Virus record (IMG/VR): IMGVR_UViG_3300023178_000038
Length of the DNA stretch: 64,000 nucleotides
Reading direction: 5' to 3' (one strand)
Source of the DNA: an uncultured virus (IMG/VR IMGVR_UViG_3300023178_000038)
Lineage: Duplodnaviria; Heunggongvirae; Uroviricota; Caudoviricetes
The notes below the pieces were generated by a model that saw nothing but the letters and a program-made list of their open reading frames with translations, was not told the DNA's origin and did no database searches. The translations under genes and the position numbers were made by a program. Below, piece after piece: positions 1-64,000 of this stretch. Each line of letters starts with the position of its first letter. Position 1 is the first letter of the stretch.

Positions 1-4
1 AACA

Positions 5-45
5 TACTCTAAAGACCGCTAAGGTGGATTAGCGGTCTTAGAGTA
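5..45 (-). terminator. Long hairpin downstream of the major capsid gene (terminator or mRNA 3' stabiliser)
   Basis: TACTCT-A-AAGACCGCTAA / TTAGCGGTCTT-AGAGTA inverted repeat; identical at 41666-41706; U-tract weak. Confidence 0.65.
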
Positions 46-61
46 TTAATAATTAGTAGGA

Positions 62-1108
62 TTAACCTACTACGTTGTCGATTGCACAGTGATATTGTTG
101 TGGTCCGAAATCGAAAGCCATTTCCATATATACTGCTTTTGCAATTCTTGCGTTATCGTTTTGATCTAAGTCTCTTACAAACATAGTTCCATAACCTGGA
201 ATGTTAAGGAATACTGGTTTGACAAAAGATAGGTCAGCGATAAATGCTTGCTTAGAACCAGAAATAGTTCCTGCAGGCAAGAAGTCAGACAATGCCATTC
301 CGAGTGATCCGAATGGTGTGACGATTGTATCAATGTCAACACCTCCGACATTTCTGTCTCTTGGTAAAATACCGTAGTTTACGGTTCCTACTGAAGCACT
401 AATCAATTCTTTGTTAAGATCCAACAACATTGTTGGAGAAACAAAAAGTACTGGTTGTCTCATTGGTGCGCCTGCGTCATATAACGCTTTCATAGCGTCA
501 GCAATGATAGCCCAGTTTAATTTTTGTGCTGCAGGAGTTCCTCCTCCGTCATCATTGTTGACAGAGTTTCCGCCTGATAAGTCTTGGTGTTCTTTAAGAC
601 CTCTCATCTGACGATTACCTGTGGTACCGTCATTGTAAGAAGCGTTAAATGCTGACCATTCGACTTTCTTTGCTACTGTTTCTAATACTAATTCCATTTG
701 ATAAGCTAACTCATCAGTAATTGGATTTGTTCCTGCTAATGCTAATGCAGGATCAGAGTTTTTATAGTTACCGCTAAGATCAAACGGTACAATTTCCGCA
801 GAAGCTGCTTGTGCAGTATAAGATACTTGTGCTGCTTCATGGAAAATTTGTAGAACACCTTGTTGTGCTGATCTGCTTCTACCTGAATAGTTAGGTGCGC
901 CACCTTCATCATCAGGAGTAACAGAGGTCACAGTTGCATTGTCTTGTGTTTGGAATTGGAAGAATGTGCTTTGTATTGCGTCTCCACCATTCAAACCACC
1001 TGCTGCTGCAAGTAATGGTGTTCTATGAGGTGTGATCTTAAACAGTTCACCAGTAAAGTTGTTCACGTCACTAGCGACTATAGGATTTGCACCTGATATT
1101 GCTGCCAT
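62..1108 (-). CDS. Major capsid protein (HK97 fold, DUF5309/SU10-like), copy A
   Basis: 348 aa; follows scaffold; TP..., QIFHEAAQVSYTAQA, ELAYQ, RQMRGL, IVTPFG motifs typical of this MCP group. Confidence 0.85.
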   Translation of the reverse strand: MAAISGANPIVASDVNNFTGELFKITPHRTPLLAAAGGLNGGDAIQSTFFQFQTQDNATVTSVTPDDEGGAPNYSGRSRSAQQGVLQIFHEAAQVSYTAQAASAEIVPFDLSGNYKNSDPALALAGTNPITDELAYQMELVLETVAKKVEWSAFNASYNDGTTGNRQMRGLKEHQDLSGGNSVNNDDGGGTPAAQKLNWAIIADAMKALYDAGAPMRQPVLFVSPTMLLDLNKELISASVGTVNYGILPRDRNVGGVDIDTIVTPFGSLGMALSDFLPAGTISGSKQAFIADLSFVKPVFLNIPGYGTMFVRDLDQNDNARIAKAVYMEMAFDFGPQQYHCAIDNVVG

Positions 1109-1136
1109 GTTTAAATGTGCCTTTCTCTCTTACGAG

Positions 1137-1583
1137 TTATTTTCTTTTAAGTTCTTCTTGTAAAGCTAATTTTGCTCTTAGACTATCTCTAACAGAAGTG
1201 TCTCCACTTGCTATAACGTCTTGCATTTTCTGTGTCCAATCTGCAGGTTGTGCAGCTGCAGAGTTTTGTTGTATTTGTGTTAGCTTGTCGTCACTTTCAG
1301 CGATCTTTGCAGCAGCTACTTCGTTGTTCTGCTGTACTTCAGTATCGATATTGTAAGTTTCTTTAAGCCATGAACCTAGTTCTGCAGTATCTGGTTTTCC
1401 ATCATAAAGATCGTAAGCCATCTTACCTGTGCCAGAATTAGGATCTAATCCAACATCTTTAAACAAAGAAGTCTTTACAACATTCTTTAGTTCTTTATTC
1501 TCTTGTTCTACAGATTTAAGTTTTTCCCTTAAACCTTTTATGCCTTCGTTAGTTTCGTTGCTTTCCATTATTTCGTCTGTCAT
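1137..1583 (-). CDS. Putative capsid scaffolding protein, copy A
   Basis: 148 aa, coiled-coil N-terminus, directly upstream of MCP, GGAG RBS. Confidence 0.7.
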   Translation of the reverse strand: MTDEIMESNETNEGIKGLREKLKSVEQENKELKNVVKTSLFKDVGLDPNSGTGKMAYDLYDGKPDTAELGSWLKETYNIDTEVQQNNEVAAAKIAESDDKLTQIQQNSAAAQPADWTQKMQDVIASGDTSVRDSLRAKLALQEELKRK

Positions 1584-1805
1584 TGATATTCTCCATTTCT
1601 CACACTATTACACTATTCTCCAATAAGGTGTGGATCGTATTGGGAGTGATTACAGTATTTGTTTACATGCTGAATGGGCGCTGTAATTACGCATACAACA
1701 CCTCTACGAATTTAATACGTGGCTAGGACGTAGGAACCCTAAACCAGAATGGCGATCTATTTTTTACCTAGCGGATACTGCCCACGCCAGTAATATTATT
1801 ATAAC
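1584..1805 (-). promoter_or_regulatory. Extended -10 promoter (TGtTATAAT) plus ~200 nt conserved structured 5' leader of the scaffold/capsid operon
   Basis: Nearly identical at 43249-43473 (TGcTATACT); helices ATTACAG/CTGTAAT, CTCCCAATA/TATTGGAG, CGTGG/CCACG; possible pseudoknot AGGTGT/ACACCT. Confidence 0.7.
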
Positions 1806-1937
1806 ACATAAAAGTACTGCTACGAGATTTTTTCCTGATTGTGTTAATTTTATTTTATAAGCGTCATTCCACCATGTCCATGCTTTGTCAGCAACAAAGT
1901 GACCTTTTTTATTTCTTGCTCTAACCCATTTAAACAT
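1764..1937 (-). CDS. 57 aa small membrane protein (MFKWVRARNKKGHFVADK...), copy A only
   Basis: Hand-translated; TAATG coupling with upstream gene; hydrophobic C-terminus. Confidence 0.6.
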   Translation of the reverse strand: MFKWVRARNKKGHFVADKAWTWWNDAYKIKLTQSGKNLVAVLLCVIIILLAWAVSAR

Positions 1938-3238
1938 TATTGTTCTACCAATCCTGTAACACCTGCTTGTGTAACTGCAGCGCCACCTTCTCTTGTAAAG
2001 ACTGTAGCTTGTTCTGCTTCTAGTCTTTCTCTTACTTGATCTGCAACACCTTCACCAAAGACTTCGCTTTCTATAAACTCTGATAGTCCAAATATATCTT
2101 CTCTACCAGTAAACCTTCTAGCTAATCTTTGCAATCTTGGTAGCTGTGTCTCTGCTCTAGCTGCTAACTGTTGCGCACCAGTACCAGACAAACCTGCACT
2201 AACTAATCGTTGTGCTTGTTCTTGTGATATTGCAAAATCTTGTTCTAAGAATGCACCACCTATTTGTGATACATTAACTCTTTGTTCGATAATATCTGCT
2301 GATACATCTTCTGATATAAAACTAGCAAATATAGCTTCATCTGTAATATCTTCTGTAGTAGGAAAGATATTAGGATAGTTGTTAACATAGTATTGTTTTA
2401 CTGCGTCAAACTGTGGAAACAAACTGTTGTATGCAACATTAAGTCTTTGCTCAAATACTCTAGGTGCAACATCATTTTCAAACAATGTCTCTATCTGTCC
2501 CTCAAAGTATTCTGGATTAAGGTTGTAATCTTGTAACAAGTTCCCATAGTCTTCACGTATCTTTAGGTAATCAAGCTCTGGTGTATCTGTTTCTATACGT
2601 AGTGTTGTGCCATCTTCTCTAAATATTCCAGGAAACTTATCTTTGTATGCTTGTGTAGTTCTAAGATTTCTTAATGCTTCTTCTTCATCACCACCATTAG
2701 TATTAAACTCTTGTAAAAATGTATCTATAAGATCATCACCTAACCATGAATAATTAAGTCTTGCATATTCTCTTGCGTCAAACTCTTCTACTGGATCGCC
2801 AGGTACTTCTGTAGTTCCTGGAGGTGGTGGTGGTGCAGGAGGTCCTTCATCTACTGGACCTAAATCTTGTTCTTCTATGCTTCCGTCACTGTATATTGTT
2901 TGTAATACATTTCTACCATTTTTTATAACTGTTTGTGTAGAAACTATTGTACGTAAAGCACCGCCTGTTAATTCATCTCCGCCCAATGGATCACTTGGTG
3001 GTTCACTTGGCGGTATAATTTCGTCTGGTGGTTGTGATATTATTCCTGCAGCTTCTGCTGCACCTGCACTAGCTTCAACAACTTCTTCTATAGTTTGATC
3101 TGGTGCAAAGTCAAAAACTGGTGCTGACACAATATTTCTAACTTGTGTTCTGTCTGGTGCAGTAGGTGTAGTTCTAGGTGGCTCTAATCCATCTATAGTT
3201 ATACCTTGTAACTGTGCAAGTCTAGCTAATATGCTCAT
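1937..3238 (-). CDS. Putative virion/internal protein, Pro-rich N-terminus
   Basis: 433 aa; homologue 43499-44764 with near-identical C-terminus. Confidence 0.6.
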   Translation of the reverse strand: MSILARLAQLQGITIDGLEPPRTTPTAPDRTQVRNIVSAPVFDFAPDQTIEEVVEASAGAAEAAGIISQPPDEIIPPSEPPSDPLGGDELTGGALRTIVSTQTVIKNGRNVLQTIYSDGSIEEQDLGPVDEGPPAPPPPPGTTEVPGDPVEEFDAREYARLNYSWLGDDLIDTFLQEFNTNGGDEEEALRNLRTTQAYKDKFPGIFREDGTTLRIETDTPELDYLKIREDYGNLLQDYNLNPEYFEGQIETLFENDVAPRVFEQRLNVAYNSLFPQFDAVKQYYVNNYPNIFPTTEDITDEAIFASFISEDVSADIIEQRVNVSQIGGAFLEQDFAISQEQAQRLVSAGLSGTGAQQLAARAETQLPRLQRLARRFTGREDIFGLSEFIESEVFGEGVADQVRERLEAEQATVFTREGGAAVTQAGVTGLVEQ

Positions 3239-4479
3239 TGAAATCTACCTCCGCCTGTGGCTCTTTGTCCTGCTCTACCAAAAGATTTTTCCATCTTAGC
3301 TGCTAATGTATCTCTATAAGTTTGTGTACCTAATTTAGCTGCTTCTCCAAATGCAATATCTTCTCTTTCTTTTACATCATTTGTTGCAAAAAACTTTTGC
3401 CATGCAGGTGACGTTTCATCTGCTTTTTGTCCTGTAATACTTTCCCATTCATTTCTAAAAGCACCTGCTGCAGTTTCGTATGATTTTACTTCTGTACCTT
3501 GAAACTGTGAATATTTAGTTTGAAATGCTGCTTCTACTTGTGGTATGAACACCTCGCTATACCATGCAGGATTAGCTTGTGCTTCTTTATATACAGCTTC
3601 TAAGTCATAGTTTTCACTAGCACCAGGTCCAATAATTTGATCTATACCTAATGCTAAATCTCTTGTAGCAAGTATTGTGTCAAAACTTTGTCCTGTTAAT
3701 ACAGCTTGTACTTCTGGATCTGGTGTATATCTTATACGATCATTTACCATCTTATCTAATATCTTGCCTAGTTCATCTTCATCAGATATAGTTCCTTTAC
3801 TAAACAAATTAGTTAGACCTGCAACTACATCTGCATTTATTGTTTGCACACCACGTGCAATCATACCGTCAACAATTGTTTGTTGTGTGTTTAAAACTTT
3901 TTCTTTATATTGTGCAGGATCACTTGCAAACAACTCTGCTGCTGCACGTTCTGTAGGTGTATGTGTTTTCCACCAAGTAGTTCTTTGTAGATCTGCTGCT
4001 CTAACTTGTTTACCTTCTAGTGCATTCTCTATAGCTATAGCTAAGAAATCTAATCTACCATCTTCATCTTCTGACAATATCCACTCACTATATTTAGCTT
4101 CTTCTTTTAATGCTTCTACTAAGTGATCATAAGGTTCTGCACCTGGTTCTGCTGTAGAAAACAATAACTGGTTAGCATTACCAAAATAAAAGCTATTACT
4201 ATAGTCTTGTCCTGTAATACTTGATGTACCTTCAATAATATTAAAGTCACTATCTACAACAACATTTGCTACTAAATTATTTCCTGCTACTTTTTCTTTT
4301 ACTGCGTTCCAATCTGATATTTCGTAACGCCATGTAAACACCCCCCCGCTTCCTTCAAAGCTAGGTAATTGTGCAACAAGATAGAATTTACTACCAAATT
4401 CTGTTATTTCTTCCCATATCTCAAAGTCTTTAGATATAGTGTTTATAAGTCTATTTGCTGATTTATCTTGTACTGCCAT
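3235..4479 (-). CDS. Putative virion/internal protein
   Basis: 414 aa; homologue 44761-46020 shares TTWWKTHT motif. Confidence 0.55.
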   Translation of the reverse strand: MAVQDKSANRLINTISKDFEIWEEITEFGSKFYLVAQLPSFEGSGGVFTWRYEISDWNAVKEKVAGNNLVANVVVDSDFNIIEGTSSITGQDYSNSFYFGNANQLLFSTAEPGAEPYDHLVEALKEEAKYSEWILSEDEDGRLDFLAIAIENALEGKQVRAADLQRTTWWKTHTPTERAAAELFASDPAQYKEKVLNTQQTIVDGMIARGVQTINADVVAGLTNLFSKGTISDEDELGKILDKMVNDRIRYTPDPEVQAVLTGQSFDTILATRDLALGIDQIIGPGASENYDLEAVYKEAQANPAWYSEVFIPQVEAAFQTKYSQFQGTEVKSYETAAGAFRNEWESITGQKADETSPAWQKFFATNDVKEREDIAFGEAAKLGTQTYRDTLAAKMEKSFGRAGQRATGGGRFQ

Positions 4480-6317
4480 TAATATTGTCCACTAAATGTC
4501 CTACTTATTCTATCATACATAGGATCTCTTTCTTTCTCTTTTGTTTGCCCTGATGTCAATGTTTTACCTAATGTATCTTCAATAGGTACATAGCCAAAAC
4601 CTGTAACTGCACCAGTATCGCCTACTTCACTTATAAGTTTGCCTGCTTTTTTTAATACTATATCTGTTGGTGATACAGCTTCTATCCAATCTAATGATTT
4701 ATTTACTCTTTGCCAATCATATTCGTAATCGTCTAAATTTATTTTATATCCTGCTGCGCCTGCCATAGTTTCCAACATATTGTTTGCTTGGTTTTTTACA
4801 AATGTATCTATGTCTGGTGCAAAACCATACGCTAATCCTGCAGTCATAACAAATGTTTCATAGTAATCTAATGCTTCCATAATAGCTGCACCGATAGGTC
4901 CACCTGCTAATGGATTTACTACTCCTAATCTTTTACCTAAATTTTTACCTCTGTCTGCTATTCTTTTTTTAGCTTTTTCTTTAAGTGTTTGTTCAGGATT
5001 TATAATGTTTATAATTTCATCTGACAATGTGTTTATGTTGCCAGTGCCTTTAACAGTGGGAATAACATTATCATTTAAAAATAATATACGTGCGTCTTTT
5101 GACGTAGATACAGTTCTGTCCATGTTTCTCATGCCTGACATAATGTAATCACTTTCTATATGTTTAGTAACATTTTCAGGTATATCCAATACCTGTGTTG
5201 TGTCAACATCACTATATAAATTAAGTGGTTTCATAAATGTCTCTGTTTGTTTTCTATCTACTTCGAGTTGAAACTTAATTTGATCTGTTGTATTAGCAGG
5301 TTGTATATCTACAATGTCTCCATTTAATATAATATAACTTTTCTGACCTTTATCTTCTACAACATTTGTATAAGACAGCATGTCAGCATTACCAAATTCA
5401 TCTAAAAACTCACTGCCGTTGTATAAATTTTTTGATTTAGCTAATGCTTGATTTGGACTGATAATACCATCACGTACTTGGTCTGCAGTTGCAATGTCTA
5501 ACTCTGCAATAAAACCACCTGCACTAACACCGTTCCAATCTAAATTGCCATCATATCCTGCAACATATCTTTGTAGATTATTTGCCATATTATCAGCGTC
5601 AGACAAACGGATATGTGTACCATCAAAAGCTAGATATACTTCACCAATGTCTTTAAATTTAGCTTGCACTGCTTCTGGTTTCATAGTTATTTCATACAAA
5701 ATATCATTTGTAAAATACTCTGGTGCGTTTAATTTACTTTGACTTTTTATCCAACTATCAAATTGTGGTCCAGAATATACCTCATCAACTTGTCCTAATT
5801 CATCGAAATCAACATAAGCATATTCTTGTGTCTCAATAATATCTGGTTTCCTGCCTTGCAATGTGCTTCTTATTACGTCATCAGACCAAAATAATCTCAT
5901 TGTAGCTCTATCATCTTCCATAAAACCCATTATTCTAACTTCGTGTATGTATGGTTTATCTGTATTTAATTTATAAAAAATACTTTCATCATAAAATAAA
6001 GGATTTGATCTGCTACTATCAAATGTTTTTTTATAGTCTTCTGCTGCAATCATGAAATCACTACTGTAATTTTCTAATTTATCATCAACATATTGTCCTG
6101 CAGTTTTAATAATTTTATTTATATTGTCATCACCAAAAGTTCCTGCTCTTCTGTCTACAGCAGCATTGTATGTACCAACGTGAAATCCTATATCGTAATT
6201 TATATTATCTGCTGCTATTACGCCTTTTGGTCCTTTTATAAAACCACCTGAACCATGATATAATTTTTTTGGTGGCAAATTATCTGGTACTGGTATTTGT
6301 TCAACCATTTTTACCAA
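4479..6317 (-). CDS. Putative internal virion protein with ADP-ribosyltransferase-like motifs (start possibly 6308)
   Basis: LYHGS...GFHVGT..AA..R and D.LSYTNVVEDKGQKSYIIL resemble ART-like domains of phage polyvalent proteins. Confidence 0.5.
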   Translation of the reverse strand: MVKMVEQIPVPDNLPPKKLYHGSGGFIKGPKGVIAADNINYDIGFHVGTYNAAVDRRAGTFGDDNINKIIKTAGQYVDDKLENYSSDFMIAAEDYKKTFDSSRSNPLFYDESIFYKLNTDKPYIHEVRIMGFMEDDRATMRLFWSDDVIRSTLQGRKPDIIETQEYAYVDFDELGQVDEVYSGPQFDSWIKSQSKLNAPEYFTNDILYEITMKPEAVQAKFKDIGEVYLAFDGTHIRLSDADNMANNLQRYVAGYDGNLDWNGVSAGGFIAELDIATADQVRDGIISPNQALAKSKNLYNGSEFLDEFGNADMLSYTNVVEDKGQKSYIILNGDIVDIQPANTTDQIKFQLEVDRKQTETFMKPLNLYSDVDTTQVLDIPENVTKHIESDYIMSGMRNMDRTVSTSKDARILFLNDNVIPTVKGTGNINTLSDEIINIINPEQTLKEKAKKRIADRGKNLGKRLGVVNPLAGGPIGAAIMEALDYYETFVMTAGLAYGFAPDIDTFVKNQANNMLETMAGAAGYKINLDDYEYDWQRVNKSLDWIEAVSPTDIVLKKAGKLISEVGDTGAVTGFGYVPIEDTLGKTLTSGQTKEKERDPMYDRISRTFSGQY

Positions 6318-7245
6318 ACCATTTATTAAATTTCTGTATTACTGCATTTCCTAAAACACCGTGTTTTGGTGGTTTTTCTCCTGGTGCTAAACCTAGTATC
6401 TCATTTATTTTATTTTCGTATGCTATACCTAGTTCTTCCATTTTTGTTAAAAAACCTTCTAATTTATCTTTTTCTTTTTTTGGATTTGGTGGTGTGTATA
6501 TATCAAATGGATAACCTGCCTGTGTTTTACCTGGCATTGTTGTGGTTGTAGTTGTTGGTAAATTTACAGGTCCCATTGTTGTAGTTGTTGGTATATATTG
6601 TGAATAGTCAAATAAAAACTCTTCTTCATCTACTAATCTATTTTCTAAACCTTTAATAACATTAGGATCACTTTCCGCTATTGTTTTTGCCATAAGTTTT
6701 GTAATAGTATTTCTATCTCTTTTACTTACAGCTTCGTACAGTGATTTACCTACTATGTCATTACCTCTGTTAAATGTAGCAATAATTAAATAATCAAACT
6801 CTCTTTGTGATAATGGCGTATTGTAATTGACCATACGATTATAAACATTCTTTTCAAACTCTTGTAAATCTTGTACTAATAATTCTTCAGCTTCTTCTGC
6901 TGTAATTACCATGCCTTCTTTTACAGGTACACCACTACTTCTACCTGTATGTCCGTAACCAATAGTCCAATTACCTGCACCATCATCATACGCTTCTAGT
7001 TCTATTTTTTCTTTATCTTTTAAAAAGTCAATAGCAGCTTGTGATGTTTTGTGTTCTATAATTTCAGTTTCGTCTTGTGGTACTTCGTTATTAAAAACAC
7101 CTATAGGTGATAAATAATTTACTTGTCCTGTATAGTCAGATACATCAACCACTAGCCAACCTGGACATGCTATCAAGAGTGCCAAACAAGTAGCTAAGAT
7201 CATTTCTTTCCTTTGTTGCTTGCTCTGTTGCTCGTACCTCTGCAC
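6301..7245 (-). CDS. Virion-associated GH24-type lysozyme (true start probably GTG near 7152)
   Basis: DFLKDKE..ELEAYDDGAGNWTIGYGHT, FNRG, GLENR motifs. Confidence 0.85.
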   Translation of the reverse strand: MQRYEQQSKQQRKEMILATCLALLIACPGWLVVDVSDYTGQVNYLSPIGVFNNEVPQDETEIIEHKTSQAAIDFLKDKEKIELEAYDDGAGNWTIGYGHTGRSSGVPVKEGMVITAEEAEELLVQDLQEFEKNVYNRMVNYNTPLSQREFDYLIIATFNRGNDIVGKSLYEAVSKRDRNTITKLMAKTIAESDPNVIKGLENRLVDEEEFLFDYSQYIPTTTTMGPVNLPTTTTTTMPGKTQAGYPFDIYTPPNPKKEKDKLEGFLTKMEELGIAYENKINEILGLAPGEKPPKHGVLGNAVIQKFNKWFGKNG

Positions 7246-8842
7246 CTAATACACTGTCTGCATACTCTTGCAAACTAGCTTGTGGTGCTTCAGGTACTGT
7301 CAAATTCTTATCTGCACCAGGAAACATACGTTGTGCTAAGTCATAATTCTTGTTAAAGTTAGCAACTGCAGTTTCATAGTCTTTACTTGCTTCAGTATAG
7401 AAGTCTGCAAAAGCTACCATCTCTGCTTCTGATAATTCTCTATCAATACCTATTGCACTTAACGCACCATCTATTTCTGCTTTTATTTGTGTAGGGCTTG
7501 GCTCTACAAATACTTTAGGAAGTAATGGTGGTCTCTTGTATAGTCTTGCTTTCTCTTCTGTTAGATGTGTTCCAATATCTGCTAATTCATAGTTAGCATT
7601 AGTCATGGCTTCTAGCATAGCTCTTTGGCTTGCTGATCCCCAACTACCTTGTTCAAAAAACCATTCGTCATAGGTTAAGTAACCTGCTTGTAATAAATCT
7701 GTTTGTACTGCTAATCTCTCTTGTGGCAACATGTTGTAACCAATTTGTATGTGATCTTGCCCACCATACTGTTTAGCTGCTTGTTCTTCTGTAAGTGTTA
7801 TTGTCTCTGCTGCTAAATCACCAGGTGTAAGTTCTTTGCCTTCTTCAAATACTGCTGCTAGGTCTGGATTTTTATATACTGTATATCCAGGAGTAATACC
7901 ACCAAATAATCCGTAACCTGGAATATCTACTTGATCTGATAATGCAGCTTTAGCTTGTTCTACTGCAGCAGCTTCTTGTGTTCTTATTAATGTATAACCA
8001 CCATCAAGTTGACCTTCTTCTAGTGCTATATATTCACTATCTGAAACTGTAAGTTTTTCTATTTCAAGAGTTTCGTTATTTATTTTTGTTATCTGACCAC
8101 CTGCTTGTTCAACAGTCTTGTATGTATTGTCAGATATATCTTTTACTCTGTTGTTATACTCACCACTAAATTCATATTTACCTGGATCACCAGACATTAT
8201 TGGTTCATACAAAACAGTTGGTTGTGTTCTAAATCCTTTTTTAGGTACTTTTGTTCTACCAGGATCAGTCTCTCTAAATATTTGCATAGTGTCTTCTGGA
8301 TTGTCATAATTCTTTTTGTATCTGTCATATTCACCAGATGAAAACAATACAACACCTTTACCACCGCCTGGTTTAACTAATGCACCAATTTGACCTGTAG
8401 CGTCATACCATTCATCTAACTTATCTACAAGATAATCAAAATACTCTTGGCTCTCTTCTGCTGCTTTTATACCTGCAGAGACATCAAGTCCTTCTAATAT
8501 GTCTGCACGTACGTCAAGTGGTGTATTTACTAACCATGCTGTATATTGTCCAGGTGCGTAACCTGCGTTTCTACCTTCTAATTCAACACTTGCAATAGCT
8601 TCGTTAAGTGCGTTAGTCATAACATTCTTAGTTGTTCTGTTTATACCTAATCCAGTTTCAGCTTGTCTATTTAAACTTTGATCGTATATAGCTAATGCAG
8701 TATTTACTTTTGCAATAAACAATGCGTCTGATATGCCTTCTTTAACAAGACCATTCAATTCTTTAGCAAATTCAGCGCTATCGTCTAATTGTCTTTGCGC
8801 TTTAATACTGTCTACGAGTGCTTGCTTATATTCTTCTGTCAC
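7145..8842 (-). CDS. Putative internal virion protein
   Basis: 565 aa; QTDLLQAGYL...GSWG peptidoglycan-binding-like stretch; homologue 52070-53869. Confidence 0.55.
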   Translation of the reverse strand: MTEEYKQALVDSIKAQRQLDDSAEFAKELNGLVKEGISDALFIAKVNTALAIYDQSLNRQAETGLGINRTTKNVMTNALNEAIASVELEGRNAGYAPGQYTAWLVNTPLDVRADILEGLDVSAGIKAAEESQEYFDYLVDKLDEWYDATGQIGALVKPGGGKGVVLFSSGEYDRYKKNYDNPEDTMQIFRETDPGRTKVPKKGFRTQPTVLYEPIMSGDPGKYEFSGEYNNRVKDISDNTYKTVEQAGGQITKINNETLEIEKLTVSDSEYIALEEGQLDGGYTLIRTQEAAAVEQAKAALSDQVDIPGYGLFGGITPGYTVYKNPDLAAVFEEGKELTPGDLAAETITLTEEQAAKQYGGQDHIQIGYNMLPQERLAVQTDLLQAGYLTYDEWFFEQGSWGSASQRAMLEAMTNANYELADIGTHLTEEKARLYKRPPLLPKVFVEPSPTQIKAEIDGALSAIGIDRELSEAEMVAFADFYTEASKDYETAVANFNKNYDLAQRMFPGADKNLTVPEAPQASLQEYADSVLGAEVRATEQATKERNDLSYLFGTLDSMSRLASG

Positions 8843-11800
8843 GCTTCTCCCTGCTGTACGGGCAAATATGCACCGTATTCTAACATTGTATCATAATCGT
8901 ACTCCAAATCCTCTAAGAACTGTGTTCTTTCTTGGAATAAAGGTAATAGTAAGTTTTGTGCTATTACGTAAAAGTCATCATTACTAACAGATATTTGACC
9001 TATAAAATCTCTAAGTTGTTGTCTTTCAAGTAACATTGTACGTGATGTACGCCAACCATTAGCTGATAATCCACGACCTAATGATTTCTTTTCTAGTATT
9101 TTTATATAATCTAATACTTGTGCAACAGCTTGTCCTGTTTCTGATCCACGTAATTTAGGTTCATCTTCCCATCTTTTAAGTTCATCAAATTGTTGATCTA
9201 ATGTACCTCGTTGTGGTAGTCCTGGTATTGTTGTGTCAAATCCAGGAAACCTTTGTGCTGCTACATTTCTTTTAACAGCAAGTAATCTACTTCTCTGTTT
9301 TGCTTGGTATGGATCAGTAATATCAAATTGTTGTAATGTAGCTATACGCTCTTCTTCCATATAGAACTCACCTAATCTTTGGTTACGTGTAGCAACCCAT
9401 TCTTCTGGTGTTAATGGTTCTCTTTGCTCATTGTATATAGTTCTTGTATATGCTTCGTAATCAAAAGCACCACCACCGCCATTAGGTACAGCGTAAAATG
9501 CAGTAAGTTTATATTCATCAAATAACTCTGGATTTTCTTTTTCAAACTGTACACCACGTTCATCTACTGGTCTAGGTTCTACAACAATAGATTTAGGTGT
9601 AGATATATCTAAAGGATTAAAACCAAATTCATCTATAAAATACTTAGTTGCAGAATAGTTATCACCTGGTGCATATAAGAAATCACCGCTAACTGGATCT
9701 TTAGGTGGTGTCTCTATAAGTTCTCTGTATCTATCTGCAAGTATTTGCATAGAGTAAAGCGATCCTGCATTTCTTGGATCACCTATATCAAAACGTGGAT
9801 TTAATCCTGTAGGACCAACAAACTGTGAAAATGCTTTAATCATAGTTAAATTTTTACCAATAGAACGTGCCTTCTCTAATAATCTTTGTTGTGCTTCTGG
9901 CGTCATATCATCTTCACCATTAGCTTTTAATACTCTATATACATCAATAGTTGTGTTAGCAGCAATACGTGATAACTCACCTGGTGCTGCGTCTTCATTA
10001 AATGCAAACATTGCACGTCCTGCATTTTTTAACCACGCAGGTACACCTGCTTCTTGTACTAAATCACCAATATTTTTTACTCTTGGTAAACCGTATGGAA
10101 ATAAAAACTTTTGTGTCTCTTCAAATTTAGGTGTACCTTCTAGTACAAATGACGCAGGTATAGCTGCTACTGGACCAATACCAGGCACAACTTCTAATGC
10201 TAAGTTAAGAGAACCTGCATATCCTGGTAATCGTACACCAACATTTCTGTCTGCACCAAACAATGCGTCAGATACTAACTCATTAACTATTGGATAATAA
10301 AATACTTCTTCACCAGTTATTTCATCTTCAGCTAAAAATCCTTCACCTTCTACAGGACTAAATGGATTTTCGTCTCTAAGTGCTTGTACTGTTACTTGAC
10401 CTCTTCTAGCTATTTCTGGATTTTCTTTTAATAATTTTGCCCATGTAGTTAATATTTCTACGTATGCTTCACCAAAAGGAAATATACCTCTAAGATTGTA
10501 GGTTATCTTACTACGTTTACTTAGATCGTAAAGTAAGTCTTGTAGCTCTGACAATGCAATAGATTTAGCAAAATTGTCAATATATTCTGCGTCTATAAAG
10601 CCATCATCAAAACCTGCAAGAGTTCCTAGATATTCTATTTCTCTACCTTCTTCTGCTGTGTAATTATCTAAATCACGAATAAGATCATCTTTTTGTTTTG
10701 TTAATGCTTGTATTTCATCTTCGTCTATAGCATTAGCAATTTTGTCATCTATATCGTCTATTTCTGCTTGACCTTTTCTTCTAACTTTTTGTAAGTCATT
10801 TGTCATCTTTTGTATTTCATCTGTGTTGTCTACAAACTTAGTTCCTAGTTTTGCGTCTGCTTCGTTTAATTCTTTTACTCTACGTTCAAACATATCTAAA
10901 TTTATTTCTGTATCTGCTTTACGTAGTTTTTGTGCAGGTAAACCTATATCAGCTTTTATACTGCTTAGTAAATTTTCGTTAGGTATATTAGATTTTCTTG
11001 CACCAGACACTTTTATTGTTTTACCACCTGCTCTATAATTTTTACCTTCTAATAAAACTGTACGCATAGCAGGTGTCATACGTGGTAGTAAGTCATAAAC
11101 TGCACGCCAATATGCTTGTCTAAATACTGGTGATCTTGAAGCGTTATCTGTACGTTGTCCCATAATAACGTCAAAGCCATTTTCTATAAATCGTTCTAAC
11201 CATTTACTATCATCTAATAAAGTACCTTCTATAGGTGCTGTAACAAGTTCTGGTAAGCTATCTCCATATTCTTCTATAATTGTGTCGTAATATTTATTAG
11301 CTGCTTTACGCATAGACTTGTCATCTAGCTTTGTAAAACCTTTTCCAAATATTGCAAACAAATCATCTAATGTTTCTATACCAGTTAAACCATCTAATTC
11401 AGGAATAAAATATTTCATCTCACCACCAACTTCTATAGTTTCTGTAGCTTGTTTAATTTGTTGCGGTGTAGGATTATTTATCCATACGCCTTTATCGCTT
11501 TCTTTTGCAATCTTACCTAATTTACCACTTATCATCATGTCGTATAAATCTTCATTACGTGGTCTATCTATACGCAACGGAAACGGATTTTTACTAAAAT
11601 CTATTTCATCAAAATCAAATTTATTTAATAAATCATCTAACACTGCAAGGTCTTCATCAAAAGCACCGCCTGCTACTTGCTGTAACCTAGCTTCTACAGA
11701 TTTAGCGTAAACATATCTACCACCTGCTGTTTGCATAATATCTTCATATCTTGATCCACCTTTTGCATACTCTTCTATTACTTTTTTAGCTGCAGGACTT

Positions 11801-14316
11801 TCGCCTTTTACCCATTCTTTTAATTTGTTTTGTCTTGCTACTGGATTGTTTTTACCTTTAAATAACAATTCGTATAAATCATCTTGATATATTTTTGCTA
11901 CTTCATTTGTCCATGCTCTTACAAATTTATTTGCACTTGCTTTATCTCCTGCATTTAGTCCTGCAAAAGATTGTGTTTTTTCTAATATATCGTAATCATG
12001 AGGTCCTGCTTTTTTACGCCTACCTTGTTGTCTTCTTTGTGATCTTTGCGCACCACCAAATGCTTCGTCATTGTTGTTAGCACCACGCATACGTGAAGAT
12101 CCTTGTTTCCACTCTAAACTTTCTGCTAGTGGATCTCCAAACAAATCTTTGAACTCTACATCTTTTTGTGTCCATCTTTTTGCTTGTGCAGCGTCTGTTT
12201 TTTTAAGTAAAGATAAAGAAATTAAAGACAATGGTCTTGAAAATATATTGTCATAACCTCTTGTATACATACGTAGTTGTTCTTCTCCAACTACACGTAG
12301 CAACCATGCACCACGTAACAATACAGCAGGTTTCCAAAACTCTGTGTAATACCAATCTATATTTTTACCAACAATACCTTTTTGCATTGACTTAGGATAT
12401 TTTCCTATAAAATCATCAAATGCTTTTGTACCGCCTAATTTATTTCTAAGTATTGACATAGAGTTCATAGCTTTAGCTAGTTGTCCTGCGTCTGGCATAG
12501 GTATAGTTCTATTAATAAATTCTGTAGTAAGATGTGCGTCTGCTATTGGTCTCATTTTACCTTCTACTACAACTGGTTTCATTTTCATACCTGCATGCCT
12601 AACATTCTGACCTGTGTATGCGTCTATAAAGTATTTACGCATGTCATCAAATGTTTCACTAAATATACGTGTAAATGCTGCAGCGTCTCTTGCGTCAACT
12701 TTATAGTTATCTACTAAGTCTTTACCTACCTCATCTAACATTTCAGTAGCAATTCTGAATAAACCTGCTTGATCACCATTTTCTAATACCATAGCTTCTT
12801 TTAATAATCTGTCTTTTGTATTTCTGTTTAAATCAGAATTGTCTAACCATTTTTTTATTTCATCAAAAGATTGTTCTATATTTTCGCTATCTAAATAACG
12901 TGCAGGTAAATCTTTAGTATAAGTTGCCATAATACGTGCAGCTCTACTATTGCTATCCATCATTGACAGTTTTACAACTTTTTTTGCACCAAACAACTGA
13001 CCTGTGCCTTCAGGTACGTTTTTAGATATTGCTTCTGTTGCACCGCCTAAAAATCTACCTATTGCACCTACAGTAGGTTTTGTTGTTCCAAATGGTAAAT
13101 CTCTAAAACCTATAGACTGATCTACGAGTTCTGCCATATTTATAACTTTTTCGTCTGCTGTCTTAGTAAAGTCTTGTGATATATTCATAAAACGTTGTAC
13201 TACTTTTGGATCTGTTATGCCTGTAATATCCATAAACTTGCTTTCTGATTGCAAATTAGATAAATATTTTACAAACTTCATACCGCCTGGATCTTTGTTT
13301 AAATAATCTGTAACAGATTTAGGTGACAAAAACGGTAATCCCCAACCTCTTTTAACTAGACCTAATTGTGCTTTTTCTGCGTCTGTAAACTTTGTATCAG
13401 TTTTTTTAATCATGTTTATAAGGTTGTCACTAGGTGCAAGTGTTTTTCTTGATTTAGCTAATGCGCCTGCGCCTAATGTAAGATAGTTTGCAGGATCTAA
13501 AAACAATGCTTTACCTGCGTCTAATAATCCTGATACAACGTTAAAACCTTTTGTGCCAGGTTCTGTCATACCTAATGCAACTGTTCTACCTAAAGATATA
13601 GGTACAGCTACTTCTTCACCAGTTCCTAATTGTCTTGTAATAGTAAACTGACCACTGTCTTCTTGCATACGTCTATCTATTTCTGTAATAGCAGAACCTA
13701 ATTGATTTTGTATAATGTTTTGCGCACGTGTATTGTCAAAACCAGATTGTATAAGATATTTATATTCGTCATAATATTTACTGTTTGGATTGTCTGGATC
13801 AAATACATCAGAGTTTGGTAACAAACCGTCACCTAAATTAACCTCTTTACCTTGTGCTAAATTACTAAACACTTGTCTAACGGTTGATTTACCTGACTGC
13901 TTGTATGCGTCTGCAAATGTAAGATCCTCTGCTTTGTCACCTATAGTTGCAGCAATCATAGAGTTAATTGGTCTATCTACAGATGTTCTATATAAATCTT
14001 CTAAAGCAAGTAATCCAAATCTAACTGCACCTTTTAATGGATCGAATACTTTATCTACTAATGATTTTTTATTATGTTCTAATATTCTTTCTGACAATGT
14101 ACGCAAAACTTCTGCTTCTGGTTTTACTTGTAGCATTGTAAGAGATGTAATAACATCTGGTGAAAAGTTAGGATACAACTGTGCTATTGCTGTTGCACGT
14201 TGTGCGTCTTCTTTTGTTACACTAGCTTGCGCTCTGTTCCATTGTGTTTTTCTAGCTTGTAACTCTTTATATAAGTCTTGTTCTGACTTAGGATTGTCAA
14301 AATGAAATACACCCAT
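8839..14316 (-). CDS. Large internal virion (ejection) protein
   Basis: 1825 aa helical protein after portal; homologue 53869-59253; size and position as podovirus ejectosome proteins. Confidence 0.65.
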   Translation of the reverse strand: MGVFHFDNPKSEQDLYKELQARKTQWNRAQASVTKEDAQRATAIAQLYPNFSPDVITSLTMLQVKPEAEVLRTLSERILEHNKKSLVDKVFDPLKGAVRFGLLALEDLYRTSVDRPINSMIAATIGDKAEDLTFADAYKQSGKSTVRQVFSNLAQGKEVNLGDGLLPNSDVFDPDNPNSKYYDEYKYLIQSGFDNTRAQNIIQNQLGSAITEIDRRMQEDSGQFTITRQLGTGEEVAVPISLGRTVALGMTEPGTKGFNVVSGLLDAGKALFLDPANYLTLGAGALAKSRKTLAPSDNLINMIKKTDTKFTDAEKAQLGLVKRGWGLPFLSPKSVTDYLNKDPGGMKFVKYLSNLQSESKFMDITGITDPKVVQRFMNISQDFTKTADEKVINMAELVDQSIGFRDLPFGTTKPTVGAIGRFLGGATEAISKNVPEGTGQLFGAKKVVKLSMMDSNSRAARIMATYTKDLPARYLDSENIEQSFDEIKKWLDNSDLNRNTKDRLLKEAMVLENGDQAGLFRIATEMLDEVGKDLVDNYKVDARDAAAFTRIFSETFDDMRKYFIDAYTGQNVRHAGMKMKPVVVEGKMRPIADAHLTTEFINRTIPMPDAGQLAKAMNSMSILRNKLGGTKAFDDFIGKYPKSMQKGIVGKNIDWYYTEFWKPAVLLRGAWLLRVVGEEQLRMYTRGYDNIFSRPLSLISLSLLKKTDAAQAKRWTQKDVEFKDLFGDPLAESLEWKQGSSRMRGANNNDEAFGGAQRSQRRQQGRRKKAGPHDYDILEKTQSFAGLNAGDKASANKFVRAWTNEVAKIYQDDLYELLFKGKNNPVARQNKLKEWVKGESPAAKKVIEEYAKGGSRYEDIMQTAGGRYVYAKSVEARLQQVAGGAFDEDLAVLDDLLNKFDFDEIDFSKNPFPLRIDRPRNEDLYDMMISGKLGKIAKESDKGVWINNPTPQQIKQATETIEVGGEMKYFIPELDGLTGIETLDDLFAIFGKGFTKLDDKSMRKAANKYYDTIIEEYGDSLPELVTAPIEGTLLDDSKWLERFIENGFDVIMGQRTDNASRSPVFRQAYWRAVYDLLPRMTPAMRTVLLEGKNYRAGGKTIKVSGARKSNIPNENLLSSIKADIGLPAQKLRKADTEINLDMFERRVKELNEADAKLGTKFVDNTDEIQKMTNDLQKVRRKGQAEIDDIDDKIANAIDEDEIQALTKQKDDLIRDLDNYTAEEGREIEYLGTLAGFDDGFIDAEYIDNFAKSIALSELQDLLYDLSKRSKITYNLRGIFPFGEAYVEILTTWAKLLKENPEIARRGQVTVQALRDENPFSPVEGEGFLAEDEITGEEVFYYPIVNELVSDALFGADRNVGVRLPGYAGSLNLALEVVPGIGPVAAIPASFVLEGTPKFEETQKFLFPYGLPRVKNIGDLVQEAGVPAWLKNAGRAMFAFNEDAAPGELSRIAANTTIDVYRVLKANGEDDMTPEAQQRLLEKARSIGKNLTMIKAFSQFVGPTGLNPRFDIGDPRNAGSLYSMQILADRYRELIETPPKDPVSGDFLYAPGDNYSATKYFIDEFGFNPLDISTPKSIVVEPRPVDERGVQFEKENPELFDEYKLTAFYAVPNGGGGAFDYEAYTRTIYNEQREPLTPEEWVATRNQRLGEFYMEEERIATLQQFDITDPYQAKQRSRLLAVKRNVAAQRFPGFDTTIPGLPQRGTLDQQFDELKRWEDEPKLRGSETGQAVAQVLDYIKILEKKSLGRGLSANGWRTSRTMLLERQQLRDFIGQISVSNDDFYVIAQNLLLPLFQERTQFLEDLEYDYDTMLEYGAYLPVQQGEA

Positions 14317-14319
14317 GTG

Positions 14320-14784
14320 TTATCCGAATTGTTGTGGCGTTCTATTTATTTTTTGTTCCGCAAACTGTAATAAACTTATAAGTTCTGATGAAGGATTTAT
14401 TTGTGCCATTGCCCTAATTAACATAACATCATCTGGTTCTAATAAGCTACTTTCTTGTGCTTGCATACTAGATGGTGTATTTATAGGTGTACCATCACCT
14501 TGTGCAAATATATCACCTACTGCTGGTGGTAAAGGTTGTAATTCTTGTTGTGGTTGTTCTGCAGGTGCAGCAACTGTTGCAGCAGGTTGTTCTACGTTAC
14601 CTTGCCTTACTTGTTCTACAAGTGCTTTTTCTTCTCCTGCACTTTCAGTAACCATACCTCTAACATCTTCTATGCTAGGTGCTTGACCATCAGTTCTCCT
14701 TGCAAGTCTTCCTGGTCCAGAAACAGCAGCAGGTCTTTTTACTCCACCTCTTCTGCCACGTTCTCTACTACTACCATTCGCCAT
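14320..14784 (-). CDS. Conserved hypothetical protein (basic N-terminus, PAAVSGPG motif)
   Basis: Homologue 59253-59708. Confidence 0.65.
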   Translation of the reverse strand: MANGSSRERGRRGGVKRPAAVSGPGRLARRTDGQAPSIEDVRGMVTESAGEEKALVEQVRQGNVEQPAATVAAPAEQPQQELQPLPPAVGDIFAQGDGTPINTPSSMQAQESSLLEPDDVMLIRAMAQINPSSELISLLQFAEQKINRTPQQFG

Positions 14785-15016
14785 TCATATCCTCCTGTTT
14801 TCCAAACCAAATTAACAGACCATTAGGTATATATTGAACTACCATGCCTTGTGGCATATCTGTAATTACTGGCTCTTCTGCATACATTTCATCTTCATGG
14901 TCTGCTATAGCTTCTTCAGTTTTTTGCCATACATCTACTAAACAGTTATTTACTATTTCACTAAATTTGTAATTGTTAACTTCTCTTTCATTGAAAGAAT
15001 TAGCCACCTTGTACAC
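14771..15016 (-). CDS. Conserved small acidic hypothetical protein
   Basis: Homologue 59692-59922. Confidence 0.6.
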   Translation of the reverse strand: MYKVANSFNEREVNNYKFSEIVNNCLVDVWQKTEEAIADHEDEMYAEEPVITDMPQGMVVQYIPNGLLIWFGKQEDMNGEW

Positions 15017-16757
15017 CTCCTAGTAATAACGATCGTATATCTGGTGCAGGTCCTTGTGGCACTGGTGCTTGTCCGCCACCTAATGCTTGCTCTAATAATG
15101 CAGCTTCATTTTCTGGTACCTCTGGTTCTTCTGCTGTGTAAAACTTGTCAAGTATAGATTGCATAGAGTTTGGATTTTTATATATCTGTACAAGCGCCAT
15201 AGTTGCTTTAGGATCGCCTTGACTTGCTTGCACTTTAAGTGTCTCAAACAATGTACGTTCTGCTTCGTCTTTTAATATTCTATCGTTAATCTTTTGTACG
15301 TTATCTAGTCCGTCCATGTTTTCTTGCAAAGTCTCTTTGTCTATAATACCTGCTTGTAATAATTGTAATCCAGAGACAATCTTTGTTGGTTCATCAAAAC
15401 CTGCCATTACACCATACACACGTCTAGTCTTGTACATACCTGATATGTCTGCGCTAGGTGTATATTGTTCTGCAAACGCTGTGCCTTTTAGAAATCCTGC
15501 TAATGGTTTTTTACTATTGCCATTAAGTGCTTCGTCCATCTCTAAACGTTTATAATCAATTTCTTCTATTGCTGTTTTTAATGCTAACTGATATTCTTTT
15601 ACGTTTAGATCAACAGACGATAGTAACTCTTGCAATCCCCTACCTGTTACAAACGAGTTAGGAGATATAGCGTCATCACTGACTGGATAACTAGAACCAA
15701 CACGTAATTGTCGTTCTATTCTGTCTATTTGTGTAAATAACTGATACGGAACATTGTTAGGTGGTTTAGCAACTTGTGAACCAGGTGTTAAGTAATTGAC
15801 TGCAAATCTACCACGTTTGTAGTTCCCGCTCTCTAATTCACCAACGATATTCGTTTCTGTAAATACACTATCTTCCATAGCAATTATGGATAAGACGTTA
15901 ATCTTTGCCATAGCTGCCATCAAACCTAATACATGGTCATATTGACCTGTTAGTCTGTCAAAACTAAATCTCTTTGATATAACAAAGCGAGGTCCTGACT
16001 TTAATGGATTTGGTGTAAAATCTAATATTTGTTTTGTATCTGGTAAAAATACGTATGTACCATCTTCGTCATAGTATTCTACTAATTCTGTACCATCAGC
16101 TAAATGGTTATCCCAACTTCTTTGGAAACCATCATGGTATTTAAACTTACTATATCCAGAAGGAAACTGACTGCTTTCATCTATAGCAACGTTTGCTTGT
16201 GGATACATTTGTTTTATAACTGCATTAGGAACAAGTCGTATTAATGCAAGTTCTTTTGGATCTTGGTCAGGTCCATAATATCCTGGATAACAGTCATACG
16301 GATCTCGTAGTTCTGCATGAGGATACATTACGCCATCTGGTGACATCTTCTGTCTTATAATCCATACACAGAAACCATAACCAGGTAGCCATCTTGCTGC
16401 CTGTGGTAACTGCATATCCATCTTAGAGTAACTGTCTAAGTTAGTTACAATACGCTCTAATTTTTCTGCTTTGTTTTTAGCACGTTCACTGTCTGCATAC
16501 TGATCAACTTTGATGTCGGGCATACGTCCTAATTTTTGTGCTAAGTGTTCTAATCCTGAATTTATAAGATTAGGTACAGGTAAATCTATATCATAGTTTT
16601 TTGCGCTCTCACCTAACAATGCTGCTATACCATTGCTTCCACCGTTCATAATAGAACGAACTCTATCACGATACTCATAGTGTCCACTATGTTCGTGCAT
16701 GCCTTTTAAGTCGTCTGTTTTAATTAATAATTCGTCAGGTGTTAAAACCATTACCAA
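15000..16757 (-). CDS. Portal protein, copy A
   Basis: 585 aa immediately after terminase; near-identical homologue 59906-61660. Confidence 0.8.
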   Translation of the reverse strand: MVMVLTPDELLIKTDDLKGMHEHSGHYEYRDRVRSIMNGGSNGIAALLGESAKNYDIDLPVPNLINSGLEHLAQKLGRMPDIKVDQYADSERAKNKAEKLERIVTNLDSYSKMDMQLPQAARWLPGYGFCVWIIRQKMSPDGVMYPHAELRDPYDCYPGYYGPDQDPKELALIRLVPNAVIKQMYPQANVAIDESSQFPSGYSKFKYHDGFQRSWDNHLADGTELVEYYDEDGTYVFLPDTKQILDFTPNPLKSGPRFVISKRFSFDRLTGQYDHVLGLMAAMAKINVLSIIAMEDSVFTETNIVGELESGNYKRGRFAVNYLTPGSQVAKPPNNVPYQLFTQIDRIERQLRVGSSYPVSDDAISPNSFVTGRGLQELLSSVDLNVKEYQLALKTAIEEIDYKRLEMDEALNGNSKKPLAGFLKGTAFAEQYTPSADISGMYKTRRVYGVMAGFDEPTKIVSGLQLLQAGIIDKETLQENMDGLDNVQKINDRILKDEAERTLFETLKVQASQGDPKATMALVQIYKNPNSMQSILDKFYTAEEPEVPENEAALLEQALGGGQAPVPQGPAPDIRSLLLGGVQGG

Positions 16758-18667
16758 AAAACCTCGTTGTATTCACTCTGCTTATAATAGTTATAAGAAG
16801 GAGTATAGTCGCTCTCTGCTTCAGCTAACATCATTTTTACGTTTGTGCGTATACGTTTCATTGGAAACCAACTTGCCATAACTAAGTCAGTTTTTGTTTT
16901 AACATTACGTGAATTACTTGCACCTGCTTGTGAAAAATATATAAGCTGTTGTCTAAAAATATTTACTTTACGTTTTGTTGCAGCGTCTCCCCATGCTAAA
17001 TTTATCTTTTGGTTTTCATACATACCTACCATACTGGTAACACCGAATGTAGGATCCCATTTGTTTTTATAGGTTTGATGTCCTTCTATTCTGACACCGT
17101 GACTTGCTGCCCAGTTACGTATATCTCTGTCTTGTCCTATAGCACGTTGAAAACCGTTTTCTTCTACTATCCAATGTGATAACCAATACTTGTCATACCA
17201 CTCTTTCATTAATGCGTGTGCTTTTTGTATACCACCGCCTTGATCGTTTTTTATATCTACAAGCCATACTTGTTGTGTTTTTACATTATACGCCCATAAC
17301 ACTGCTGCCTGGTATCCCGTACTTGCGGGATCTAATCCTGCAATAAGTGTTGTATGTGGTGGTATGTCACCTAACTTACGTGATGGATCTAAACAACTAT
17401 CTACTGCTTCTGCTGTAAACAAACTCATACCGTCTGGTATAGCTTTGTTAAGATAGACCATTTCAAATATATTTCTACCACCTGTTGTCTCTGCTGCAGC
17501 TAATTGTTCTAATAACCATTTATGAGAACGCTTGCCTGACCATAACATGTGTTCTGTATGGTCTATAGTTTCATCTTCTAGTGGTACTTCTAAATCATGC
17601 GCACGGTCTACAATACTTTCCCATGCTTTGTTTTCTAAGAGGTGATGGTATAAATCGTCTGGGTGCTGTCTTGATCCAATGACGACCATTCCTGTATGTT
17701 CCTCTTTTCTTGACTGTAGCGTTGTGGTCCACCAGTTCCTGGTGTTTTCTCTAGCACTTGGTTGCACAGTGCTTCCATGATCTTCGATGTCGTCTGCAAT
17801 AATAAGGTCTGCGTCTCTGGAAAGGATTTTACCTCCTTTTCCAATTGCGACAAGAGTTGGCGACTTAATACCAGAGACTGTTCTAGTTGCAACAGTAAAT
17901 TGACTGGACGACCAACTTTTTCCTGAACGATTAGCAGGTCTAAATCCGTCCCAGTCTCCGTAATCTTGGATAAGTCCTTCATTATTCTCCAAATGGTCTA
18001 ATACCGCACCAACACTGTTCTTTGCAATATCCTCGTTACCACCGCACCACATGATACGAATGTTAGGATTTTTACATATCATGTATACGCAAAAGTGTGT
18101 TAACAAGTCTGTTTTACCATGTCTAGGTGGTGACAGTATCATTAACCTGTTCCCATGTTTTATACTATCTAAGATAGCACCAATCCACTTCTTTTGAAAG
18201 TCAGGTGTTTCATAATTCTTACCTTGTTCTGTTAAAAAGTAATCATCTCTAAATTTTACAAAGTCGTCTACGTCCGCTTCCTGGATTTCCCCCACAACCG
18301 CTTTTGTACGTTTTTCGTACTCTGCTTCTTTTGCCATATCTTCTACATACGCTGCCATAGCCCTACTAACAGTTGCTTGGCTACAGTTCAGTATGTCGGC
18401 AATTTCTTTTTTAGTTTTGCTACCTGATAAAATGTCGTTAAAAAAATTTTTTTTCTTCATAATGGCGTAGTAGTCTCCCCTACGCTTCTGTATGTTTGGA
18501 TCTACGTCTTTTACAACCTGTATATCTTTTGCACTCTTCTTTGCCCTATATGCCCTCTTCTTTACTCTGTTAGCGCACTTGTCGCTACAGTATTTTTGCC
18601 TACCTTCTGGTAAAGGGGACACACAATCAGAAGCTGTACAAAGTGTGTTTTTTTCTTTATTTGACAT
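16751..18667 (-). CDS. terL: Terminase large subunit with N-terminal Zn-ribbon and HTH, copy A
   Basis: Walker A SPPRHGKT, Walker B LIIADD, nuclease GLDPA; start MSNKE chosen by alignment with copy B. Confidence 0.92.
   Translation of the reverse strand: MSNKEKNTLCTASDCVSPLPEGRQKYCSDKCANRVKKRAYRAKKSAKDIQVVKDVDPNIQKRRGDYYAIMKKKNFFNDILSGSKTKKEIADILNCSQATVSRAMAAYVEDMAKEAEYEKRTKAVVGEIQEADVDDFVKFRDDYFLTEQGKNYETPDFQKKWIGAILDSIKHGNRLMILSPPRHGKTDLLTHFCVYMICKNPNIRIMWCGGNEDIAKNSVGAVLDHLENNEGLIQDYGDWDGFRPANRSGKSWSSSQFTVATRTVSGIKSPTLVAIGKGGKILSRDADLIIADDIEDHGSTVQPSARENTRNWWTTTLQSRKEEHTGMVVIGSRQHPDDLYHHLLENKAWESIVDRAHDLEVPLEDETIDHTEHMLWSGKRSHKWLLEQLAAAETTGGRNIFEMVYLNKAIPDGMSLFTAEAVDSCLDPSRKLGDIPPHTTLIAGLDPASTGYQAAVLWAYNVKTQQVWLVDIKNDQGGGIQKAHALMKEWYDKYWLSHWIVEENGFQRAIGQDRDIRNWAASHGVRIEGHQTYKNKWDPTFGVTSMVGMYENQKINLAWGDAATKRKVNIFRQQLIYFSQAGASNSRNVKTKTDLVMASWFPMKRIRTNVKMMLAEAESDYTPSYNYYKQSEYNEVFW
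17635..17982 (-). CDS. Candidate overprinted gene nested in terL (alternative frame, 115 aa)
   Basis: Same start, stop and length at 62538-62885; GGAG-AATA-ATG RBS; locally suppressed synonymous change. Confidence 0.45.
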   Translation of the reverse strand: MKDLSKITETGTDLDLLIVQEKVGRPVNLLLQLEQSLVLSRQLLSQLEKEVKSFPETQTLLLQTTSKIMEALCNQVLEKTPGTGGPQRYSQEKRNIQEWSSLDQDSTQTIYTITS

Positions 18668-18689
18668 ATCTATATGGTATAGTGTAGCA

Positions 18690-18910
18690 TACAGGAACAA
18701 GCATTGTGGTATTCCTGCCTATACAAGTACCACAAGTTCAGGATCTCGTTTAGAAGGTTGGATTAGCAGGACCGCCTTAGTCGTGGGTTGAGCCACATTC
18801 CTCACATTTTATTTATTAGAGAGAGAGCAAAAACGTTACTACACTTAATAAACTGGTTTGGGTTGGGAGTGACACAGGGTTAGCTACACCTACAACGACT
18901 ACTCGACTGT
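18690..18910 (+). ncRNA. Conserved structured RNA with covarying hairpin and probable pseudoknot
   Basis: Stem 18704-13/18726-35 with compensatory and wobble changes vs 63598-607/63620-29; loop CCTGC complementary to GCAGG 18766-70; upstream TGnTATAGT. Confidence 0.65.
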
Positions 18911-18934
18911 AAGATTACAGATATTAGTGCGACT

Positions 18935-18982
18935 GCACTATATCTTGTAATATACCACATATAGTACCACTATATATAGTAT
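18935..18982. promoter_or_regulatory. Three NrdR-box-like palindromes overlapping a TATACT -10 (18980-85)
   Basis: GCACTATATCTTGTAA, ATACCACATATAGTAC, CCACTATATATAGTAT vs consensus acaCwAtATaTwGtgt; outer boxes 32 bp apart. Confidence 0.6.
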
Positions 18983-18991
18983 ACTGTCTAC

Positions 18992-19072
18992 GGGGGTGTT
19001 TTAGATCGCAGTTAGATGTTTGTTCCAACCTTAACTAACTCAACGCAGGTGCAAATCCTGCCACCTCCACAA
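18992..19072 (+). ncRNA. Minimal tmRNA-like / tRNA(Ala)-like RNA without mRNA-like domain, copy A
   Basis: GGGGGTG/CACCTCC acceptor stem with G3-U70 and A73; T-arm GCAGG-TGCAAAT-CCTGC; helix AGTTAG/CTAACT; no D-stem; -10 box 6 nt upstream. Confidence 0.8.
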
Positions 19073-19301
19073 ATTACCACATAAACATTGACGTATTCAT
19101 ATACATTTCCGCACGGCTTCGGTTAAGGTATGGGGGTTATATATATGCGTGTGTTATGCGTGTGCGGTTGTATGTTGTGCTATGCGCGTGTTCGTCTACG
19201 TTGTGCGCGCGTCTGTGTTGTTATGCGTTCGCAAGTCTAACCGCATACTATTTTTTAAAAAACTAACGGGGATCCATACAAAACGAAATACGATTTTACA
19301 T

Positions 19302-19329
19302 AAAGAAAAAGCGGGCTACTTGTCCCGCT
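19302..19329 (-). terminator. Intrinsic terminator ending the early-gene block
   Basis: AGCGGG/CCCGCT stem then TTTTCTTT on - strand. Confidence 0.8.
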
Positions 19330-19353
19330 CTCTCTCTGTTGTTGTGTTACTGG

Positions 19354-19545
19354 TTAGCCGTAGTGTTCTTGATAATAATTTAATTCTATTGCTTGATTAT
19401 CAATAATACTCTCTAACTCTAATTTGGTTCGCTCTAGTGTTTTTTCTAATTCTCTAATGCGTTTTTTTAATGCGTAACTATCCGCCATTAGTCCCGATAG
19501 ATACCACGCAAAAGCAATTAAAAACAATAATATAATTACATTCAT
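19354..19545 (-). CDS. Small membrane-anchored coiled-coil protein
   Basis: N-terminal hydrophobic helix; TAATG coupling. Confidence 0.6.
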   Translation of the reverse strand: MNVIILLFLIAFAWYLSGLMADSYALKKRIRELEKTLERTKLELESIIDNQAIELNYYQEHYG

Positions 19546-19874
19546 TATTTATACATATCCATTCCCCAGTCAATCTGGCGCTCTTTGTCATATTCGCTAT
19601 AAGTCTCATAACCGTTATAGCCGTAACTCTTACGTTTAATATATTTATTCTTTAAACCTTCTATAAACCATTTAGGTTTGATATATAAATATAATTTAAG
19701 TTTAAAAAATATAAATTTAGGTAATAAATAAATAAAAATAGCTAAACCAAACAAGCGCCATTTATATTTAAAATGCTTCAACCGATTAAAAAACCTTAGC
19801 AATTTATTAAACTTTGTCCAATTAAGTCCAAAGTAGTCAAGCATATAACTATTACAATTATCTATTAATTTCAT
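19545..19874 (-). CDS. Hypothetical protein (start MKLIDN)
   Basis: GGGAAGG RBS before the internal ATG of the 19545-19931 ORF. Confidence 0.55.
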   Translation of the reverse strand: MKLIDNCNSYMLDYFGLNWTKFNKLLRFFNRLKHFKYKWRLFGLAIFIYLLPKFIFFKLKLYLYIKPKWFIEGLKNKYIKRKSYGYNGYETYSEYDKERQIDWGMDMYK

Positions 19875-19954
19875 TGTATTTCCTTCCCGTATACATAAGC
19901 TAATTATATAACCATGATCCGTATAAAACAAGTATCGATTTTAGATATATATAG

Positions 19955-19994
19955 CAAAAACCCGCTAAGACTATCGGGCGGATACCTAGCGGGC
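19955..19994 (-). terminator. Probable intrinsic terminator
   Basis: CCCGCTA/TAGCGGG stem followed by TTTTT on - strand. Confidence 0.55.
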
Positions 19995-20049
19995 TTATTG
20001 CTTGTGCGCTATTTACATACGTATAAGGGCTACAATGAAGCGCACATAA

Positions 20050-20508
20050 TTATAAATGGCTATGTCTAATCATATACCCCGCGCGGTCAATGTCACTCTC
20101 TAAGCCACGAAATAAAATTATCCCCAACGTATAAACCATGTGGAAAACCATATCCATTCCAGTTCCATGCACGCGTAAAATATTCCTTCCATACTTGTCT
20201 TGCTTCGGCTCTCTCTCATCTATAACCCAACTCATTAAATAAGTAATGTCTAAAATTTCGCTTCCGCTAGCCATGTGAAAACTAATTTGTCTATTCATTC
20301 CGTTAGGGCTTACCCGTCTAACTAAGCCGTGTATTACTGGCTTAGTGTCTGGCGCTTCCCAATTACTTTCTTTTACATGTTCCGCCAGTTTTATGCCGTT
20401 CCAGTCTTTGTAATCATCTGTATACACTTTAAAATTAGTATCAAATATTATATTAAATAATTGCACTTTACTTAATTCGTGTTGTTGTTCTTTAGTTAAT
20501 GTTTTCAC
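20050..20508 (-). CDS. Conserved phage hypothetical protein
   Basis: 152 aa; VRRVS.NGM.R.ISF...V.G.GMDM.FH.VY motif that I associate with phage early proteins. Confidence 0.7.
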   Translation of the reverse strand: MKTLTKEQQHELSKVQLFNIIFDTNFKVYTDDYKDWNGIKLAEHVKESNWEAPDTKPVIHGLVRRVSPNGMNRQISFHMASGSEILDITYLMSWVIDEREPKQDKYGRNILRVHGTGMDMVFHMVYTLGIILFRGLESDIDRAGYMIRHSHL

Positions 20509-20690
20509 GCTATCCCCTTTAAATGTTTTTTAAATTGTCTTTTAGCTTCTTGTATTCCATAACCGATATAAACTTGCTTGTTTGCAAAGTCATTCGCGTC
20601 ATGTAATATTAAAGCGCCATTAATTTTATTTTTATATACTGTTATTTCATTAGTGCTAGATTTTTCTAGCCGTTCTGGATATTCCCACAT
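20505..20690 (-). CDS. Hypothetical protein
   Basis: GGGAAGGTGATAAC RBS before ATG 20690. Confidence 0.55.
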   Translation of the reverse strand: MWEYPERLEKSSTNEITVYKNKINGALILHDANDFANKQVYIGYGIQEAKRQFKKHLKGIA

Positions 20691-20920
20691 AGTTATCACC
20701 TTCCCGTAATAAATTAATTACTTAATTATTATTTATAATCTTTTATTTGTCAAGGATATACAAAACCCCGTAATAAATAAAACCAGTAACAACAAATATA
20801 AAACCTATAACCCCGTAAAGCATAATTAAAGTTTTCATTTTCTTTTATATTTGTTATACATATTTAATTTAAAAATTCTAAAAGGTAATTTATATTTCCA
20901 TATTAAAAATTTAATTCTAT

Positions 20921-21217
20921 TCATAATGATCCTTTAGTGCGTAATTTCGGTTTTAGTCTAGCCCATACCGACTTTAGCTTGCTCTTGTTTTGTGTTTCAA
21001 TATATATCTTTGCCCAACTAAGTCCCGCTACATATCCCGCGTCATAGGATAAGTTGCAGTCCAGTGCTTCCCATTCTCCAACTGCTTCTAATACTTCGTC
21101 CGCAGTATCAAATTTCTCACCGTCAAACTCATAATCATAATGTCCGTCTTTGTTTTCACTATCAACACGTTCTTTTACACTAGCTATATCTTTATCAATT
21201 ACTTTTAGTATGTCCAT
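20921..21217 (-). CDS. Hypothetical protein
   Basis: 98 aa, GGAAGGA RBS. Confidence 0.6.
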   Translation of the reverse strand: MDILKVIDKDIASVKERVDSENKDGHYDYEFDGEKFDTADEVLEAVGEWEALDCNLSYDAGYVAGLSWAKIYIETQNKSKLKSVWARLKPKLRTKGSL

Positions 21218-21560
21218 ATCTATCCTTCCACAATTACTTCTACAACGCCATCAACAATCGATACTTGCTTGCGGTTATTAACAATATCAACAAATATATA
21301 ATTTATTTTTAGTATATGTAACAAATCATCAACAATATTACTTTTATCTATTACTACTTGTTCACCCAAATTATATAAAATCATAATTGCTCTACTTCTA
21401 TATCAATAGTCTCTCCACCAATCATAGAAAACTCACTAGGATTATTGGCTATATAGTTTTCTGCTTGTTCTTTATTCTTGGCTTTTACTTTATATACTTC
21501 TGTGCATGTTCTTTGCACAATATATTCTTTATCCATATCTATCCTTCCACAATTATTTCT
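21213..21560. repeat. 29 nt direct repeat at two gene junctions (21213-21241, 21532-21560)
   Basis: TCCATATCTATCCTTCCACAATTA identical, then (C/T)TTCT. Confidence 0.85.
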
Positions 21561-21835
21561 TTACCTTCATGTGATACTTCTGTCACATAAAAACAAAATC
21601 TGTCTACTAAACCTATTCCACTTGTCATGTATGGTTTATCGTCATCATCATAACGTTCTGTCCATACTGTATTTGGTTTAGCATGCTTCATCATTAAGTC
21701 ATAGTCATCTTTGACTGTATCGAACCATGTATATATTGGCTCACTATCACGATATAGTTGCCGTCCTTCTCCCGCTTCTTTTATAACACGTGGCTTATAT
21801 TTTTTCTCCCACTGGTCATAAGTAATAACTTCCAT
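21539..21835 (-). CDS. Hypothetical protein
   Basis: W..KYKP...NTVWT...SG..LVDR..FYVTE; AAGGAG RBS. Confidence 0.65.
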   Translation of the reverse strand: MEVITYDQWEKKYKPRVIKEAGEGRQLYRDSEPIYTWFDTVKDDYDLMMKHAKPNTVWTERYDDDDKPYMTSGIGLVDRFCFYVTEVSHEGKEIIVEG

Positions 21836-22064
21836 TAACAATCTCCTTCTCTACAACTGTTGCAAACTAATTCGCTTCCGCAACAATCACAATACGCGTC
21901 TTGACACTCACACATTGCTCTCAACATTGTGTAGCGGGCAATAACAACCATCAAAAATAGTTCCTTCTTGACAAACAATATCGCTATCGTATGTAATTGG
22001 ATACTCATTCTCCATTAAGAATGTCATACAACGTAACGTAAAGTCATGTATGTATTGTAATAAT

Positions 22065-22298
22065 TTATTTTTCACGCTTCTCCTTCCGTAAGTTATAGTT
22101 AATATCCATAACTATATCTAATTGTGATTTTATATGTTCTTTTTCTAATTGTAAAGCACTAAACTTATGTTCGTCTATGCTTCTGTTTTTGTATTCACTA
22201 AACATGTATCCAGTTCCAATACCAAAACAATATACTGTTATCCCCGTTAATAAGTCCATATCAATGTCCGCTACAACATGGCTTACAAAACTCAACAA
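22065..22298 (-). CDS. Small membrane protein (start uncertain)
   Basis: Hydrophobic segment then coiled coil. Confidence 0.5.
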   Translation of the reverse strand: MLSFVSHVVADIDMDLLTGITVYCFGIGTGYMFSEYKNRSIDEHKFSALQLEKEHIKSQLDIVMDINYNLRKEKREK

Positions 22299-22409
22299 CG
22301 TGTTGTTGCTCTAAGTCTTTACCACAATTCATACAAAACCACATATCAGTTTCGTCATTGTATTTAGCATGCTTCCCGCACTTATAACATTCTGTTAATG
22401 TATCGTCCA

Positions 22410-22694
22410 TTATTTTTTTCTCCATGCAAAGATACTGTGCTTACTCATGTAATACATACCTTCATATTTATTTTTTTGATACTTACGCAAATTCATAATT
22501 AAATTTGTGTAATTAGAATACTTATCTTTCCATTCTTGATAAGGCGTTAATCCGTTAGGCATTTTTATTTTAAATATAGTATCTTGCGTCCAACCATTAG
22601 CCAGTGCGCGTTCAACTATACTTTTTATATCTTGTTGCAATTCATCTGTTGTCTCTAAATATGCAATAATATCTTTTAATTCTTTTACCTTCAT
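22410..22694 (-). CDS. Hypothetical protein
   Basis: 94 aa, tightly packed after upstream gene. Confidence 0.6.
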   Translation of the reverse strand: MKVKELKDIIAYLETTDELQQDIKSIVERALANGWTQDTIFKIKMPNGLTPYQEWKDKYSNYTNLIMNLRKYQKNKYEGMYYMSKHSIFAWRKK

Positions 22695-22697
22695 GAT

Positions 22698-23528
22698 CTA
22701 ACTTAAAACTGCTTCGGCTTTAGTTCTATACTTATCTAAAGTTTTCTCATCATCACTGTTCTGAACACGTTGCATGACAATAGCTTCTTTGTTTTTTACG
22801 TTATCATCAGCACTAGAATGCTTCCATAAATAAAAACAATTCTTTACATAACGCATACTGGTATTTCCTTTATCGTTATTGATGTTCATTATCTTTGTAG
22901 CTTGTGTCAATATATCTGTGTTAATACCAAAAACGTCTGGTGTCATATTAAGATACTCTGTTCCACTCAACTTACATCTATCAGCTAAGTCTTTAATAAA
23001 AGTATCCATGACATTGTCAATAGCTTCTATCATGCGAACGTCTTGACGTTGTGTTCGTGGCGGTAACTTAAATAAGTTTAAGTATTCATCATCACTAAAC
23101 TCAAAATCAAAATATAAATTATCCATAGTTTTGTATTCAGTATTCTCTAACTCTCTCACTACATTTACTTCTGCACTCTCCAGAATTAACTTACATGTAT
23201 CATCTACTGTAGTTTTCTTATGCTTTAGTATCTGTCTTGTTGTGTGTAGTAAGTGCTTCGGGCTTACTGCTACGCAATAAATATTCTCATCATCTCTTAC
23301 TGCGTCATCAACAATAAACTTTGGATAGTAATTCTTACCAAACTCTACAATGTTTAACACGTATGAGTTAGTAACTTCTATCCAGAATATTTGTCTTGTC
23401 ATATCCCATTTAAACGCCATTGCAAACTCATCTCTTGTGTGGCTATCTGTTTTCTTTACTATTCCTATGGTTGCTAACTCACGTAAAACTTTTACGTCAT
23501 TGTAATCCATTTTTATTTCTATTTTCAT
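22698..23528 (-). CDS. Hypothetical protein, possibly a distant beta-clamp-like fold
   Basis: 276 aa; EVTNSYVL recalls the ATDSYRL clamp motif; weak. Confidence 0.4.
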   Translation of the reverse strand: MKIEIKMDYNDVKVLRELATIGIVKKTDSHTRDEFAMAFKWDMTRQIFWIEVTNSYVLNIVEFGKNYYPKFIVDDAVRDDENIYCVAVSPKHLLHTTRQILKHKKTTVDDTCKLILESAEVNVVRELENTEYKTMDNLYFDFEFSDDEYLNLFKLPPRTQRQDVRMIEAIDNVMDTFIKDLADRCKLSGTEYLNMTPDVFGINTDILTQATKIMNINNDKGNTSMRYVKNCFYLWKHSSADDNVKNKEAIVMQRVQNSDDEKTLDKYRTKAEAVLS

Positions 23529-24124
23529 TTAGTTATCTCCTTCTTATTTTTTAATGTATCAATAAGCCATTTAGCTTCTGGCTTATCTAATTTACTTTTA
23601 CATATTGTTTCAGTATGTCCGTCAAAAACAAACAACGGATCATGCTTTAAATTATGTTCGACTACAAAATTTTTTATTAGCCGTTCATAATTAACAACAT
23701 TGTAAAAACTATCTGTAATTGTATATAAAATATTTAATTTAACTCTACTGTGTTCTTGAAATCTACCTAACTCTCTTGACGTTCTACCAAACTTATAAAA
23801 GTAATCGTTCTCTGCAAAGTAAAATTCTTGTGTTTTGTTTTTGTGTTTTGTTTTGAGTTTCGTTCTACGTGTTTTATACATGCTATCCAAATAACATTGA
23901 CGACTGCAATATTTACTCTTACTTGCTCTTAAAATAAATTTAGAGTTACAAAAACCACAACGCACGGTATCTCCAATATGACGTGTAGTTTTTTGGTGCG
24001 TTCTTTTTTTGAAGTATCTTTGGTTACACTTGTTACTACAATAACGTAATGTTCTACCATGTTTCCTAAACTTATGTATATTAAGAATGTTGTAACACTT
24101 GTGATTTTCACAACGTAAATTCAT
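23525..24124 (-). CDS. Zn-finger + GIY-YIG (T5orf172-like) putative endonuclease
   Basis: Two CxxC...YCSxxC repeats; FYF...YKFGRT...RF..H...E..I...DGHTE. Confidence 0.65.
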   Translation of the reverse strand: MNLRCENHKCYNILNIHKFRKHGRTLRYCSNKCNQRYFKKRTHQKTTRHIGDTVRCGFCNSKFILRASKSKYCSRQCYLDSMYKTRRTKLKTKHKNKTQEFYFAENDYFYKFGRTSRELGRFQEHSRVKLNILYTITDSFYNVVNYERLIKNFVVEHNLKHDPLFVFDGHTETICKSKLDKPEAKWLIDTLKNKKEITK

Positions 24125-24369
24125 GTATCTCCTTCCACAAAGATGTAGTGCTTGCTAACTATTAAGAATTGGATACACTCCTACTTTATGTAGTGGCGGT
24201 TATGTATTATATTCTTAAATTTCAAACCGCTACCCGCAATAGTTAGCTTACACTTGTAACACATAATTAACGTGGTCTGCATATAGTTGTTTCGTGTCTA
24301 GGTGGTAATGAACCACCAACCATTATTATGTGTTAATTAATTTATAATCGAAGTTTTATTTTATGTCAA
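24125..24369 (-). promoter_or_regulatory. sigma70/SigA promoter plus ~210 nt multi-helix leader RNA
   Basis: TTGACA-17-TATAAA (24369-24341); 11 bp helix 24257-67/24325-35; 10 bp helix 24154-63/24238-47. Confidence 0.65.
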
Positions 24370-24578
24370 TCTTTTAAAATATTTTTTTTCCAACGGTTGT
24401 GTCTAACTATTTCTTTACGTGCGTCATCACGCTCACACGGTAGTCCGTCAATGTGGTGCATGTATTTTTCTTTGCATACTAAACATGGCTCATGTCTGTT
24501 AAATTCATACTCAACTTTAGCCATGAGACTAGCTAGATTAAGTGCTACTTGCCGTCCAACTGTATCTATATCTGTCAT
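24366..24578 (-). CDS. Small Zn-binding hypothetical protein
   Basis: CLVC...HH...C; ATGA overlap. Confidence 0.55.
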   Translation of the reverse strand: MTDIDTVGRQVALNLASLMAKVEYEFNRHEPCLVCKEKYMHHIDGLPCERDDARKEIVRHNRWKKNILKD

Positions 24579-24952
24579 GGTAATTGTTTCCAGAATGGAT
24601 CATCAAAGAATGAATTTCCGATTTTAGTTTCAACTATTTCTATAAAAGTATCAAGTGTTAAGCATACAATAATCGGCACTCCGTCTGGTTGTCTGCGTTG
24701 TCCAGATGTTTTAACTAACCGCTTCCAAACTAACGCTGTAAAGTTCGACTTTGACTTCTTGATTGCCTTAGCTAACTCACGTGTAACGTTGAGACTTTGT
24801 CTAGCTTTACACTCTACAAAAAAATCATTACCGTTCCATGTAAATTTAACATCACCTTTATCGTTCATACCACCTTCCGCAATTCTCTCACCGTCTAACA
24901 TCTTTGCTACGAAGGTTTCGAGTTTAGTTCCCTGTTGTTTTTGTTTACTCAC
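24575..24952 (-). CDS. Holliday junction resolvase-like PD-(D/E)xK nuclease
   Basis: KQQGTKLE...DKGDV...VECKA motif. Confidence 0.8.
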   Translation of the reverse strand: MSKQKQQGTKLETFVAKMLDGERIAEGGMNDKGDVKFTWNGNDFFVECKARQSLNVTRELAKAIKKSKSNFTALVWKRLVKTSGQRRQPDGVPIIVCLTLDTFIEIVETKIGNSFFDDPFWKQLP

Positions 24953-25389
24953 TATTCTTCTTTCTTAAATAGTTTTCTCTCCTTTAATGCTTTCGGTGAA
25001 TTTAGTACCTTAGATAATGAAGTTAAGTATTCGTGCATGTCAGCACGATAAAATCTACCATAGTCTAATTGCACACCCCGTTGAACATACTGATAAGAAA
25101 ACAAATCGTTCATGTCTAGTAAGACACTAAGATACCCAACGCCTTTTGCCGTAACTATTTCGACTTTAACTCCGCCATAGTGTGGGCAATCTTTTGTTGG
25201 AAAGTGTGGTTCTAGTTTATATAATTGTTGATACAAACTATTGTCTTCGACAGTATCGTTAGGAAAAAATCCTACTCGATCACTCTCTTCTATCTCTTCA
25301 CAATATGTTATTGCTTCAAGAAAACCATCACATGTATCCATTAAATCCCAAGAAGCTATACCGCCTTTGGTTTTTAATATGTCTTTCAT
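24952..25389 (-). CDS. Hypothetical protein (start MKDILK)
   Basis: Within ORF 24952-25419; ATG just after the upstream stop. Confidence 0.55.
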   Translation of the reverse strand: MKDILKTKGGIASWDLMDTCDGFLEAITYCEEIEESDRVGFFPNDTVEDNSLYQQLYKLEPHFPTKDCPHYGGVKVEIVTAKGVGYLSVLLDMNDLFSYQYVQRGVQLDYGRFYRADMHEYLTSLSKVLNSPKALKERKLFKKEE

Positions 25390-25390
25390 A

Positions 25391-25654
25391 CTACAACTGT
25401 AGCTGAATTTGATCGTCAAGTCTATTTAATAACTCTTGTTTTTTATCCTGATCATTCAATCTATACATGCTGACACTACCTCTGTGTGTGTGCATAGTAC
25501 ATTTTTCACCTAGTATATAATCTTGTCCGTGATCTTGTCGTATCTCTGATATTCTATTTCGTGCAGACCAACCGAACTCTATAAGCTCTGTAGCACAATG
25601 CCACTTCTTATCATCTAATAGCTGTAGGATCTCGTCTCTCATACTCATAGTCAT
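25391..25654 (-). CDS. Winged-helix DNA-binding protein
   Basis: ILQLL...ELI...RISEIR...Y.L pattern. Confidence 0.55.
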   Translation of the reverse strand: MTMSMRDEILQLLDDKKWHCATELIEFGWSARNRISEIRQDHGQDYILGEKCTMHTHRGSVSMYRLNDQDKKQELLNRLDDQIQLQL

Positions 25655-25949
25655 CTCCTTCTACTTCATACCATTCGTATTTTAATGTTAATTCACTGCC
25701 CATAGGTATGTCAACGATCGTATATAAATAATATTTTCTATGATCCAATATTTTTTTTAAGTTAGGTGTGTCACTATGATTTACAAAACCACCTAACGGT
25801 GTGCGTATTGTATCTAACGTAGGTGTGTCTATGATATGTGACATTCCTAAGTTTACACCTTTATCTATATCTACTAATGTAAACAAACCTAAGCCATCTA
25901 TCTTGCTAGGTTGTATTGTAAGATACTCTGGTAGTGGCTTGTAAGTCAC
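25611..25949 (-). CDS. SET-domain protein
   Basis: SKIDGLGLF, GFVNHSDTPN, ELTLKY. Confidence 0.85.
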   Translation of the reverse strand: MTYKPLPEYLTIQPSKIDGLGLFTLVDIDKGVNLGMSHIIDTPTLDTIRTPLGGFVNHSDTPNLKKILDHRKYYLYTIVDIPMGSELTLKYEWYEVEGDDYEYERRDPTAIR

Positions 25950-26212
25950 TTACTCAAATTAAAATCTTCATCTGGATCTAAATGTTTATTAATCATTACA
26001 CCCATAACCATGTTCTTAAACTCTTCTGATCCAACCTTAACACCAGGTCCATCAAACGGATTTATCGGATCATTTTTTTTAATCTTCGTCATACCAGTTC
26101 TCGTCCTCCCTGATCTCTTCTGTCACTTGTAAATCAATATGTGTAGGTTTTTCTACGATCTCTACGTCTTGAAACACACCACCAGTATCAAGTATTATTT
26201 TTATATGTATCA

Positions 26213-26971
26213 TTAGAATGGTGGTTCGTCTTCGCCAATGTCCTCTATTGCTTTTGCTTCAGGCATTGAAGGCATAAACCATTCTTCTGGTGCTTGTTTT
26301 TCTGCGTTAAAACTATCCATGTAATATATACGTGGATTACCATTGTCACATTCTTTGTTCTTACACTTCCAATCTGGATACGTGTCTTTTATTTTACCGC
26401 TTGCTTTATCTACCCTGTTGTCCCATAACTCACTCTGGCAACTAAGACATCTAGGTTCTACTGTGCCGTTAGTTACTACAACTTTTTCTTGAACCACTAC
26501 ACCAATCTCTTCTAATGCAGATTTAGTATCTTCTACTGGACCTGTAGGTACGTCTTTAATTTTTTCTTTAATAGAAGGTGAAGGAGTATAGCTATTGCTG
26601 TTGCCAGTTTTAGCTACACTCTTGGTAACTTGACTGTCCGACAAGTTCTCCACCTTCTGCATTTCTGTGACTGATGGACGCTTCTTTGCTTGATAAATCC
26701 AGTTCGCTAATGCTCTACCAACTGCGCTCGTCTCCCCGTTCTCTATCCATGATGTTTGGTTAGCACCTTTAGGTCCGTGTTGGTCTTGCGCTATACCAGT
26801 TGCTACTGGTCTTGCGTCTTCCATGTTTTTATAAATCTCTGCTTTATGAACAGCAGACTTGTGGTCTTCTGATATAGCAATAATATCAGTTTCTATTCTG
26901 CCGTTAGGATTATCTTTCCAAAACTTTTTTAATCTATCTTCTACTTGATCGTATTCATCTTGCCATGCCAT
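26213..26971 (-). CDS. Putative single-strand annealing/recombination protein with C-terminal Zn finger and acidic PF tail
   Basis: V.DRL..F...P.GRI.T...ATG.A...ENGETSAVGRALAN; CxxC...WDNR...PDWKC; ends EDEPPF. Confidence 0.7.
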   Translation of the reverse strand: MAWQDEYDQVEDRLKKFWKDNPNGRIETDIIAISEDHKSAVHKAEIYKNMEDARPVATGIAQDQHGPKGANQTSWIENGETSAVGRALANWIYQAKKRPSVTEMQKVENLSDSQVTKSVAKTGNSNSYTPSPSIKEKIKDVPTGPVEDTKSALEEIGVVVQEKVVVTNGTVEPRCLSCQSELWDNRVDKASGKIKDTYPDWKCKNKECDNGNPRIYYMDSFNAEKQAPEEWFMPSMPEAKAIEDIGEDEPPF

Positions 26972-27216
26972 TAGTCGTTCTCCTCCTCCATCATGTCTTG
27001 GTCTTTATCTATATGATATTCTACCCATACTTTTGTTTTTTTACCAACACTATATTGTTTTAGTAAATCTGTAATACTTTGTTCCATGTGATTAAAAATC
27101 AAATCAAACACTTCTTCTGCTTCTTTTATATTGCTAGCAGTCATTATATAATCACGTGTACTGTTGTCAGTAAACATAACTTTTACATCTCTATCCATTG
27201 GATCAGGTGCGCTCAT
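26971..27216 (-). CDS. Hypothetical protein
   Basis: 81 aa, coupled start/stop. Confidence 0.6.
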   Translation of the reverse strand: MSAPDPMDRDVKVMFTDNSTRDYIMTASNIKEAEEVFDLIFNHMEQSITDLLKQYSVGKKTKVWVEYHIDKDQDMMEEEND

Positions 27217-27422
27217 TCTTGTTCTTCCTTACTTGCTAGTTCTATTGCTGTCATCATCATTTCATTGTAGTTTTCTACAAATTGTTTTGTTAAACTTTCT
27301 ATTTTTTTTGCGTTAGGTTTGTTAAGTTTAATAGAAGTCTGTGACACTTCTTGACCACCGCATGCGTTAGCCATAGCTATCGCCCACTTCTTTAAATCCT
27401 TTTGACTTGTAAATATATTCAT
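27213..27422 (-). CDS. Hypothetical protein
   Basis: 69 aa, coupled. Confidence 0.6.
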   Translation of the reverse strand: MNIFTSQKDLKKWAIAMANACGGQEVSQTSIKLNKPNAKKIESLTKQFVENYNEMMMTAIELASKEEQE

Positions 27423-27425
27423 GGC

Positions 27426-27662
27426 TTAGTCGCCACCACGTTCTGAACGTACAAATACGTAGTGGATAACATTATTCCAATTCTCAAAGTGATGAATGTA
27501 TAGTCCGTGTCTGTGTAACCAATCACGTAACTCACCTGTGCTATCTATGTACTTAGGACTATGTTTATGTATAACAATAAATCCTCTACCAGTTTCACCA
27601 ACTGATTGTACAAGTTCAGACAACATAAAGTTATCATCAAACGTAGTATTAATTGCAGTCAT
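27426..27662 (-). CDS. Hypothetical protein, first gene of the early/middle operon
   Basis: GGAGG RBS, TATACT -10 upstream. Confidence 0.6.
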   Translation of the reverse strand: MTAINTTFDDNFMLSELVQSVGETGRGFIVIHKHSPKYIDSTGELRDWLHRHGLYIHHFENWNNVIHYVFVRSERGGD

Positions 27663-27718
27663 TACTACCTCCCACTATAAGTGTAGTATAAAAAACCATA
27701 ATATCCAAGAATTTTACG

Positions 27719-27803
27719 AAAAACACCAGATCGAAGTTAATTGACCTGGTGTCAAGGATAAGAGTAAAGGAGGAAACCTCTTATCAATGAAATGAGTGTT
27801 GAC
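27719..27803 (-). ncRNA. Candidate sRNA with anti-SD loop GUUUCCUCCUUUA
   Basis: TGgTATAAT (27816-27808); 8 bp stem GATAAGAG/CTCTTATC; terminator ACACCAG/CTGGTGT + U-run. Confidence 0.55.
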
Positions 27804-27832
27804 ATTAATTATACCACATGGTATTGTGGTGA

Positions 27833-27905
27833 GATCAGATAACATCTAAACGTGTTATCTCCTTCCCAAGCAATAAGGCGGTCCTGTGAGACCGCCTTGC
27901 TTTTT
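27833..27905 (+). ncRNA. Candidate sRNA with GUUAUCUCCUUCCC seed complementary to early-gene RBSs
   Basis: TTGACA-17-TATTGT (27799-27827); stem AGATAACA/TGTTATCT; terminator AAGGCGGTC/GACCGCCTT + TTTTT. Confidence 0.65.
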
Positions 27906-27926
27906 ATGTACCTTGCCATGTATAAC

Positions 27927-29147
27927 TCATACGATCTCTTTGTTGTTGTGTCCGTTACTATCAACAACCATAGTCATTACACCTTGTTTGGTTTTCTTAC
28001 CTGCTTGATGTTCAAACCATGTACTCTCATCTAAGCTAGGTACTTGTATCCATGTGCGTCCGTCATGTAATTCACGGTGATGATGATAATGACCTGTGAC
28101 AAGAATGTCACTGGATCCTGCATGGAAGCCACCAAATGTTTGGTTCTTCCACCAGTTCATAAGTTTATTTTCAACTGTGCCACTGTAACCTGCAAGATGT
28201 CCATGAGTAAAACTCATGTTTGTACCGCATACGTTTAGTGATAGGTGTGGCTCATCTGGTATTACAAACTTTACATGTTTGTACTGTGGTTTATCTGCAA
28301 ATATTTCTGCAATCTGTTCAAACACTTCTATGTCATAGTTGTCCATCTCACCTGTTGGTGCAAGATTCTTTGCAATTCTTTTAGTTCCATGATTACCTGG
28401 TACTGCACCTACTACAACTACATCAAAGTCTCTTGACCATTCAACTAATGCTTTAGCAATAAGTCTTCTAGCTAACTTCATTTGATTACGATAATCAAGT
28501 TCGACTCCGTTCGGTCCCATTGCTTGTGGGTAAAATCCTACGCAGCCCTCGACTATATCACCTAATCCTACAACTGTTAACTGATCTAGCTGCACTCCTG
28601 CTTTACGCAAGAAGTTATAACGATCACGTACTGTATCTATCTTTTCTAAAAATCTATTAACAATAGCTTCAGTACCACCGCCATCACGCTTGCCTAACTG
28701 TAGATCAGATATAGCAACAAAAAAACTAGCTTTAGGTTTTGTTACTTTAGGTTTAGCTTTACGCTTGTAAGTCTGGATCCACTTAGATATACGATCATAA
28801 TCTTCTTTGTCTAGTGCATGTTCTTTGTAAACAATCTGTGCTTTGTATGCCCATGCTTGTTGCACGTCTCCTTTGCCCATATTCATATCCCACGTGCTTA
28901 CACGAATAGTGTCATTTAGAATAGAATACTTATCAGGATCGAATCCCCACGATCTAAGAAGATCATTAAACTCTGGACTAGCATTGTCCATAGCTCTTGT
29001 TGTTATTGTGCCTGTCTTAGTTTTGTAATTAAATTCTACGCCAGGTTCCCAACCATTGGGGTGACTTGGTGTATCTTTAACTTCGTTGTGTGCTACGTCC
29101 TGTTGGGTTGCAGTAAGTTTACTTACCTGCGAGTTGTTTTTTTGCAT
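27927..29147 (-). CDS. Calcineurin-like metallophosphoesterase (Mre11-like)
   Basis: SDLQ, LGD, PGNH, THGH, GHYH motifs. Confidence 0.88.
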   Translation of the reverse strand: MQKNNSQVSKLTATQQDVAHNEVKDTPSHPNGWEPGVEFNYKTKTGTITTRAMDNASPEFNDLLRSWGFDPDKYSILNDTIRVSTWDMNMGKGDVQQAWAYKAQIVYKEHALDKEDYDRISKWIQTYKRKAKPKVTKPKASFFVAISDLQLGKRDGGGTEAIVNRFLEKIDTVRDRYNFLRKAGVQLDQLTVVGLGDIVEGCVGFYPQAMGPNGVELDYRNQMKLARRLIAKALVEWSRDFDVVVVGAVPGNHGTKRIAKNLAPTGEMDNYDIEVFEQIAEIFADKPQYKHVKFVIPDEPHLSLNVCGTNMSFTHGHLAGYSGTVENKLMNWWKNQTFGGFHAGSSDILVTGHYHHHRELHDGRTWIQVPSLDESTWFEHQAGKKTKQGVMTMVVDSNGHNNKEIV

Positions 29148-29310
29148 ACTCTTTTAGTACTACTATCACTGATCCACCACCTGCAATTGCTGCAGCTTGG
29201 ATTGCTGTAATGTCTAAGTCGAGTGCAGGACCTACAAGTAAAGCAGAACCAAATGCTTCAATGAATGTCCATACAACTTTTTCGATAAGTGCTTTGAGTT
29301 CATCACTCAT
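29119..29310 (-). CDS. Holin (r1t-like)
   Basis: EKVVWTFIEAF + two hydrophobic helices, next to putative lysin. Confidence 0.65.
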   Translation of the reverse strand: MSDELKALIEKVVWTFIEAFGSALLVGPALDLDITAIQAAAIAGGGSVIVVLKEYAKKQLAGK

Positions 29311-29322
29311 ATTATCTCCAGT

Positions 29323-29886
29323 CTATATTATTGGTCTTCCCTGTAGTTTAGCGTCAATTCGTGTCACTTTTTCGTGAATAGAATCCAACGTTTTACTATC
29401 GGAACTTTGTTCTGGTGCGGCAGCACCATCTAAATTTATCTTACTTACTTCTAATGTAACTGGTTTACCTTGTAGTAATACTTTTGCAACCTTTGCATAC
29501 ATGTTTTGATACGCTATGCGTGATTGTCCAATCATACCGTCTTTACCTAGATCAAGATCTTGTTGTGTGTTACCTGTCAAAATACAACCTGATGTATGCT
29601 CGTCCGTATTCCCAGAGTGTATAAGTATGTATTGAAATCCAGGAACGTTTTGTAATTCTAACATTCCGTAGTGTGCATTCTTATATCTTGCACTGTATTT
29701 CTGGTGAAATCCACCAACTTTTCTAAACTTTATATCGTATGTACCTTCAGGTATGCAGGTTTCGTGCATTACTTTTACTGCTTGATATTGATCTTCAAGT
29801 GTATAACACTCAAACTTACCGTCAATATACATAAGACCATTAGTAGCGTCTATGCCGAACTGTGTACGAACAACTTGTATTTTCAT
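29323..29886 (-). CDS. DUF5675-like protein, candidate lysis/cell-wall enzyme
   Basis: CYTLED, CIPEGTY, ILIHSGN...TSGCIL.G. Confidence 0.75.
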   Translation of the reverse strand: MKIQVVRTQFGIDATNGLMYIDGKFECYTLEDQYQAVKVMHETCIPEGTYDIKFRKVGGFHQKYSARYKNAHYGMLELQNVPGFQYILIHSGNTDEHTSGCILTGNTQQDLDLGKDGMIGQSRIAYQNMYAKVAKVLLQGKPVTLEVSKINLDGAAAPEQSSDSKTLDSIHEKVTRIDAKLQGRPII

Positions 29887-30006
29887 TATTCTCCCTGTTT
29901 ACTTAACCTTAGTATAGTCTTTGCATTGGGGATTTGTACAGTATAATTTACTGTTTTTGACAAGAAGAGGTTGTCCGCATTTAGGACAAGATACTTTCGT
30001 ATGATC

Positions 30007-30168
30007 CTACCTGCTAGCTGCCCACATGTTGTCCACCATATTAGGATATTTACGACCATTAGCTTTAGCTCTAGCTTTTGCCTTTGCCTTTTGTGAAGGT
30101 GTAAGTTTTTTAGATTTTCCTAGATCTTTGGGACGTGGTTTGTCCCATACTGGTTTACTTTTTGCCAT
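30007..30168 (-). CDS. 53 aa basic hypothetical protein (MAKSKPVWDK...YPNMVDNMWA)
   Basis: Hand-translated; TATAAT 5 nt before ATG (leaderless). Confidence 0.65.
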   Translation of the reverse strand: MAKSKPVWDKPRPKDLGKSKKLTPSQKAKAKARAKANGRKYPNMVDNMWAASR

Positions 30169-30245
30169 ACTATATTATAGCTACTTCATCTTTTTGATTC
30201 TCTTAGAAGAGTATCTTTTTTTCTTACCTTTTTTATCGTATGGCA

Positions 30246-30470
30246 TTATCTGCTCACTTTCTTTTTCGGTTGATCGTCTTTATCTTTACGTAGTCCTATA
30301 GTTAACAACCATAAAACTATACTTATTATTATAGCAACTCCAACTATGTCCTTAGCTGTGCCAGTTAATGTTAGCCATGCTATAAAAAAACCTAGCAAAG
30401 TAAATGTTTGTGCTATTGTCTCTTTGATTATTTCTGATAACCAATTAAAAAATTTCTTTATGTACTTCAT
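30246..30470 (-). CDS. Small two-TM membrane protein
   Basis: TLLGFFIAWLTLTG...; ATGA overlap with 578 aa gene. Confidence 0.65.
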   Translation of the reverse strand: MKYIKKFFNWLSEIIKETIAQTFTLLGFFIAWLTLTGTAKDIVGVAIIISIVLWLLTIGLRKDKDDQPKKKVSR

Positions 30471-32203
30471 ATCCTACGTCTCATTCTAACTGGTACGACT
30501 TGCACACTAGCCACAATTTGCGAAGCTATGATAACTGGTACTACAACTTCTTGTGCTTTTTCTTTTTGATCGTTAGTCATATCGTTACCAATAGCACCTA
30601 GATCTATCTCTTGTATATTTATATCAGTAAATGCACCAATAGGATCTGCAAGGAATTGTTCAGTTTGTATCTCTGTCACAACATCAGCAAGTGTGTAATC
30701 TTCTACATCTTTGTTTTCTACTGCACGTTCTACATATTCTTCAACAGCTTCTGCCACTGCTTCGTCATTTTTTACAGCTTCAGCTATAACCTTTACGTCA
30801 TTCTTATCTTCTAAATTAAGTACAGTTGCAACTACTTCTACTTGCTCTTCAGTTAATTCTTCTGCTTTTTGTATAGATTGTTCTACTACCTGACTTACAA
30901 CTTCAAGTACATCTTCGCTAACTTCTGTAAGATTCTCCACTCCGACATCAGCAACTTCAGTAAGTACTTCGATAACCTGCTCTGTTTCAAGATCTTCTAG
31001 CTCTACTTCTTCAATGTCTTTTACAAGATCTTGTACAGTTTGCTCTTCAAATTTTTCTGGCTCTTCTTCTGGTTCCAGTATGATCTCTTTTGTCTCTTCA
31101 ACTTCTTCCTCCTCTTTTATTTCTTCTTCTTTATTATCCTGGTCTTTGTCATCTTCCTCTTGAATTCCCTCTTCTCTGATGTCGTCATCTCCTGGTATCT
31201 CTTGATCCAACTCATCTTCTATAACTTCCTCTTTAGGTTCATCAAAAAAATCCTCATCTTTATCTTCAACGACCACTTCAGGTACCACAACATCATCATC
31301 AGAAATGACTTCTTCGGTATCTGGTTGTTCTTTTTCATCTTCTTTTATTATAACTTCTTCTTCTTTTTCTTCTACTACTTCTTCTTCTTTAGGTATGTCA
31401 CAATCACCACGTTCTATTTGTGCGTCTGTCATGTAACAACCATACTTATCTTCATTATCTTTACGTTGATTATCACGATCTACAGTTCCATCTTCTACTT
31501 CTGTTTCAGTATATTCTGATGTGCTACCATCTTCGTTCACTACTACATACAACGTAGTAGTTGTTGTAGGTGGCGGAGGAGGAGGCGGAGGTGGTTGTGT
31601 TGTAGTTGTAGTACTGCTAGTAGTTGTAGTTTCTTCCTCTACTACTTCTTCTTGTGCTGCAGATTCTGTTGTTGGAGGTGCAACTGTGGTTGTAGTAGTA
31701 ACTACATAAGGATTACAAGCGTCTGTTCCTGTAGGTGCTGACCAATCTGTTTGGTTAAATTCAAATGGTGGACCTGCATAAATGTTATAAACACTTTCAG
31801 TAGTTAGAGTAGAAACAATATTATCTGTTTCATTATTACTTCTTATTCTAAAATAAAAGTTTTTTCCTGCTAGATCTGCAAAGTAATATTTTAAATCATC
31901 ATTACTAAATGTATAATATTGCCAGGTGTTTGTTTGATGACCAAAAGAAGTTGTTACACAAAAGCTATTTGTTTCAGTTATACCACTACTACCACTAAAA
32001 AATATTGTGTAATTTTCAGGTGGACTATCTTCCCACCCATCAGAACCCAATATACCAATAGTTATAGTTCCTGCGTTATTATCTGTTGTAAGATCTTGAC
32101 CATAAGCAGGTTGCGTAGGTACATGATCTGCAAGTACAGGAAAAGGAATTATTAAGAACGCAACAATACATAAGCGAACAAGTGTATTAAATTTGTGTAG
32201 CAC
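30467..32203 (-). CDS. Exported/membrane protein: signal peptide, beta-sandwich-like domain, Pro/Thr linker, long acidic stalk, C-terminal anchor
   Basis: Composition and hydrophobic termini read directly. Confidence 0.65.
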   Translation of the reverse strand: MLHKFNTLVRLCIVAFLIIPFPVLADHVPTQPAYGQDLTTDNNAGTITIGILGSDGWEDSPPENYTIFFSGSSGITETNSFCVTTSFGHQTNTWQYYTFSNDDLKYYFADLAGKNFYFRIRSNNETDNIVSTLTTESVYNIYAGPPFEFNQTDWSAPTGTDACNPYVVTTTTTVAPPTTESAAQEEVVEEETTTTSSTTTTTQPPPPPPPPPTTTTTLYVVVNEDGSTSEYTETEVEDGTVDRDNQRKDNEDKYGCYMTDAQIERGDCDIPKEEEVVEEKEEEVIIKEDEKEQPDTEEVISDDDVVVPEVVVEDKDEDFFDEPKEEVIEDELDQEIPGDDDIREEGIQEEDDKDQDNKEEEIKEEEEVEETKEIILEPEEEPEKFEEQTVQDLVKDIEEVELEDLETEQVIEVLTEVADVGVENLTEVSEDVLEVVSQVVEQSIQKAEELTEEQVEVVATVLNLEDKNDVKVIAEAVKNDEAVAEAVEEYVERAVENKDVEDYTLADVVTEIQTEQFLADPIGAFTDINIQEIDLGAIGNDMTNDQKEKAQEVVVPVIIASQIVASVQVVPVRMRRRI

Positions 32204-32252
32204 GGAACTTACTTAGTTCCGCAACAACCACCACCGCAGCATGGATCTGCCA

Positions 32253-32525
32253 TTATATTTCTCTCCCATTCATATCATTATGTGTCTTGCTATCTAAAAT
32301 ACCAAATGCTTGATTAACTTCCTCGATTGTAAGTTGCCCATCATTTAGGTATTTCCTTGCTAAGATTTCTAGTACATTAGCTACACCTAATAGCCCTGCA
32401 AGTAATGATGATTGTATAACATCAATACCTATAAGTGATCCTGCACCTATAACACTTAATGCTTGTGCTATAAATACAGCAATCATGCGTTTAGATATAT
32501 TCCAATATAAAGAGTAACCTTGCAT
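32253..32525 (-). CDS. Holin-like membrane protein
   Basis: RMIAVF...GAGSL.G...LAR.YL.DG.LT.EE.N.AF. Confidence 0.6.
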   Translation of the reverse strand: MQGYSLYWNISKRMIAVFIAQALSVIGAGSLIGIDVIQSSLLAGLLGVANVLEILARKYLNDGQLTIEEVNQAFGILDSKTHNDMNGREI

Positions 32526-32528
32526 AGG

Positions 32529-32714
32529 TTACATTATACTATTAAGGAAAGCTGCGCTGCTCGTAATTGCAACAAGCCAACCTAAAATCTCCTGACGTGT
32601 TGGTGATTTATTTATTTTTTCATGAAGTTCGTCAATACGTTTATTAGCAATATCAACTTCTTCTTTAATTAATTGCAAGTATTCCTTAGTAGTGAAGCCG
32701 TTACCGTTAGACAT
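32529..32714 (-). CDS. Small coiled-coil protein with C-terminal TM
   Basis: 61 aa; TAATG coupling. Confidence 0.55.
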   Translation of the reverse strand: MSNGNGFTTKEYLQLIKEEVDIANKRIDELHEKINKSPTRQEILGWLVAITSSAAFLNSIM

Positions 32715-32866
32715 TATGGAAGATCATCTTCTTGGATAGGTGTAATCCAATCCCATTCTTTATCCCAAGATTTACGATTATCCCAATCCCATTGACTTAA
32801 TCTTTTAAGATAAGAAATAATTTCTTTTAAAAAAAAACCTAACAAAAATCCTATGATGTAGTCCAT
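32714..32866 (-). CDS. 50 aa membrane peptide (MDYIIGFLLGFF...)
   Basis: Hand-translated; TGtTATAAT 7 nt before ATG. Confidence 0.55.
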   Translation of the reverse strand: MDYIIGFLLGFFLKEIISYLKRLSQWDWDNRKSWDKEWDWITPIQEDDLP

Positions 32867-32887
32867 AAATATAATTATAACACACGC

Positions 32888-33643
32888 TTACATAGTCGGA
32901 TAATCTTTATAAAATTTAGGTTGTTTTTTATAACCTGTTATAAAGTTTTCATTAATTACAAAGTTCTGTTTTTCTAAATAATTTTCTTCATATTCTTTTT
33001 TAGTACCTTTGCGAACCTTTAATTTGATATCTTCTTTTTTAAATACATGTACATAAACTAATGGTGTACCTGCTTCTATAGTGCAATTATAATTTTCAAT
33101 AGAAAATGGAAATGCAACATATCCCCACTTATCTGCTTCTACTACACCAGTAAGCATTCTTATATCATTTCTAAAATGGTAAAATGGATCTTGATACATA
33201 ACACTATAACCATCAGGTACTAATATTTTGTAAGGCATACCTAATTTTAATATAGTTCCTTGTGGTGTCATACCTATAGGCATATCACCTACTTGATGTT
33301 CTACATGTGCGCCTAATAATTTTTCTTTATGGTAAGTATCAGAAGTAAATGCTGCATAAGTATGATCTTTGCCATCTACTTTTTCTGTTCCTATATACAT
33401 TTTTCCCCATAAAGGTAATACAATACCTTCACCAAAATAATCTTGTATAGCGGGACATGTTTTAGCTGTAATAAATTTATCACCTGAAGGAATGTTTAAA
33501 TGAGCGTCTTTCCAACTATCTCTGTAACTACCAGGTTTTAATTGTTTCCACCAATCAGGTAATATATCTTTAGCTTTTACTGGCGGATATAACTTTAATA
33601 GATCTTCAAACTCTTTACTCTTTGGTATAATCGTAACTTTCAC
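32888..33643 (-). CDS. Conserved phage protein (DUF6065/dUTPase-fold-like)
   Basis: PDWWK...TAKTCPAI...PDGYS...GVVEAD...IEAGTPL. Confidence 0.55.
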   Translation of the reverse strand: MKVTIIPKSKEFEDLLKLYPPVKAKDILPDWWKQLKPGSYRDSWKDAHLNIPSGDKFITAKTCPAIQDYFGEGIVLPLWGKMYIGTEKVDGKDHTYAAFTSDTYHKEKLLGAHVEHQVGDMPIGMTPQGTILKLGMPYKILVPDGYSVMYQDPFYHFRNDIRMLTGVVEADKWGYVAFPFSIENYNCTIEAGTPLVYVHVFKKEDIKLKVRKGTKKEYEENYLEKQNFVINENFITGYKKQPKFYKDYPTM

Positions 33644-34331
33644 TTTTACTGTAACCTCCTTTAAACCTACTCAATGTTACTAAATCTATTTTTTTAACAA
33701 ACCTTCTAATTTTTTCGTCCATGTATTTAAAAGTATATTTATATTTTTCTTTTCTATAAGGAACTAAATAACATATAGGTTCCCCTTTTCTAATTAACAA
33801 TTCTTCTTTATCAGTCGTCACTAATATTTGTACATTTAATTGTGTCATTTTATCTTGTTCTATTACACCATAAGTAGCAAACCAATCACTGTTAAAATGT
33901 AAATTTAAAGGTATATATCTTAGTGCATATCCTTTAGGTAATATACAATGAAATCTAGTCGCTAATCTAAATACAGCTTTAATTGGTTTTCCTGGTATAT
34001 GATTTACAAACTGATCATCTTCGTGATGATTTAAACCAACTTTAGGATTAGATGTTCTACCTTGCCATTTACCATTCATATTAAATAAATGTATGTCACA
34101 AGGTGCAACAGCTACGTATGTATCTTCGTGAAATATATTTGCAAAAGAAGGACACATTTTAGTAGTTCTCCAGTTAGGAACTAATTTACTTTTAAACCAT
34201 GTATGATTTTGCGGCATATCTACTGGCATATCTTTATACCACTTTGGAATAAAATTTTTAGTAGGTTGCGGATTAATTTCTTTTGTATCTATAAATTCAT
34301 CAAAATCTGAAGTAAATATAATTTCAGGCAT
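33615..34331 (-). CDS. Paralogue of 32888-33643
   Basis: PKWYK...TTKMCPSF...PKGY...GVIEQD...IRKGEPI. Confidence 0.55.
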   Translation of the reverse strand: MPEIIFTSDFDEFIDTKEINPQPTKNFIPKWYKDMPVDMPQNHTWFKSKLVPNWRTTKMCPSFANIFHEDTYVAVAPCDIHLFNMNGKWQGRTSNPKVGLNHHEDDQFVNHIPGKPIKAVFRLATRFHCILPKGYALRYIPLNLHFNSDWFATYGVIEQDKMTQLNVQILVTTDKEELLIRKGEPICYLVPYRKEKYKYTFKYMDEKIRRFVKKIDLVTLSRFKGGYSKSESYDYTKE

Positions 34332-34345
34332 GTATTAATTATATA

Positions 34346-34585
34346 CTAAGCTGCGTTCAAAGAAAAGAAATGTTTTGTTTTTCCGTTTACAAATATTGTA
34401 GTGTTTGGTCCAGTAACTGTATCATCTATAATAAATAAAGAGTTAGCATAAAATAACATATCAAATAAAGATAGACCTGATCCGCCACTAGCTTCAGGTA
34501 ATAAATTTATATCTTCACTTATTGGTCCACCAATGCTATCTATTAATAATGAACCACCTTCTTTAAGCATGATTAACATTGACAT
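34346..34585 (-). CDS. Hypothetical protein (leaderless)
   Basis: TGtTATAAT 6 nt before ATG. Confidence 0.55.
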   Translation of the reverse strand: MSMLIMLKEGGSLLIDSIGGPISEDINLLPEASGGSGLSLFDMLFYANSLFIIDDTVTGPNTTIFVNGKTKHFFSLNAA

Positions 34586-34614
34586 AGAATTATTATAACA
34601 TGTAGAATATTGGT
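34579..34614. promoter_or_regulatory. Back-to-back leaderless promoters
   Basis: - strand TATAAT 34597-92, 6 nt to ATG 34585; + strand TTGACA-18-TAGAAT, 6 nt to ATG 34615. Confidence 0.7.
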
Positions 34615-35706
34615 ATGAAGAAACTTACTGTACTTGGTAACGGCATTGCTAGTATGCTTGCTATTAATTATTTTAAATTACACACTGATTGGGAAATAGA
34701 TTGTTTAATAAACCCAAACGCAAAACACTGGGACGTAGGTATAAGTTCTGCTTTAGATACACCGTTTCAATTAGATAACATAAATTATTTGGATATAGAA
34801 AAGTTTTATGCCAACATAAAATTAGGAATTATGAAAGAAAATTTTAATAATAAAGATTATTTTCAATCATACAAATTAAGTAATGCTAGTTTGCAATTTA
34901 ATAGTAAAGATTTTATTAATTATCTTATGTCAATAAATAAAATAAAATATATTGAAACAGACAACTTTAACAATATATCGTCAGATTATATATTTGATGG
35001 TAGTGGTATACCTAATATAGATGAAAGCTATAATCTTATTAAAAACATTCCAGTCAATACAGCATTAGGAATTAAAATACCTCACGAATATCCACCATTT
35101 ATGTACACAAAAATAAAAGCAATGAAACATGGTTATATTTCAATAATACCAAGTAAAAGATATTTGTTTGTTACACACATGTTTAATTCTAATTTAAATA
35201 CACAAGATGAGATACTAGAAGAATTAGAAAAACAATTTGCTTTTAAAGATTATCAAGTATTACCTTTTAAAAATTATTACAAAAAGTTTCCTTTTAATAA
35301 AAACAAAGTTTACATAGGAAATAAAAATTTTTTTGTTGAACCTTTTGAAGGAACAAGTTTAACTGGTATTAATATAACAATAAATTCTGCTTATCATTTA
35401 TGGAATAATCCAAGAACTTTTGATCCACAGGCGTTAAGAGATTATATTGATGAAGCAATAGATACTATTCTTATGCACTATTTAGCTAATAAAAATATAG
35501 ACACAAAGTTTTGGAATACAGCTAATAGTTTAGCTTTAGAACATTTTACAAATAATGTATCAGAAAATTTTAAAAACAGAGTATTAAATATATATGATCC
35601 AAGAGTTAAATATAATTACTCACATTTTTACGATCAAAAAATGTTAAAAGAAAATTTAGATTATTTAAGTGTAGGAGATTTATTCTACAACTTGTTCAGG
35701 AACTGA
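34615..35706 (+). CDS. Tryptophan-halogenase-like flavin-dependent protein (degenerate motifs)
   Basis: VLGNGIAS, IFDGSG, T...AM..GY.S.IP, IGN..FFVEP.EGTS; only long + strand gene; very AT-rich. Confidence 0.7.
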   Translation: MKKLTVLGNGIASMLAINYFKLHTDWEIDCLINPNAKHWDVGISSALDTPFQLDNINYLDIEKFYANIKLGIMKENFNNKDYFQSYKLSNASLQFNSKDFINYLMSINKIKYIETDNFNNISSDYIFDGSGIPNIDESYNLIKNIPVNTALGIKIPHEYPPFMYTKIKAMKHGYISIIPSKRYLFVTHMFNSNLNTQDEILEELEKQFAFKDYQVLPFKNYYKKFPFNKNKVYIGNKNFFVEPFEGTSLTGINITINSAYHLWNNPRTFDPQALRDYIDEAIDTILMHYLANKNIDTKFWNTANSLALEHFTNNVSENFKNRVLNIYDPRVKYNYSHFYDQKMLKENLDYLSVGDLFYNLFRN

Positions 35707-35994
35707 AACTCTGCCATCTTCTTCATAAGTATTTTGCCATAAAGTTCCATCTTCAATATTAAACCAACGAGGATTTCCTTGACTATCTTCTCCTGGTGAA
35801 GTAAATGATTGGTCATCAGAATTATATTTACTACCTACTTCACTAACAGTAGCGTGTTCAGGTGCTTCTATATGATTAGATAAATCAGAAAATAAATTTT
35901 CAGTGCCATCTTCGTTTACGCTTATTACATTACTTTTAACTGTTTTATACCCTACAACTATGTTTGCTGTTGATAACTCTATAAAATTGTGCAT
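35680..35994 (-). CDS. Tail-fibre-associated small protein
   Basis: VG..Y.....SF..P pattern; follows tail paralogue array. Confidence 0.5.
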   Translation of the reverse strand: MHNFIELSTANIVVGYKTVKSNVISVNEDGTENLFSDLSNHIEAPEHATVSEVGSKYNSDDQSFTSPGEDSQGNPRWFNIEDGTLWQNTYEEDGRVSVPEQVVE

Positions 35995-36010
35995 ATTTTA
36001 TTATACCTTT

Positions 36011-36247
36011 CTACCAAAACTCTATTACTTCTCCAGTAAAATTCTGACCAACTGTTTTTGTTAATGTAGTACTATCGCTTAAATACCAACAAGAACCTTG
36101 ACCATCATTGCCACCTTTAAAGTAGTTTAACACAATAGTTTTATTAACATCTACAGGATTAATAGTAATAGGACTTGCTTGTCTATCAATTCTTTGTATT
36201 GATTTAATTGTTTTACCTTGTCCAGGAATTTTTTTATATCTACCCAC
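36011..36247 (-). CDS. Tail paralogue 4 (IKSIQR...VD..K...L...T...VIEF)
   Basis: Motifs shared with three neighbours. Confidence 0.65.
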   Translation of the reverse strand: MGRYKKIPGQGKTIKSIQRIDRQASPITINPVDVNKTIVLNYFKGGNDGQGSCWYLSDSTTLTKTVGQNFTGEVIEFW

Positions 36248-36513
36248 TAATTATACTCTACCACTTCCTGATAAGAATTACCTGCATTATATTCATTGTA
36301 AGTTCCTTCACTTTTAAGAGCAATGTTTGTACTACTTGAAAGATGTGCAGAATTATTTGCATTACACATTCCATGTGCATGTTTGGCACTATGAAACAAA
36401 ATAGTTTTATCTAAATCAACTTCTGTAATAGTTACATTGGCGTTGCTTCTTGAATTACTATACGATTTATGTTGTATAGATTTTATTATTTGTGCATTAC
36501 GTACTGTTCTCAT
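36247..36513 (-). CDS. Tail paralogue 3
   Basis: IKSIQH, ITEVDLDK, VVEYN; TAATG start. Confidence 0.65.
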   Translation of the reverse strand: MRTVRNAQIIKSIQHKSYSNSRSNANVTITEVDLDKTILFHSAKHAHGMCNANNSAHLSSSTNIALKSEGTYNEYNAGNSYQEVVEYN

Positions 36514-36857
36514 TAATAATACTCCACTACTTGCCATGATACATAAGGATCACGACCGTTACCTGCTGGTCCATTAGTATATCCTTGAAACATATCAACT
36601 TCTATATTAGTAGATGTAGTTAATTGTACTTCAGGTTTTGCGAATGTACCTAACCAATAATGCGTACTTTGCCACGAATGTACTCCACCTGCACTATCCC
36701 AACTAGCGTTACAAAATAATACCGCATTGTTTAAATCAACTTCAGTTATTGTTATATTAACAATATAAGTACCTTGACTTCCACTAGGTGCAATTAATTG
36801 CTGTCCTCTTTGTATTGATTTAATTCCTGAAGTAGGTGTGCTTTCACTTCTTACCAT
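36513..36857 (-). CDS. Tail paralogue 2
   Basis: IKSIQR, ITEVDLN, QVVEYY; TAATG start. Confidence 0.65.
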   Translation of the reverse strand: MVRSESTPTSGIKSIQRGQQLIAPSGSQGTYIVNITITEVDLNNAVLFCNASWDSAGGVHSWQSTHYWLGTFAKPEVQLTTSTNIEVDMFQGYTNGPAGNGRDPYVSWQVVEYY

Positions 36858-37222
36858 TAATAATACTCCACTACTTGTATAGACCACTGAGCTGTTGGTT
36901 CACCATAATTATGGCTTTGTCCATAATATACACGAACTGTTGTACTGTTTATTAGTGTAGCTGAATTAGTACCACCTTCCCAATACATTTGTGTGTCATT
37001 ACCACCTGTACCCCATTGCCACCAATAACCACCTTCCATCCAACTTTCAACAATTAAAAATGATTTAGTTGTATCTACTTCTGATATTGTTACATCAGTA
37101 CTTCTAGTAGCGTGTGAACCACCTCCACCTTGACCTGTACTAGGAACACTAGCGCTACCAGTTATACGTTGAACAGATTTAATTTGTTGAGAATTAATAT
37201 CCGCTTCGGAATATCTAACCAT
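36857..37222 (-). CDS. Tail paralogue 1
   Basis: IKSVQR, ISEVDTTK, QVVEYY. Confidence 0.65.
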   Translation of the reverse strand: MVRYSEADINSQQIKSVQRITGSASVPSTGQGGGGSHATRSTDVTISEVDTTKSFLIVESWMEGGYWWQWGTGGNDTQMYWEGGTNSATLINSTTVRVYYGQSHNYGEPTAQWSIQVVEYY

Positions 37223-37237
37223 AATTAATCCTTAAAT

Positions 37238-37573
37238 TTAAACTGCTTCTTCAATTCCCCAAACATTAACAACTACACCTGTTGCGTCAGAACTTTCAAC
37301 TACAATACTTCTACCTGCTTCAAGAACAATATTAGTTCTTTCAACAATAGCTTTAGCTTGTAATGTACTATCTAGCTCTACTGTATCAGCAGTATCATAA
37401 GTACCATCTGTTTCATCAGGAATAGCTAAGTTAAATGTTTGAGAAGATGTTGAAATACTTGCAATGTTTACATTGACAACAGCTAATGTACTTGCAGGTA
37501 CTGTGTACACAACTAATGATGTACCAGTAGAAGCTGAAGTAATTGTCTCTTGTCCTAGTATTCCGCTTGCCAT
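37238..37573 (-). CDS. Virion structural/tail-fibre accessory protein
   Basis: MASGILG...YTVPA...ERT.IVL..G...V.VWGIEE. Confidence 0.6.
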   Translation of the reverse strand: MASGILGQETITSASTGTSLVVYTVPASTLAVVNVNIASISTSSQTFNLAIPDETDGTYDTADTVELDSTLQAKAIVERTNIVLEAGRSIVVESSDATGVVVNVWGIEEAV

Positions 37574-37625
37574 TCTATCTCTCCGATCTGTTTCATATAC
37601 TTACTATAGCAAATTGTTATTTTCA

Positions 37626-38336
37626 TTATCCATTTAATGAGAAGAACAATTTACTAGAATTTAAACTTACAGGTGTAGCTATTTGACTTGTGTAAACTTT
37701 CTTGACCGCTAGTGTATCTGCGTCATAGACTAATACTAAATCTGATGATCCGTCTATAGTTATACCTGTTCCATCAGTAGCACCATTTATATCCACAGAA
37801 ATAGTAGGACTTGAATAATCAATTCCATTTCCGCCAACTAATGATGGCGCTGCATTGTCCACATAAGATTTGTTTGCAGCGTCTGCTGCTGCTGTAGGTG
37901 TAGTAAGGTTTGTAATTTTATTGTTGTTAGCGTTTAAATCTGCTGCTAATTTAGGTGTGCCTGCGTCTCCTGAAGCATAACTTACATCTACTACTTGACC
38001 TAATGCGTCAAAAATATCTTCAAATACTTGTTGTACAGGCACCATACGAACTTTTGAGTTTTGTGGGTGTGATAAACCTGAAGCTGCTGCAGATCCTGTA
38101 AGGTATCTATTATCTGTTGTAGTTGTGTTTAATTGTGTAGCTGTAAATGTTCCATCAAAAAATACATACTCTCTTTGTGTAGCACTGTCTGGTTCAATAA
38201 CTAAATAACATGGACTTGTTAATCCAGATGTAGAAGCTACTGTTGCTGTAGTATCACTAGCACCAAACGTACTTGACAATGTAGTTTCAAATGCGTTACG
38301 TGTAAATGTTTCTGCTGCTTTTCTTGTATCTGCCAT
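37626..38336 (-). CDS. Tail fibre/adaptor protein
   Basis: ITNL.TP....DAANKSYVD fibre motif. Confidence 0.7.
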   Translation of the reverse strand: MADTRKAAETFTRNAFETTLSSTFGASDTTATVASTSGLTSPCYLVIEPDSATQREYVFFDGTFTATQLNTTTTDNRYLTGSAAASGLSHPQNSKVRMVPVQQVFEDIFDALGQVVDVSYASGDAGTPKLAADLNANNNKITNLTTPTAAADAANKSYVDNAAPSLVGGNGIDYSSPTISVDINGATDGTGITIDGSSDLVLVYDADTLAVKKVYTSQIATPVSLNSSKLFFSLNG

Positions 38337-38361
38337 ATTCTAAATTCTCCTTGTCAGTATA

Positions 38362-40350
38362 TCACACACCGTATTGGTGTATTCCTAATCTTCCAATACC
38401 AAGTGCGCCTAATGAAGAAATCTCACCAGTACCTGCTGCTTGTCTCTGACCTCTTACTTGTATTGTACAAAACACCATAGTAGATCCTAACTTAGTAATT
38501 TCTTGTACAGGTAACGTAACGTTTTCTACAATACCTCTAATAATTTCATCAGGTTTAAATAAAGTTAAAGTAACTGATTTACCTTCTAGTTTTTTTACAG
38601 CGTCAAATAATTTCTTACCAATACCAGGTATATTTTTTGCACGTTTACCTGGACGCTCTATACGATCAGATACGTTTATAGGTATTCTTGCAATAATATC
38701 TTCTGGTTCTGGGAAAGCACGATAACTATAAGAATAAACTTCAGGACTAGATGTTCTACCACTGTCTGCATTAATTGTTAATTTAGCAACTAGCCATCTA
38801 TTTATAACATTGATCATAGGTATTTCGTTACCACTTTGTGATGTCTCAATTCTAGTTAAAGTAGAGTAACTTGAAGCGTTTGGGTTTTCTAATGCGTCAA
38901 GTTCTGTACTAAATTCTGCTAACACGCTTGATCCTGCAGGTATATCGTTAGTATATAAACGACCACCAATCCATTGTTTTGCTTGTGATGTATAAAAATC
39001 TGCAGCAGGAAGTATTAAGTAACCATTACTGACTAATGTTGCTGCTTCTTTTATTAAACCAACACCTGTAACTAAAAAGAATAATTTACCATTAGCAACA
39101 GCAATACCTTTTACTTTGCCTGATGTACCTGTGTAATAAATATTTCTAGCGTAACCTAATGTTGGTAAGTAAATAGAATATAGATCAGTTTCACTAGCAC
39201 TGTCTATAACACCAAAATATATTTGGTCTCTTGTATTAAAAAATGCAGTAGGACTTTTATCTACTGTTGTCTCGTTATCTCCAAACTCTTTTACTAATTG
39301 TCTTTCATCAAGTGTATACAGCACACCATCTGTTGCAATAGTTCCTCTATATACTCTTCCTATTTTTCCACCGCCTGCTGATGTTTGTGATGTAGAAAAG
39401 AAAATAATACCGTTACTCTCTGTCATATCTACAATGTCTTCACCTTCTATGTATGTTTGTCCTGCAAGCACCAGACCAGATGTTTGATCATCTTTAATTG
39501 CATATATATATCCGTCATCTGCTGCTGCAAGTATTACAGAACCTCCGTCAATAACTGCTGTCCATAAAGATCCTGAAGGTAAATCTTTTATTAAAGGAGG
39601 ACTGCTAGTTCCGTCTAGTTCGTGCAAGTGTCCGTCATCATCAATAGCTAGCAAATAATTTTTTACATTAAATAATCCTGTGTAGATATGTGAAGAATGT
39701 AAATTCATATAGTTAGACCAACCACTTGCAATGTCATCTGCGTCTAATTTTCTTACAATACTATCTGTTCCGTCATTCATAGACACATACAATATATGTC
39801 CTTCTAGCGCCATGCCTGTTACATCAAATCCTGGTCCTGCAGAATATGGATCTGTTTGTGTCCAGGTATCTCCATTATCAGATGAGTAATATACGTCATG
39901 TCCTTGTGCAACATACAACACATCTTCGTGTGCAATAATGTGTTGCTCTGTCTCTGTACTTGCTCTTGCAGTTACAGCAGTAGTTTCATTTAATAACTCT
40001 ATACTGTATGCTTTACCACTATCATCTGCATTCTTAAATACATTAATACCTTTGCTATCAAAAAATCTTCTAAAGTCATTGGTGCCTTGTATTCTTTGAT
40101 GTGCTTGATCTAAACCTGCGCCACCAGAAAAATCAGATCGTGCAAAAGATTGACCAAACTCTGCTCTAAACTCTTCAGGTACTTGCGCTGTGTTAACTTG
40201 TTGCGCAGATAGTGGTGCAGTAGTAATAGATAATTCTCTACCTGGTGCTACTGCAAGTCTAAGTAAGATGTCTGTAATACCATCAGATATTTGTGCCTGG
40301 TAGCCAAAAGCTAACGGATTTGTAACGTTAGAAGTTGAAGGTAAAGGCAT
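38362..40350 (-). CDS. Tail nozzle/tubular protein B-like (beta-propeller)
   Basis: 662 aa beta-rich, position after adaptor. Confidence 0.6.
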   Translation of the reverse strand: MPLPSTSNVTNPLAFGYQAQISDGITDILLRLAVAPGRELSITTAPLSAQQVNTAQVPEEFRAEFGQSFARSDFSGGAGLDQAHQRIQGTNDFRRFFDSKGINVFKNADDSGKAYSIELLNETTAVTARASTETEQHIIAHEDVLYVAQGHDVYYSSDNGDTWTQTDPYSAGPGFDVTGMALEGHILYVSMNDGTDSIVRKLDADDIASGWSNYMNLHSSHIYTGLFNVKNYLLAIDDDGHLHELDGTSSPPLIKDLPSGSLWTAVIDGGSVILAAADDGYIYAIKDDQTSGLVLAGQTYIEGEDIVDMTESNGIIFFSTSQTSAGGGKIGRVYRGTIATDGVLYTLDERQLVKEFGDNETTVDKSPTAFFNTRDQIYFGVIDSASETDLYSIYLPTLGYARNIYYTGTSGKVKGIAVANGKLFFLVTGVGLIKEAATLVSNGYLILPAADFYTSQAKQWIGGRLYTNDIPAGSSVLAEFSTELDALENPNASSYSTLTRIETSQSGNEIPMINVINRWLVAKLTINADSGRTSSPEVYSYSYRAFPEPEDIIARIPINVSDRIERPGKRAKNIPGIGKKLFDAVKKLEGKSVTLTLFKPDEIIRGIVENVTLPVQEITKLGSTMVFCTIQVRGQRQAAGTGEISSLGALGIGRLGIHQYGV

Positions 40351-41294
40351 TAGGTAAAGCTGATTCCATATAACTCTACGCCTTGTGGAAAGCGTGATCT
40401 CTGTTCTCTTCTTGCTCTATCTAATAATACTCCGTAGTATCTTAACAATGCGTTACGTAATCTCTCTCCAGATCCTACAGGTATTCCTCTTTGTTCTAAG
40501 TTTTCTGTAATGTAATCTTGTGTTGTAGCGTCAACATCTAGCTCTGATAGTAACTGTGCTACAGCACCAACCATAACTATTTGCTCATGGAAATCTTCTA
40601 ATCCAGATACAGAATTTAAATCATCTGTTTCTGCACTAGGTCTTGTAAATTTTGAAGCATAAACAACATATACAGTTTTACCTGATGTAGGTGCAGTAGG
40701 AAATTGTACTGCTGCTTCTGTTGTTGATCCTGCAAAATCTGTAAGTAACTCTAATGCAACGTCACTGTATACAGTAGTAGAAGATCCAGATGTTGAGTTA
40801 TCCATTTTTGCTTGTAATATTCTTTGTGTTCCTGCAGGCATTTCTACAAATTGTGTAGATGATGTAGTTATAGACGTTTTCTTTACAGCATATAAGGCAG
40901 GATATAAACCTATAACTTGATCTCCAATAGCATTAGCTACATTTAATCTAGGATATTTAGGTTTTAAAATTATATCTGTATCGTTAGTATGTTCTACTGC
41001 AGTAGATCCTAACCTACCACGTTCTACAGTTATTTCACGTGATACTGTATTAATGTTTTCAACCATTAAAAGTTCTTGATCTATTTCTAAAACAGAACCT
41101 GCACCAATAAGCTCTTCTTCTTCTGGTGTAAAAAGTCCTTCTTTGTACTGTAAAGTTGTGCCACTTGATGTTAAACCTTGCGCACCACCAGATATACTAT
41201 CAAGATTAGCAACTTGTGTTAACGGTTCTTGTTCCTCTACAGGTCTAAGATACTCTCTGTAAGTTCTGTCGATAAGTTGACCGAATGTTGACAT
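40350..41294 (-). CDS. Tail tubular protein A / head-tail adaptor-like
   Basis: MSTFGQLI.R start, VERG.LGS.A..H motif, downstream of MCP. Confidence 0.6.
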   Translation of the reverse strand: MSTFGQLIDRTYREYLRPVEEQEPLTQVANLDSISGGAQGLTSSGTTLQYKEGLFTPEEEELIGAGSVLEIDQELLMVENINTVSREITVERGRLGSTAVEHTNDTDIILKPKYPRLNVANAIGDQVIGLYPALYAVKKTSITTSSTQFVEMPAGTQRILQAKMDNSTSGSSTTVYSDVALELLTDFAGSTTEAAVQFPTAPTSGKTVYVVYASKFTRPSAETDDLNSVSGLEDFHEQIVMVGAVAQLLSELDVDATTQDYITENLEQRGIPVGSGERLRNALLRYYGVLLDRARREQRSRFPQGVELYGISFT

Positions 41295-41302
41295 TGGTCC
41301 TC

Positions 41303-41647
41303 CTAAGCAGTTCTAAATAATAATTTAATTTTTCTGTCAGCAGCTTCTGTTCCGTCAGATGTAACTCTTATATATCCATTGGAAGCAAATGCCCAACCAC
41401 TAGGATCTATACGCACTACATTACCTGCGCTAACTGTATAAGATACTTCAGTTCCGTCAGTTTCAAATACATCTACCCAACTAGAGTTATCTACTGAATA
41501 GTCAAATGTAATTGCTGTTCCTGTCATTGTTGCAGGAAAAACAACACCGCAGAGTAACATATTTTCTACGTTAACACCTTCGCTGTTGCTTGCGTCTTCT
41601 GAAACATCTATTAAAGCTACTTCGCTTTTACTCATTCCGTATGCCAT
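41303..41647 (-). CDS. Small virion protein (possible head decoration)
   Basis: 114 aa beta-rich, directly after MCP. Confidence 0.5.
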   Translation of the reverse strand: MAYGMSKSEVALIDVSEDASNSEGVNVENMLLCGVVFPATMTGTAITFDYSVDNSSWVDVFETDGTEVSYTVSAGNVVRIDPSGWAFASNGYIRVTSDGTEAADRKIKLLFRTA

Positions 41648-41665
41648 GATGTCCTTATTTTAACA

Positions 41666-41706
41666 TACTCTAAAGACCGCTAAGGTGGATTAGCGGTCTT
41701 AGAGTA
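41666..41706 (-). terminator. Hairpin downstream of MCP, copy B
   Basis: Identical to 5-45. Confidence 0.65.
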
Positions 41707-41722
41707 TTAATAATTAGTAGGA

Positions 41723-42769
41723 TTAACCTACTACGTTGTCGATTGCACAGTGATATTGTTGTGGTCCGAAATCGAAAGCCATTTCCATGTATACTGCTTT
41801 TGCAATTCTTGCTTGATCGTTTTGATCTAAGTCTCTTACAAACATAGTTCCATAACCTGGAATGTTAAGGAATACTGGTTTGACAAAACTAAGGTCAACG
41901 ATAAATGCTTGCTTAGAACCAGATATAGTTCCTGCAGGCAAGTAGTCAGATAATGCCATTCCGAGTGAACCGAATGGTGTGACGATTGTATCAATGTCAA
42001 CACCTCCGACATTTCTGTCTCTTGGTATAATACCATAATTAACGTCTCCAACTGAAGCACTAATTAATTCTTTGTTAAGATCCAACAACATTGTTGGAGA
42101 AACAAAAAGCACTGGTTGTCTCATTGGTGCGCCTGCGTCATACAACGCTTTCATAGCGTCAGCTATGATTGACCAGTTTAATTTTTGTGCTGCAGCAGGA
42201 TCTCCTCCGTCATCATTGTTGACAGAGTTTCCGCCTGATAAGTCTTGGTGTTCTTTAAGACCTCTCATCTGACGATTACCTGTAGTACCGTCATTGTAAG
42301 AAGCGTTAAATGCTGACCATTCGACTTTCTTTGCTACTTGCTCTAATACTAATTCCATCTGATAAGCTAACTCATCAGTAATTGGATTGTTACCTGCTAA
42401 TGCTAATGCAGGATCGGAGTTCTTATAGTTCCCTGATAATTGAAACGGTACAATTTCTCCAGAAGCTGCTTGTGCAGTATAAGATACTTGCGCTGCTTCA
42501 TGGAAAATTTGTAGTGTACCCTGTTGTGAACTTCTGCTTCTTCCAGAATAGTTAGGTGAACCACCTTCATCATCTGGAGTAACAGCAGTCACTACGGCGT
42601 TATCTTGTGTTTGGAACTGGAAGAATGTTGAGTTGATCGCAACTCCTCCGTTAAGTCCGCCTGCAGCAGCTAGCAATGGTGTTCTATGAGGTGTGATTTT
42701 AAATAATTCACCAGTAAAGTTATTAACGTCACTAGCAACTATTGGATTAGCACCTGATATTGCTGCCAT
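41723..42769 (-). CDS. Major capsid protein, copy B
   Basis: Same length and near-identical to 62-1108. Confidence 0.85.
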   Translation of the reverse strand: MAAISGANPIVASDVNNFTGELFKITPHRTPLLAAAGGLNGGVAINSTFFQFQTQDNAVVTAVTPDDEGGSPNYSGRSRSSQQGTLQIFHEAAQVSYTAQAASGEIVPFQLSGNYKNSDPALALAGNNPITDELAYQMELVLEQVAKKVEWSAFNASYNDGTTGNRQMRGLKEHQDLSGGNSVNNDDGGDPAAAQKLNWSIIADAMKALYDAGAPMRQPVLFVSPTMLLDLNKELISASVGDVNYGIIPRDRNVGGVDIDTIVTPFGSLGMALSDYLPAGTISGSKQAFIVDLSFVKPVFLNIPGYGTMFVRDLDQNDQARIAKAVYMEMAFDFGPQQYHCAIDNVVG

Positions 42770-42801
42770 ATTCTACTATTTCCCTTCTCTCTTACGAGAT
42801 A

Positions 42802-43248
42802 TTATTTTCTTTTAAGTTCTTCTTGTAAAGCTAATTTTGCTCTTAGACTATCTCTAACAGAAGTGTCTCCACTTGCTATAACGTCTTGCATTTTCTGTGT
42901 CCAATCTGCAGGTTGTGCAGCTACAGAGTTTTGTTGTATCTGTGTTAGCTTATCGTCACTTTCAGCGATCTTCGCAGCAGCTACTTCGTTGTTCTGCTGT
43001 ACTTCAGTATCGATATTGTAAGTTTCTTTAAGCCATTGTCCTAGTTCTGCAGTATCTGGTTTTCCATCATAAAGATCAAAAGCCATCTTACCTGTGCCAG
43101 AGTGAGGATCTAATCCAACATCTTTAAATAAAGAAGTCTTTACAACATTCTTTAATTCTTTATTCTCTTGTTCTACAGATTTAAGTTTTTCCCTTAAACC
43201 TTTTATACCTTCGTTGGTTTCCATGCTTTCCATTGTTTCGTCTGTCAT
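42802..43248 (-). CDS. Putative scaffolding protein, copy B
   Basis: Near-identical to 1137-1583. Confidence 0.7.
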   Translation of the reverse strand: MTDETMESMETNEGIKGLREKLKSVEQENKELKNVVKTSLFKDVGLDPHSGTGKMAFDLYDGKPDTAELGQWLKETYNIDTEVQQNNEVAAAKIAESDDKLTQIQQNSVAAQPADWTQKMQDVIASGDTSVRDSLRAKLALQEELKRK

Positions 43249-43473
43249 TGATATTCTCCATTTCTCACACTATTACACTAATCTCCAATAAGGTGTGGAT
43301 CATATTGGGAGTGATTACAGTATTTGTTTACATGCTGAATCGGCGCTGTAATTACGCATACAACACCTCTACGAATTTAATACGTGGCAAGGACGTAGGA
43401 ACCCTATGCCAGAGTTGTCGATCTATTATTTACTTGGCGGATTCTGACCACGCCAATACAAATAGTATAGCAC
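43249..43473 (-). promoter_or_regulatory. Promoter and structured leader of scaffold/capsid operon, copy B
   Basis: Aligns with 1584-1805. Confidence 0.7.
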
Positions 43474-43498
43474 ATAAAATGACTGTTTTAGATTTTTT

Positions 43499-44764
43499 TT
43501 ATTGTTCGACTAATCCTGTTACGCCTGCTTGTGTTTGTGCAGCGCCACCTTCACGTGTGAACACTGTAGCTTGCTCTGCTTCTAGTTTTTCACGTACTTG
43601 TGCAGCTACTCCTTCACCAAATACTTCTGATTCAATAAACTCTGATAAACCAAATATATCTTCTCTACCTGTAAATCTTCTAGCAAGTCTTTGTAATCTT
43701 GGTAGCTGTGTCTCTGCTCTAGCTGCTAACTGTTGCGCACCAGTACCAGATAAACCTGCACTAACTAATCGTTGTGCTTGTTGTGCTGAAACTGCAAAGT
43801 CTTCTTCTTTAAATGCACCACCAATCTGTGATACTTTAACTCTTTGTGAAATAATATCTGCTGATACATCTTCTGATATAAAGCTAGCAAATATAGCTTC
43901 ATCAGATATGTCATCAGTTGTAGGAAACTGTCCAGGATAGTTCTCTACATAGTATTGTTTTACTGCGTCAAACTGATTAAACAGTGATGTATATGCAGTA
44001 TCTAATCTTGTACCAAATGTTTGTGGATCAACATCATTTTCAAACAATTGTGTAATCTTGTCCTCAAAGTAACTAGGATTTAAATTGTAATCTTCTAATG
44101 CGTTAAAATAATCTTCCTTCATCTTAATGTAATCTAGTTCTGGTGTCTCTGTAGTAAACCTAAGTGTTGTACCATCTTCTCTAAATATTCCAGGAAACTT
44201 ATCTTTGTATGCTTGTGTACCTCTCATTGTACGTAACGCTTCATCTACGTCACCACCATTAGAATTGTATTCACCTATAAATGTTTCAAGTAACTCTTCA
44301 CCTAAATAGCTATAGTTAGCTTGTGCAAACTCTCTAGCATTAAACTGTTCTTGTGGATCTCCTGGAACTGGTGCAGGAGGTGGAGGATCTGGTACACCTG
44401 GATCACTTGGACCTAAATCTTGTTCTTCTATTCTTCCATCTTTGTATATAGTTTGAAATACAATTCTTCCATTTTTAATTATTGTTTGTGTTGACGCTAC
44501 TTCATCACCAGTTGGTTCTGGATCAGGATCTGGATCAGGTTGTGGTTCAGGATCTGGTTCAGATACTACTGCTGCTGCTTGTGGTTCTTCTTCTGCAAGT
44601 GCAGCTAATCTAGCTTCTTGTTCTCTTTGTGCTACTACTGCTGCGCTTTGTGCAGCTTGTTCACGTACTGCACTTAAATCCATGTCAGCAGATAATTCTG
44701 TTTGCAATGGACGAGGTCCTAATCTTGGTCCTAATTGCATAATTCTACCTAATATACCGCTCAT
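43499..44764 (-). CDS. Putative virion/internal protein, copy B
   Basis: Homologue of 1937-3238. Confidence 0.6.
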   Translation of the reverse strand: MSGILGRIMQLGPRLGPRPLQTELSADMDLSAVREQAAQSAAVVAQREQEARLAALAEEEPQAAAVVSEPDPEPQPDPDPDPEPTGDEVASTQTIIKNGRIVFQTIYKDGRIEEQDLGPSDPGVPDPPPPAPVPGDPQEQFNAREFAQANYSYLGEELLETFIGEYNSNGGDVDEALRTMRGTQAYKDKFPGIFREDGTTLRFTTETPELDYIKMKEDYFNALEDYNLNPSYFEDKITQLFENDVDPQTFGTRLDTAYTSLFNQFDAVKQYYVENYPGQFPTTDDISDEAIFASFISEDVSADIISQRVKVSQIGGAFKEEDFAVSAQQAQRLVSAGLSGTGAQQLAARAETQLPRLQRLARRFTGREDIFGLSEFIESEVFGEGVAAQVREKLEAEQATVFTREGGAAQTQAGVTGLVEQ

Positions 44765-46008
44765 AACCCAAACCTTCCTCCGCCAGTTGATCTAGCGCCT
44801 GCTTTACCAAATACTCTCTCCATGTCTGATTTAAATTGATCTCTATATGTTTGTGAACCTGACTCTGCTGCTGCAGCAAATGCAATATCTTTACGTTCTG
44901 CTACATCATTAGTTGCAATAAATTGATTCCATTGTGCAGATCTTTCATCTGGTGCTGCACCTGTAATGCTCTGCCATTCTGTTCTAAGGTCTGGTGCAAT
45001 ATCTTCGTATGCTTTAACATTAGTTCCTGCATACTGTGTAAACTTTGCTTGAAATTGATCTTGTAGTTTAGGTAAAAACTCTTGTGTAAATGCTGTAGGA
45101 TTATCCTGGTAATTAGCAAGTAACTGTTCTAAGTTGTAATTATCTGCAACTCCTGGACCTAGTATAGAGTTAATAGTATTTTCCATTTGTCTTGTAAGTT
45201 CTATTGTCTCTAATGTCTTACCTTCTAATGCAGCTTTTACTTCTGGATCTAATGTATATCTAATTAAAGGATTAGCTAACTTCTGTAAAGTTTTAGTAAT
45301 ATCATCATCAGTGAATGTACCGTATTGATACTTCTGTGTAATAGCGTCAATGACTTTAGGATCTAACTCTGTTATACCTGCAGCCATCATTCTGCTTATT
45401 ATGTCTTCTCTTTTCTTTATGCCACGTTGACTAAATGTTGCAGGATCCTGGTGTGCAAATAACATCTCCTGGCGTTCTGTAGCTGTATGTGTCTTCCACC
45501 AGGTTGTTTGTGCTAGTTCTGCTTCTCTTGCAGTTCTACCTTCTTTAGCTGCTTCTAATACAACAGCAAGATAATCATATTGACCTTGTGCATTTTTACT
45601 AAACATATATGGTTTATACTTTGCTTCAGTCTCTAATGATTCTATAAAGTATTCATATCCTGCAGCACCGTCTTCAACTTGCCCACTAATAGCAGCTAAT
45701 TGATTGTGTGTGCCAAAATAAAAACTATTTACATAATCATCAACATCTATAGTTGTATCACCTTCTGTACTGTATACATCTCCGTCTTTAGTAACTACTA
45801 CATCTGGAGTTACTGTTGTACCTATTTGTGCTATTTCTTTTAGATCGTTAACTTTGTATCTAAACGTAAAATTTTCTAGTCCAGGAGACAATTGTGCAGC
45901 TTCAGGTGGTAATTGGAATACAAGATAATATACACTTTGACCTGCTTCGTTTATTTCCTGCCATAGTTCTGTATCGCTAGGTAGTTGTGGTATGAGATTA
46001 GCTGCCAT
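44761..46008 (-). CDS. Putative virion/internal protein, copy B (start MAANL)
   Basis: Homologue of 3235-4479. Confidence 0.55.
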   Translation of the reverse strand: MAANLIPQLPSDTELWQEINEAGQSVYYLVFQLPPEAAQLSPGLENFTFRYKVNDLKEIAQIGTTVTPDVVVTKDGDVYSTEGDTTIDVDDYVNSFYFGTHNQLAAISGQVEDGAAGYEYFIESLETEAKYKPYMFSKNAQGQYDYLAVVLEAAKEGRTAREAELAQTTWWKTHTATERQEMLFAHQDPATFSQRGIKKREDIISRMMAAGITELDPKVIDAITQKYQYGTFTDDDITKTLQKLANPLIRYTLDPEVKAALEGKTLETIELTRQMENTINSILGPGVADNYNLEQLLANYQDNPTAFTQEFLPKLQDQFQAKFTQYAGTNVKAYEDIAPDLRTEWQSITGAAPDERSAQWNQFIATNDVAERKDIAFAAAAESGSQTYRDQFKSDMERVFGKAGARSTGGGRFGL

Positions 46009-46957
46009 AAATACCTGCAAATGGTTTAAGTTTTTCTATTTTTTTGTCAGCAAAATTTGTCATATCAGGATTATCTTCTTTTAGTTTCTTGTATGCGTCA
46101 ATTAAAGTCATTGCTCTATCTTTAATATTAACAGGCATTTTGTCTCTTAATTCTAATATATGCAACATGTCTGCTGTGTTCTTTTCGTTGCGTTGCATTA
46201 CTTCATCTGACCAGGATTTAAAAACTCTTGTACGATTCTGCTTTTGTACCATTTCATATAGCTCTTTAAAACCTGCGTCACCATTAGGATCGTTGTAATT
46301 ACTGTATGCACGCCAACCATTGAGACCATTATCGTTATATATAGTAGAAGCAATAAGTAAATGCTTATCTAAATTGTTTATATCTTTTAAAAACTTAATA
46401 GCTTCATCACGATTCTCTTCAAATAGCTCTGCACCTACAGCATTTCTACCTTCAATAGTTTTTTCTTTATTAATAATTTCTTTGTATTTATCGTCCATAG
46501 CTAGCATAACGTATGTTTTATTTACACCTGATACATCTATTTGCAATAAACCATAACTCTCACCTCTTCCAGGAACGTTATATTCTGCATGTGCATTGTA
46601 AGGTACGTTGTTTATATTTAAAATCTCACCGTCTTTAGTGCGATTACTTGCACTCTCAACACCAAATATTGTAAGTAGTTCGTCCATTTCATCTACAGTA
46701 TTGTTATAAAATGCAGCTTTACTTCTTCCATTTAAATCTGATATATCATCATCTCTAAAGTTTTGCATTGCTTCTAGTAACCTATCTGGATTAACTACAC
46801 CAATACCATTCTCTCTGTATTTAATTTCTGGATATTTGCCGCCACCTTCTATAACTGGAAAACTTCTTATATCAAACATATTATTCGTGCCTAACTCCTG
46901 ATCCTCCACCACCTGCGGTGTAAAAAGAATTGCTGTAACGAGAAGTGTCACTAACAT
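45998..46957 (-). CDS. SLT-like lytic transglycosylase (true start probably MFDIRS, 46879)
   Basis: IFGVES, SYGLLQI, IY...GLNGWRAY motifs. Confidence 0.7.
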   Translation of the reverse strand: MLVTLLVTAILFTPQVVEDQELGTNNMFDIRSFPVIEGGGKYPEIKYRENGIGVVNPDRLLEAMQNFRDDDISDLNGRSKAAFYNNTVDEMDELLTIFGVESASNRTKDGEILNINNVPYNAHAEYNVPGRGESYGLLQIDVSGVNKTYVMLAMDDKYKEIINKEKTIEGRNAVGAELFEENRDEAIKFLKDINNLDKHLLIASTIYNDNGLNGWRAYSNYNDPNGDAGFKELYEMVQKQNRTRVFKSWSDEVMQRNEKNTADMLHILELRDKMPVNIKDRAMTLIDAYKKLKEDNPDMTNFADKKIEKLKPFAGIYGS

Positions 46958-49900
46958 CTAATGGTTGTCCATATTTGTTAACTTCTTTTGGTACGTATGA
47001 TTCATATTCATTTTCTATTTTTTTAACAAGATCTGGTGGTATTCTCTTACCGTCAGTATAACCACGTTCTTTTAATACTGATGAAACATACATATCTCTT
47101 TTAACATTGTATAACCAATCATTCATACCAAAACCGTCACGTACAGTTTCAAGTGCAGATATAGCGCCTTCTTTTAAATTACCAAATACTTCTTTTAAAA
47201 TCCTATTTGATTGTGCAGCTTCAAATAATGGATTAACAATTTCTTCTTTACCTACTTGAAAAGACTCTGACATAGCACCTGCTAATGTAGAAGGATCTTC
47301 TGGAGATCCATATAGAGATTCAAAGGTAGTATCTACTTCTTCAGGATCATATATTTTTTCTGCAACATCTGCTACTGCACCTCCAATAGTCTCTGTAGCA
47401 CTTCCTGTCCCAGATGTTTTTGACATAATTACATCAACCAATACAGGCGCTAATACAGCTGCGTCAAATACATCAAGTCCGTCAGCAAAAGTTTTTAACA
47501 ATCCAGAACTCTTAATAAAGTTAATACGATCTTCTGGTGCAATCTGTCCGTCCATTTTATTAAATAGTTCTGCCACATGTGCTTGTATTACTTCATCTTC
47601 AACATTGCCAAACATTCCTTGTTGTGCAATTAACTGTCTAAAACCGTCAAATTGTTGTAATAAAGCACCGTCAACTGCTGAAGGTTCTATACGTTTTGGA
47701 TCAAAAAATCTAATATCTTGTATTTCTAAATCTTTATATAACTTAGAATATCTTTCTTTAGTTTCATCTGACAATGTATCGTTATCAAGTAATACTTGTA
47801 ATGGTATTAACTCTGCTATTGCTCTTATAGACTGATCATCTAAATCTGCAAAACCTTTTACACCGCTTGTTAAATCGTTTATTGTTTGTATTTTTTCAGC
47901 ATTTATTTCTACAGGTTTTACTTTAAATTTAGCTTCTCTAGGTACACCTGTACCAAATTTATCACCTGGATCTACAATACCAAATACATCATGGAAATCA
48001 TTACCTACTCTACCACCACCTGTACCTGCAACTATTTCGATACCACTTTGTGATAATGACTTTAATAATAAAATATCTCCTGCTGCATAGCTATTACCTA
48101 CAGGTGATACATATCTTTTTGGTATACCATTTAATTTACGTAAAAAATTTACTAAAGTTTTATCACCTTTTACTTCAGGTAATATATTATTTTGAACAGC
48201 AAATACTTCATCTTCTAAATTTAATTTTATAAAATCAGTAACATCTTCGCCAAATTTTTTTTGAATCCTTAACTTTTGTTGTAAAAAATAATTTTCTAAA
48301 TTTCTGACAATATCTCTTAAATAGGTACTGTCAGGTTCTATATATCCATTTATTTTCATTGCTGAATCGCTAGCCATATTTCTTGTTACATAATCTATTG
48401 CGTCATTGTACATAGGACTATCTATTTCCATATTTTCAAAAAAATATTTAATATACAATAAATCTTTTGTTGCTCTATATGATCCACCTAATGCACTAGG
48501 ATCTAACTCATTTGCAAATCGCATTACTAAATCAAAATCAATTCTTTTGCCGTCATTTAAAAAAGCGTATTCATCATTTAATAATTTATTAAACAAAACA
48601 TCAGCATAAGTTAATCTTTTATCATAAAAATATTGTTGCTTAGTATTATTAACACCTGTGCTTTTTATATATTCCCATGCTTCTTCTCTTGCTTCATTTG
48701 TAATTGATTCATTACCATATAGATTATCTCTAAGAATATAGTGGACATCAGAAAAATTCATCTTGCCTTCTTCTAATCCTTCTTGTATGGTCTTAGATAC
48801 ATTATCTTGTACGTCACTCATGTTGTCTATATAAAAATCTTTGATTGTTTGTACAACCTCGCTACCGTCAGTCCTATTATTTAGATCAAGTATATCTTTA
48901 GAAGTATTCCTACCTTCTAAAGCATTTTTAATCATGTTATAAATTTTGCTTTGATCTGCTTCTGACATACCTTCTAAAAGACCTGTACCAGTTTTTTTCA
49001 ACTGGTCCATAATATTAAATAAGAATCGATCCACCATTTCTTCATCAAAAATTGTTTCTATATTTGTATTGTTAACTATATTGTTAATTAGATTTTTAAC
49101 TTTAGGATTATTTATTTGACGTACTAATGGCATGTCTGTATGTAATATACTGTCACCAGGTGCGTCAAATTCTATTTGGCTAATTGCAGGATCTACAAAT
49201 AAAGGTTTATATTCTGATTCGTTAATAGCCCTTATTCTTAACACACCTTCTAGTCCTTCATCTTTTTTTATAGTAAAACCTATTTTTTTTAAATCTTTGT
49301 CAATCTTAGCTATAATTTCAGGATTATTTTTAATATCTTCACTGTTTAATATAGAAGTAAATTTGTCATTTGCGTCTATATTCATAACATTTACTTTGCT
49401 AGTATTATGTCCTCCCATAGAATACGAAGAAGCTACAAATGGATTAGATGTTGTATACATGTAATTTAGTCTTAACATTTGAGAACGATACTTAGAAGGA
49501 TCTAACCAATTTAAATCTGTTTCATAATTTATTTTATTTGTGAGATCTGCAAACAACCCTCGCATATCTGTTTTGGAACCACTACCGTGTTTTTCTAATA
49601 TATCTAATATAGCTCTACCACGTGCATTTAGTCCAGGAGATCCATGATATACAAAACCTTTTAACCTACCGTCTGCACCTAGTGTTGCTTGTTTAGAGTC
49701 AAGTAATGCTTGTGGTACGTCTGAATTGTTTGTCTTCCAATATTCCCATGAAGGTAAATATATTTCATCTGGAAAAGTATTTTTAAAAAATCCTGTATTT
49801 CTTACACGTAATTTAGCTAATGCAGGTCCTGATTTGTAATCACTGTTAATTAAATAATTTATATTGTCATCAACTGCTTTTTCTATTCCGTCTCTTTGAA

Positions 49901-52070
49901 TTACTGTATTTCCTTCGTGTAAACCTGCATACTCTTTTACTTCACCATCATCAAAACTATCTGTATAATATGTTTCTATTACTTCAGTAGTTCCAACCTC
50001 GTCTTCTTTATGTGACGCAAAACCTTGATCAATTAATTCATCTAATAATATATCAAACTCTTCACTGTTTACTATCTGTTCTGCGTTATCATACATTGCT
50101 GCAATAAAAGGTTCAATTTGCATACCGTCATTTATTTTCCATTTTAAATCCGAAGCATATTGTTTTAATACTTTTTCACGGATTGTAACTTTAGCTTTAT
50201 TTCTAGCTTCTGGTTTTATTTTTATTTTTTCGTATGTTGACTCTGGATCGTCTGCAAATTCAAATCCTAATTCTTTAGACTCTATTTCTTTATCAGAAAA
50301 TATTAATCCTGTACCTGCTTCTTGTGTTGTGTATTGAATTATATTATGAAATATAAAATCAGGTGACATTATCATTTGTGGTGTAAATGGTTTAATTTCT
50401 TTACCCATACCTACGTATGGTGTGTATGATTTTAATCCTCTTATGCTGTCAATAAGCGCTTTGTTCTGTCTATCAACAATATTGTTACCGCTAATAGGTA
50501 TTTCTGGTTGACTATTAGCAACTCTTACTTTATTACTTTCTAATATAATTTCTGTATTTCTTCTCTTGGTTTCAGCTACACGTTCTTTTAATTGTGTAAG
50601 GTCGTTGTAATCATATTTAGATTCATTTGTATATATAGTTTCTTGATTTGATTTTTGTAGTAAATTCTTTTTTAAAGCAAATCGTAATGTGTCTTCTACA
50701 AATTCTACGTGTCCAAAAGCTAATTGTTTTTCACCACTAATAACATCATCTAGTTTTATCCACTCATACGATACAGCGTCATCTTGTGCTTTAGGTGTCC
50801 AGGTCTCTACAACAGATTTAACTTTTTGTCCGTCAACAGTATTTGTTTTAGTAACATCTTTTATTATTATTCCTATACCACCAACATCAACACCTTTTGC
50901 TGCACGTGCGTCCCAATCATATCTATCAAATTTAATTGGTAAATAAAAACTTTTGTCTATAAATCTTTTTCTTAAATTTACTTCTTCTATTGCTTCTCTT
51001 AATGCTTCTGCACCAAATATTTCGTTTCCTCTATATTTATCTGATATATCTAATACAGTACTTTCTGTTTCAAATGGCATTAAGAAATCATGCACTTCTG
51101 TATCTCTAAATGAAGGTGTTCCAGGATCTACCACACCTTGAATTATTTGATCCAAATTAACATCTGTCTCTACAATTCCACCAGGTAATGCAAACAAAGA
51201 TCTATGTGGTCCACGTTTACGTTTTATAACAAGTAACTCTATTGTTCCGTCATCAAGTTCTTTAAATATAACATTGTCTGCAGTACGTTGTTTTTCGTTA
51301 AACTTGTTATACACAAAGTCATTGTTAACTTCTGCTACGTCATCTTCTAAATTTACTTGCGATATATCATCTGGTACTACATCTGCTGCTGCAGCTTCTA
51401 CTGTGTCTGGTACTTCTACATCTCCAGTCAATTCACCGTATTGTGCAGATTGTTCTGCGTCAACTTTTTCAAATGCCTCTAGTGCATAAGGTGGAATAAA
51501 ACTACGATTTATTTGTGATCGTATTCTGTCAGATATAACAGGTCCTTGATTTGTCAATGCCATTTCTATACTTGCTGTACTGTTAGGAAATATTTCATCT
51601 AATTTGTCACCAACTAATGAAACACTTGCAGTTGCACCATCTATGTCAGATGTCTTAGTAAATAAATTTTCCATTTCTTGTTTTGTAGAAAACTCACCTA
51701 AATCTAATATAAAAATTTCATCAATTTCTGGTCTCATCATATTAGGTCCACCTACTGATTGCGTATTTTGATCCATAATCATTAAACGAAAACCTGATAC
51801 AAGATCTTCATTAGCTTCATCAGCCAATGGTTCAATAACTAAATTTAAATCACTTCTTCCTGCACCTACTAATTCTTCTAAATTATAAGGACCATAAACT
51901 AATAATCCATCTTCTCTAGGAAAAACGTCCATTAAATCAGACCACTCTTCACCTACAAAATCTAATAATTTTTGACCGCCAAAATCTCTATTGTTGACTG
52001 TTTCTTTAGTAGCAGTTTCAACTAACTGATCTAATGCTTTTATTATTCTTATAAGTTCTTGGGGATCCAC
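46881..52070 (-). CDS. Large polyvalent virion protein with Nudix hydrolase and ART-like domains
   Basis: TADNVIF...LLVIKRK.GP....ALPGG.VE...ALREAIEE...AQDDA....W...LAFGH; VYHGS...MYTTSNP.VASSY. Confidence 0.7.
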   Translation of the reverse strand: MDPQELIRIIKALDQLVETATKETVNNRDFGGQKLLDFVGEEWSDLMDVFPREDGLLVYGPYNLEELVGAGRSDLNLVIEPLADEANEDLVSGFRLMIMDQNTQSVGGPNMMRPEIDEIFILDLGEFSTKQEMENLFTKTSDIDGATASVSLVGDKLDEIFPNSTASIEMALTNQGPVISDRIRSQINRSFIPPYALEAFEKVDAEQSAQYGELTGDVEVPDTVEAAAADVVPDDISQVNLEDDVAEVNNDFVYNKFNEKQRTADNVIFKELDDGTIELLVIKRKRGPHRSLFALPGGIVETDVNLDQIIQGVVDPGTPSFRDTEVHDFLMPFETESTVLDISDKYRGNEIFGAEALREAIEEVNLRKRFIDKSFYLPIKFDRYDWDARAAKGVDVGGIGIIIKDVTKTNTVDGQKVKSVVETWTPKAQDDAVSYEWIKLDDVISGEKQLAFGHVEFVEDTLRFALKKNLLQKSNQETIYTNESKYDYNDLTQLKERVAETKRRNTEIILESNKVRVANSQPEIPISGNNIVDRQNKALIDSIRGLKSYTPYVGMGKEIKPFTPQMIMSPDFIFHNIIQYTTQEAGTGLIFSDKEIESKELGFEFADDPESTYEKIKIKPEARNKAKVTIREKVLKQYASDLKWKINDGMQIEPFIAAMYDNAEQIVNSEEFDILLDELIDQGFASHKEDEVGTTEVIETYYTDSFDDGEVKEYAGLHEGNTVIQRDGIEKAVDDNINYLINSDYKSGPALAKLRVRNTGFFKNTFPDEIYLPSWEYWKTNNSDVPQALLDSKQATLGADGRLKGFVYHGSPGLNARGRAILDILEKHGSGSKTDMRGLFADLTNKINYETDLNWLDPSKYRSQMLRLNYMYTTSNPFVASSYSMGGHNTSKVNVMNIDANDKFTSILNSEDIKNNPEIIAKIDKDLKKIGFTIKKDEGLEGVLRIRAINESEYKPLFVDPAISQIEFDAPGDSILHTDMPLVRQINNPKVKNLINNIVNNTNIETIFDEEMVDRFLFNIMDQLKKTGTGLLEGMSEADQSKIYNMIKNALEGRNTSKDILDLNNRTDGSEVVQTIKDFYIDNMSDVQDNVSKTIQEGLEEGKMNFSDVHYILRDNLYGNESITNEAREEAWEYIKSTGVNNTKQQYFYDKRLTYADVLFNKLLNDEYAFLNDGKRIDFDLVMRFANELDPSALGGSYRATKDLLYIKYFFENMEIDSPMYNDAIDYVTRNMASDSAMKINGYIEPDSTYLRDIVRNLENYFLQQKLRIQKKFGEDVTDFIKLNLEDEVFAVQNNILPEVKGDKTLVNFLRKLNGIPKRYVSPVGNSYAAGDILLLKSLSQSGIEIVAGTGGGRVGNDFHDVFGIVDPGDKFGTGVPREAKFKVKPVEINAEKIQTINDLTSGVKGFADLDDQSIRAIAELIPLQVLLDNDTLSDETKERYSKLYKDLEIQDIRFFDPKRIEPSAVDGALLQQFDGFRQLIAQQGMFGNVEDEVIQAHVAELFNKMDGQIAPEDRINFIKSSGLLKTFADGLDVFDAAVLAPVLVDVIMSKTSGTGSATETIGGAVADVAEKIYDPEEVDTTFESLYGSPEDPSTLAGAMSESFQVGKEEIVNPLFEAAQSNRILKEVFGNLKEGAISALETVRDGFGMNDWLYNVKRDMYVSSVLKERGYTDGKRIPPDLVKKIENEYESYVPKEVNKYGQPLDVSDTSRYSNSFYTAGGGGSGVRHE

Positions 52071-53869
52071 TATCCTCCAATCATGCGGTCAAATTGATCT
52101 ATAGAACTAAACAAATAACTTAGATCGTTACGTTCTTGTATACCTCTCTGTTGTGCTTGTAGCTGTGGTTCAAATTGTTGTTCTGCAAAAGCTGCTAGTT
52201 CTTCACCTGCTGTTGATGGTATAGATATTTCTGTTGGCGCACCAGGAAATAATCTTTCAGCTAAATCTAAATTCTTTTGATACTCTGCAGTAGCTGTATC
52301 GTAATCTTTATCTGCTTGTATGTAAAAGTCAGAAAACGCTACAAGTTCTGCGTCTGTAAGTTTACGTGTAACACCTGCAGATTTAAGTGCTGCGTCTATC
52401 TGATCTTTAATAAATCCTGGTGATGGTGTTTGATAAACTTTAGGTGTAAGTGGTGGTTTTTTAAAGTAACGTTCCTTTTCTGCATTAAGTTGTGTATATA
52501 CATCTATCATGTTTAAGTTAGCGTCAACCATTGCACTATACATTGCACCTGATGTTTTATCTTGCCATGCACCTTGTTCTAAGAAAAAATCTTCTACTCC
52601 TAAATAACCTGCTTGCATAAGATCTGTTTGCACTGCTTTTATTTCTTGTGGTGCTAATGAGATCCAGGATATTTTTTGTGTATTGTTTAGTCCTGGACCT
52701 TGACCAGATATGTGATCTGTTGCACCATAAAACTGTTCTTCTGGAATACTACCTGCATATATCTGTTCTGGAAGTAATGCGTCTTTCATCTGTGACGCTG
52801 TTGGTTCTCCATCTTTAAATGCGTCTGCTAAATCTGGTTGTTTATATATTGCATATTCTGGTGTAATACCACCGAATATGTCATACTCTGGTGCAGCAGC
52901 TAAACTTGTGTTGTAATCTATCCAACCATCTAATGCTGCTTGTGCAGACTCTTTAGTACCTCCTGCAAATATCAATTCTTTTGTAGGATCTTCTGCTATC
53001 TCATCTTCTAGCAATAACAATTCATCTCTACTTAAAGTTTTCACTTCACCTACAGATGAACCGTCTGGTGTTTTAGTACCTATTGCTACACTAAATGTAT
53101 CTCCTATATCTAAGTCTGTATTAAATTTACCATCAGAACTATACGATTCTACAGCTTTTAAGTACTCGCCATCTACTGGTTCCCATGTATTTGTTTGTTC
53201 ATTAAGTTTCATTGCAGGTCTTGTTAATATAGTTGGTTTTGCAAAACCAGGATATTTTCTATAGTTCTTACCTTCTACAGGATAAAAACCTTCGCCTAAA
53301 CTAACAGGTGCATTGTTTCTGAAGTATTCATCTAAATCTTCTGTAACATATATTGTTCCGCCTTCACCTTGTGGTGGTCGTATAACAACACCTAATAAAC
53401 CTGTATCTTCGTATATCTTATCTAGTTTTATATTTAAATATTCATAGTATTCTTCTGAAGCACCTGGAGAACCTGCACCTTTTAAACCTGCTGCAATATC
53501 TAGTCCTGCGTAAATATCTTCATTTCTTTTTTTATCTTCGTCACTCTGTGCTGTTTTCCAATCTGATACTCCATATAATTGTGATACTGCATTGTTTAAT
53601 GCTTTGTTAAAAGTATTAAGTGGTGTACGTGATGTTCTTCTTCTATTTACTTCTCCATAAGGTTCTTGAAATGATATGAGATCATTAGACATATTTGCAC
53701 CTACAGTGTCATACACATTAAGTTCTGTGTAGACTTTTGCTATAAATACTTGATCTGGTATTTCTTGACTAACTAAATCTTGTAATATTTTTGTTATTTC
53801 TTCATCTGGTGCAAAACCTCTAAGTGCAATAATGCTATCTACAAAACCTTGCTTAAAATCTTTGTCCAT
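52070..53869 (-). CDS. Putative internal virion protein, copy B
   Basis: Homologue of 7145-8842. Confidence 0.55.
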   Translation of the reverse strand: MDKDFKQGFVDSIIALRGFAPDEEITKILQDLVSQEIPDQVFIAKVYTELNVYDTVGANMSNDLISFQEPYGEVNRRRTSRTPLNTFNKALNNAVSQLYGVSDWKTAQSDEDKKRNEDIYAGLDIAAGLKGAGSPGASEEYYEYLNIKLDKIYEDTGLLGVVIRPPQGEGGTIYVTEDLDEYFRNNAPVSLGEGFYPVEGKNYRKYPGFAKPTILTRPAMKLNEQTNTWEPVDGEYLKAVESYSSDGKFNTDLDIGDTFSVAIGTKTPDGSSVGEVKTLSRDELLLLEDEIAEDPTKELIFAGGTKESAQAALDGWIDYNTSLAAAPEYDIFGGITPEYAIYKQPDLADAFKDGEPTASQMKDALLPEQIYAGSIPEEQFYGATDHISGQGPGLNNTQKISWISLAPQEIKAVQTDLMQAGYLGVEDFFLEQGAWQDKTSGAMYSAMVDANLNMIDVYTQLNAEKERYFKKPPLTPKVYQTPSPGFIKDQIDAALKSAGVTRKLTDAELVAFSDFYIQADKDYDTATAEYQKNLDLAERLFPGAPTEISIPSTAGEELAAFAEQQFEPQLQAQQRGIQERNDLSYLFSSIDQFDRMIGG

Positions 53870-56800
53870 TAAATATCCTCTGTATCAGGTAACTGTGGTA
53901 AGTATACACCGTATTCTTTAAGTGTATCATAATCGTATTGCAAATCCTCTAAGAAATCTGTACGTTCTTGGAATAATGGAAGCAATACACGTTCAGCTAC
54001 AACCTGGAAATCTGGATTACTATTTATCAATGTACCTATAAGATCACGTAATTGTTGTCTTTCTTTTAATAATGTACGTGATGTACGCCAACCATTCTTA
54101 GATAATCCTGCTCTAAGTGATCGCTTTTCTAATGTATTAATTAAACTAAACACTACAAGCAAGTCTTTACCTACTGGTGTACCAGATAATTTAGAACTGT
54201 TTTTCCAATCTTTAAGTTCTTCATACTGCATTTCTAATGTAGATGTTTGTGGTAATCCTGGTACTGTAGCGTCAAATCCAGGAAATTTTTGTTTAGCTAT
54301 ATCTCTATGAAATGCTAACTCTCTGTTACGTACTAAGTTTTGATAAGGATCTGTTATATCGTATGTTTGTAATGTAGATACACGCTTTTCTTCCATATAA
54401 AACTGACCTAGTCTTTGGTTACGTTTAGCTAACCATTCTTCTGGTTTAAGTGGTTCTCTTTGTTCATTAGCAATAGTTCTTACGTATGCTTCATAATCAA
54501 AAGGACCACCACCGCCTTGTGGTATTGCATATTGTGCAGTAAATGAATATTCTTCAAATATCTCTGGATTTTCTTTTTGAAACTTAACACCACGTTCATC
54601 TACTGGTCTAGGTTCTACTACAACTGTTTTAGGTGTAGCAATGTCAATAGGATTAAATCCAAACTCATCTATAAAATATTTAGTAGCAGAATAGTTATCG
54701 CCAGGTGCATATAAAAATCTACCTGTAATTGGATCTTTAGGTGGTGTCTCTAATAACTCTCTATACCTATCTGACAATATTTGCATAGAATAAATATGAC
54801 CTGCATTCTTTTCATTACCAATGTCAAAACGTGGATTAAGTCCTACTGGACCAACAAACTGTGATATAGCTTTTATAAGTGTTAAACCTTTTGCAATAGA
54901 TCGTGCTTCTTTCATTAACTCATCTTGTTGTCCTGCGGTTCTGTCATCTCTACCATCAGCTTTAAGTATTCTGTAAACATCAATAGTTGTGTTAGAAGCA
55001 ATACGTGTTATTTCGTTTTGACCTACATCTTCGTTATATGCGTACAATGCCTGGTATGTATTACGTAACCATGCAGGTACACCTGCTGCAGCAATAAGAT
55101 CTCCTGCAGATCGTACATCTGGCAAACCATACGGAAACAAAACTTTTTTAGCTTCGTCAAAGTTTGGACTTGCGTTTACAAAAAAGCTAGCAGGTATAGC
55201 AACTGCAGGTCCAATACCTGGTACTACTTCTAATGCTAGGTTAAGTGATCCTGCATAACCAGGTAATCTAACACCAACATTCCTATCTTCACCAAATAAT
55301 CCATCAGATACAAGATCATCTATAAGCGGATAGTAAAATACTTCTTCACCAGTAACTTCATCTTCTCCTAAAAATCCTTCACCTTCTACTGGACTAAATG
55401 GATTACTAGCACGTGCAGCGTTAACTGTCACTTGACCTCTACGTAATATCTCTGGGTTTTCTTTTAATAGCTTTGCCCATGTAGTCATAATCTCTATATA
55501 TGCTTCGCCGAATGGAAATATACCACGTAAGTTATATGCTAGTTTTTTACGTTTAGTTAAGTCATACAATAGTTCTTGAACTTCTGTTAAAGCTCTAGCT
55601 TTTGCTATTCTATCAATTAAATCAACGTCACCAGATTTATCTGTAAATCCTAGTAACTCTGCTTTTTCTTTCATGTTGTTGTTAAACACTTCTTGTACAT
55701 CATCTATCTCTGATTCTATGTCAAATATGTCTTCTGCTAAATCATCTACACGTTTTTTTACATTTGCAGGTACTATGTCATCTTCGTATGTAACTCCTGA
55801 TCCGTATGTACCAGTTATATCAAGTTCTAGTTTCATAAGTTCTTCTTGTTTGTCTGTTAACTTTTCTTCTAGTCTTGATCGTTTTTTATTTAGTGCTGTA
55901 GATAAATTCTCAAACTCTTCATCAAGATCTTCAAATCCTAAACCTAATGCTGTATCTTTTTCATTAAGTTCTTTAACTTTACGTTGAAACATATCTATGT
56001 TTATCTCTGTATCTGCTTTACGTAGTTTTTGTGCAGGCAATCCTATGTCAGCTCTAAATGTAGCTAACATGTTTTCTCCAGGTAAACTTGCATTTAATGC
56101 ACCTGCAACTTTTATTTCTTTGCCATCAATTGTATATGTACCACCTTCTAACATAACTTGTCTCATTTTGCCTGACATGTATGGAAGAAGATCGTATATA
56201 GTTCTCCAGTATGCTTGTCTAAATACTGGTGATCTTGACGCGTTATCTGTTCTTTGTCCCATTAATGCGTCAAATGCTTTGTTTGTATAAAACTCTAATT
56301 TACCAACATTGTCTATATAATCTGTTTTACCAACAGCAACTACGTTAGGAAGATCGTTAATGTATTCATCAGACATTAGTGTTTTCTTTACAGATTTATA
56401 TAATGTTTGATCACCATTTTTTATACTGTCAAAAAAATCATCTAATGTTTCATCAACATATTGTTTACCGTCTAATCTGTTTAATCTGTTACGCAACAAC
56501 ATTTCAAGTATGTTGTTATTTGCTGTTTTTTCTACTGACAATGGGAATGGTGTTTTAGCAAAATCTAATTCATCAATGTTTATTTTTTTACTTAAATCAT
56601 CTAATACATCTAAATTTTGATCAAAAGCACCACCTGCTAACTGATTTACTCTAGCTGTAATAGATTCAGCATAAGCATATCTACCACCTGCAGTATTCAT
56701 TCTTGCTCTATAAGTTGGTCCGCCTTTACTATATGCTTCTATAATTTCTGTAGCACGTGAACTAGATCCTTCAATAAACTCTTTTAATCTAGCGTCTCTT

Positions 56801-59253
56801 TGTTTTTTAGTTAAGGCACCTCTGTATAAAAAGTTAAATAATCTGTCATAGTGTAAATGTGCTATTTCACGTACAATACCATCATCAAAATATTTTTGTA
56901 TAAGTCTAGGTTGTGTCTCTTGGTTACGTAATGCGTCTTCTTTTGTAACAACGTCCATAGGGTGTACACCAGGTTTTTTACGTCTCCTACCTGCTTTGTA
57001 TGCACCACCAAATAAATAGTCAAAGTTGCTAGATCCATATCTACGTGAACTAGCTTGCTGCCACTCTAATGCTTCATCTAGTGGATTACCTAACAAATCT
57101 GCAAACTTTACATTTTTGCTAGTCCATCTTGCAGCTTCTGTCTTGTTAGGTTTTTTAAGTAATCCCAGTGACAATACTGACAATGGTCGTGAAAATATAT
57201 TGTCATAACCACGTGTGTACATACGTAGCTGCTCTTCTCCTACAACACGAAGTAACCAGGCACCACGTAACAATACAAATGGTTTCCAAAAATCTGAATA
57301 ATAACTATCTATAATTTTAGACATTGTACCTGCACGTATATTGGCAGGTAACTTACTAAACATATCTATTCCTGCTTCTGACGCTTTAGCTCTTATTAGT
57401 GACATAGAATTCATAGCTTTTGCTAATTGTCCAGGATCAGGTAAAGGTATTGTTCTGTTAATAAACTCTGTAAGTAAGTGTGGATCTGGATTTACAAATG
57501 CTTTGTTATCTACAATTGTTTGACTAATCTTTGCACCTGGATTAGCAACATTGTTACCTGTAACTGCGTCAATAAAATATGCGCGTAGCTCTGGTAGATA
57601 ATCTTCAAAGATTCTACTAAATGTAAATGCGTCTTCTTTATTTACACCATACTTTTCTACTAAATCATCAGTAGCGTATGTAACCATATCTTTTACAACA
57701 TTAAATAATCCTGTCTGATCACCATCTTCAAGTCTTACTGCTCTGTTAATTATCTGATCTTTAGCAACAGGATCTACAGTAGTTTGATCTAGCCAACCTT
57801 TAATGTTTGTTACTGCGTCATCTAATTGATTACTATCTACGTATCTGTATGGAAACTCACCTGCGTATGTAGCTAATATTCTTGCTGATCTATTAGGACT
57901 ATCCATAAGTTTTGTCTTAATAACTTTTTTAGCACCAAATAATTTACCTGTACCTTTAGGTACTCCTCCTAGTAATTCTTCTGTAGCACCACCTAAAAAT
58001 CTACCTATAGCACCTACTGTTGGTGCTTGACCTGTACCAAAAGGACCAAAAGGATCTTCTAAAAATTCTGTAATAAGATTAGACATAAGTTCACGTTTTT
58101 CATCTGCAGATTTTGTAAAGTCTTGTGATATATCCATAAATGCTGCAATAGCTTCTCTGTCTGTTATGCCAGTAAGTTCTATAAATTTATTAGGACTATC
58201 TAATTCTGACATATAATCTATAAGTTTTTTACCGCCAGGATCTTTAGATAAATAATTAGAAATAGATCTACCAGACATAAACGGTAGTCCCCAACCTTTA
58301 TTAACTGCACCTATGTATTCTTTTTGTGCTTTAGTTAACTTGTCAGGTTCTATCTTCTGTAATTCTTTTACAAGATAATCTGGTACTTTTAATGCTTTTC
58401 TACTTTTAGCAAAGGCACCTAATCCTAATGTCATATAGTTTGCAGGATCTAAAAACAATGCTTTACCTGCGTCTAATACACCAGATATAACATTAAATGG
58501 TCTACTGTTTGGTTCTGCAACTTGTAATGCAATAGTTCTACCTAATGATATAGGTGCAGTACCGTATTGACTTGTAATAGTAAAGTTCTCATTACCTTCT
58601 TGCATACTTCTGTCTATGTCAGTTATTGGTGTACCTAAGTAATTTTGTATAACTTGTTGCGCTCTACCTTGATCAAAACCAGAACGTATCATGTACTGGT
58701 ACTCATCATAAAATTTAGATTGTGGATTCTCTGGATCAAATACTTCTGACACTGGCAAAAATCCTTCGCCTAAATTTACTTTTGAACCTTTATTAAGTTC
58801 TCCTATAAGTTGTTTAATTGTTGACTTACCTGATTGTTTGTATGCTTCTTTAAATGTTAAATTTTCTGCATTGTCTCCAAACTTAGAAGCAATAAAAGAG
58901 TTAATAGGTCTATCTACTGTTGTTCTATATAAATCTTCTAAACCTAAAAATCCTAAACGTACACCTGCTTGCAACGGATCAAATACTTTATCTAATATTG
59001 TTTTGCTGTTTGATTGTGCAATCATCTTAGATATATCTTCTAATACTGTTGCTTCTGGTTTAACTTGTAATGTTGTTAATGCAGTAATAACATCTGGTGA
59101 AAAGTTAGGATATGCTTGTGAAATAGAACTTGCACGCATAGCGTCTTCTTTAGTTATAGATTGTTTAGCACGTTTATATGTTGCTTGTCTACGTTGTAGT
59201 TCTTGATAAAACTCTTGCTCTTGTGCAGGATTATCTCTATGAAATTCTGCCAT
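53869..59253 (-). CDS. Large internal virion (ejection) protein, copy B
   Basis: Homologue of 8839-14316. Confidence 0.65.
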   Translation of the reverse strand: MAEFHRDNPAQEQEFYQELQRRQATYKRAKQSITKEDAMRASSISQAYPNFSPDVITALTTLQVKPEATVLEDISKMIAQSNSKTILDKVFDPLQAGVRLGFLGLEDLYRTTVDRPINSFIASKFGDNAENLTFKEAYKQSGKSTIKQLIGELNKGSKVNLGEGFLPVSEVFDPENPQSKFYDEYQYMIRSGFDQGRAQQVIQNYLGTPITDIDRSMQEGNENFTITSQYGTAPISLGRTIALQVAEPNSRPFNVISGVLDAGKALFLDPANYMTLGLGAFAKSRKALKVPDYLVKELQKIEPDKLTKAQKEYIGAVNKGWGLPFMSGRSISNYLSKDPGGKKLIDYMSELDSPNKFIELTGITDREAIAAFMDISQDFTKSADEKRELMSNLITEFLEDPFGPFGTGQAPTVGAIGRFLGGATEELLGGVPKGTGKLFGAKKVIKTKLMDSPNRSARILATYAGEFPYRYVDSNQLDDAVTNIKGWLDQTTVDPVAKDQIINRAVRLEDGDQTGLFNVVKDMVTYATDDLVEKYGVNKEDAFTFSRIFEDYLPELRAYFIDAVTGNNVANPGAKISQTIVDNKAFVNPDPHLLTEFINRTIPLPDPGQLAKAMNSMSLIRAKASEAGIDMFSKLPANIRAGTMSKIIDSYYSDFWKPFVLLRGAWLLRVVGEEQLRMYTRGYDNIFSRPLSVLSLGLLKKPNKTEAARWTSKNVKFADLLGNPLDEALEWQQASSRRYGSSNFDYLFGGAYKAGRRRKKPGVHPMDVVTKEDALRNQETQPRLIQKYFDDGIVREIAHLHYDRLFNFLYRGALTKKQRDARLKEFIEGSSSRATEIIEAYSKGGPTYRARMNTAGGRYAYAESITARVNQLAGGAFDQNLDVLDDLSKKINIDELDFAKTPFPLSVEKTANNNILEMLLRNRLNRLDGKQYVDETLDDFFDSIKNGDQTLYKSVKKTLMSDEYINDLPNVVAVGKTDYIDNVGKLEFYTNKAFDALMGQRTDNASRSPVFRQAYWRTIYDLLPYMSGKMRQVMLEGGTYTIDGKEIKVAGALNASLPGENMLATFRADIGLPAQKLRKADTEINIDMFQRKVKELNEKDTALGLGFEDLDEEFENLSTALNKKRSRLEEKLTDKQEELMKLELDITGTYGSGVTYEDDIVPANVKKRVDDLAEDIFDIESEIDDVQEVFNNNMKEKAELLGFTDKSGDVDLIDRIAKARALTEVQELLYDLTKRKKLAYNLRGIFPFGEAYIEIMTTWAKLLKENPEILRRGQVTVNAARASNPFSPVEGEGFLGEDEVTGEEVFYYPLIDDLVSDGLFGEDRNVGVRLPGYAGSLNLALEVVPGIGPAVAIPASFFVNASPNFDEAKKVLFPYGLPDVRSAGDLIAAAGVPAWLRNTYQALYAYNEDVGQNEITRIASNTTIDVYRILKADGRDDRTAGQQDELMKEARSIAKGLTLIKAISQFVGPVGLNPRFDIGNEKNAGHIYSMQILSDRYRELLETPPKDPITGRFLYAPGDNYSATKYFIDEFGFNPIDIATPKTVVVEPRPVDERGVKFQKENPEIFEEYSFTAQYAIPQGGGGPFDYEAYVRTIANEQREPLKPEEWLAKRNQRLGQFYMEEKRVSTLQTYDITDPYQNLVRNRELAFHRDIAKQKFPGFDATVPGLPQTSTLEMQYEELKDWKNSSKLSGTPVGKDLLVVFSLINTLEKRSLRAGLSKNGWRTSRTLLKERQQLRDLIGTLINSNPDFQVVAERVLLPLFQERTDFLEDLQYDYDTLKEYGVYLPQLPDTEDI

Positions 59254-59708
59254 TAGATATTACGCTGCGTTCTACCTATCTGCCTATCAGAAGCAAATTT
59301 TAGTAAACCTAAAAGCTCTGCAGTAGGATTAACTTCTGCCATTGCACGTATTAACATTACGTCATCTGGTTCTAAAAATTGATCCTCCATTGGTGGACGT
59401 GAGTACGCATTTAAATCATCTTCTCCTGGTGCAAATACATCTGCAATACCAGGTGATACTCCACCTAATTGTTGTGGCTGCGGTTGTGGTGCAGCAAATG
59501 TAGTTTGTGGTTGTTCTATGTTTCCTTGTCTAACTTGTTCTACAAGTGCAGCTTCTTCACCTGCTGACTCATTAACCATACCTCTTACATCATCTATTGT
59601 TGGTGCGGCACCGTCAGTTCTTCTAGCTAATCTACCTGGACCGCTTACTGCAGCAGGTCTCTTAACTCCACCTCTTCTACCACGACTTCTACTACTGCCA
59701 TTCGCCAT
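59253..59708 (-). CDS. Conserved hypothetical protein, copy B (start MANGSS)
   Basis: Homologue of 14320-14784. Confidence 0.65.
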   Translation of the reverse strand: MANGSSRSRGRRGGVKRPAAVSGPGRLARRTDGAAPTIDDVRGMVNESAGEEAALVEQVRQGNIEQPQTTFAAPQPQPQQLGGVSPGIADVFAPGEDDLNAYSRPPMEDQFLEPDDVMLIRAMAEVNPTAELLGLLKFASDRQIGRTQRNI

Positions 59709-59922
59709 TAAAGTCCTCCTGTTGTCCAAAAAATATAATTAAGCCATTTGGTATGTATTGTACAACCATTCCTTGTGGCATGTCAGATATTATTGGTTCA
59801 TCTGCGTATATTTCATCTTCGTAATCAGCAATTGCTTCTTCTGTTTTTTGCCATACATCAACTAAACAGTTGTTGACAATATCGCTAAATTCATAATCTA
59901 ATGGTCTAGGCACCTTGCACAC
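59692..59922 (-). CDS. Conserved small acidic protein, copy B
   Basis: Homologue of 14771-15016. Confidence 0.6.
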   Translation of the reverse strand: MCKVPRPLDYEFSDIVNNCLVDVWQKTEEAIADYEDEIYADEPIISDMPQGMVVQYIPNGLIIFFGQQEDFNGEWQ

Positions 59923-61660
59923 CTCCTAAGAGTAATGATCTTATATCTGGTGCAGGACCTTGTGGTACTGGTTGTCCACCGCCCATCATTTGATCGAGTA
60001 ACGCAGCTTCACCTTCTGGTACTTCTGGTTCTTCTGCTGTATAAAATTTATCTAGTATTGATTGCATAGAGTTAGGATTTTTATAAATCTGTACTAACGC
60101 CATTGTTGCTTTAGGATCACCTTGACTTGCTTGTACCTTTAATGTTTCAAACAAAGTACGTTCTGCTTCGTCTTTTAATATTCTGTCGTTAATCTTTTGT
60201 ACATTATCAAGTCCGTCCATGTTTTCTTGTAATGTCTCTTTGTCAATTATTCCTGCTTGCAATAACTGTAAACCAGAGACAATCTTTGTTGGCTCATCAA
60301 ATCCTGCCATAACTCCATACACACGTCTAGTCTTGTACATACCTTGTATGTCTGTGCTAGGTGTATATTGTTCTGCATACGCTGTGCCTTTAAGATAACC
60401 TGCTAATGGTTTTTTCTTGTTACCATTTAATACTTCGTCCATCTCTAAACGTTTATAATCTAGTTCTTCTATTGCTGTTTTAAGTGCTAACTGATATTCT
60501 TTTACGTTTAGATCAACGGACGATAGTAACTCTTGTAATCCCCTACCTGTAACAAATGAGTTAGGAGATATAGCGTCATCACTAACTGGATAGCTTGATC
60601 CAACACGAAGTTGTCGTTCTATCCTGTCTATCTGTTGAAACAACTGATATGGAACATTGTTTGGTGGTTTAGCGACTTGTGAACCTGGTGTTAAATAGTT
60701 GACTGCAAATCTACCGCGTTTGTAGTTCCCACTCTCTAATTCACCAATAATATTCGTTTCTGTGAATACGCTGTCTTCCATAGCAATTATGGACAAGACG
60801 TTAATCTTTGCCATAGCTGCCATCAAACCTAGTACATGGTCATACTGACCAGATAATCTATCAAAACTAAATCTTTTAGATATAACAAAACGTGGACCTG
60901 ATTTAAGAGGATTAGGTGTAAAGTCTAGTATTTGTTTTTGTTCTGGTAAAAATACGTATGTACCATCTTCATCATAAAACTCTACAAGTTCTGTACCGTC
61001 AGCTAAATGATTATCCCAACTTCTTTGAAATCCGTCATGGTATTTAAACTTACTATAACCTGATGGGAACTGACTTGACTCATCAACCATAACTTGTGCT
61101 TGTGGGTACATCTGTTTAATAACAGCGTTAGGTACAAGTCTTATAAGTGCTAATTCTTTTGGATCTTGATCTGGTCCGTAATATCCTGGATAACAATCAT
61201 AAGGATCACGTAGTTCTGCGTGTGGGTACATAATGCCATCTGGTGACATCTTTTGTCTTATGATCCATACACAAAAACCATAACCAGGCAACCATCTAGC
61301 TGCTTGTGGTAACTGCATATCCATTTTAGAATTGCTATCTAAGTTAGTAACTATACGTTCTAACTTCTCTGCTTTGTTTTTAGCACGTTCGCTATCTGCG
61401 TAAGCGTCTACCTTTATGTCTGGCATACGTCCTAATTTTTGTGCTAAGTGTTCTAAACCTGAATTTATAAGATTAGGTATTGGTAAATCAATGTCGTAAT
61501 TCTTTGCGCTCTCACCTAACAGTGCAGCAATACCATTGCTACCACCGTTCATAATGGATCTGACTCTATCACGATATTCATAGTGTCCACTATGTTCGTG
61601 CATTCCTTTTAGGTCGTCAGTCTTAATTAATAATTCGTCTGGGGTATACACCATTACCAA
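59906..61660 (-). CDS. Portal protein, copy B
   Basis: Near-identical to 15000-16757. Confidence 0.8.
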   Translation of the reverse strand: MVMVYTPDELLIKTDDLKGMHEHSGHYEYRDRVRSIMNGGSNGIAALLGESAKNYDIDLPIPNLINSGLEHLAQKLGRMPDIKVDAYADSERAKNKAEKLERIVTNLDSNSKMDMQLPQAARWLPGYGFCVWIIRQKMSPDGIMYPHAELRDPYDCYPGYYGPDQDPKELALIRLVPNAVIKQMYPQAQVMVDESSQFPSGYSKFKYHDGFQRSWDNHLADGTELVEFYDEDGTYVFLPEQKQILDFTPNPLKSGPRFVISKRFSFDRLSGQYDHVLGLMAAMAKINVLSIIAMEDSVFTETNIIGELESGNYKRGRFAVNYLTPGSQVAKPPNNVPYQLFQQIDRIERQLRVGSSYPVSDDAISPNSFVTGRGLQELLSSVDLNVKEYQLALKTAIEELDYKRLEMDEVLNGNKKKPLAGYLKGTAYAEQYTPSTDIQGMYKTRRVYGVMAGFDEPTKIVSGLQLLQAGIIDKETLQENMDGLDNVQKINDRILKDEAERTLFETLKVQASQGDPKATMALVQIYKNPNSMQSILDKFYTAEEPEVPEGEAALLDQMMGGGQPVPQGPAPDIRSLLLGGVQGA

Positions 61661-63561
61661 AAAACCTCGTTGTATTCACTTTGCTTATAATAGCTATATG
61701 AAGGAGTATAGTCGCTTTCTGCTTCAGCTAACATCATTTTTACATTGGTACGTATACGTTTCATTGGAAACCAACTTGCCATAACTAAGTCAGTTTTAGT
61801 TTTTACATTACGTGAATTACTTGCACCTGCTTGTGAAAAGTAAATTAACTGTTGTCTAAATATATTGACAAGTCTTTGTGTCTTAGAATCTGCATACGGT
61901 ATGTTTATCTTTTCTTGTTCATACATACCTACCATACTGGTTACACCAAATGTAGGATCCCATTTATTTTTATAAGTCTGGTGTCCTTCTATACGTACAC
62001 CATGATTAGCAGCCCATAACTTTATATCTCTATCTTGACCAATAGCACGTTGAAATCCATTTTCTTCTATGATCCAGTGACTTAACCAATACTTGTCATA
62101 CCATTCCTTCATTAAGTTATGTGCTTTTTGTATACCACCACCTTGATCGTTCTTCATATCTACAAGCCATACTTGTTGTGTTTTTACGTTATATGCCCAA
62201 AGAACTGCTGCCTGATAACCTGTACTAGCAGGATCGAGTCCTGCAATAAGACTTGTGCCTGGTGGTATGTCTCCTAGCTTCCTTGATTTATCTAAACACT
62301 TATCAATCATCTCTGCTGTAAATAACTCCATACCTTGTGGTATAGCTTTGTTTAGATAGACCATCTCAAATATATTTCTACCACCTGTAGTCTCTGCTGC
62401 AGCTAACTGTTCCATTAACCATTTATGTGTACGTTTATTTGACCATAACATGTGTTTTGTATGATCTATAGATTCGTCTTCTAGCGGTACTTCTAAATCA
62501 TGCGCACGATCAACAATAGTTTCCCATGCTTTGTTTTCTAAGAGATGATGGTAAAGATCGTCTGGGTGTTGTCTTGATCCAATAACGACCATTCCTGTAT
62601 GTTCCTCTTTTCTTGACTGTAATGTTGTGGTCCACCAGTTCCTGGTGTTTTCTCTAGCACTTGGCTGCACAGTACTTCCATGATCTTCGATATCGTCTGC
62701 GATAATAAGGTCTGCGTCTCTGGAAAGGATCTTACCTCCTTTTCCAATTGCGACAAGAGTTGGCGACTTAATACCAGAGACTGTTCTAGTTGCAACAGTA
62801 AATTGACTGGACGACCAACTCTTTCCACCTCTATTAGAAGGTCTAAATCCGTCCCAGTCTCCGTAATCTTGTATGAGTCCTTCATTATTCTCCAAATGAT
62901 CTAGTACCGCACCTACGGAGTTACGTGCAATGTCTTCGTTACCACCGCACCACATGATACGTATGTTAGGATTTTTACAAATCATGTATACGCAAAAGTG
63001 TGTAAGTAGATCTGTCTTACCATGTCTAGGCGGAGACAAGATCATTAACCGCTTACCGTGCTTTATACTATCTAAGATAGCACCAATCCACTTCTTTTGA
63101 AAGTCTGGTGTCTCATAATTTTTACCTTGTTCTGTTAAGAAATATTGATCACGAAACTCAACAAAAGAGTTTACGTCAGCTTGCAACTCGAAGGGGTCCC
63201 CACGCTTTTCGAGCTTTGCTTCTTTTTCTACATCTTCGAGATATGCTGCTACTGCACGTGACACTGTTGATGGACTGCAGCTTAATATGTTTGCTACTTC
63301 CTTCTTTGTCTTCTTACCTTCTAAAATGTCGTTAAAAAAATTTTTTTTCTTCATAATGGCGTAGTAATCTCCTCTACGCTTCTGTACATTCTCATCTACA
63401 GTCTTTTCTACCTGGATCTCTTTAGTAGGTTTGTTTGCACGCCACGCTCTCTGCCGTGTTCTTTTAGAACACCTCTCACTACAATACTTTTTACGACCTT
63501 CTGGTAAGGGGACTAAACAGTTGTCTGCTACGCAGATGGTGATTTTTTCATTATTTGACAT
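61654..63561 (-). CDS. terL: Terminase large subunit with N-terminal Zn-ribbon and HTH, copy B
   Basis: SPPRHGKT, LIIADD, GLDPA. Confidence 0.92.
   Translation of the reverse strand: MSNNEKITICVADNCLVPLPEGRKKYCSERCSKRTRQRAWRANKPTKEIQVEKTVDENVQKRRGDYYAIMKKKNFFNDILEGKKTKKEVANILSCSPSTVSRAVAAYLEDVEKEAKLEKRGDPFELQADVNSFVEFRDQYFLTEQGKNYETPDFQKKWIGAILDSIKHGKRLMILSPPRHGKTDLLTHFCVYMICKNPNIRIMWCGGNEDIARNSVGAVLDHLENNEGLIQDYGDWDGFRPSNRGGKSWSSSQFTVATRTVSGIKSPTLVAIGKGGKILSRDADLIIADDIEDHGSTVQPSARENTRNWWTTTLQSRKEEHTGMVVIGSRQHPDDLYHHLLENKAWETIVDRAHDLEVPLEDESIDHTKHMLWSNKRTHKWLMEQLAAAETTGGRNIFEMVYLNKAIPQGMELFTAEMIDKCLDKSRKLGDIPPGTSLIAGLDPASTGYQAAVLWAYNVKTQQVWLVDMKNDQGGGIQKAHNLMKEWYDKYWLSHWIIEENGFQRAIGQDRDIKLWAANHGVRIEGHQTYKNKWDPTFGVTSMVGMYEQEKINIPYADSKTQRLVNIFRQQLIYFSQAGASNSRNVKTKTDLVMASWFPMKRIRTNVKMMLAEAESDYTPSYSYYKQSEYNEVFW
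62538..62885 (-). CDS. Candidate overprinted gene nested in terL, copy B
   Basis: Conserved 115 aa frame with GGAG RBS. Confidence 0.45.
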   Translation of the reverse strand: MKDSYKITETGTDLDLLIEVERVGRPVNLLLQLEQSLVLSRQLLSQLEKEVRSFPETQTLLSQTISKIMEVLCSQVLEKTPGTGGPQHYSQEKRNIQEWSLLDQDNTQTIFTIIS

Positions 63562-63583
63562 ATCTATATGCTATAGTGTAGCA

Positions 63584-63805
63584 TATCAGGATAAGCATTG
63601 TGGTGTTCCTGCCTACACAAACACCACAAGATAAGGATTCGTTAATAGGGTTGGCATAGCAGGACCGCCTTAGTCGTGGGTTGAGCCACATTCCTCACAT
63701 TTTATTTATTAGAGAGAGAGCGCATTTACTGTTACTACACTTAATAAACTGGTTTGGGTTGGGAGTGACACAGGGATCGAACCACCTACTACTAGAACTC
63801 GACAT
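63584..63805 (+). ncRNA. Conserved structured RNA, copy B
   Basis: Aligns with 18690-18910; covarying stem. Confidence 0.65.
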
Positions 63806-63812
63806 ATAAAGA

Positions 63813-63871
63813 GTACAATATATAGTACCACTACATATAGTACCTTTAGACTACACTATATATAGTATACT
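63813..63871. promoter_or_regulatory. Three NrdR-box-like palindromes and TATACT -10 (63866-71)
   Basis: GTACAATATATAGTAC, CCACTACATATAGTAC, ACACTATATATAGTAT. Confidence 0.6.
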
Positions 63872-63878
63872 GTAGACT

Positions 63879-63958
63879 GGGGGTGATCTGGACAGGGTTA
63901 AATGCTTATCCAAATACTCATCTAACCAACGTGGGTTCGACTCCCACCACCTCCACAA
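63879..63958 (+). ncRNA. Minimal tmRNA-like / tRNA(Ala)-like RNA without mRNA-like domain, copy B
   Basis: GGGGGTG/CACCTCC-A; T-arm GTGGG-TTCGACT-CCCAC; helix GGTTA/TAACC then AAC linker. Confidence 0.85.
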
Positions 63959-64000
63959 ATTGCCACATAAACATTGACGTATTCATCTATATTTTCTCCG

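Follow-up and report, generated by a model that had tools for sequence, protein, structure and literature searches.

The strand opposite terL in this uncultured phage sequence raises two questions: whether the approximately 220 nt adjoining the terL start encode a structured RNA, as proposed in a preliminary description made from the letters alone, and in which process such an RNA would participate. The window (the whole stretch of DNA that was analysed, 64,000 nt) consists of two related, distinct phage genomes of ~42–44 kb in tandem, an arrangement that is either genuine or the product of a chimeric or concatemeric assembly. Nearly all genes are on the minus strand; endolysin and portal genes are annotated along with those in Table 1, no integrase was found among the ORFs scanned, and a separate small terminase gene was not recognised in this clade. 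A non-coding region of ~650 nt, ~78% identical between the two genome copies, separates terL from the end of the early operon and carries three plus-strand modules: the flagged RNA, a tmRNA tRNA-like domain (TLD) and a third RNA (RNA-3).

Table 1. Coordinates of the features discussed in the text, with strand and basis of assignment
Feature	Position	Strand	Basis or remark
Flagged RNA, copy A: conserved core	18691-18883	+	Alignments A3/A5 with pair counts, strand test
Flagged RNA, copy B (second genome)	63585-63779	+	Pairwise alignment; 15-mer core at 63761-63775
Putative RNA promoter, sigma-70-like	18661-18690	+	Consensus scan, 10/12
H1 (10 bp, 12-nt loop)	18704-18713 with 18726-18735	+	Two-sided changes in 8/10 pairs; 100% of cells paired
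H1-loop pentamer CCUGC (half of the kissing pair)	18714-18718	+	Pairs with 18766-18770
H1b (one bulge; loop AUUAGCAGGA contains GCAGG, 18766-18770)	18755-18761 with 18772-18777	+	3/6 pairs covary in the close clade
H2 (GUGG-GUUGAG-CCAC)	18783-18786 with 18793-18796	+	3/4 pairs covary in the close clade
AGAGAGAGAGC insert, clade-specific	18818-18828	+	Missing from the distant clade
3' domain	18835-18879	+	GUUACU (18835-18840) can pair with AGUGAC (18868-18873)
Invariant 15-mer GGGAGUGACACAGGG	18865-18879	+	84/84 sequences, although part of the search pattern
Variable tail, then AT-rich stretch with ACTATATATAGTA-type repeats	18884-18991	+	Alignments
Weak terminator-like hairpin	18925-18940	+	Terminator-like site scan
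TLD-only (CDS-less) mini-tmRNA, a neighbour and not part of the RNA	18992-19069; copy B 63879-63955	+	Rfam and alignment
RNA-3, GU-rich	19133-19260	+	Starts at invariant GGGGGUU, ends with terminator-like hairpin and U-run
terL	16751-18667; 61654-63561	-	
SU10-type major capsid protein	62-1108; 41723-42769		

Extent and spread of the RNA family

Pairwise alignment of the two copies shows long identical blocks separated by linkers with indels. The extent first proposed for copy A, 18690-18910, holds for the plus-strand core up to 18883, whereas positions 18884-18910 are variable; copy B, originally placed at 63584-63805, is represented by a core at about 63585-63779. An exact 31-mer from the region matched 25 IMG/VR contigs, two more patterns brought the total to 51, and a terL-based search added 11; a gapped pattern regained the same 62 close contigs and no others. 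These 62 loci and the two window copies gave 44 distinct sequences, of which one, cut by a contig end, was dropped, leaving 43 in the alignment of close relatives (A3). By a scan for TGGG-N1-2-GGGAGTGACACAGGG, the invariant core GGGAGUGACACAGGG was located in at least 120 IMG/VR contigs; among the 80 loci compared, 57 (52 distinct) are of a new type with a 1-nt spacer. Once rows with N or short upstream sequence had been removed, the broad alignment (A5) comprised 84 distinct sequences, 36 from the close clade and 48 from a distant clade whose terL is 50-56% identical to that of the close one. With an nhmmer profile of A3, the 3' domain was also detected at two loci from a clade of phages with ~50% identical terL.

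When the whole window was compared with Rfam 15 (4227 models), nothing was found for the RNA at the gathering score; at E ≤10 over 18500-19400, the sole match within it was a chance snoRNA (18 bits, E 0.66). The RNA region of 15 close, 7 sister and 20 distant loci was likewise without an Rfam match, bearing out the initial failure to assign a family, and the core sequence was not found in the papers searched. Two scans of 185,579 species genomes (0 and 2 matches) yielded no true copy, the two MAG matches being due to chance in GC-rich contexts. Among 50,697 GenBank phage records, there was neither the RNA nor a close terL, and no close cultured phage was identified; the best terL matches, from Streptomyces and other phages, are 25-28% identical. 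Taken together, the comparisons identify the flagged stretch as a strongly conserved, folded RNA of ~190 nt, a member of a previously undescribed family. This is a new, phage-only class of RNA that is spread through uncultured marine and salt-marsh phages (habitat labels as recorded for the contigs).

Fold, strand and 3' domain

The MFE of the RNA is no better than that of shuffled sequences (z = +1.22 on the plus strand, -0.58 on the minus strand), and the case for a fold was therefore built on comparative evidence. Seven helices with 42 pairs were delineated in A3 (43 distinct sequences), where 98.7% of 1805 cells are paired, compared to 91.1% in column shuffles (0/500 reach the observed value) and 39-51% when the partners were slid by 1-3 columns. 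Fourteen pairs are changed on both sides, all of them in H1, H1b and H2 (8, 3 and 3 pairs, respectively; Table 1). H1 reads TTGTGGTATT/AGTACCACAA in copy A and TTGTGGTGTT/AACACCACAA in copy B and, as had been noticed at the outset, differs at two pairs, where A-U is replaced by G-C and U.G by U-A. The core of H1b covaries between the clades (GUGG/CCAU vs GCCG/CGGU). H2, the GTGG/CCAC hairpin of the preliminary description, lies where it was expected and covaries, with a GG/CC to CC/GG swap in 19/43 sequences as well as a G-C to G.U to A-U series; in the distant clade, covariation takes the form of UAGC/GCUA vs UAGG/CCUA. Because MAFFT places H1 and H2 one column out of register between the clades, these two helices were judged per clade.

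Another early prediction was a pseudoknot formed by CCTGC in the H1 loop and a downstream GCAGG, which is located in the H1b loop. Both pentamers are invariant in the close clade but vary in the wider family. In A5, the loop-loop helix is paired in 83/83 sequences with letters at these positions, and 3/5 pairs show two-sided changes, namely, C-G to G-C (4), C-G to U-A (10, plus 2 with U.G) and U-A to A-U (14, plus 1 with U.G), with the combinations CCUGC/GCAGG, CUAGC/GCUAG, CCAGC/GCUGG and GUAGC/GCUAC all represented. RNAalifold, applied to 30 of the 48 distant sequences (a large-insertion subgroup and near-duplicates were left out), regained the loop-loop helix and the covarying H2 and also yielded an invariant 3' hairpin, GUUCAUUCU/GGAGUGA-C-AC. 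The covariation thus confirms the predicted pseudoknot: H1 and H1b appear to be locked together by a 5-6 bp loop-loop (kissing) helix, pairing within a molecule and between molecules fitting the covariation alike. Further compensatory change in homologues, which the preliminary description had sought as a check, was accordingly found in four helices (H1, H1b, H2 and the loop-loop helix). H3, H4 and H4b show no covariation and are conjectural; the invariance of H3, H4 and the 3' hairpin in this sample is partly due to the search pattern, which fixed them.

In the covarying helices H1, H1b and H2, there are 98 G.U cells and 0 A.C cells, and 98.8% of the cells are paired when read on the plus strand vs 87.4% on the minus strand. 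The occurrence of G.U without A.C indicates that the RNA is read on the plus strand, the orientation proposed from the two copies. The linker between AGAGAGAG and GTTACT is 7, 8, 10, 12 or 16 nt long in the relatives, lengths that fit no frame, and hence the stretch is not coding, again as first suggested. A 31-codon frame through the core is broken by the H2 covariation and indels, and a downstream Cys-rich ORF is interrupted in several clades; both were rejected.

Within the 3' domain, the possible GUUACU/AGUGAC helix displays one-sided U.G to C-G changes only. No further copy of the 15-mer, with up to 3 mismatches, is present in the window besides the RNA copies. The AGAGAGAGAGC insert is matched 5 times in the window (0.37 expected) and nowhere outside the non-coding region; two inverted copies, 18818-18828 (+) and 19326-19337 (-), flank the TLD and RNA-3 and might form a long-range helix, serve as a protein site or mark where a cassette was inserted.

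The AT-rich stretch beyond the variable tail ends with a promoter-like TAGTATACTGT immediately before the TLD. A hairpin with a U-run within 140 nt after the core was detected in 8/36 close and 10/50 distant distinct flanks (18/86), so that about 80% of the members have no terminator after the RNA. Three to four spaced (C)CACTATATATAGTAC(C) repeats occur at 18910-18985 and 63800-63875, and also downstream of the RNA in all clades, the last one directly preceding the TLD; they may be phage promoters or iterons.

Promoter, genomic context and possible functions

The putative promoter contains a -35 TTGACA (18661-18666), perfect in this clade, and a -10 element, for which there are two candidates: TATAGT (18678-18683), of the extended type with TGG at 18675-18677, and TAGCAT (18685-18690). 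The promoter and the start codon of terL (ATG, 18667-18665, minus strand) overlap. The RNA, on the plus strand, is divergent from terL, on the minus strand, as originally described. The sequence TATAGTGTA.CAT is invariant in 43/43 close relatives, and in every clade TATAGT is found 8-12 nt upstream of a conserved ACAAGCA start, often preceded by TGn. Contigs from four RNA libraries of four studies, which are strandless, have a depth of 2-5 and might derive from DNA carry-over or the minus strand, span 18691-18860 (168 nt), 18706-18829, 18835-18975, 18869-19108, 18889-19052 and 19197-19356, and one more lies inside terL. The first of these starts at the predicted RNA start, a slight hint in favour of that position, and three (18835-18975, 18869-19108 and 18889-19052) run from the RNA's 3' part as far as the TLD or into it.

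The surroundings of the RNA vary among the clades. In two complete genomes of the distant clade (G009 and G011), it resides in the divergent control region, with small genes and terL on its left and with ~450 nt of promoter-like repeats followed by a ~7-kb block of small plus-strand genes on its right, whereas in the clade of the window the downstream cargo consists of the TLD and RNA-3. Loci of the distant clade (L287, L289, L295, L298 and others) also have a long hairpin, AUGGGGUUU...AAACCCCAU, which precedes the RNA core region by about 100-170 nt and encloses a stem-loop with a Shine-Dalgarno-like loop CGAAAGGAGGAAACU (anti-SD-like on the other strand). In a sister clade (L241-L261, alignment A4; terL ~74% identical), the space between terL and the TLD is occupied by another RNA, multi-branched and 300 nt long, in which 11 pairs covary among 10 sequences and which has no nhmmer similarity to the flagged RNA and no Rfam match. 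Two paralogous proteins of ~250 aa (32888-33643 and 33615-34331, minus strand; phrog_7084, weak DUF6065) are common to the clade of the window and the distant clade and absent from the sister clade. The AlphaFold model of a 251-aa paralogue (pLDDT 81.6) weakly resembles dUTPase/dCTP deaminase in Foldseek (E 4e-4, TM 0.3-0.64); with no RNA-related fold and no link to the flagged RNA, these proteins were rejected as the partner that their co-occurrence would suggest.

By analogy with the HK022 put RNAs and Bacillus EAR, which are cis-acting processive antitermination RNAs, we propose, with a probability of roughly one in three, that the flagged RNA is a promoter-proximal, cis-acting leader of an early rightward transcript. 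Host RNA polymerase would produce this transcript early in infection, and the RNA, as its leader, would act in cis on the transcription complex or on the transcript, through processive antitermination or as a stabiliser. As a result, the downstream cargo would be expressed, that is, the mini-tmRNA and RNA-3 here and the ~7-kb block of small genes in the distant relatives. The resemblance to put and EAR lies in a non-coding, folded RNA at a promoter-proximal or operon-internal place, in which stems covary and unpaired bases are conserved, and which has variable downstream cargo and lacks its own terminator. The differences are that there is no sequence or model similarity and that, put being two simple stem-loops, the RNA described here is ~190 nt long and includes a loop-loop pseudoknot. 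The place just after the promoter (8-12 nt) with no conserved terminator, which would be expected of an antiterminator, is found in this family.

The leader function is consistent with the promoter-proximal location in every clade, the paucity of terminators in the distinct flanks, the exchange of cargo while the RNA stays beside the promoter, and the three RNA-library contigs that link its 3' part to the TLD, although such strandless contigs of low depth could equally stem from DNA carry-over or minus-strand transcripts. The fixed place by an early promoter, together with 15 bases unchanged between phages with 50-56% identical terL, points to contact with a conserved host machine. Conversely, the RNA matches no known antiterminator RNA in sequence or model, its MFE stability does not exceed that of shuffles, and the sister clade manages with an unrelated structured RNA. 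Additional promoter-like motifs lie between the RNA and the cargo, and a TGGTATACTGT-type site belongs to the TLD itself, so that downstream expression need not depend on a leader; furthermore, read-through in the window would run antisense into the early genes, with no obvious benefit. If RNA-mediated antitermination is correct, this family would bring the number of natural RNA antiterminator classes to only three. A riboswitch was considered and rejected given that a terminator-like site is present in only 18/86 flanks, that the next plus-strand gene is at least ~450 nt away in the distant clade and that no protein gene follows here.

Nearly as likely as the leader is a trans-acting immediate-early sRNA processed from the primary transcript, in which the kissing loops would be a scaffold, and a host protein or RNA of a conserved kind would be bound by the single-stranded UCACAU and GGGAGUGACACAGGG and thereby sequestered or retargeted. 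The data on fold and conservation fit both possibilities equally; the invariance of unpaired nucleotides across phages with such divergent terL, the strong host-type promoter and the 168-nt RNA-library contig that matches the core almost exactly are all compatible with an sRNA, and the swap for another structured RNA in the sister clade resembles the exchange of accessory host-directed modules. What weighs against action in trans is that the 3' end is not defined by a conserved terminator, that a search of the phage's own sequence, allowing up to 3 mismatches, gave no complementary target, and that the genes exclusive to the RNA-bearing clades gave no RNA-related fold. Should it be borne out, an RNA-only early takeover factor would be at hand, enabling host takeover or anti-defence without translation.

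That the RNA regulates terL and the late operon, by antisense pairing or transcriptional interference, is unlikely, notwithstanding the local arrangement. The terL ATG is at 18667 and the RNA start at ~18691, that is, terL starts 24 bp from the RNA start, which implies that the late promoter is inside or beyond the RNA gene and that the terL leader is complementary to the RNA. The early operon ends with a minus-strand hairpin and T-run near 19330, a minus-strand promoter-like site is present at 18990-18961, and terL lacks a Shine-Dalgarno sequence, whereas most genes have one. In the distant clade, however, the late genes start to the left of the RNA promoter and do not overlap the RNA, which precludes antisense pairing as the conserved function of the family; moreover, cis-antisense pairs need no invariant sequence, and, gaps in cover being uninformative, it is a minor point that no RNA-library contig crosses 18656-18690 and so joins terL and the RNA. 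Separately, the N-terminal extension of terL has a weak zinc-finger (zf-CGNR) match at residues 31-55.

We would consider similarly improbable, if attractive, an RNA-only immediate-early programme, in which an RNA made by host polymerase at genome entry would fold by kissing loops, possibly into oligomers, and, untranslated, directly reprogram a conserved host machine (RNA polymerase or the ribosome) and, along with a CDS-less tmRNA blocking trans-translation, would constitute a protein-free host-takeover operon.

Quite unlikely, too, is a function as an origin-primer or R-loop RNA, comparable to ColE1 RNA II or the T7 primary origin, or as a packaging RNA forming a pRNA-like ring. ColE1 RNA II and the T7 primary origin combine a promoter, a folded RNA with G-rich blocks and no terminator with a subsequent AT-rich region, and the layout of the flagged RNA is the same: G-clusters (GG, GGG, GGG, GGG) directly precede AT-rich repeats in all clades, a conserved terminator is absent, and the RNA is located between divergent operons, adjoining terL. 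There is, however, no skew signal here, with no turning point in GC skew at 2-kb resolution. The pRNA of phi29 is a phage RNA that is expressed from an early promoter and forms an intermolecular ring via two complementary loops; the flagged RNA shares the early promoter, two loops with covarying complementarity, which might join within or between molecules, and, in this clade, proximity to packaging genes. It differs in the lack of an Rfam match, in the unrelated phages, with no phi29-like features in the searches run, and in its distance of 0.8-1.4 kb from terL in the distant relatives; homology to phi29-type pRNA was rejected on the strength of the Rfam result and of the closest GenBank terL sequences (25-28%, Streptomyces and other phages). 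Another comparison is with GOLLD and ROOL, orphan, strongly structured, phage-carried RNAs of 580-800 nt that are often found beside tRNA-like genes; the flagged RNA is far smaller and matches neither model. GOLLD and ROOL are presented in PMC12286853 as ornate large phage-associated RNAs.

Relation to the TLD and RNA-3

In the preliminary description, the RNA was also considered as a separately transcribed partner of the adjacent tmRNA-like domain. The neighbour proves to be a genuine tmRNA tRNA-like domain. Copy A matches the Rfam tRNA model (22 bits, E 0.07), relatives with a TLD of the copy-B type match the tmRNA model at 44.8 bits (E 1e-14), just below the gathering score of 47, and the sister-clade TLD scores 36 bits (E 3e-11). 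In the alignment of the B-type TLD with the tmRNA model, both ends are aligned, and ~300 internal positions are reduced to 34 nt. The TLD has a G3.U70 acceptor stem, the D-loop GAUCUGG, a covarying T-arm and a P2-like stem, with no tag reading frame; ARAGORN does not call it.

That the flagged RNA would supply the missing mRNA-like or pseudoknot domain of this mini-tmRNA is highly improbable. The idea has some appeal because the two adjoin in this clade, the RNA contains a pseudoknot, its 3' part is loosely similar to the TLD 5' half, and the UAGUC before H2 is reminiscent of the stretch that precedes the resume codon in E. coli tmRNA. The similarity to the TLD falls short of significance, with 41/500 shuffles scoring equally, and the tmRNA model has no match in the RNA region. 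The suggested resume context, GGT TTG GGT TGG GAG TGA, is preceded by a U-run that varies by 1-3 nt in the relatives, so the resume frame is not kept; no tmRNA-type reading frame is conserved across the relatives of the RNA, where a tag frame with a conserved resume codon and stop is absent, and linker and U-run indels break every frame. The distant clade has the RNA without a tRNA or tmRNA in 56/56 loci (Rfam, run on 20 of them, detected no TLD), and the sister clade has the TLD without the RNA, which shows that the modules are distributed independently; in addition, no covarying helix between the RNA, the TLD and RNA-3 was found in a MAFFT alignment that is poor downstream. The partnership claim is thereby largely refuted: the RNA is an autonomous module rather than part of the mini-tmRNA. 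This finding corrects a tempting misreading of the locus as a split tmRNA and gives a defined genomic context to a rare phage tmRNA of the TLD-only kind that ARAGORN overlooks.

The least probable of all readings is that the RNA has no function, the stretch being a DNA-level element (a pac/cos site or inverted repeats bound by protein) or conserved by chance. This reading draws on the proximity to terL and the lack of a thermodynamic signal and is contradicted by G.T wobble on one strand only (98 vs 0), compensatory changes in four helices including the long-range loop-loop one, a promoter directly upstream, and pieces in 4 RNA libraries from 4 studies.

CDS-less, TLD-only tmRNA is known from mycobacteriophage DS6A, the database categories 'Standard, no CDS' and 'Permuted, no CDS' contain 9 and 72 entries, respectively, and a TLD-only molecule is reported to inhibit tmRNA, perhaps via SmpB titration (PMC4131195, PMC11915505). 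The DS6A molecule is the closest relative of the neighbour at 18992-19069, not of the flagged RNA, and going by these two sources and as far as they show, the neighbour seems to be the second kind of phage TLD-only tmRNA after DS6A.

Several TLD variants deserve mention. In one IMG/VR relative (L028), a ~45-nt deletion takes the 3' T-stem and 3' acceptor strand of the TLD and the next spacer (cf. window 19050-19100). The sister TLDs differ at the alanine identity pair (L243 and L245 vs L249, L256 and L260), with two forms, GGGGAUG/CAUCCCC (G3-C70) and GGGGAUG/CAUCUCC (G3.U70); given the G3-C70 pair, some of these copies may be non-chargeable.

In 22 of 42 distinct variants of RNA-3, a frame from the conserved CG[UC]UC[GA] runs exactly 10 codons to a stop and ends with LAA, ALL, LFF or LSS (e.g., ...PTEALAA, ...NRLLAA), and one variant keeps the stop as TGA; in the other variants, the 10-codon frame is lost or shifted. 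This frame may be a tag template or a by-product of the terminator U-run. A split or permuted tmRNA was rejected: the tmRNA_permuted model matches weakly on T-arm...GGGGGU (19.7-25.5 bits vs the gathering score of 47), and one relative with GCGGGUU would break the alternative acceptor stem.

Finally, the only sizeable plus-strand gene of the window, at 34615-35706, is tryptophan-halogenase-like (Pfam 2e-16, PHROG 2e-46) and sits where the two genomes join, in a stretch of low GC.

Follow-up and report, generated by a model that had tools for sequence, protein, structure and literature searches.

A tRNA-like-domain-only RNA and a separately promoted pseudoknotted RNA, predicted to base-pair, lie beside the terminase gene in a family of uncultured tailed phages

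The window, by which we mean the whole 64,000-nt stretch of DNA that was analysed, carries at the start of the terminase gene two small RNA genes: one for an RNA made up of the tRNA-like domain (TLD) of a tmRNA, and one, upstream of it, for a pseudoknotted RNA that we refer to as its partner. Both are present in two copies, and what the original prediction treated as one genome is two related phages, A and B, with the join inside the span under study, at 28,264-28,376, a 113-bp stretch of exact identity in both. One record equals positions 6,754-28,376 of the window exactly (the phage A side), and three other records are identical to the window at positions from 28,264 up and differ from it at lower ones (the phage B side). 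The genome contigs searched contain no relative of the terminase, and there is therefore no direct link to a host.

The TLD-only RNA of phage A (18,992-19,071, plus strand), at which a tmRNA-like domain had been correctly predicted, has a 7-bp acceptor stem with G3.U70, a T arm, a short helix 2a and an open loop that holds a docking segment (19,016-19,026, plus strand). The second copy, in phage B, occupies 63,879-63,957 (plus strand), with its docking segment at 63,902-63,911. A -10 hexamer (18,980-18,985, plus strand) is located 6-7 nt 5' of the first G, and 24 relatives as well as clades C and D retain its TAnnnT, with variants. The family TLD shows the acceptor features of a tmRNA tRNA-like domain (7 bp, G3.U70 and A73), with G3.U70 in 25 of the 27 distinct TLD sequences, both window copies counted, and G3-C70 in L573 and L576. 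The T stem is 100% paired, the D-loop is stemless, and the D-loop and T-loop covary in 27/27 (GG with U55 in 15, AG with G55 in 12); part of helix 2a is out of register in the automatic alignment, where it is 69.4% paired. The layout is not that of a standard one-piece tmRNA, which has a tag frame and pseudoknots between the TLD halves; here just 34 nt stand in place of 301 RF00023 model positions. Nor is it that of a permuted two-piece precursor: both halves lie in standard order on one unit of 79-109 nt, and no permuted-family Rfam match was found. The RNA is, like that of phage DS6A, a phage-encoded TLD without a coding sequence. Against RF00023, the phage B TLD scores 44.7 bits, under the 47-bit gathering score, and the phage A TLD is not reported at E up to 1; ARAGORN found 0 genes in the window. 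The TCGA word that the Rfam consensus has in the D-loop occurs in 0/27 family TLDs versus 27/52 other viral TLD-only genes. We take this word to be the SmpB contact site, a role not found in the literature passages searched. In one record (L069), the 3' end of the TLD-only RNA is lost.

The partner RNA, which also bears out a pseudoknotted RNA of the original prediction, spans about 18,690-18,910 in phage A (plus strand; ends inferred) and 63,585-63,805 in phage B (plus strand). In phage A it consists of a docking strand (18,694-18,705; 63,589-63,599 in phage B), pseudoknot 1 (stem 18,705-18,713/18,726-18,734; loop 18,714-18,718 with 18,766-18,770), a hairpin (18,783-18,796) and a probable pseudoknot 2 (18,834-18,840/18,868-18,874; loop 18,862-18,867 with 18,902-18,907), all on the plus strand. 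Its stems covary, with 7 of 9 pairs in the first stem and 3 of 4 in the hairpin changed on both sides. The loop pairing of pseudoknot 1 is invariant in the main clade, while its stem covaries, and the pseudoknot 2 tail has 6/6 pairs in 22/26 sequences by a best-site search run with no shuffle control. Single-sequence folding, a method blind to pseudoknots, gives z values of +1.0 for the partner and -0.4 for the capsid leader described below; for this reason, fold support for both RNAs is comparative only. In clade C, the partner is laid out differently. An extended -10 promoter-like site for the partner (TGn-TATAGT; 18,675-18,683, plus strand) overlaps a divergent terminase -10 (18,681-18,686, minus strand); the "n" is the sole position that varies on either strand among the 24 relatives, and the pattern is also present in clades C and D. 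Comparative evidence shows both predicted folds as well as the tRNA elbow of the TLD.

The 5' part of the partner can pair with the TLD open loop over 9-12 bp in every lineage group, forming what we call the docking helix. When 9 groups from three divergent clades, which share descent and were defined from the docking sequence itself, are permuted, the cognate assignment comes out first among 362,880 arrangements. In 8 of 9 lineages, the score of the cognate 60-nt window is reached by no other within 3 kb, while in clade D 10 of 175 windows reach it, and close groups are not separated by docking score. Both sides have changed in 4 of 10 docking pairs, and clades C and D, with terminases 68-73% identical and docking sequences that differ, retain the pairing. 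The position of TLD and partner beside the terminase start is fixed in all three clades. The phage partner covers just the TLD loop and the end of helix 2a; an extension of the docking into the D-loop was rejected, with a p of 0.04 obtained on related sequences and no such pairing in clade D. We consider it very probable, from these comparisons, that TLD and partner base-pair as co-evolved RNAs, each with its own promoter-like site. This predicted contact, absent from the original prediction, is the sole physical link among the RNAs of the window that is backed by covariation.

The arrangement of a minimal rescue RNA with a separately promoted pairing RNA was not found in the literature searched, and a curated tmRNA database lists, in the table consulted, five forms, none of them two-gene (PMC11915505, Table 3); nine of its entries, classed as standard with no CDS, may bear on this. 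The closest relative in kind is the TLD-only tmRNA of mycobacteriophage DS6A, which likewise has the TLD alone, a G3.U70 acceptor, a stemless D-loop and a T arm, with no tag frame; the passages on DS6A describe no partner (PMC4131195, PMC11915505), whereas here the open loop of helix 2a co-evolves with a second, separately promoted RNA. Two-piece permuted tmRNAs of alpha- and betaproteobacteria, cyanobacteria and phage Melnitz are also described as two base-paired RNAs (PMC3985003, PMC11915505, PMC9004378), one piece having two pseudoknots and a middle region (the second pseudoknot being probable here). According to the passages on them, however, a single permuted precursor gives rise to both pieces, which together make up the TLD, whereas here the TLD strands lie on one RNA, two promoter-like sites are present and no tag is conserved. 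The type VIII toxin-antitoxin system SdsR/RyeA, in the sections on it, similarly relies on cognate antisense pairing of two small RNAs, the effector being masked by an antisense small RNA; its genes overlap on opposite strands, and its toxin pairs with mRNAs (PMC8610362). In contrast, the genes described here do not overlap, and the candidate effector, a putative toxin, is a tRNA mimic.

The reading of these sequences that we consider best, with a probability of about 0.4, is that the TLD RNA is an alanine-accepting tmRNA mimic gated by its cognate partner RNA. The module would comprise two RNA genes at the terminase end of the genome, the first giving rise to an approximately 80-nt mimic of the tmRNA tRNA-like domain and the second, from its own promoter, to the approximately 200-nt pseudoknotted RNA, whose 5' part would pair with the open loop of the mimic. 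The mimic would be the effector: host enzymes would process and alanylate it, and it would occupy parts of the host tmRNA pathway, namely AlaRS, EF-Tu and possibly SmpB, with reduced tagging and degradation during infection as the outcome. The partner would be the cognate controller, with pairing setting the amount of free mimic, and the anti-SD RNAs, the capsid leader and the leaderless starts considered below would be separate devices outside the module. A DS6A-like TLD molecule is reported, in passages of one study, to inhibit tmRNA whether it is chargeable or not (PMC4131195); inhibition without a need for charging makes G3-C70 in 2/27 sequences tolerable for a mimic. Because its contact with the mimic is confined to the loop and the end of helix 2a, short of the D-loop, the partner may leave the mimic active, and an antidote role leaves about 180 further conserved nt, with two pseudoknots, unexplained. 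The absence of the TCGA word and the loss of the 3' end in L069 also count against a mimic.

The main rival reading, possible although we would not expect it, is that two genes encode one tmRNA whose pieces come together in trans, the intact TLD on one RNA and the mRNA-like domain on the partner, docked where helix 2a ends. Stalled ribosomes would take alanine, switch to the partner 12 nt past pseudoknot 1 and stop after two codons, and proteins would be released without a degradation tag. The order of elements in the partner (docking strand, pseudoknot, middle region and probable second pseudoknot) resembles that given for the coding piece of two-piece tmRNA in the relevant passages (PMC3985003), and docking leaves the elbow intact. 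A candidate tmRNA-type resume site can be recognised at 18,779-18,791 (plus strand), with its first codon at 18,783 and a stop at codon 3; its 12-nt spacing from pseudoknot 1 (23/24 main-clade and 3/3 clade D sequences) and the A at -4 (27/27) match what is described for E. coli in the section on its resume site (PMC2481249). In passages from other work, the resume codon is modelled near the 2a/2b loop (PMC1168896) and two-residue tags exist (PMC11915505). On the other hand, the stop at codon 3 is lost in 4/24 main-clade sequences, the first base is not G in 2/24 of the main clade and 3/3 of clade D, and the first codon sits in a covarying hairpin. The alternative frame G/A-L-G-W-E-stop, present in 24/24 main-clade sequences, was rejected as a tag, being absent from clade D and lying in a segment that structure explains, and neither of the two candidate frames with a stop is kept throughout the main clade and clade D. 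Assembly in trans must also accommodate the two G3-C70 sequences, the missing TCGA word, the different layout of the clade C partner and bacterial partners that seem, by eye, too short for a stop-ended frame.

These bacterial partners were found at 9 of 25 bacterial TLD-like genes among the genome matches, where a separately promoted complementary RNA reaches the D-loop, a reach that fits an antidote role; one out-of-sample bacterial match also has the expected partner, and of the 52 other viral genes for a TLD alone, no more than 2 have a partner-like match. Full tmRNA and SmpB are encoded in 12/12 of the bacterial TLD-plus-partner genomes tested, which speaks against a replacement of tmRNA. 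A core gene of the phylum is likewise disfavoured: with 32 candidates scored in each genome, 2/151 gave a match at E of 1e-9 or below. A metagenome pattern scan was set aside, the pattern being too degenerate and its matches, at least 80 from mixed sources, being taken as chance. The presence of the same layout in bacteria with tmRNA and SmpB suggests a wider class, mostly missed by ARAGORN and by Rfam cut-offs. We advance only tentatively the idea that tmRNA has a fourth gene form, represented by the phage pair, in which an mRNA-like domain transcribed on its own joins an intact TLD in trans, at the elaborate end of an unrecognised TLD-plus-partner class that also occurs in small bacterial genomes. 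TLD-only phage RNAs have so far been read as lone decoys, and a co-evolving partner implies that some of them are regulated or completed in trans. Either leading mechanism would provide a small, testable system: an mRNA domain supplied by a separate gene, through which a phage would rescue ribosomes without degradation tags, or a tRNA-mimic toxin with an RNA antidote.

It is in our view doubtful that the module serves something other than ribosome rescue, with the tRNA-like unit as a processing signal or stability handle for the partner, or with the pair acting in DNA packaging next to the terminase start or as bait for tRNA-directed host defences. Such a role would account for the constant location next to the terminase start in each of the three clades, for the missing TCGA word and for the tolerance of G3-C70 in one lineage, but it sits poorly with a mimic that has its own -10 site and keeps G3.U70 in 25/27 sequences, and with bacterial pairs that adjoin housekeeping genes and show no terminase in the flanking sequence examined.

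Elsewhere in the window, two divergent anti-SD small RNAs, both anticipated, were found at about 27,715-27,812 (minus strand) and about 27,826-27,905 (plus strand), with folding z values of -4.8 and -5.2. In the first, a covarying stem (7 of 8 pairs changed on both sides in 15 sequences) presents a 13-nt anti-SD loop (27,765-27,777) that never varies, and a terminator-like hairpin follows. The second likewise has a terminator-like hairpin, together with an anti-SD segment rich in C and U (27,859-27,866); neither has an Rfam match at E up to 1. The scaffold/capsid-operon leader, outside the span under study at 1,584-1,790 in phage A and also present at 43,249-43,455 in phage B (both minus strand), is the best-supported leader, covarying and with two pseudoknots, its helix 1 being out of register in the automatic alignment (42.5% paired). 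Two other leaders, which may be the long structured ones of the original prediction, an intergenic one at 24,125-24,365 (minus strand; z -3.4) and a candidate at 19,932-20,049 (z -4.5), do fold well but match just 11 loci, patchily and with at least 50% cover, and 3 loci, respectively. The proposed match between the pseudoknotted RNA and the capsid leader has a real 10-nt core, but its score is at chance level and it shows no compensation. The single small wHTH survives as a lead only, an HTH_39-like small protein ORF (25,391-25,648, minus strand) with an ESM Atlas score of 0.91 to viral clusters, PF14090 being found in 23-50% of their members, and with no Pfam match in direct searches. Leaderless starts exceed background, at 7 of 59 starts chosen by the analyst versus 14 of 924 other ATGs, but are not many as had been claimed, since 30 of the 59 have a Shine-Dalgarno (SD) site. 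All seven belong to phage B (30,168-36,247, minus strand: 30,168; 32,525; 32,866; 34,331; 34,585; 35,994; 36,247), and none is among the early genes (0/25).

That all these RNAs and the leaderless starts form a single RNA programme replacing protein regulators, the central claim of the original prediction, is very unlikely. A lack of protein regulators is unsupportable as a claim, just 2 of 19 early ORFs having a Pfam match and 6 a PHROG match, and a 40-45 kb lytic phage without a repressor or sigma factor is unremarkable. A patchy distribution among relatives, named beforehand as refuting, is partly seen. In the main clade and clade D the capsid leader accompanies both anti-SD RNAs and the TLD pair, but the TLD RNA is absent from 4/4 near-complete sister-clade records, while inspection by eye shows a CU-rich small RNA and a capsid leader at four sister-clade loci, and one complete record with the TLD pair lacks the anti-SD loop motif. 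A 13-nt match between the partner and the second small RNA occurs in phage A only, and a scheme in which anti-SD RNA spares leaderless phage mRNA fails because most phage genes use SD starts. The joined window, the patchy spread, the SD-led majority and the lack of any link but TLD and partner all speak against one system; rather, the family carries several conserved, covarying RNAs pointing at translation, namely the TLD, the anti-SD loops and the pseudoknotted capsid leader.

Highly improbable, finally, is a partner acting as a guide that bridges the TLD RNA to the capsid-operon leader and controls capsid translation: in phage A, phage B and L014, the duplex of its G-rich segment with the leader reaches about -28 kcal/mol, which no other non-self site on the mRNA strand betters, but unrelated other-strand sites equal this (-28.7 and -28.4), the leader has changed in L035 and L049 with the partner unchanged, dropping the duplex to -17.8 and -19.8 (a comparison that leaves out L067), the leader changes are compensated within the leader itself, and the segment of the partner forms a helix of its own that shows compensation across clades.

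Contigs from four RNA-library runs (X1-X4, four studies) over 44,001-64,000 cover the terminase and portal genes; the bin with both RNAs has a depth of 1.1-3.6, not above its neighbours, in contigs that carry no strand, ends or level and from libraries that may include DNA. The asd motif, 6C RNA and RNAIII are CU-rich anti-SD loop RNAs with an SD-complementary loop on a hairpin before a terminator, and the anti-SD small RNAs described here are like them in loop and hairpin layout.

By comparing related loci, we found that a tmRNA tRNA-like-domain-only (TLD-only) RNA at 18,992-19,071, with a second copy at 63,879-63,957, carries a loop that is complementary in alignment to the 5' end of an upstream pseudoknotted RNA (~18,690-18,910, plus strand), hereafter the partner RNA. 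The original prediction, which proposed one RNA-based programme of translational control across 18,690-34,614, had correctly recognized the tmRNA-like domain and overlooked this docking. The conserved segment of the partner gave 125 matches in the compared loci, with both ends in 117 (41 distinct sequences, 24 representatives); the eight left out comprise six on contigs that stop short and two of L069, a locus in which the 3' end of the tRNA-like RNA is missing. Overall, 93.8% of alignment cells pair, against 39-47% in slid controls, and both-sided changes occur in 18 of 46 pairs, 4 of the 10 docking pairs among them. Three sequences that seem to lack pairing at some docking columns do pair once the register is shifted. 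Two related clades, C and D, whose terminases are 68-73% identical, retain the layout with different docking sequences, and pairing persists through two helices in each; one locus, L590, docks at another partner site than its sister group. Of 362,880 assignments (33 loci, nine sets), the cognate one scored best, for groups that were defined from the docking sequence itself, are related, and tie when close. No equally good match was found among 97-192 other windows in eight of nine lineages, and in clade D 10 of 175 other windows match as well as the cognate one. This comparison shows two folded RNAs that a cognate helix connects, and its lasting result is a TLD-only RNA that has a co-evolving partner.

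Among 27 distinct sequences of the tRNA-like RNA, G3.U70 is kept in 25 and two are G3-C70 variants, and CCA is mostly not encoded. The D-loop and T-loop swap together in all 27, which indicates a folded elbow; contact between these loops is required for SmpB binding (PMC3968760). The TCGA word, a D-loop motif of the RF00023 consensus, occurs in 0/27 sequences of the phage family. In the partner RNA, the docking strand is followed by pseudoknot 1, then by a resume-like site, a hairpin, a U/A-rich stretch that does not vary, and a probable second pseudoknot. The helix that closes this second pseudoknot shows compensatory changes between the main clade and clade D. The resume-like site lies 12 nt past pseudoknot 1, with an A at -4 in 27/27 sequences where it was located, and we found no conserved tag frame in the partner. 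Each RNA has a -10 site, and the conservation pattern of these sites fits a promoter. At 18,675-18,686, divergent extended -10 sites for the terminase and the partner RNA overlap, and the clade C terminase start is exactly leaderless. Clade D partners (L637-L641) carry insertions of ~110 and 160 nt, and that of L013 a 19-nt hairpin-like insertion directly 5' of the resume-like site. Upstream of the terminase in L069, the tRNA-like gene without its 3' acceptor strand is either a pseudogene or an assembly error. The conserved stretch 3' of the tRNA-like gene in the window (19,072-19,150), which closes in a G run followed by variable TG-rich DNA, is possibly a packaging or genome-end signal.

TLD-like stretches matching a strict pattern number at least 120 in viral contigs. 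The 80 matches listed (L270-L349) hold 52 distinct TLD-only genes outside the phage family; most viral genes among them close helix 2 by a short hairpin, and at most 2 of the 52 have a partner-like match, with 0/7 in tRNA controls. In bacterial genomes, 27 stretches reduced to 25 distinct non-tRNA TLD-like genes, nine of which have a complementary partner of 13-19 bp (shuffles 0/40); seven of the nine have record names that place them in Patescibacteria-group lineages. The bacterial partners also cover the D-loop, sit behind a sigma-70-like promoter and mostly end in a clear terminator-like hairpin, and full tmRNA and SmpB were present in 12/12 genomes tested. A model built from 15 bacterial genes scored both window copies and identified one new genome among 151, whose gene has the partner that was expected (-40.9 kcal/mol). 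The bacterial set of a ~70-nt TLD-like gene with a complementary small RNA (L760, L761, L767, L768, L769, L774, L780, L782, L786, L808) is mostly from the Patescibacteria group; the small RNA has its own promoter and lies downstream in tandem, upstream and divergent, or convergent, and full tmRNA and SmpB occur in 9/9 tested. Judging by protein starts, the neighbouring genes are presumably prfA, topA, dprA and rplL. The TCGA word is absent from partnered TLDs, and roughly half of the viral TLDs without a partner keep it. Our literature search, by title and abstract start and with most subscription papers outside its scope, returned no TLD-only RNA whose partner is encoded by a gene of its own.

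That the RNA pair is expressed and charged, what it targets and what it is for are inferred. We rank first, at a probability of roughly 0.4, a tRNA mimic that would act on the host tmRNA pathway and be gated by the partner RNA, because this fits the TLD-only gene of mycobacteriophage DS6A (PMC4131195), the two G3-C70 variants and the missing tag, and because the bacterial partners look antidote-like. A two-gene tmRNA, with the tRNA-like RNA and the partner as separate genes, would better explain the size and layout of the partner than a gated mimic does, but it fails on tag conservation and we consider it somewhat less likely. Still less likely is a role for the pair outside translation.

The original prediction of two anti-Shine-Dalgarno (anti-SD) small RNAs held: they face away from each other at ~27,715-27,812 (minus strand) and ~27,826-27,905 (plus strand), and both-sided changes occur in 7/8 stem pairs of the first. 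Among 20 representatives of 69 exonuclease loci, its anti-SD loop keeps its position in 15, whereas three have it inverted and two displaced. The loop's complement (27,765-27,797, plus strand) reads as a strong SD with a start-one codon-stop mini-frame 13 nt on in several relatives, probably incidental since G-U pairs favour the minus-strand RNA. All the RNAs are present in the main clade and clade D. The tRNA-like RNA model, which recovers 4/4 positive controls, had no match in 56 sister-clade loci and seven other loci, nor in five sister records, four of them at least 90% complete; in four sister-clade loci a CU-rich small RNA and a capsid leader, also long, are visible by eye, and in G003, a complete record, the tRNA-like pair occurs without the anti-SD loop motif. 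The RNAs are a family repertoire rather than one fixed unit. Overall, what the original prediction observed is confirmed in part; the proposed integration is only partly supported, and a single programme is improbable. The ~200-nt leader of the capsid operon (1,584-1,790 and 43,249-43,455, both minus strand) lies outside 18,690-34,614 and has no Rfam match; its two pseudoknot helices covary in 2/5 and 4/5 pairs, and the second pseudoknot stops just before the SD. That the partner RNA is a guide to this leader is the least probable reading of all.

The "many" leaderless starts of the original prediction are present as a minority: of 59 starts picked by us, seven are leaderless (background 14/924), 30 SD-led, 16 coupled and six other. 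Leaderless starts are common among actinobacteria. Because few early ORFs have any family, an absence of protein regulators cannot be concluded. Nor is the window a single genome. Two related tailed phages lie end to end (1-19,108 versus 41,662-63,994, piecewise ~70-92%), and the terminase and SU10-type capsid genes both occur twice. Record L070 matches 6,754-28,376 exactly and stops there, while L085, L087 and L088 are identical from 28,264 upward and differ below it; the span of the original prediction therefore mixes phage A, contributing the RNA and early genes, with phage B, contributing lysis and auxiliary genes and every leaderless start. The join may reflect misassembly via the common 113 bp.

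The host is probably an actinobacterium, as Streptomyces phages make up 29/40 terminase matches and actinophages dominate 821 exonuclease matches, top identities of just 25-30% leaving this at the level of inference. The terminase N-terminus (63,256-63,561, minus strand) combines a cluster of cysteines with a weak match to an HTH (E 0.03-0.09) and may include a fused small-subunit function. A SET-domain protein is encoded at 25,611-25,949 (minus strand; Pfam 32 bits, cut-off 22.4), and its gene is absent at the same spot in several relatives. Two phrog_7084 paralogues and, on the opposite strand, a tryptophan-halogenase-like gene (32,888-35,706) lie within a low-GC block that is complete in only two of the compared loci. 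Direct repeats of 29 nt (21,213-21,241 and 21,532-21,560) and 23 nt (36,511-36,533 and 36,855-36,877) lie over the ribosome-binding sites of small adjacent genes.

Follow-up and report, generated by a model that had tools for sequence, protein, structure and literature searches.

An mRNA-less homologue of the tmRNA tRNA-like domain in an uncultured phage lineage

The 64,000-nucleotide stretch of uncultured Caudoviricetes DNA that we analysed (hereafter, the window) carries two diverged copies of an RNA element, each of about 80 nt and one per phage genome copy. The element is real and beyond chance: it is conserved, a covariance model built from its relatives finds only these two sites in the window, and it is homologous to tmRNA. 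It appears to keep only the acceptor stem, the T-arm, a D-loop analogue and a short closing hairpin of its parent molecule, and the lineage reads as a divergent member of a kind already known from phage DS6A, one without the UCGAC and GGAC motifs, without an encoded CCA and, in half of its variants, with a remodelled elbow. Almost all bacteria carry out trans-translation, a process that phages are known to need or to be harmed by. Our preferred reading, which we regard as probable, is that the element is a phage small-RNA gene, a cut-down tmRNA homologue of the DS6A kind that suppresses ssrA tagging.

The initial annotation of this DNA had described the anatomy as that of the tRNA-like domain of tmRNA without its message. 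That description has stood up well, with tmRNA homology, compensatory changes, an invariant alanine set and the lack of an integrase all in its favor. Copy A occupies 81 nt on the plus strand (18992..19072; 95 bits with our covariance model, R1). Its acceptor stem, read in the sequence, pairs 18992-18998 with 19062-19068 and is followed by an unpaired D-loop analogue (18999-19009), in which UAG is present and GG is absent, AG standing in its place. A central helix, taken from a table of helices that we compiled, joins 19010-19015 to 19035-19040 around a loop at 19016-19034. After it come a CAAC linker (19041-19044), a T-stem (19045-19049 with 19057-19061) closed by the T-loop UGCAAAU (19050-19056), a discriminator A at 19069 and a final CAA (19070-19072). 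Copy B, also on the plus strand, is 80 nt long (63879..63958; 93 bits with R1 and 44.7 bits with the Rfam tmRNA model RF00023). Here the acceptor stem pairs 63879-63885 with 63948-63954, the D-loop analogue AUCUGGACAG (63886-63895) has its GG, and the central helix pairs 63896-63904 with 63919-63927, with one mismatch, around a loop at 63905-63918. The linker is AAC (63928-63930), the T-stem pairs 63931-63935 with 63943-63947 around the T-loop UUCGACU (63936-63942), and the discriminator A at 63955 is followed by CAA (63956-63958).

The particulars on which the annotation had rested are all there in the sequence. Both copies have the acceptor stem GGGGGUG/CACCUCC with G3-U70 and a discriminator A; neither has a D-stem, and ARAGORN gives no cloverleaf. 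One copy closes with the helix AGUUAG/CUAACU and its counterpart with GGUUA/UAACC, the linkers are CAAC and AAC as claimed, and the T-stems differ in a compensatory way (GCAGG/CCUGC vs GUGGG/CCCAC). The 3' tail reads ACAA in both, with no CCA encoded. Two details place the RNA on the plus strand: G3-U70 and the G-U closing pair of the variants we call type C would fail to pair if the opposite strand were read, and the T-loop UUCGAnU reads correctly on the plus strand only.

To see how the element behaves in its lineage, we gathered 75 related loci using the large terminase as an anchor. Of these, 57 extend at least 450 nt beyond the terminase gene on its upstream side, and all 57 have the element, intact in 56 and with a 3' deletion in one; the remaining 18 are without that DNA. 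In the contig with the deletion (L067) the 3' strands of the T-stem and acceptor stem are gone, and the 3' flanking box with them, which means that at least one genome can do without the gene, unless the contig is misassembled. Among 18 distinct sequences, three of the five T-stem pairs have changed in both bases and the stem stays 98.9% paired; the acceptor stem varies in the broken copy only. The loss of G3-U70 in homologues would have told against the annotation; G3-U70 and the discriminator A are kept in 17 of 17 intact variants. An RNA-library contig adds a further doubly compensated T-stem, GUGGG/CCCAC in a type A background. The central helix takes several forms (AGUUAG/CUAACU, AGUAAG/CUUACU, GGUUA/UAACC and UGUUAGAU/AUCUAAUA) and encloses inner loops of 14-21 nt. 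MAFFT alignments misplace its 3' strand in types B and C, so the 71% pairing that the tool counts for this helix is too low, and we tabulated the helix type by type with a script.

Covariation may extend to the elbow. Where the D-loop analogue has UAG, the T-loop has G (11 of 11), and where it has GG, the T-loop has U (78 of 78); about half of the lineage variants have the remodelled elbow. The association may reflect as few as two or three evolutionary events, and so we treat it as a lead and not as proof. The 3' ends read ACAA in 12 of the 17 intact variants, ACUG in four and ACCA in one, and the lack of an encoded CCA counts against a mini-tmRNA. Taken at the level of sequence, the fold, homology and conservation are established, and so is selection on the alanine identity set.

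How well do standard models see such an RNA? R1, a covariance model of the sort that the annotation had proposed, was built from 17 variants; run over the 64-kb window with filters off, it finds both copies (95 and 93 bits) and nothing else, the next best site scoring 12 bits (E ~1). The annotation had also looked to Infernal with the Rfam models, and here the outcome is divided: at gathering thresholds Rfam makes no call in the window, and copy B comes just under the RF00023 cut-off (44.7 bits against 47, E 1.3e-16 in a 501-nt search). The copy B alignment runs through the model from end to end (positions 1-374), skipping 301 interior positions. A sister variant of type C (L021, which stands for 11 loci) scores 52.6 bits, above the same cut-off, and another three variants, of type B, reach 38-39 bits. 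Copy A and its relatives, which have G and not U at T-loop position 2, give no RF00023 match at E <= 1. ARAGORN, also named in the annotation, fails to call the element: it reports no gene in the window and no such element in any of 20 loci tried, the published DS6A one included. Folding speaks both ways. RNAalifold, unaided, recovers both the acceptor stem and the T-stem together with some of the central helix, which favors the element. The single-sequence folding energies are unexceptional (z -1.7 and -1.8), and this weakens the case, as does the silence in the window of ARAGORN and of Rfam at gathering thresholds.

Several more familiar identities were tried and set aside. A canonical tRNA-Ala, the cloverleaf that would have spoken against the annotation, is rejected: the element has no D-stem and inner loops of 14-21 nt, ARAGORN finds no gene in the window and leaves the elements of the 20 loci uncalled, and copy A scores 22 bits with the Rfam tRNA model, under its cut-off of 29. 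The permuted tmRNA RF04321 gives 17-27 bits against a cut-off of 47, with nothing tmRNA-like after GGGGGUU, where the sequence is hypervariable; the weak matches arise because the T-arm and the acceptor 3' strand are followed downstream by GGGGGUU. The alpha_tmRNA model was rejected on matches just as weak (17-27 bits). A tag frame was rejected as well, the small ORFs across the inner loop and the GT-rich trailer being conserved in neither frame nor start codon.

What RF00023 recognises in copy B is a tmRNA with its middle removed. Copy B fits the RF00023 consensus in its acceptor stem GGGGGUG/CACCUCC, its T-arm and its AUCUGG D-loop analogue, and the same acceptor and T-arm are present in tmRNAs of many phyla. 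With that family the element shares an acceptor stem of 7 bp that has G3-U70 and is followed by discriminator A, a 5-bp T-stem, a closing helix and the absence of a D-stem; of the two T-loops, copy B fits the 7-nt UUCGAnU and copy A (UGCAAAU) departs from the consensus. A bacterial tmRNA has about 300 nt of pseudoknots and a tag frame, whereas the window element has neither, encodes no CCA, stays below the 47-bit cut-off and is without the UCGAC and GGAC motifs. Among bacterial tmRNAs that share its acceptor stem, GGAC precedes the T-stem in 104 of 121 and UCGAC is present in 60 of 66; at those sites the window copies have CAAC or AAC, and GAUCGC or GGACA. With both motifs absent, the contacts with SmpB may differ.

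The annotation had implied that such a molecule was new, and in this it overstated the case. [quoted passage not shown] DS6A is the only phage short form named in those parts of the literature that our search returned. The DS6A element (JN698994, 28478-28560) scores 43.2 bits with RF00023, beside 44.7 for copy B, and by the DS6A-type, TLD-only description the window element falls in the same class. Both are phage-encoded RNAs of about 80 nt with a 7-bp acceptor stem, G3-U70, a discriminator A, a D-loop analogue, a short closing helix and a T-arm; both are without a tag frame or an encoded CCA (DS6A ends in ACUA), and both are missed by ARAGORN; the DS6A one is unannotated in GenBank. The differences lie inside. 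DS6A has the acceptor GGGGCCG/CGGCUCC, a GUCGAC motif, a GCAC linker and an inner GAAAACC hairpin, whereas the window copies have inner loops GUUUGUUCC or GCUUAUCC, CAAC or AAC linkers and a T-loop in which, in copy A, U has changed to G. The DS6A gene is collinear with its neighbors, between gp33 and a DNA polymerase III gene, whereas the window gene points away from all genes.

Two other relatives deserve mention. Jakobid mitochondria and Mallomonadaceae plastids have CDS-less tmRNAs that retain just the tRNA-like domain, some 65 bp in the plastids, and that are thought still to work with SmpB (PMC11915505); we liken them to ours by description, and they differ in having been retained by reduction alongside SmpB, not as viral genes aimed at a host. 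Marine phages such as Methylophilales phage Melnitz encode two-piece (permuted) tmRNAs that are described in PMC9004378 as complete with a tag frame. They too are marine phage-encoded members of the tmRNA family, and the order in the window (T-arm, acceptor 3' strand, spacer, GGGGGU) recalls theirs.

The short form recurs in many viral contigs. Each of two pattern scans of IMG/VR returned at least 120 loci of similar short forms, and the scan that made no assumption about the acceptor found at least 26 acceptor-stem combinations among its at least 120 short loci. Among the 26 combinations listed, the window's own being one of them, 24 have G-U at 3:70 and 23 have seven pairs, and the discriminator is A in 120 of the 120 loci listed. 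Among the matches listed, then, G1-G3-U70 and A73 are fixed and positions 4-7 of the acceptor stem covary. An inner (U/G)AAA(G/A)CC hairpin is common to DS6A and most viral short forms in a 70-sequence alignment and absent from the window; this hairpin belongs to our own description of the class, not to a published one. The cultured Streptomyces phages LuckySocke and Shaeky carry unannotated copies inside arrays of tRNA genes, where the element is placed like a tRNA-type gene. Placement among 52 loci scanned is varied, with nine between the prohead protease and major capsid protein genes and eight beside PHROG 8424/7813 genes. ARAGORN missed every element in the loci it was given, and routine annotation can therefore miss the class.

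Back in the window, the gene has phage genes around it, terminase and an SU10-type capsid protein among them, and lies in an intergenic region of about 850 bp bounded by a terminator-like hairpin. Just upstream lies a box, ACTATATATAGTATACTGT (18968..18991, plus strand; 63854-63878 at copy B), which is nearly invariant across 13 aligned sequences while the RNA interior diverges, and an exact 13-mer of which occurs in the window only at these two sites. It contains the -10-like TATACT to which the annotation had drawn attention, 6 nt ahead of G1 in copy A (18980-18985; G1 at 18992) and 7 nt ahead in copy B (63866-63871; G1 at 63879). No match to a -35 was found there, and a sigma-70 consensus scan does not call the TATACT box, so that its promoter role is deduced, and we speak of a putative promoter of the RNA gene. 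Immediately downstream is a second box, AAATTACCACATAAACATTGACGTATTCAT (19073..19102, plus strand), kept in all 13 aligned lineages and set off from the RNA by a 9-nt insertion in type D variants; it may serve the RNA as a trailer or processing region, or the opposite strand as a promoter region. The motif GGTATGGGGGTTA (19127..19139, plus strand) follows about 60 nt downstream of the RNA, with GGGGGTT invariant in 13 of 13. The large terminase gene (16751..18700, minus strand; 61654-63561 at copy B; PHROG 38, E 2e-67) is the first late gene and diverges from the RNA gene. On the far side, a hairpin GCGGG/CCCGC with a T-run (19302..19328, on the minus, gene strand) is the likely terminator that ends the preceding operon; its position is conserved and its stems vary in the 13-sequence alignment. 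The RNA gene points away from all phage genes and lies antisense to any leader that the late operon may have. That placement also fits a regulatory role, and counts against a mini-tmRNA.

A blastn search of 17000-21000 against GenBank phages gave no match, and cultured phages match the terminase protein at no more than 28% identity, which yields neither a cultured relative nor a host. A homologue search with a halogenase-like gene returned environmental proteins only and no clue to the host. In some related lineages a mini-tmRNA lies near the capsid genes; R1 with filters off finds no second one there in the window.

A rival idea is that the element is an RNA-processing or regulatory signal, of RNase P or RNase Z type, that would release or stabilise a GU-rich trailer of about 190 nt, or an antisense control of the terminase and late genes. 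Neither alanylation nor SmpB would then matter. The gene lies in the late-operon leader region, on the opposite strand and between conserved boxes, and elsewhere the short form occurs within head-gene operons (the nine and eight of 52 loci above), much like tRNA punctuation. RNA-library contigs also span the element together with DNA upstream of it. Two of four runs gave contigs over the element (X15, 18889-19052; X17, 18869-19108), at a depth of about 2; these contigs carry no strand or end information, and DNA carry-over is possible. They cross the supposed start from 120 nt upstream, a point that we set against the mini-tmRNA reading although it neither establishes nor refutes a discrete transcript starting at G1. 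A signal of this sort would need the fold alone, yet G3-U70 and A73 are fixed while positions 4-7 covary. In the trailer, which is hypervariable, we found neither a conserved frame nor a conserved structure, and the copies within tRNA arrays of cultured phages suggest that the product is tRNA-like. We think this explanation unlikely.

The preferred reading, a cut-down tmRNA that suppresses tagging, can be set out as a series of steps. G1-C72, G2-C71, G3-U70 and A73 are recognition determinants of alanyl-tRNA synthetase. The RNA would be transcribed on the plus strand from the conserved TATACT box, with its 5' end at or near G1 and its 3' trailer trimmed to the discriminator, and the CCA would be completed by a host nucleotidyltransferase. 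The invariant G1-C72, G2-C71, G3-U70 and A73 would make it a substrate of the host alanyl-tRNA synthetase, and by analogy with the tRNA-like domain of tmRNA it may engage SmpB, and EF-Tu as well. Having no message, it would either titrate SmpB away from host tmRNA or enter stalled ribosomes and give up its alanine without a tag. Either outcome would suppress ssrA tagging during infection. SmpB sequestration, tag-less alanine addition and service as a decoy, the roles first suggested for the element, are what we infer from its letters.

The last of these roles can be developed into an explanation of its own, in which a tRNA-like decoy or donor acts independently of SmpB, as bait for host nucleases or defences that sense or cut tRNA or tmRNA, or as an alanyl donor to another aminoacyl-tRNA-dependent enzyme. 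The conserved alanine identity set suits it, as do the absence of the motifs at the base of the tmRNA helix and the remodelling of the elbow in half of the lineage (11/11 UAG-G, 78/78 GG-U). Defence systems whose SmpB-like domains are predicted to bind tmRNA have also been described (PMC11090510). Against it stands clear descent from tmRNA and not from tRNA-Ala, and no defence or anti-defence gene was recognised alongside the element. The single published test of a similar molecule is reported to have found inhibition of tmRNA (PMC4131195). We judge such a decoy or donor improbable. A feature acting at the DNA level, whether an attP core from host ssrA or a packaging or replication site by the terminase, seems to us very improbable indeed: the tmRNA gene is a common integration site of which phages carry fragments (PMC9004378), the element lies just upstream of the terminase gene and many related contigs break 100-550 nt downstream of it, yet there is no integrase or excisionase among 53 ORFs searched with PHROGs or 41 searched with Pfam, an attP needs only the 3' part of ssrA whereas the 5' acceptor strand, D-loop analogue and closing helix are kept here and covary (for which reasons a scrap of host ssrA was rejected), and in other phages the short form occupies quite different genome positions.

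A bolder view of the whole class suggests itself, one that we put forward tentatively and hold at some way short of even. Tag-less mini-tmRNAs would be a widespread and nearly unannotated phage tool, charged with alanine and acting with SmpB to seize the rescue of stalled ribosomes or shut it down. The marine podophage lineage of the window would be a self-promoted version, antisense to the late-operon leader, in which the elbow has been rebuilt, with D-loop GG turned to AG and T-loop U to G, and the inner arm replaced while the function has been kept.

The analysis places this kind of RNA in an abundant uncultured phage lineage of salt marsh and sea, in many further viral contigs (at least 120 loci in each scan) and in unannotated gaps within the tRNA arrays of cultured Streptomyces phages. 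The natural compensatory changes and the remodelled elbow amount to ready-made mutants for studying recognition by alanyl-tRNA synthetase and SmpB, and if these RNAs are a widespread phage tool the lineage of the window would be a natural experiment on what SmpB and the synthetase need from a tRNA-like domain. A phage-borne small RNA that blocks or re-routes trans-translation would, if true, be a compact device for taking over the host.

From its sequence, the window is about 1.4 turns of a ~44.9-kb phage genome, the turns coming from two different relatives, because positions 1-19108 are collinear with 41662-63994 at 70–92% identity in a self-comparison and two late-gene sets surround a single early block. 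PHROG and Pfam searches found the duplicated late genes to include the large terminase (16751-18700 and 61654-63561, minus strand), an SU10-type major capsid protein (62-1108 and 41723-42769, minus strand) and an endolysin, and the single early/replication block between them to encode an exonuclease, a RusA-like resolvase, a SET domain and DUF5675. Every long ORF is on the minus strand except a tryptophan-halogenase-like gene (34615-35706, plus strand), which sits where the window's GC content is lowest (27%) and has unnamed environmental proteins as its relatives. One IMG/VR record, G001, matches 1027-28376 exactly and passes unbroken through the junction at 19108; the two-turn window may be either a concatemer of two strains or the product of a chimeric wrap-around assembly. 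The two copies of the mini-tmRNA, copy A (18992-19072) and copy B (63879-63958), both on the plus strand, are 44,887 bases apart at the equivalent site in each turn, an ~850-bp intergenic region running from the last gene's terminator to the terminase gene.

The initial annotation had described a tRNA-like RNA lacking a D-stem, and its reading of the sequence holds. Both copies follow a -10-like TATACT, 6 or 7 nt away, and carry the acceptor stem GGGGGUG/CACCUCC with G3-U70 and discriminator A. Some 10–11 unpaired nucleotides replace the D-arm, followed by a closing helix (AGUUAG/CUAACU in copy A, GGUUA(A)AUG/CAU(C)UAACC in copy B), a CAAC or AAC linker and a T-arm (GCAGG-UGCAAAU-CCUGC in copy A, GUGGG-UUCGACU-CCCAC in copy B); the 3′ tail is ACAA, with CCA not encoded. 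Folding energies are unremarkable by themselves (z of -1.7 and -1.8). The plus strand is the meaningful one, since the opposite strand would turn G3-U70 and the G-U pairs into mismatches and the T-loop UUCGAnU can be read only on the plus strand.

Conservation was assessed in 75 related IMG/VR loci found through their terminase protein (78–100% identity). A covariance model was built from 17 distinct variants and used to search the window together with the 75 loci. It matched 59 times: at both window copies and once per locus in 57 loci. These 57 are exactly the loci that include 450 nt or more of DNA ahead of the terminase start; in the other 18, the DNA upstream of terminase is missing. All but one of these 57 copies are intact; the exception (L067:2115-2197, minus strand) is broken by a ~40-nt deletion that removes the 3′ strands of both the T-stem and the acceptor stem, along with the conserved box that follows the RNA. 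The 18 distinct sequences sort into five types, A to E. Broken copy aside, the acceptor stem is invariant in the model alignment. The compensatory T-stem changes first noticed between the two copies extend across these 18 sequences: three of five pairs are altered on both sides, 98.9% of cells in the model alignment are paired, and GCAGG, GUAGG, GUGGG, CUGGG and UUGGG all occur with their complements. None of 500 shuffles and none of the slid controls reached the covariation score, and an RNA-library contig has yet another doubly compensated T-stem. The central helix is one base out of register in the model alignment for two types and was therefore read per type, as AGUUAG/CUAACU, AGUAAG/CUUACU, AAG-A-UAG/CUA-A-CUU, GGUUA-n-AUG/CAU-C-UAACC (GUG/CAU in one variant) and UGUUAGAU/AUCUAAUA. 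RNAalifold, given no structure, predicted both the acceptor stem and the T-stem, as well as the outer portion of the central helix.

Such a gene is nearly invisible to standard detectors. In the window, ARAGORN made no call for the element and Rfam gave no match at gathering thresholds. With Rfam relaxed, the sole match of copy A is to tRNA and falls short of the threshold (22 bits, cut-off 29). Copy B aligns with positions 1-374 of the tmRNA model (RF00023), skipping 301 interior positions, at 44.7 bits (cut-off 47; E 1.3e-16 for 501 nt searched); three further type B variants score 38–39 bits, type C reaches 52.6 bits, above the cut-off, and types with the T-loop UGCAAnU have no Rfam tmRNA match at E <= 1. 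The element is, very probably, a tmRNA that retains nothing but the tRNA-like domain (TLD). To that extent the proposal of a message-less 'mini-tmRNA' is borne out by the Rfam alignment and the covariation, but the kind was already in print. Hudson, Lau and Williams (PMC4131195) list 'Mycobacterium phage DS6A (TLD only)', an entry repeated in the 2025 tmRNA database paper, which adds CDS-less forms for mitochondria and two plastids (PMC11915505); in these papers, a molecule of similar make-up is reported to inhibit tmRNA. The DS6A element (28478-28560 of JN698994) scores 43.2 bits with Rfam, practically equal to copy B and, like the window's element, draws no ARAGORN call; it is unannotated in GenBank. 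Unlike the window's lineage, it has an inner (U/G)AAA(G/A)CC hairpin. In bacterial tmRNAs that share the window element's acceptor and T-arm, GGAC mostly precedes the T-stem (104/121), where the window's copies read CAAC or AAC; most also have UCGAC (60 of the 66 with a full-length 5′ end found), where the copies read GAUCGC or GGACA. The element is a real, conserved gene and a divergent addition to a kind known but barely documented.

The class of short forms is far larger than DS6A alone. A pattern of the window's acceptor strands and T-arm, spaced for an 80–90-nt RNA, found at least 120 IMG/VR loci; the matches listed include 84 distinct sequences and come mostly from other phage lineages. 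Among 20 loci sampled, 18 matched tmRNA at E <= 0.001 and 11 passed the cut-off, and in a 70-sequence alignment of short forms, two T-stem positions show each of the four Watson-Crick pairs, none broken. A second pattern (UCGAC, 20–45 nt, GGAC, T-arm), with the acceptor stem unspecified, also found at least 120 loci. The matches listed include 26 acceptor-stem combinations, 23 with seven pairs and 24 with G-U at 3:70; discriminator A is present in 120/120 of those matches and CCA is encoded in only 35. Stem positions 4–7 therefore drift by compensation, and G1, G2, G3-U70 and A73 are fixed. These four are determinants for alanyl-tRNA synthetase (AlaRS), and their fixation is the strongest indirect sign that the short RNAs may be charged with alanine. 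Most members have the inner (U/G)AAA(G/A)CC hairpin, and ARAGORN calls none of those tested. The class loci are L200-L319 and L324-L443 (IMG/VR), L320:2496-2576 and L321:2501-2570. A type II hammerhead ribozyme (L207:199-263, minus strand; 44.1 bits, cut-off 37) lies 1.2 kb from one lineage's mini-tmRNA, and a sub-threshold Y RNA-like (YrlA) match (L227:212-320, plus strand) lies 270 nt upstream of another.

Two cultured Streptomyces phages, LuckySocke and Shaeky, have copies in unannotated gaps within their tRNA gene arrays. In uncultured lineages (52 loci scanned), the RNA is often within head-gene operons, placed between the prohead protease and major capsid genes in nine loci and adjoining PHROG 8424/7813 genes in eight. 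The window's phage has a PHROG 8424 homologue; from this gene to a 148-aa gene upstream of the capsid gene run 250–350 nt of conserved non-coding DNA (1583-1937 and 43248-43499), the place where the mini-tmRNA sits in some related lineages. Neither stretch matches the element's covariance model.

The window's lineage has its own peculiarities. Viral short forms keep AC as the last two linker bases, the first two varying. The lineage lacks the UCGAC and GGAC motifs at the closing-helix base, and an inner loop with GUUUGUUCC or GCUUAUCC replaces the usual hairpin. In types A, D and E, the second T-loop base is G instead of U and the D-loop analogue is UAG instead of GG. Across 89 distinct sequences from the window, L004-L078 and L200-L319, the association is perfect (GG with U 78/78, UAG with G 11/11), and the UAG/G form recurs in two contigs with different flanks and interiors. 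In tRNA, the elbow includes a G18-U55 contact; by analogy, the association looks like tertiary-pair covariation at a candidate elbow contact, and may rest on few events. The gene is oriented away from every phage gene, with an almost invariant box ending in TATACT before it and a second conserved box after it; a promoter scan made no call at the TATACT box, and no -35 element was found upstream of it. Behind the gene is a GT-rich, nearly A-free stretch (19140-19235), ~100–130 nt long and C/A-rich and G-poor on the gene strand, hypervariable between lineages, with indels, and bounded by conserved GGGGGTTA (19132-19139) and TATGCGTTCGC (19222-32). No reading frame conserved between lineages was found in it, and many related contigs end inside it, 100–550 nt behind the RNA gene. 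On the other side, a ~290-nt leader upstream of the terminase gene (18700-18990) has highly conserved blocks and a hairpin (e.g. 18772-18790) compensatory between lineages (GUGG-GUUGAG-CCAC, GUCC-GUUGAG-GGAC, AUCC-GUUGAG-GGAU); this is probably another structured RNA or a site where a protein binds.

What might the RNA do? The fold, the tmRNA homology and the selection on the alanine identity set are plain in the alignments; from transcription onward we infer each step. A small plus-strand RNA would be transcribed and matured in the manner of a tRNA; once CCA had been added, host AlaRS would charge it and SmpB would bind it. The RNA would then compete with host tmRNA for SmpB or, alternatively, enter stalled ribosomes and add alanine without a tag, and either route would reduce ssrA tagging during infection. 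We favor this whole chain modestly. Against it stand the missing SmpB-side motifs, the T-loop altered in half the lineage, the lack of an encoded CCA and of a detected -35 element, and the natural deletion in L067. RNA-library contigs run continuously from 120 nt upstream through the element, at a depth of ~2, strand-less and with DNA carry-over possible. The RNA might instead be a decoy, or an alanyl donor, with no connection to SmpB. That the element instead serves RNA processing or antisense regulation would fit its position in the late leader, yet leaves the fixed alanine identity set unaccounted for, and we think it improbable. An attP or packaging feature is unlikely, as no integrase was found among the window's ORFs, conservation spans the whole domain beyond its 3′ part, and other phages place the gene elsewhere. 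If the SmpB-directed mechanism operates, these phages would lower ssrA tagging in their hosts; the main value of the finding lies in the breadth of the short-form class and in the natural variants that the window's lineage provides for testing.

Follow-up and report, generated by a model that had tools for sequence, protein, structure and literature searches.

Two predicted divergent small RNA genes with anti-Shine-Dalgarno motifs form an invertible cassette in a group of aquatic phages

In the DNA of an uncultured virus (IMG/VR record IMGVR_UViG_3300023178_000038; Caudoviricetes), a first-pass annotation singled out a short + strand segment as a candidate small RNA gene whose seed is complementary to the ribosome-binding sites of many early genes. 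The locus raises the question of whether an RNA gene is indeed present there, and, if so, which messages its product would be expected to contact. The window, i.e., the whole stretch of 64,000 nucleotides that was analysed, has a GC content of 35%, carries nearly all of its genes on the - strand and has the appearance of phage DNA. In the - strand reading, a gene for an SbcD-like exonuclease (27927–29147; phrog_284, E 3e-54) lies directly upstream of the locus, and the window also encodes a RusA-like resolvase, a SET-domain protein, a lysozyme and an SU10-type major capsid protein. The small SET (methyltransferase) domain protein (25611–25949, - strand; PF00856, E 2e-7) is unusual for a phage. 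Among the few sizeable + strand ORFs is one for a tryptophan-halogenase-like protein (34615–35706; PF04820, E 2e-16; phrog_2928).

Searches of 27400–28300 with megablast and blastn found no close DNA relative among cultured phages, and the best cultured matches of the capsid protein are actinophages, at 28–32% identity. The capsid relatives (~31% identity), together with leaderless and extended -10 promoters, weakly hint at a Gram-positive or actinobacterial-type host; the GC content resembles that of published Actinomarinales phages (PMC7771536), which is likewise no more than a hint. WhiB, integrase and tRNA genes were looked for in the window and none was found. A scan of genome contigs for the signature of the cassette described below returned seven matches in unrelated taxa, about the number estimated by chance. 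The closest record (G001) spans only part of the window and is 100% identical across the cassette region, so that it is not independent of the window. Positions 1–19108 and 41662–63994 are two related but differing copies of the structural region (72–92% identity); the window therefore either extends over two related phage genomes or results from an assembly that is chimeric or concatenated.

The + strand elements that the first-pass annotation had listed, a TTGACA-17-TATTGT promoter, a hairpin and a GC-rich terminator followed by a U-run, are all present (Table 1). The predicted RNA of ~70 nt was delimited at its 5' end from the -10 sequence and at its 3' end from the T-run. The promoter of the window scores 10/12 with the TG. 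Promoter-like strings occur in this AT-rich DNA at background frequency (61 found versus 55.9 ± 7.6 expected), and the + promoter is thus credible only through its conservation in relatives. There, TTG and TA...T are kept in all 30 distinct promoter variants, and a TAnnnT sequence lies 16–18 nt past the -35 in 30/30 of them (the search treating the A and the last T as obligatory), with ten different hexamers whose middle letters vary.

The 5' hairpin, claimed at 8 bp, has nine pairs including one U-G and a predicted energy of -8.0 kcal/mol (z -4.6), which none of 200 shuffled sequences equalled. It forms in eight of ten sequence-distinct variants (z -1.6 to -4.6), its 3' arm always ending at the U before CC(UUCC), and is weak in the remaining two (z -0.76 and +0.48). 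The string GTTATCTCCTTCCC spans positions 27854–27867. The CU motif that follows the hairpin is invariant as CTCC plus a T two bases on (alignment A1), reading CTCCTTCC in 69 of 73 related loci and CACCTCCAT in the other four. According to folding predictions, its mean unpaired probability is 0.62–0.88 in 32 of 34 variants of the + RNA, the two exceptions being the L033 and L056 group, whose motif is CACCUCCAU. The terminator core has ten pairs, six of them GC, followed by CTTTTT; it is the top-listed terminator-like site within 18–32 kb and probably works both ways. No match to any of the 4227 Rfam models was obtained across the window at gathering thresholds, and relaxing the limit to E values up to 10 for positions 26500–29500 gave three chance-level matches, the best scoring 21.3 bits against a cut-off of 115.

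Table 1. Positions of the cassette elements, of the complementary ribosome sites and of the rejected ORF in the window
Feature	Position	Strand	Remarks
-35 of + promoter, TTGACA	27799..27804	+	exact in 21/30 distinct promoter-region variants; others TTGCAx, TTGACT, TTGATT
Extended -10 of + promoter, TGG + TATTGT	27819..27827	+	17-nt spacer from TTGACA
Predicted + strand small RNA, ~70 nt	27834..27905	+	same architecture in 34 distinct homologous sequences
5' hairpin of + RNA, AGAUAACAU / GUGUUAUCU	27837..27860	+	arms 27837-27845 / 27852-27860
Unpaired CU motif CUCCUUCCC, anti-Shine-Dalgarno-like	27859..27867	+	order: 5' hairpin, free CUCCUUCC(C), terminator
Intrinsic terminator of + RNA	27868..27905	+	core hairpin 27874-27899, T-run 27901-27905
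Extended -10 of - strand RNA, TGGTATAAT (TGnTATAAT)	27808..27816	-	inside + promoter spacer
Predicted - strand small RNA, ~85 nt	27718..27802	-	divergent partner of + unit
Hairpin 1 of - RNA	27757..27785	-	loop GGUUUCCUCCUUUAC, 27778 down to 27764, end letters form the closing G-C pair
Hairpin 2 of - RNA (ACACCAG...CUGGUGU) + UUUU, terminator	27719..27752	-	
43-codon ORF, judged no gene	27714..27845	-	start 13 nt from SD
Ribosome site GAAGGAGAUAAC of gene 22698-23528	23532..23543	-	12/12 complementary to + RNA; -19.2 kcal/mol
Ribosome site GGAAGGAGAUA of gene 23525-24124	24126..24136	-	11/11; -20.7 kcal/mol
Ribosome site GGGAAGGUGAUAAC, gene with ATG 20690	20692..20705	-	13/14; -21.9 kcal/mol, best predicted duplex
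Ribosome site GGAAGGAGA of gene 21908-22075	22079..22087	-	9/9; seventh site, absent from the first-pass list
Ribosome site GAAGGAGAU, gene with ATG 21835	21841..21849	-	
Ribosome site GAAGGAGAU, gene starting 25648-25654	25653..25661	-	
Ribosome site GGGAAGGA, gene with ATG 19874	19881..19888	-	

Using the exonuclease as the query, we fetched 80 related loci (82–99% protein identity) from viral metagenome contigs. In 73 of them the unit belongs to a larger cassette adjoining the exonuclease stop codon, downstream of the gene, and the other seven contigs end before reaching it. The contigs that carry the cassette originate from many metagenomes; 51 distinct versions were counted over 270 nt, and nine when only the 14 nt around the CU motif are considered. 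Read in the + orientation, the modules follow one another as an A-run, then a hairpin, a hairpin with the loop GTAAAGGAGGAAAC, TTGACA, then AATTATAnCA, the -10-like TAnnnT, a hairpin of variable sequence, CTCCTTCC(C), and the terminator hairpin with its T-run. Many relatives carry, between the + RNA and the exonuclease stop codon, a third promoter-plus-terminator unit that is absent from the window; it consists of TTGACA, 17 nt, TATTAT, the conserved GCCATATTCTAT and a strong terminator (L030, about 5200–5330; also in L031, L032, L039, L041, L051, L058 and L062–L078, and inverted in L042 and L044).

On the opposite strand the cassette contains a second predicted RNA, of ~85 nt, which the first-pass annotation had missed. 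The promoters of the two RNAs diverge and are interleaved, the -10 of the second one falling between the -35 and -10 elements of the + promoter. This TGnTATAAT (ATTATAnCA as its reverse complement in the + reading) is the most conserved promoter element of the cassette, exact in 27/30 distinct promoter variants and differing by a single letter in the remaining three. The ends of the - RNA were placed from this promoter at one side and from hairpin 2 and its U-run at the other; the U-run is found in most groups and is weak or absent in L033, L035, L041 and L042. The loop of hairpin 1 holds the anti-SD core CCUCCUUU, and its 15 consecutive positions are invariant in 27/27 aligned sequences, whereas the stem varies through substitutions that compensate each other. 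Judged in silico, each of the two units would be a non-coding element bounded by its own promoter and intrinsic terminator, within the 50–200 nt expected of trans-acting small RNAs with an anti-SD seed, and in both of them, in the + RNA motif and in the - RNA loop, a pyrimidine sequence complementary to the SD is predicted to be held single-stranded.

Neither the window nor 506 kb of related loci contained a site matching the - RNA loop over more than 10 nt. The complement of the loop corresponds to an "ideal" ribosome site that is common among many unrelated phages: it has 115 matches in viral contigs, ~60 of them unrelated, and most of the latter read GTAAAGGAGGAAACC directly followed by ATG. 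In L123, L147 and L204, contigs of 10.9 kb and 143 kb that are not related to this phage, the same 15-mer, GGTTTCCTCCTTTAC, lies in the loop of an 8-bp hairpin, between the arms CTGAGCAG and CTGCTCAG, and is followed by a T-run; this hairpin may be an independent anti-SD-loop RNA of a large phage. Pairing of the + RNA and the - RNA with each other was considered and rejected, their duplex energies equalling those of shuffled controls in four of the six variants tested.

Four of the 73 loci (L042, L044, L049 and L050) carry the entire cassette in the opposite orientation with respect to the flanking genes. In these loci the - RNA runs toward the exonuclease stop codon; as no gene lies downstream of it, this RNA is not a 5' leader. 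Moreover, the GGAAGGAG strand of the + unit is there antisense to phage transcription, with the terminator and not the promoter upstream, and consequently this strand is not the ribosome site of a read-through mRNA.

Covariation supports both helices. In the + terminator, 96.7% of the cells are paired, eight of the ten pairs show compensatory changes, none of 500 shuffles reaches the score, and slid controls are only 26–50% paired; the corresponding values for hairpin 1 of the - RNA are 94.0%, eight of ten pairs, 0/500 shuffles and 37–47%. Furthermore, the strand on which each helix exists as RNA can be read from its wobble pairs, an A-C cell being a G-U pair on the opposite strand. The + terminator has 36 G-U and 0 A-C cells on the + strand, and hairpin 1 of the - RNA has 26 G-U cells and 1 A-C cell on the - strand. 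Accordingly, each helix is kept as RNA on the proposed strand; the cells are not independent events. In the largest group of relatives, the 5' hairpin of the + RNA contains an A-C mismatch, which would be G-U if read on the other strand, and the predicted fold of the reverse complement is 4–9 kcal/mol better there; by minimum free energy the reverse complement is favoured in several groups.

Among the 22 runs listed, 19 contain part of 27400–28400, of which 14 are on record as RNA, and related sequence is contained in RNA libraries from salt marsh, freshwater and seawater. Logan contigs of four RNA runs cover 27400–27665 and parts of 27967–28400, which are only the flanking genes, and leave 27672–27943 uncovered; since assembly drops short or variable sequence and such libraries lose small RNAs, this gap counts neither for nor against a transcript. 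Three RNA contigs from different studies stop at 27657–27665, beside the start codon at 27662. Taken together, the + strand unit behaves, as far as its sequence features indicate, as a conserved predicted small RNA gene, with promoter, hairpin, unpaired CU motif and terminator retained in nine seed variants, and we regard the presence of a real small RNA gene at this locus as likely.

The caution that the string might instead be the ribosome site of the 43-codon - strand ORF did not gain support. In relatives, the ORF that follows the same SD has 1, 2, 4, 5, 7, 10, 11, 13, 14, 20, 32, 43 or 45 codons with no shared peptide, and the 43-aa product has no PHROG match. A + strand mini-ORF after AAGGAGG (ATG AAA TGA) was discarded as not conserved in the alignment of relatives. 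A type I toxin-antitoxin arrangement was likewise rejected, the ORFs under the antisense RNA ranging from 1 to 45 codons and sharing no peptide, so that no small ORF is conserved there.

With which messages, then, would the + RNA pair? The six complementary sites reported in the first-pass annotation were all recovered, each just upstream of a - strand start codon, and a further one was added (Table 1). The ribosome sites of about ten small genes at 19.8–27 kb have the consensus GGAAGGAGAU, to which the + RNA motif is exactly complementary; their ribosome-site family is GGAAGGAG(AU), and the matched genes make up the block of small genes that separates the exonuclease from the structural genes. 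Two - strand neighbours in this region (20921–21217 and 21381–21536) have an identical 14-nt ribosome-site string, TGGAAGGATAGATA, and share upstream context, which suggests a local duplication. Contrary to the description of the matched genes as early, the earliest genes lie elsewhere: those at 30.2–36.0 kb look leaderless (TATAAT, 5–7 nt, ATG) and have no SD. Six genes make up this set on the - strand between 30168 and 35994 (starts at 35994, 34585, 34331, 32866, 32525 and 30168); all have a perfect TATAAT 5–7 nt ahead of the ATG without an SD, and they look like leaderless early genes with promoters of the extended -10 type.

That the + RNA is antisense to ribosome-binding sites was borne out for the sites of the block, but only CUCCUUCC(C) is conserved as a free motif; the GUUAUCU portion of the proposed seed belongs to the hairpin, as its 3' arm, and relatives have other sequences there, with no corresponding change in their ribosome sites. 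Of the 75 start regions, 5 contain 9 or more contiguous nt of the 14-mer complement. When random flanks were placed on a fixed AAGGAG core, 1.2% of 5000 trials gave as many matches of at least 9 nt, and 0.16% attained the summed excess. Among themselves, the real ribosome-site 14-mers of the block show matches almost as good as those with the seed complement (up to four at 9 nt or longer), as the earlier caveat that SDs resemble each other had anticipated; the string is therefore the consensus of the ribosome-site family.

The top 12 of the 75 predicted duplexes of the + RNA all fall among the 25 start regions of 19.5–27.7 kb (hypergeometric 2e-7); the generic 16S tail places 6/12 and the - RNA 8/12 of their top duplexes inside this block. 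An enrichment of pairing at start regions beyond that of the generic tail was not observed: the start regions lying below the 5th percentile of the background amount to 32%, 33% and 36% for the two RNAs and the generic anti-SD tail, with no excess over the latter, and the pairing energies of the two RNAs follow those of the generic tail (Spearman 0.81 and 0.78).

Related phages were expected to conserve the RNA together with its sites. The + RNA unit is indeed retained across nine seed variants, but within the ~4 kb on either side of the exonuclease gene in each relative seed and site do not co-vary, nor does pairing beyond the 8–9 nt core follow the ribosome sites. Matches of at least 9 nt to the locus's own seed are absent from five of nine seed groups, including the group of 29 loci, and exceed matches to foreign seeds only in the group of the window (17 own versus 11 for the best foreign seed). 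In the 29 loci, where the seed complement is GGAAGGAGUUGUCU, no start region matches the own seed over 9 nt or more and 20 match the window-type string; in the L043 group (12 loci, 69 kb), GGAAGGAG occurs nowhere, and the RNA is still kept.

These observations can be accommodated in the following mechanism. RNA polymerase would initiate in one of the two directions from a shared ~30 bp of interleaved promoters, since the - strand TGGTATAAT lies inside the + promoter. Rightward firing would yield the ~70-nt RNA, with its 5' hairpin, free CUCCUUCC(C) and terminator, and leftward firing the ~85-nt RNA, with a hairpin presenting GGUUUCCUCCUUUAC in its loop and a second hairpin as terminator. The free motifs of both RNAs would be copies of the anti-SD core of the ribosome, and the most likely action of both RNAs would be to base-pair with the SD regions of mRNAs and so shut out the 30S subunit, in the manner of the C-rich or UCCC-motif small RNAs known from Gram-positive bacteria. 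The + RNA is predicted to pair best (9–13 nt) with the GGAAGGAG(AU) sites of the about ten small genes that would be transcribed just after the cassette, and the - RNA would suit canonical AAAGGAGG sites. We give roughly even odds to this complete picture, in which the flagged unit is a small RNA gene forming one half of an autonomous, divergent two-RNA cassette whose anti-SD motifs mask ribosome sites, and the chances that the small RNA acts by masking the SD sites of the phage's own middle genes appear similarly balanced. Judging from complementarity and predicted structure, the RNAs of the cassette probably block the translation of some messages; a switch for a whole early regulon, as originally proposed, is unproven.

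The masking of the phage's own SD sites has to be weighed against a different address for the same RNAs. The invariance of the 15-nt loop exceeds what SD pairing needs, and both RNAs could be real with their CU motifs aimed at the host, where they would mask host SD sites or, as decoys of the 16S 3' tail, occupy a tail-recognising host factor, for instance a defence nuclease or modification enzyme. This would be in keeping with a loop that is invariant in all aligned sequences and yet lacks a match longer than 10 nt in the phage, with the persistence of the RNAs in lineages that have a different type of ribosome site nearby, with the lack of seed/site co-variation and with the resemblance of the loop complement to an "ideal" ribosome site, while early phage genes that look leaderless would escape an anti-SD block. 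However, many middle and late phage genes use SD sites and would be struck too, and a single RNA species would have to titrate many messages; we consider action on the host doubtful. Still less probable is a general reprogramming of translation, in which two abundant mimics of the anti-SD tail, made early from host-type promoters, would mask SD sites widely and spare the leaderless first genes, or would serve as decoys that take up a defence factor with which the host targets the 16S 3' tail, the interleaved promoters setting the ratio between one RNA tuned to GGAAGGAG and the other to AAAGGAGG.

Two further explanations dispense with a trans-acting seed, and we judge both to be very improbable. 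The locus might produce no trans-acting RNA at all and consist of a bidirectional terminator of the exonuclease gene plus promoters for downstream genes, the CU string being antisense to the ribosome site of the small - strand ORF or of a start-stop mini-ORF. The A-rich and T-rich runs that flank the hairpin would permit termination both ways, some start codon occurs 5–14 nt past GGAAGGAG in every variant, promoter-like strings are at chance level in AT-rich DNA, and in the largest group it is the reverse complement that has the better fold. Yet the ORF has no conserved length or peptide and its spacing is poor in most variants (11–14 nt), the four inverted loci place the GGAAGGAG strand antisense to transcription with the terminator upstream, the G-U pairs of the terminator suit the + strand, and the critical letters of the + promoter are kept in 30/30 variants. 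Alternatively, the cassette might act in cis and not through a seed, either with the + RNA as an antisense RNA to exonuclease read-through, to which it is by construction fully complementary whenever such a - strand RNA is made, or as a promoter-interference switch that sets transcription into the downstream block; the overlap of the promoters, with the - strand -10 inside the + spacer, and the position at the junction of the replication/recombination genes and the small-gene block would fit such roles. A role in read-through does not predict that the cassette occurs in either orientation relative to its neighbours, and action in cis leaves unexplained why a CU motif of 8–9 nt and a loop of 15 nt remain invariant amid changing sequence.

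If the RNAs mask ribosome-binding sites, as in the mechanism set out above, the cassette would offer phages a simple and portable means to time or bias translation. Few trans-acting small RNAs of lytic or uncultured phages are known, and a review of phage RNAs, in its accessible sections, lists mainly those of temperate coliphages (PMC12197685). Here, a widespread group of aquatic phages keeps two predicted small RNA genes in a compact cassette found in either orientation. The free motif between hairpins and the invariant 15-nt loop are two clean objects for seed/site mutagenesis, and the division into leaderless early genes and SD-led later genes leads to a testable prediction of which messages escape.

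Judged by its sequence features, the cassette is a new family of small RNAs with anti-SD seeds, of a known functional kind and a member of no named family. Its partner RNA, interleaved promoters and invertibility are new, and no description of such a cassette was found in the accessible portions of the literature on phage small RNAs with anti-SD motifs. Like RsaE (also named RoxS), the other Rsa RNAs and LhrC, the RNAs predicted here are short, have their own promoter and intrinsic terminator, and expose an SD-complementary pyrimidine motif in a loop or between hairpins, with several targets, which in our case are candidates. Precedents for C-rich or UCCC motifs are provided by LhrC of Listeria and the Rsa RNAs of Staphylococcus aureus, according to PMC4132741 and PMC2790875. 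Unlike these RNAs, the cassette is phage-encoded, its motif is of the CUCCUU type rather than UCCC or CCCC, it has no Rfam match, and it comprises two RNAs diverging from interleaved promoters. The 6C sRNA of Mycobacterium and other Actinobacteria, whose C-rich loops bind several mRNAs without a chaperone (PMC6486639), is of comparable design, and an actinobacterial-type host is here a weak hint rather than an identification. The cassette RNAs differ from 6C in fold and motif, show no Rfam match to it and are not accompanied by a WhiB gene in the window. The c4 RNA has one target, ant, located downstream in the same operon, and is cut from a precursor; the + RNA, in contrast, lies on the strand opposite to all of its candidate targets, which are several, and the cassette RNAs have their own promoters, occur on either strand and are complementary to a whole family of sites, or to no particular one. 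In phages P1 and P7, c4 uses exposed sequences to base-pair with the surroundings of the ribosome-binding site on a phage mRNA, whose translation is thereby blocked (PMC12197685); the + RNA described here resembles c4 in being phage-encoded and in exposing a sequence complementary to phage ribosome sites, through which it would exert a comparable repression.
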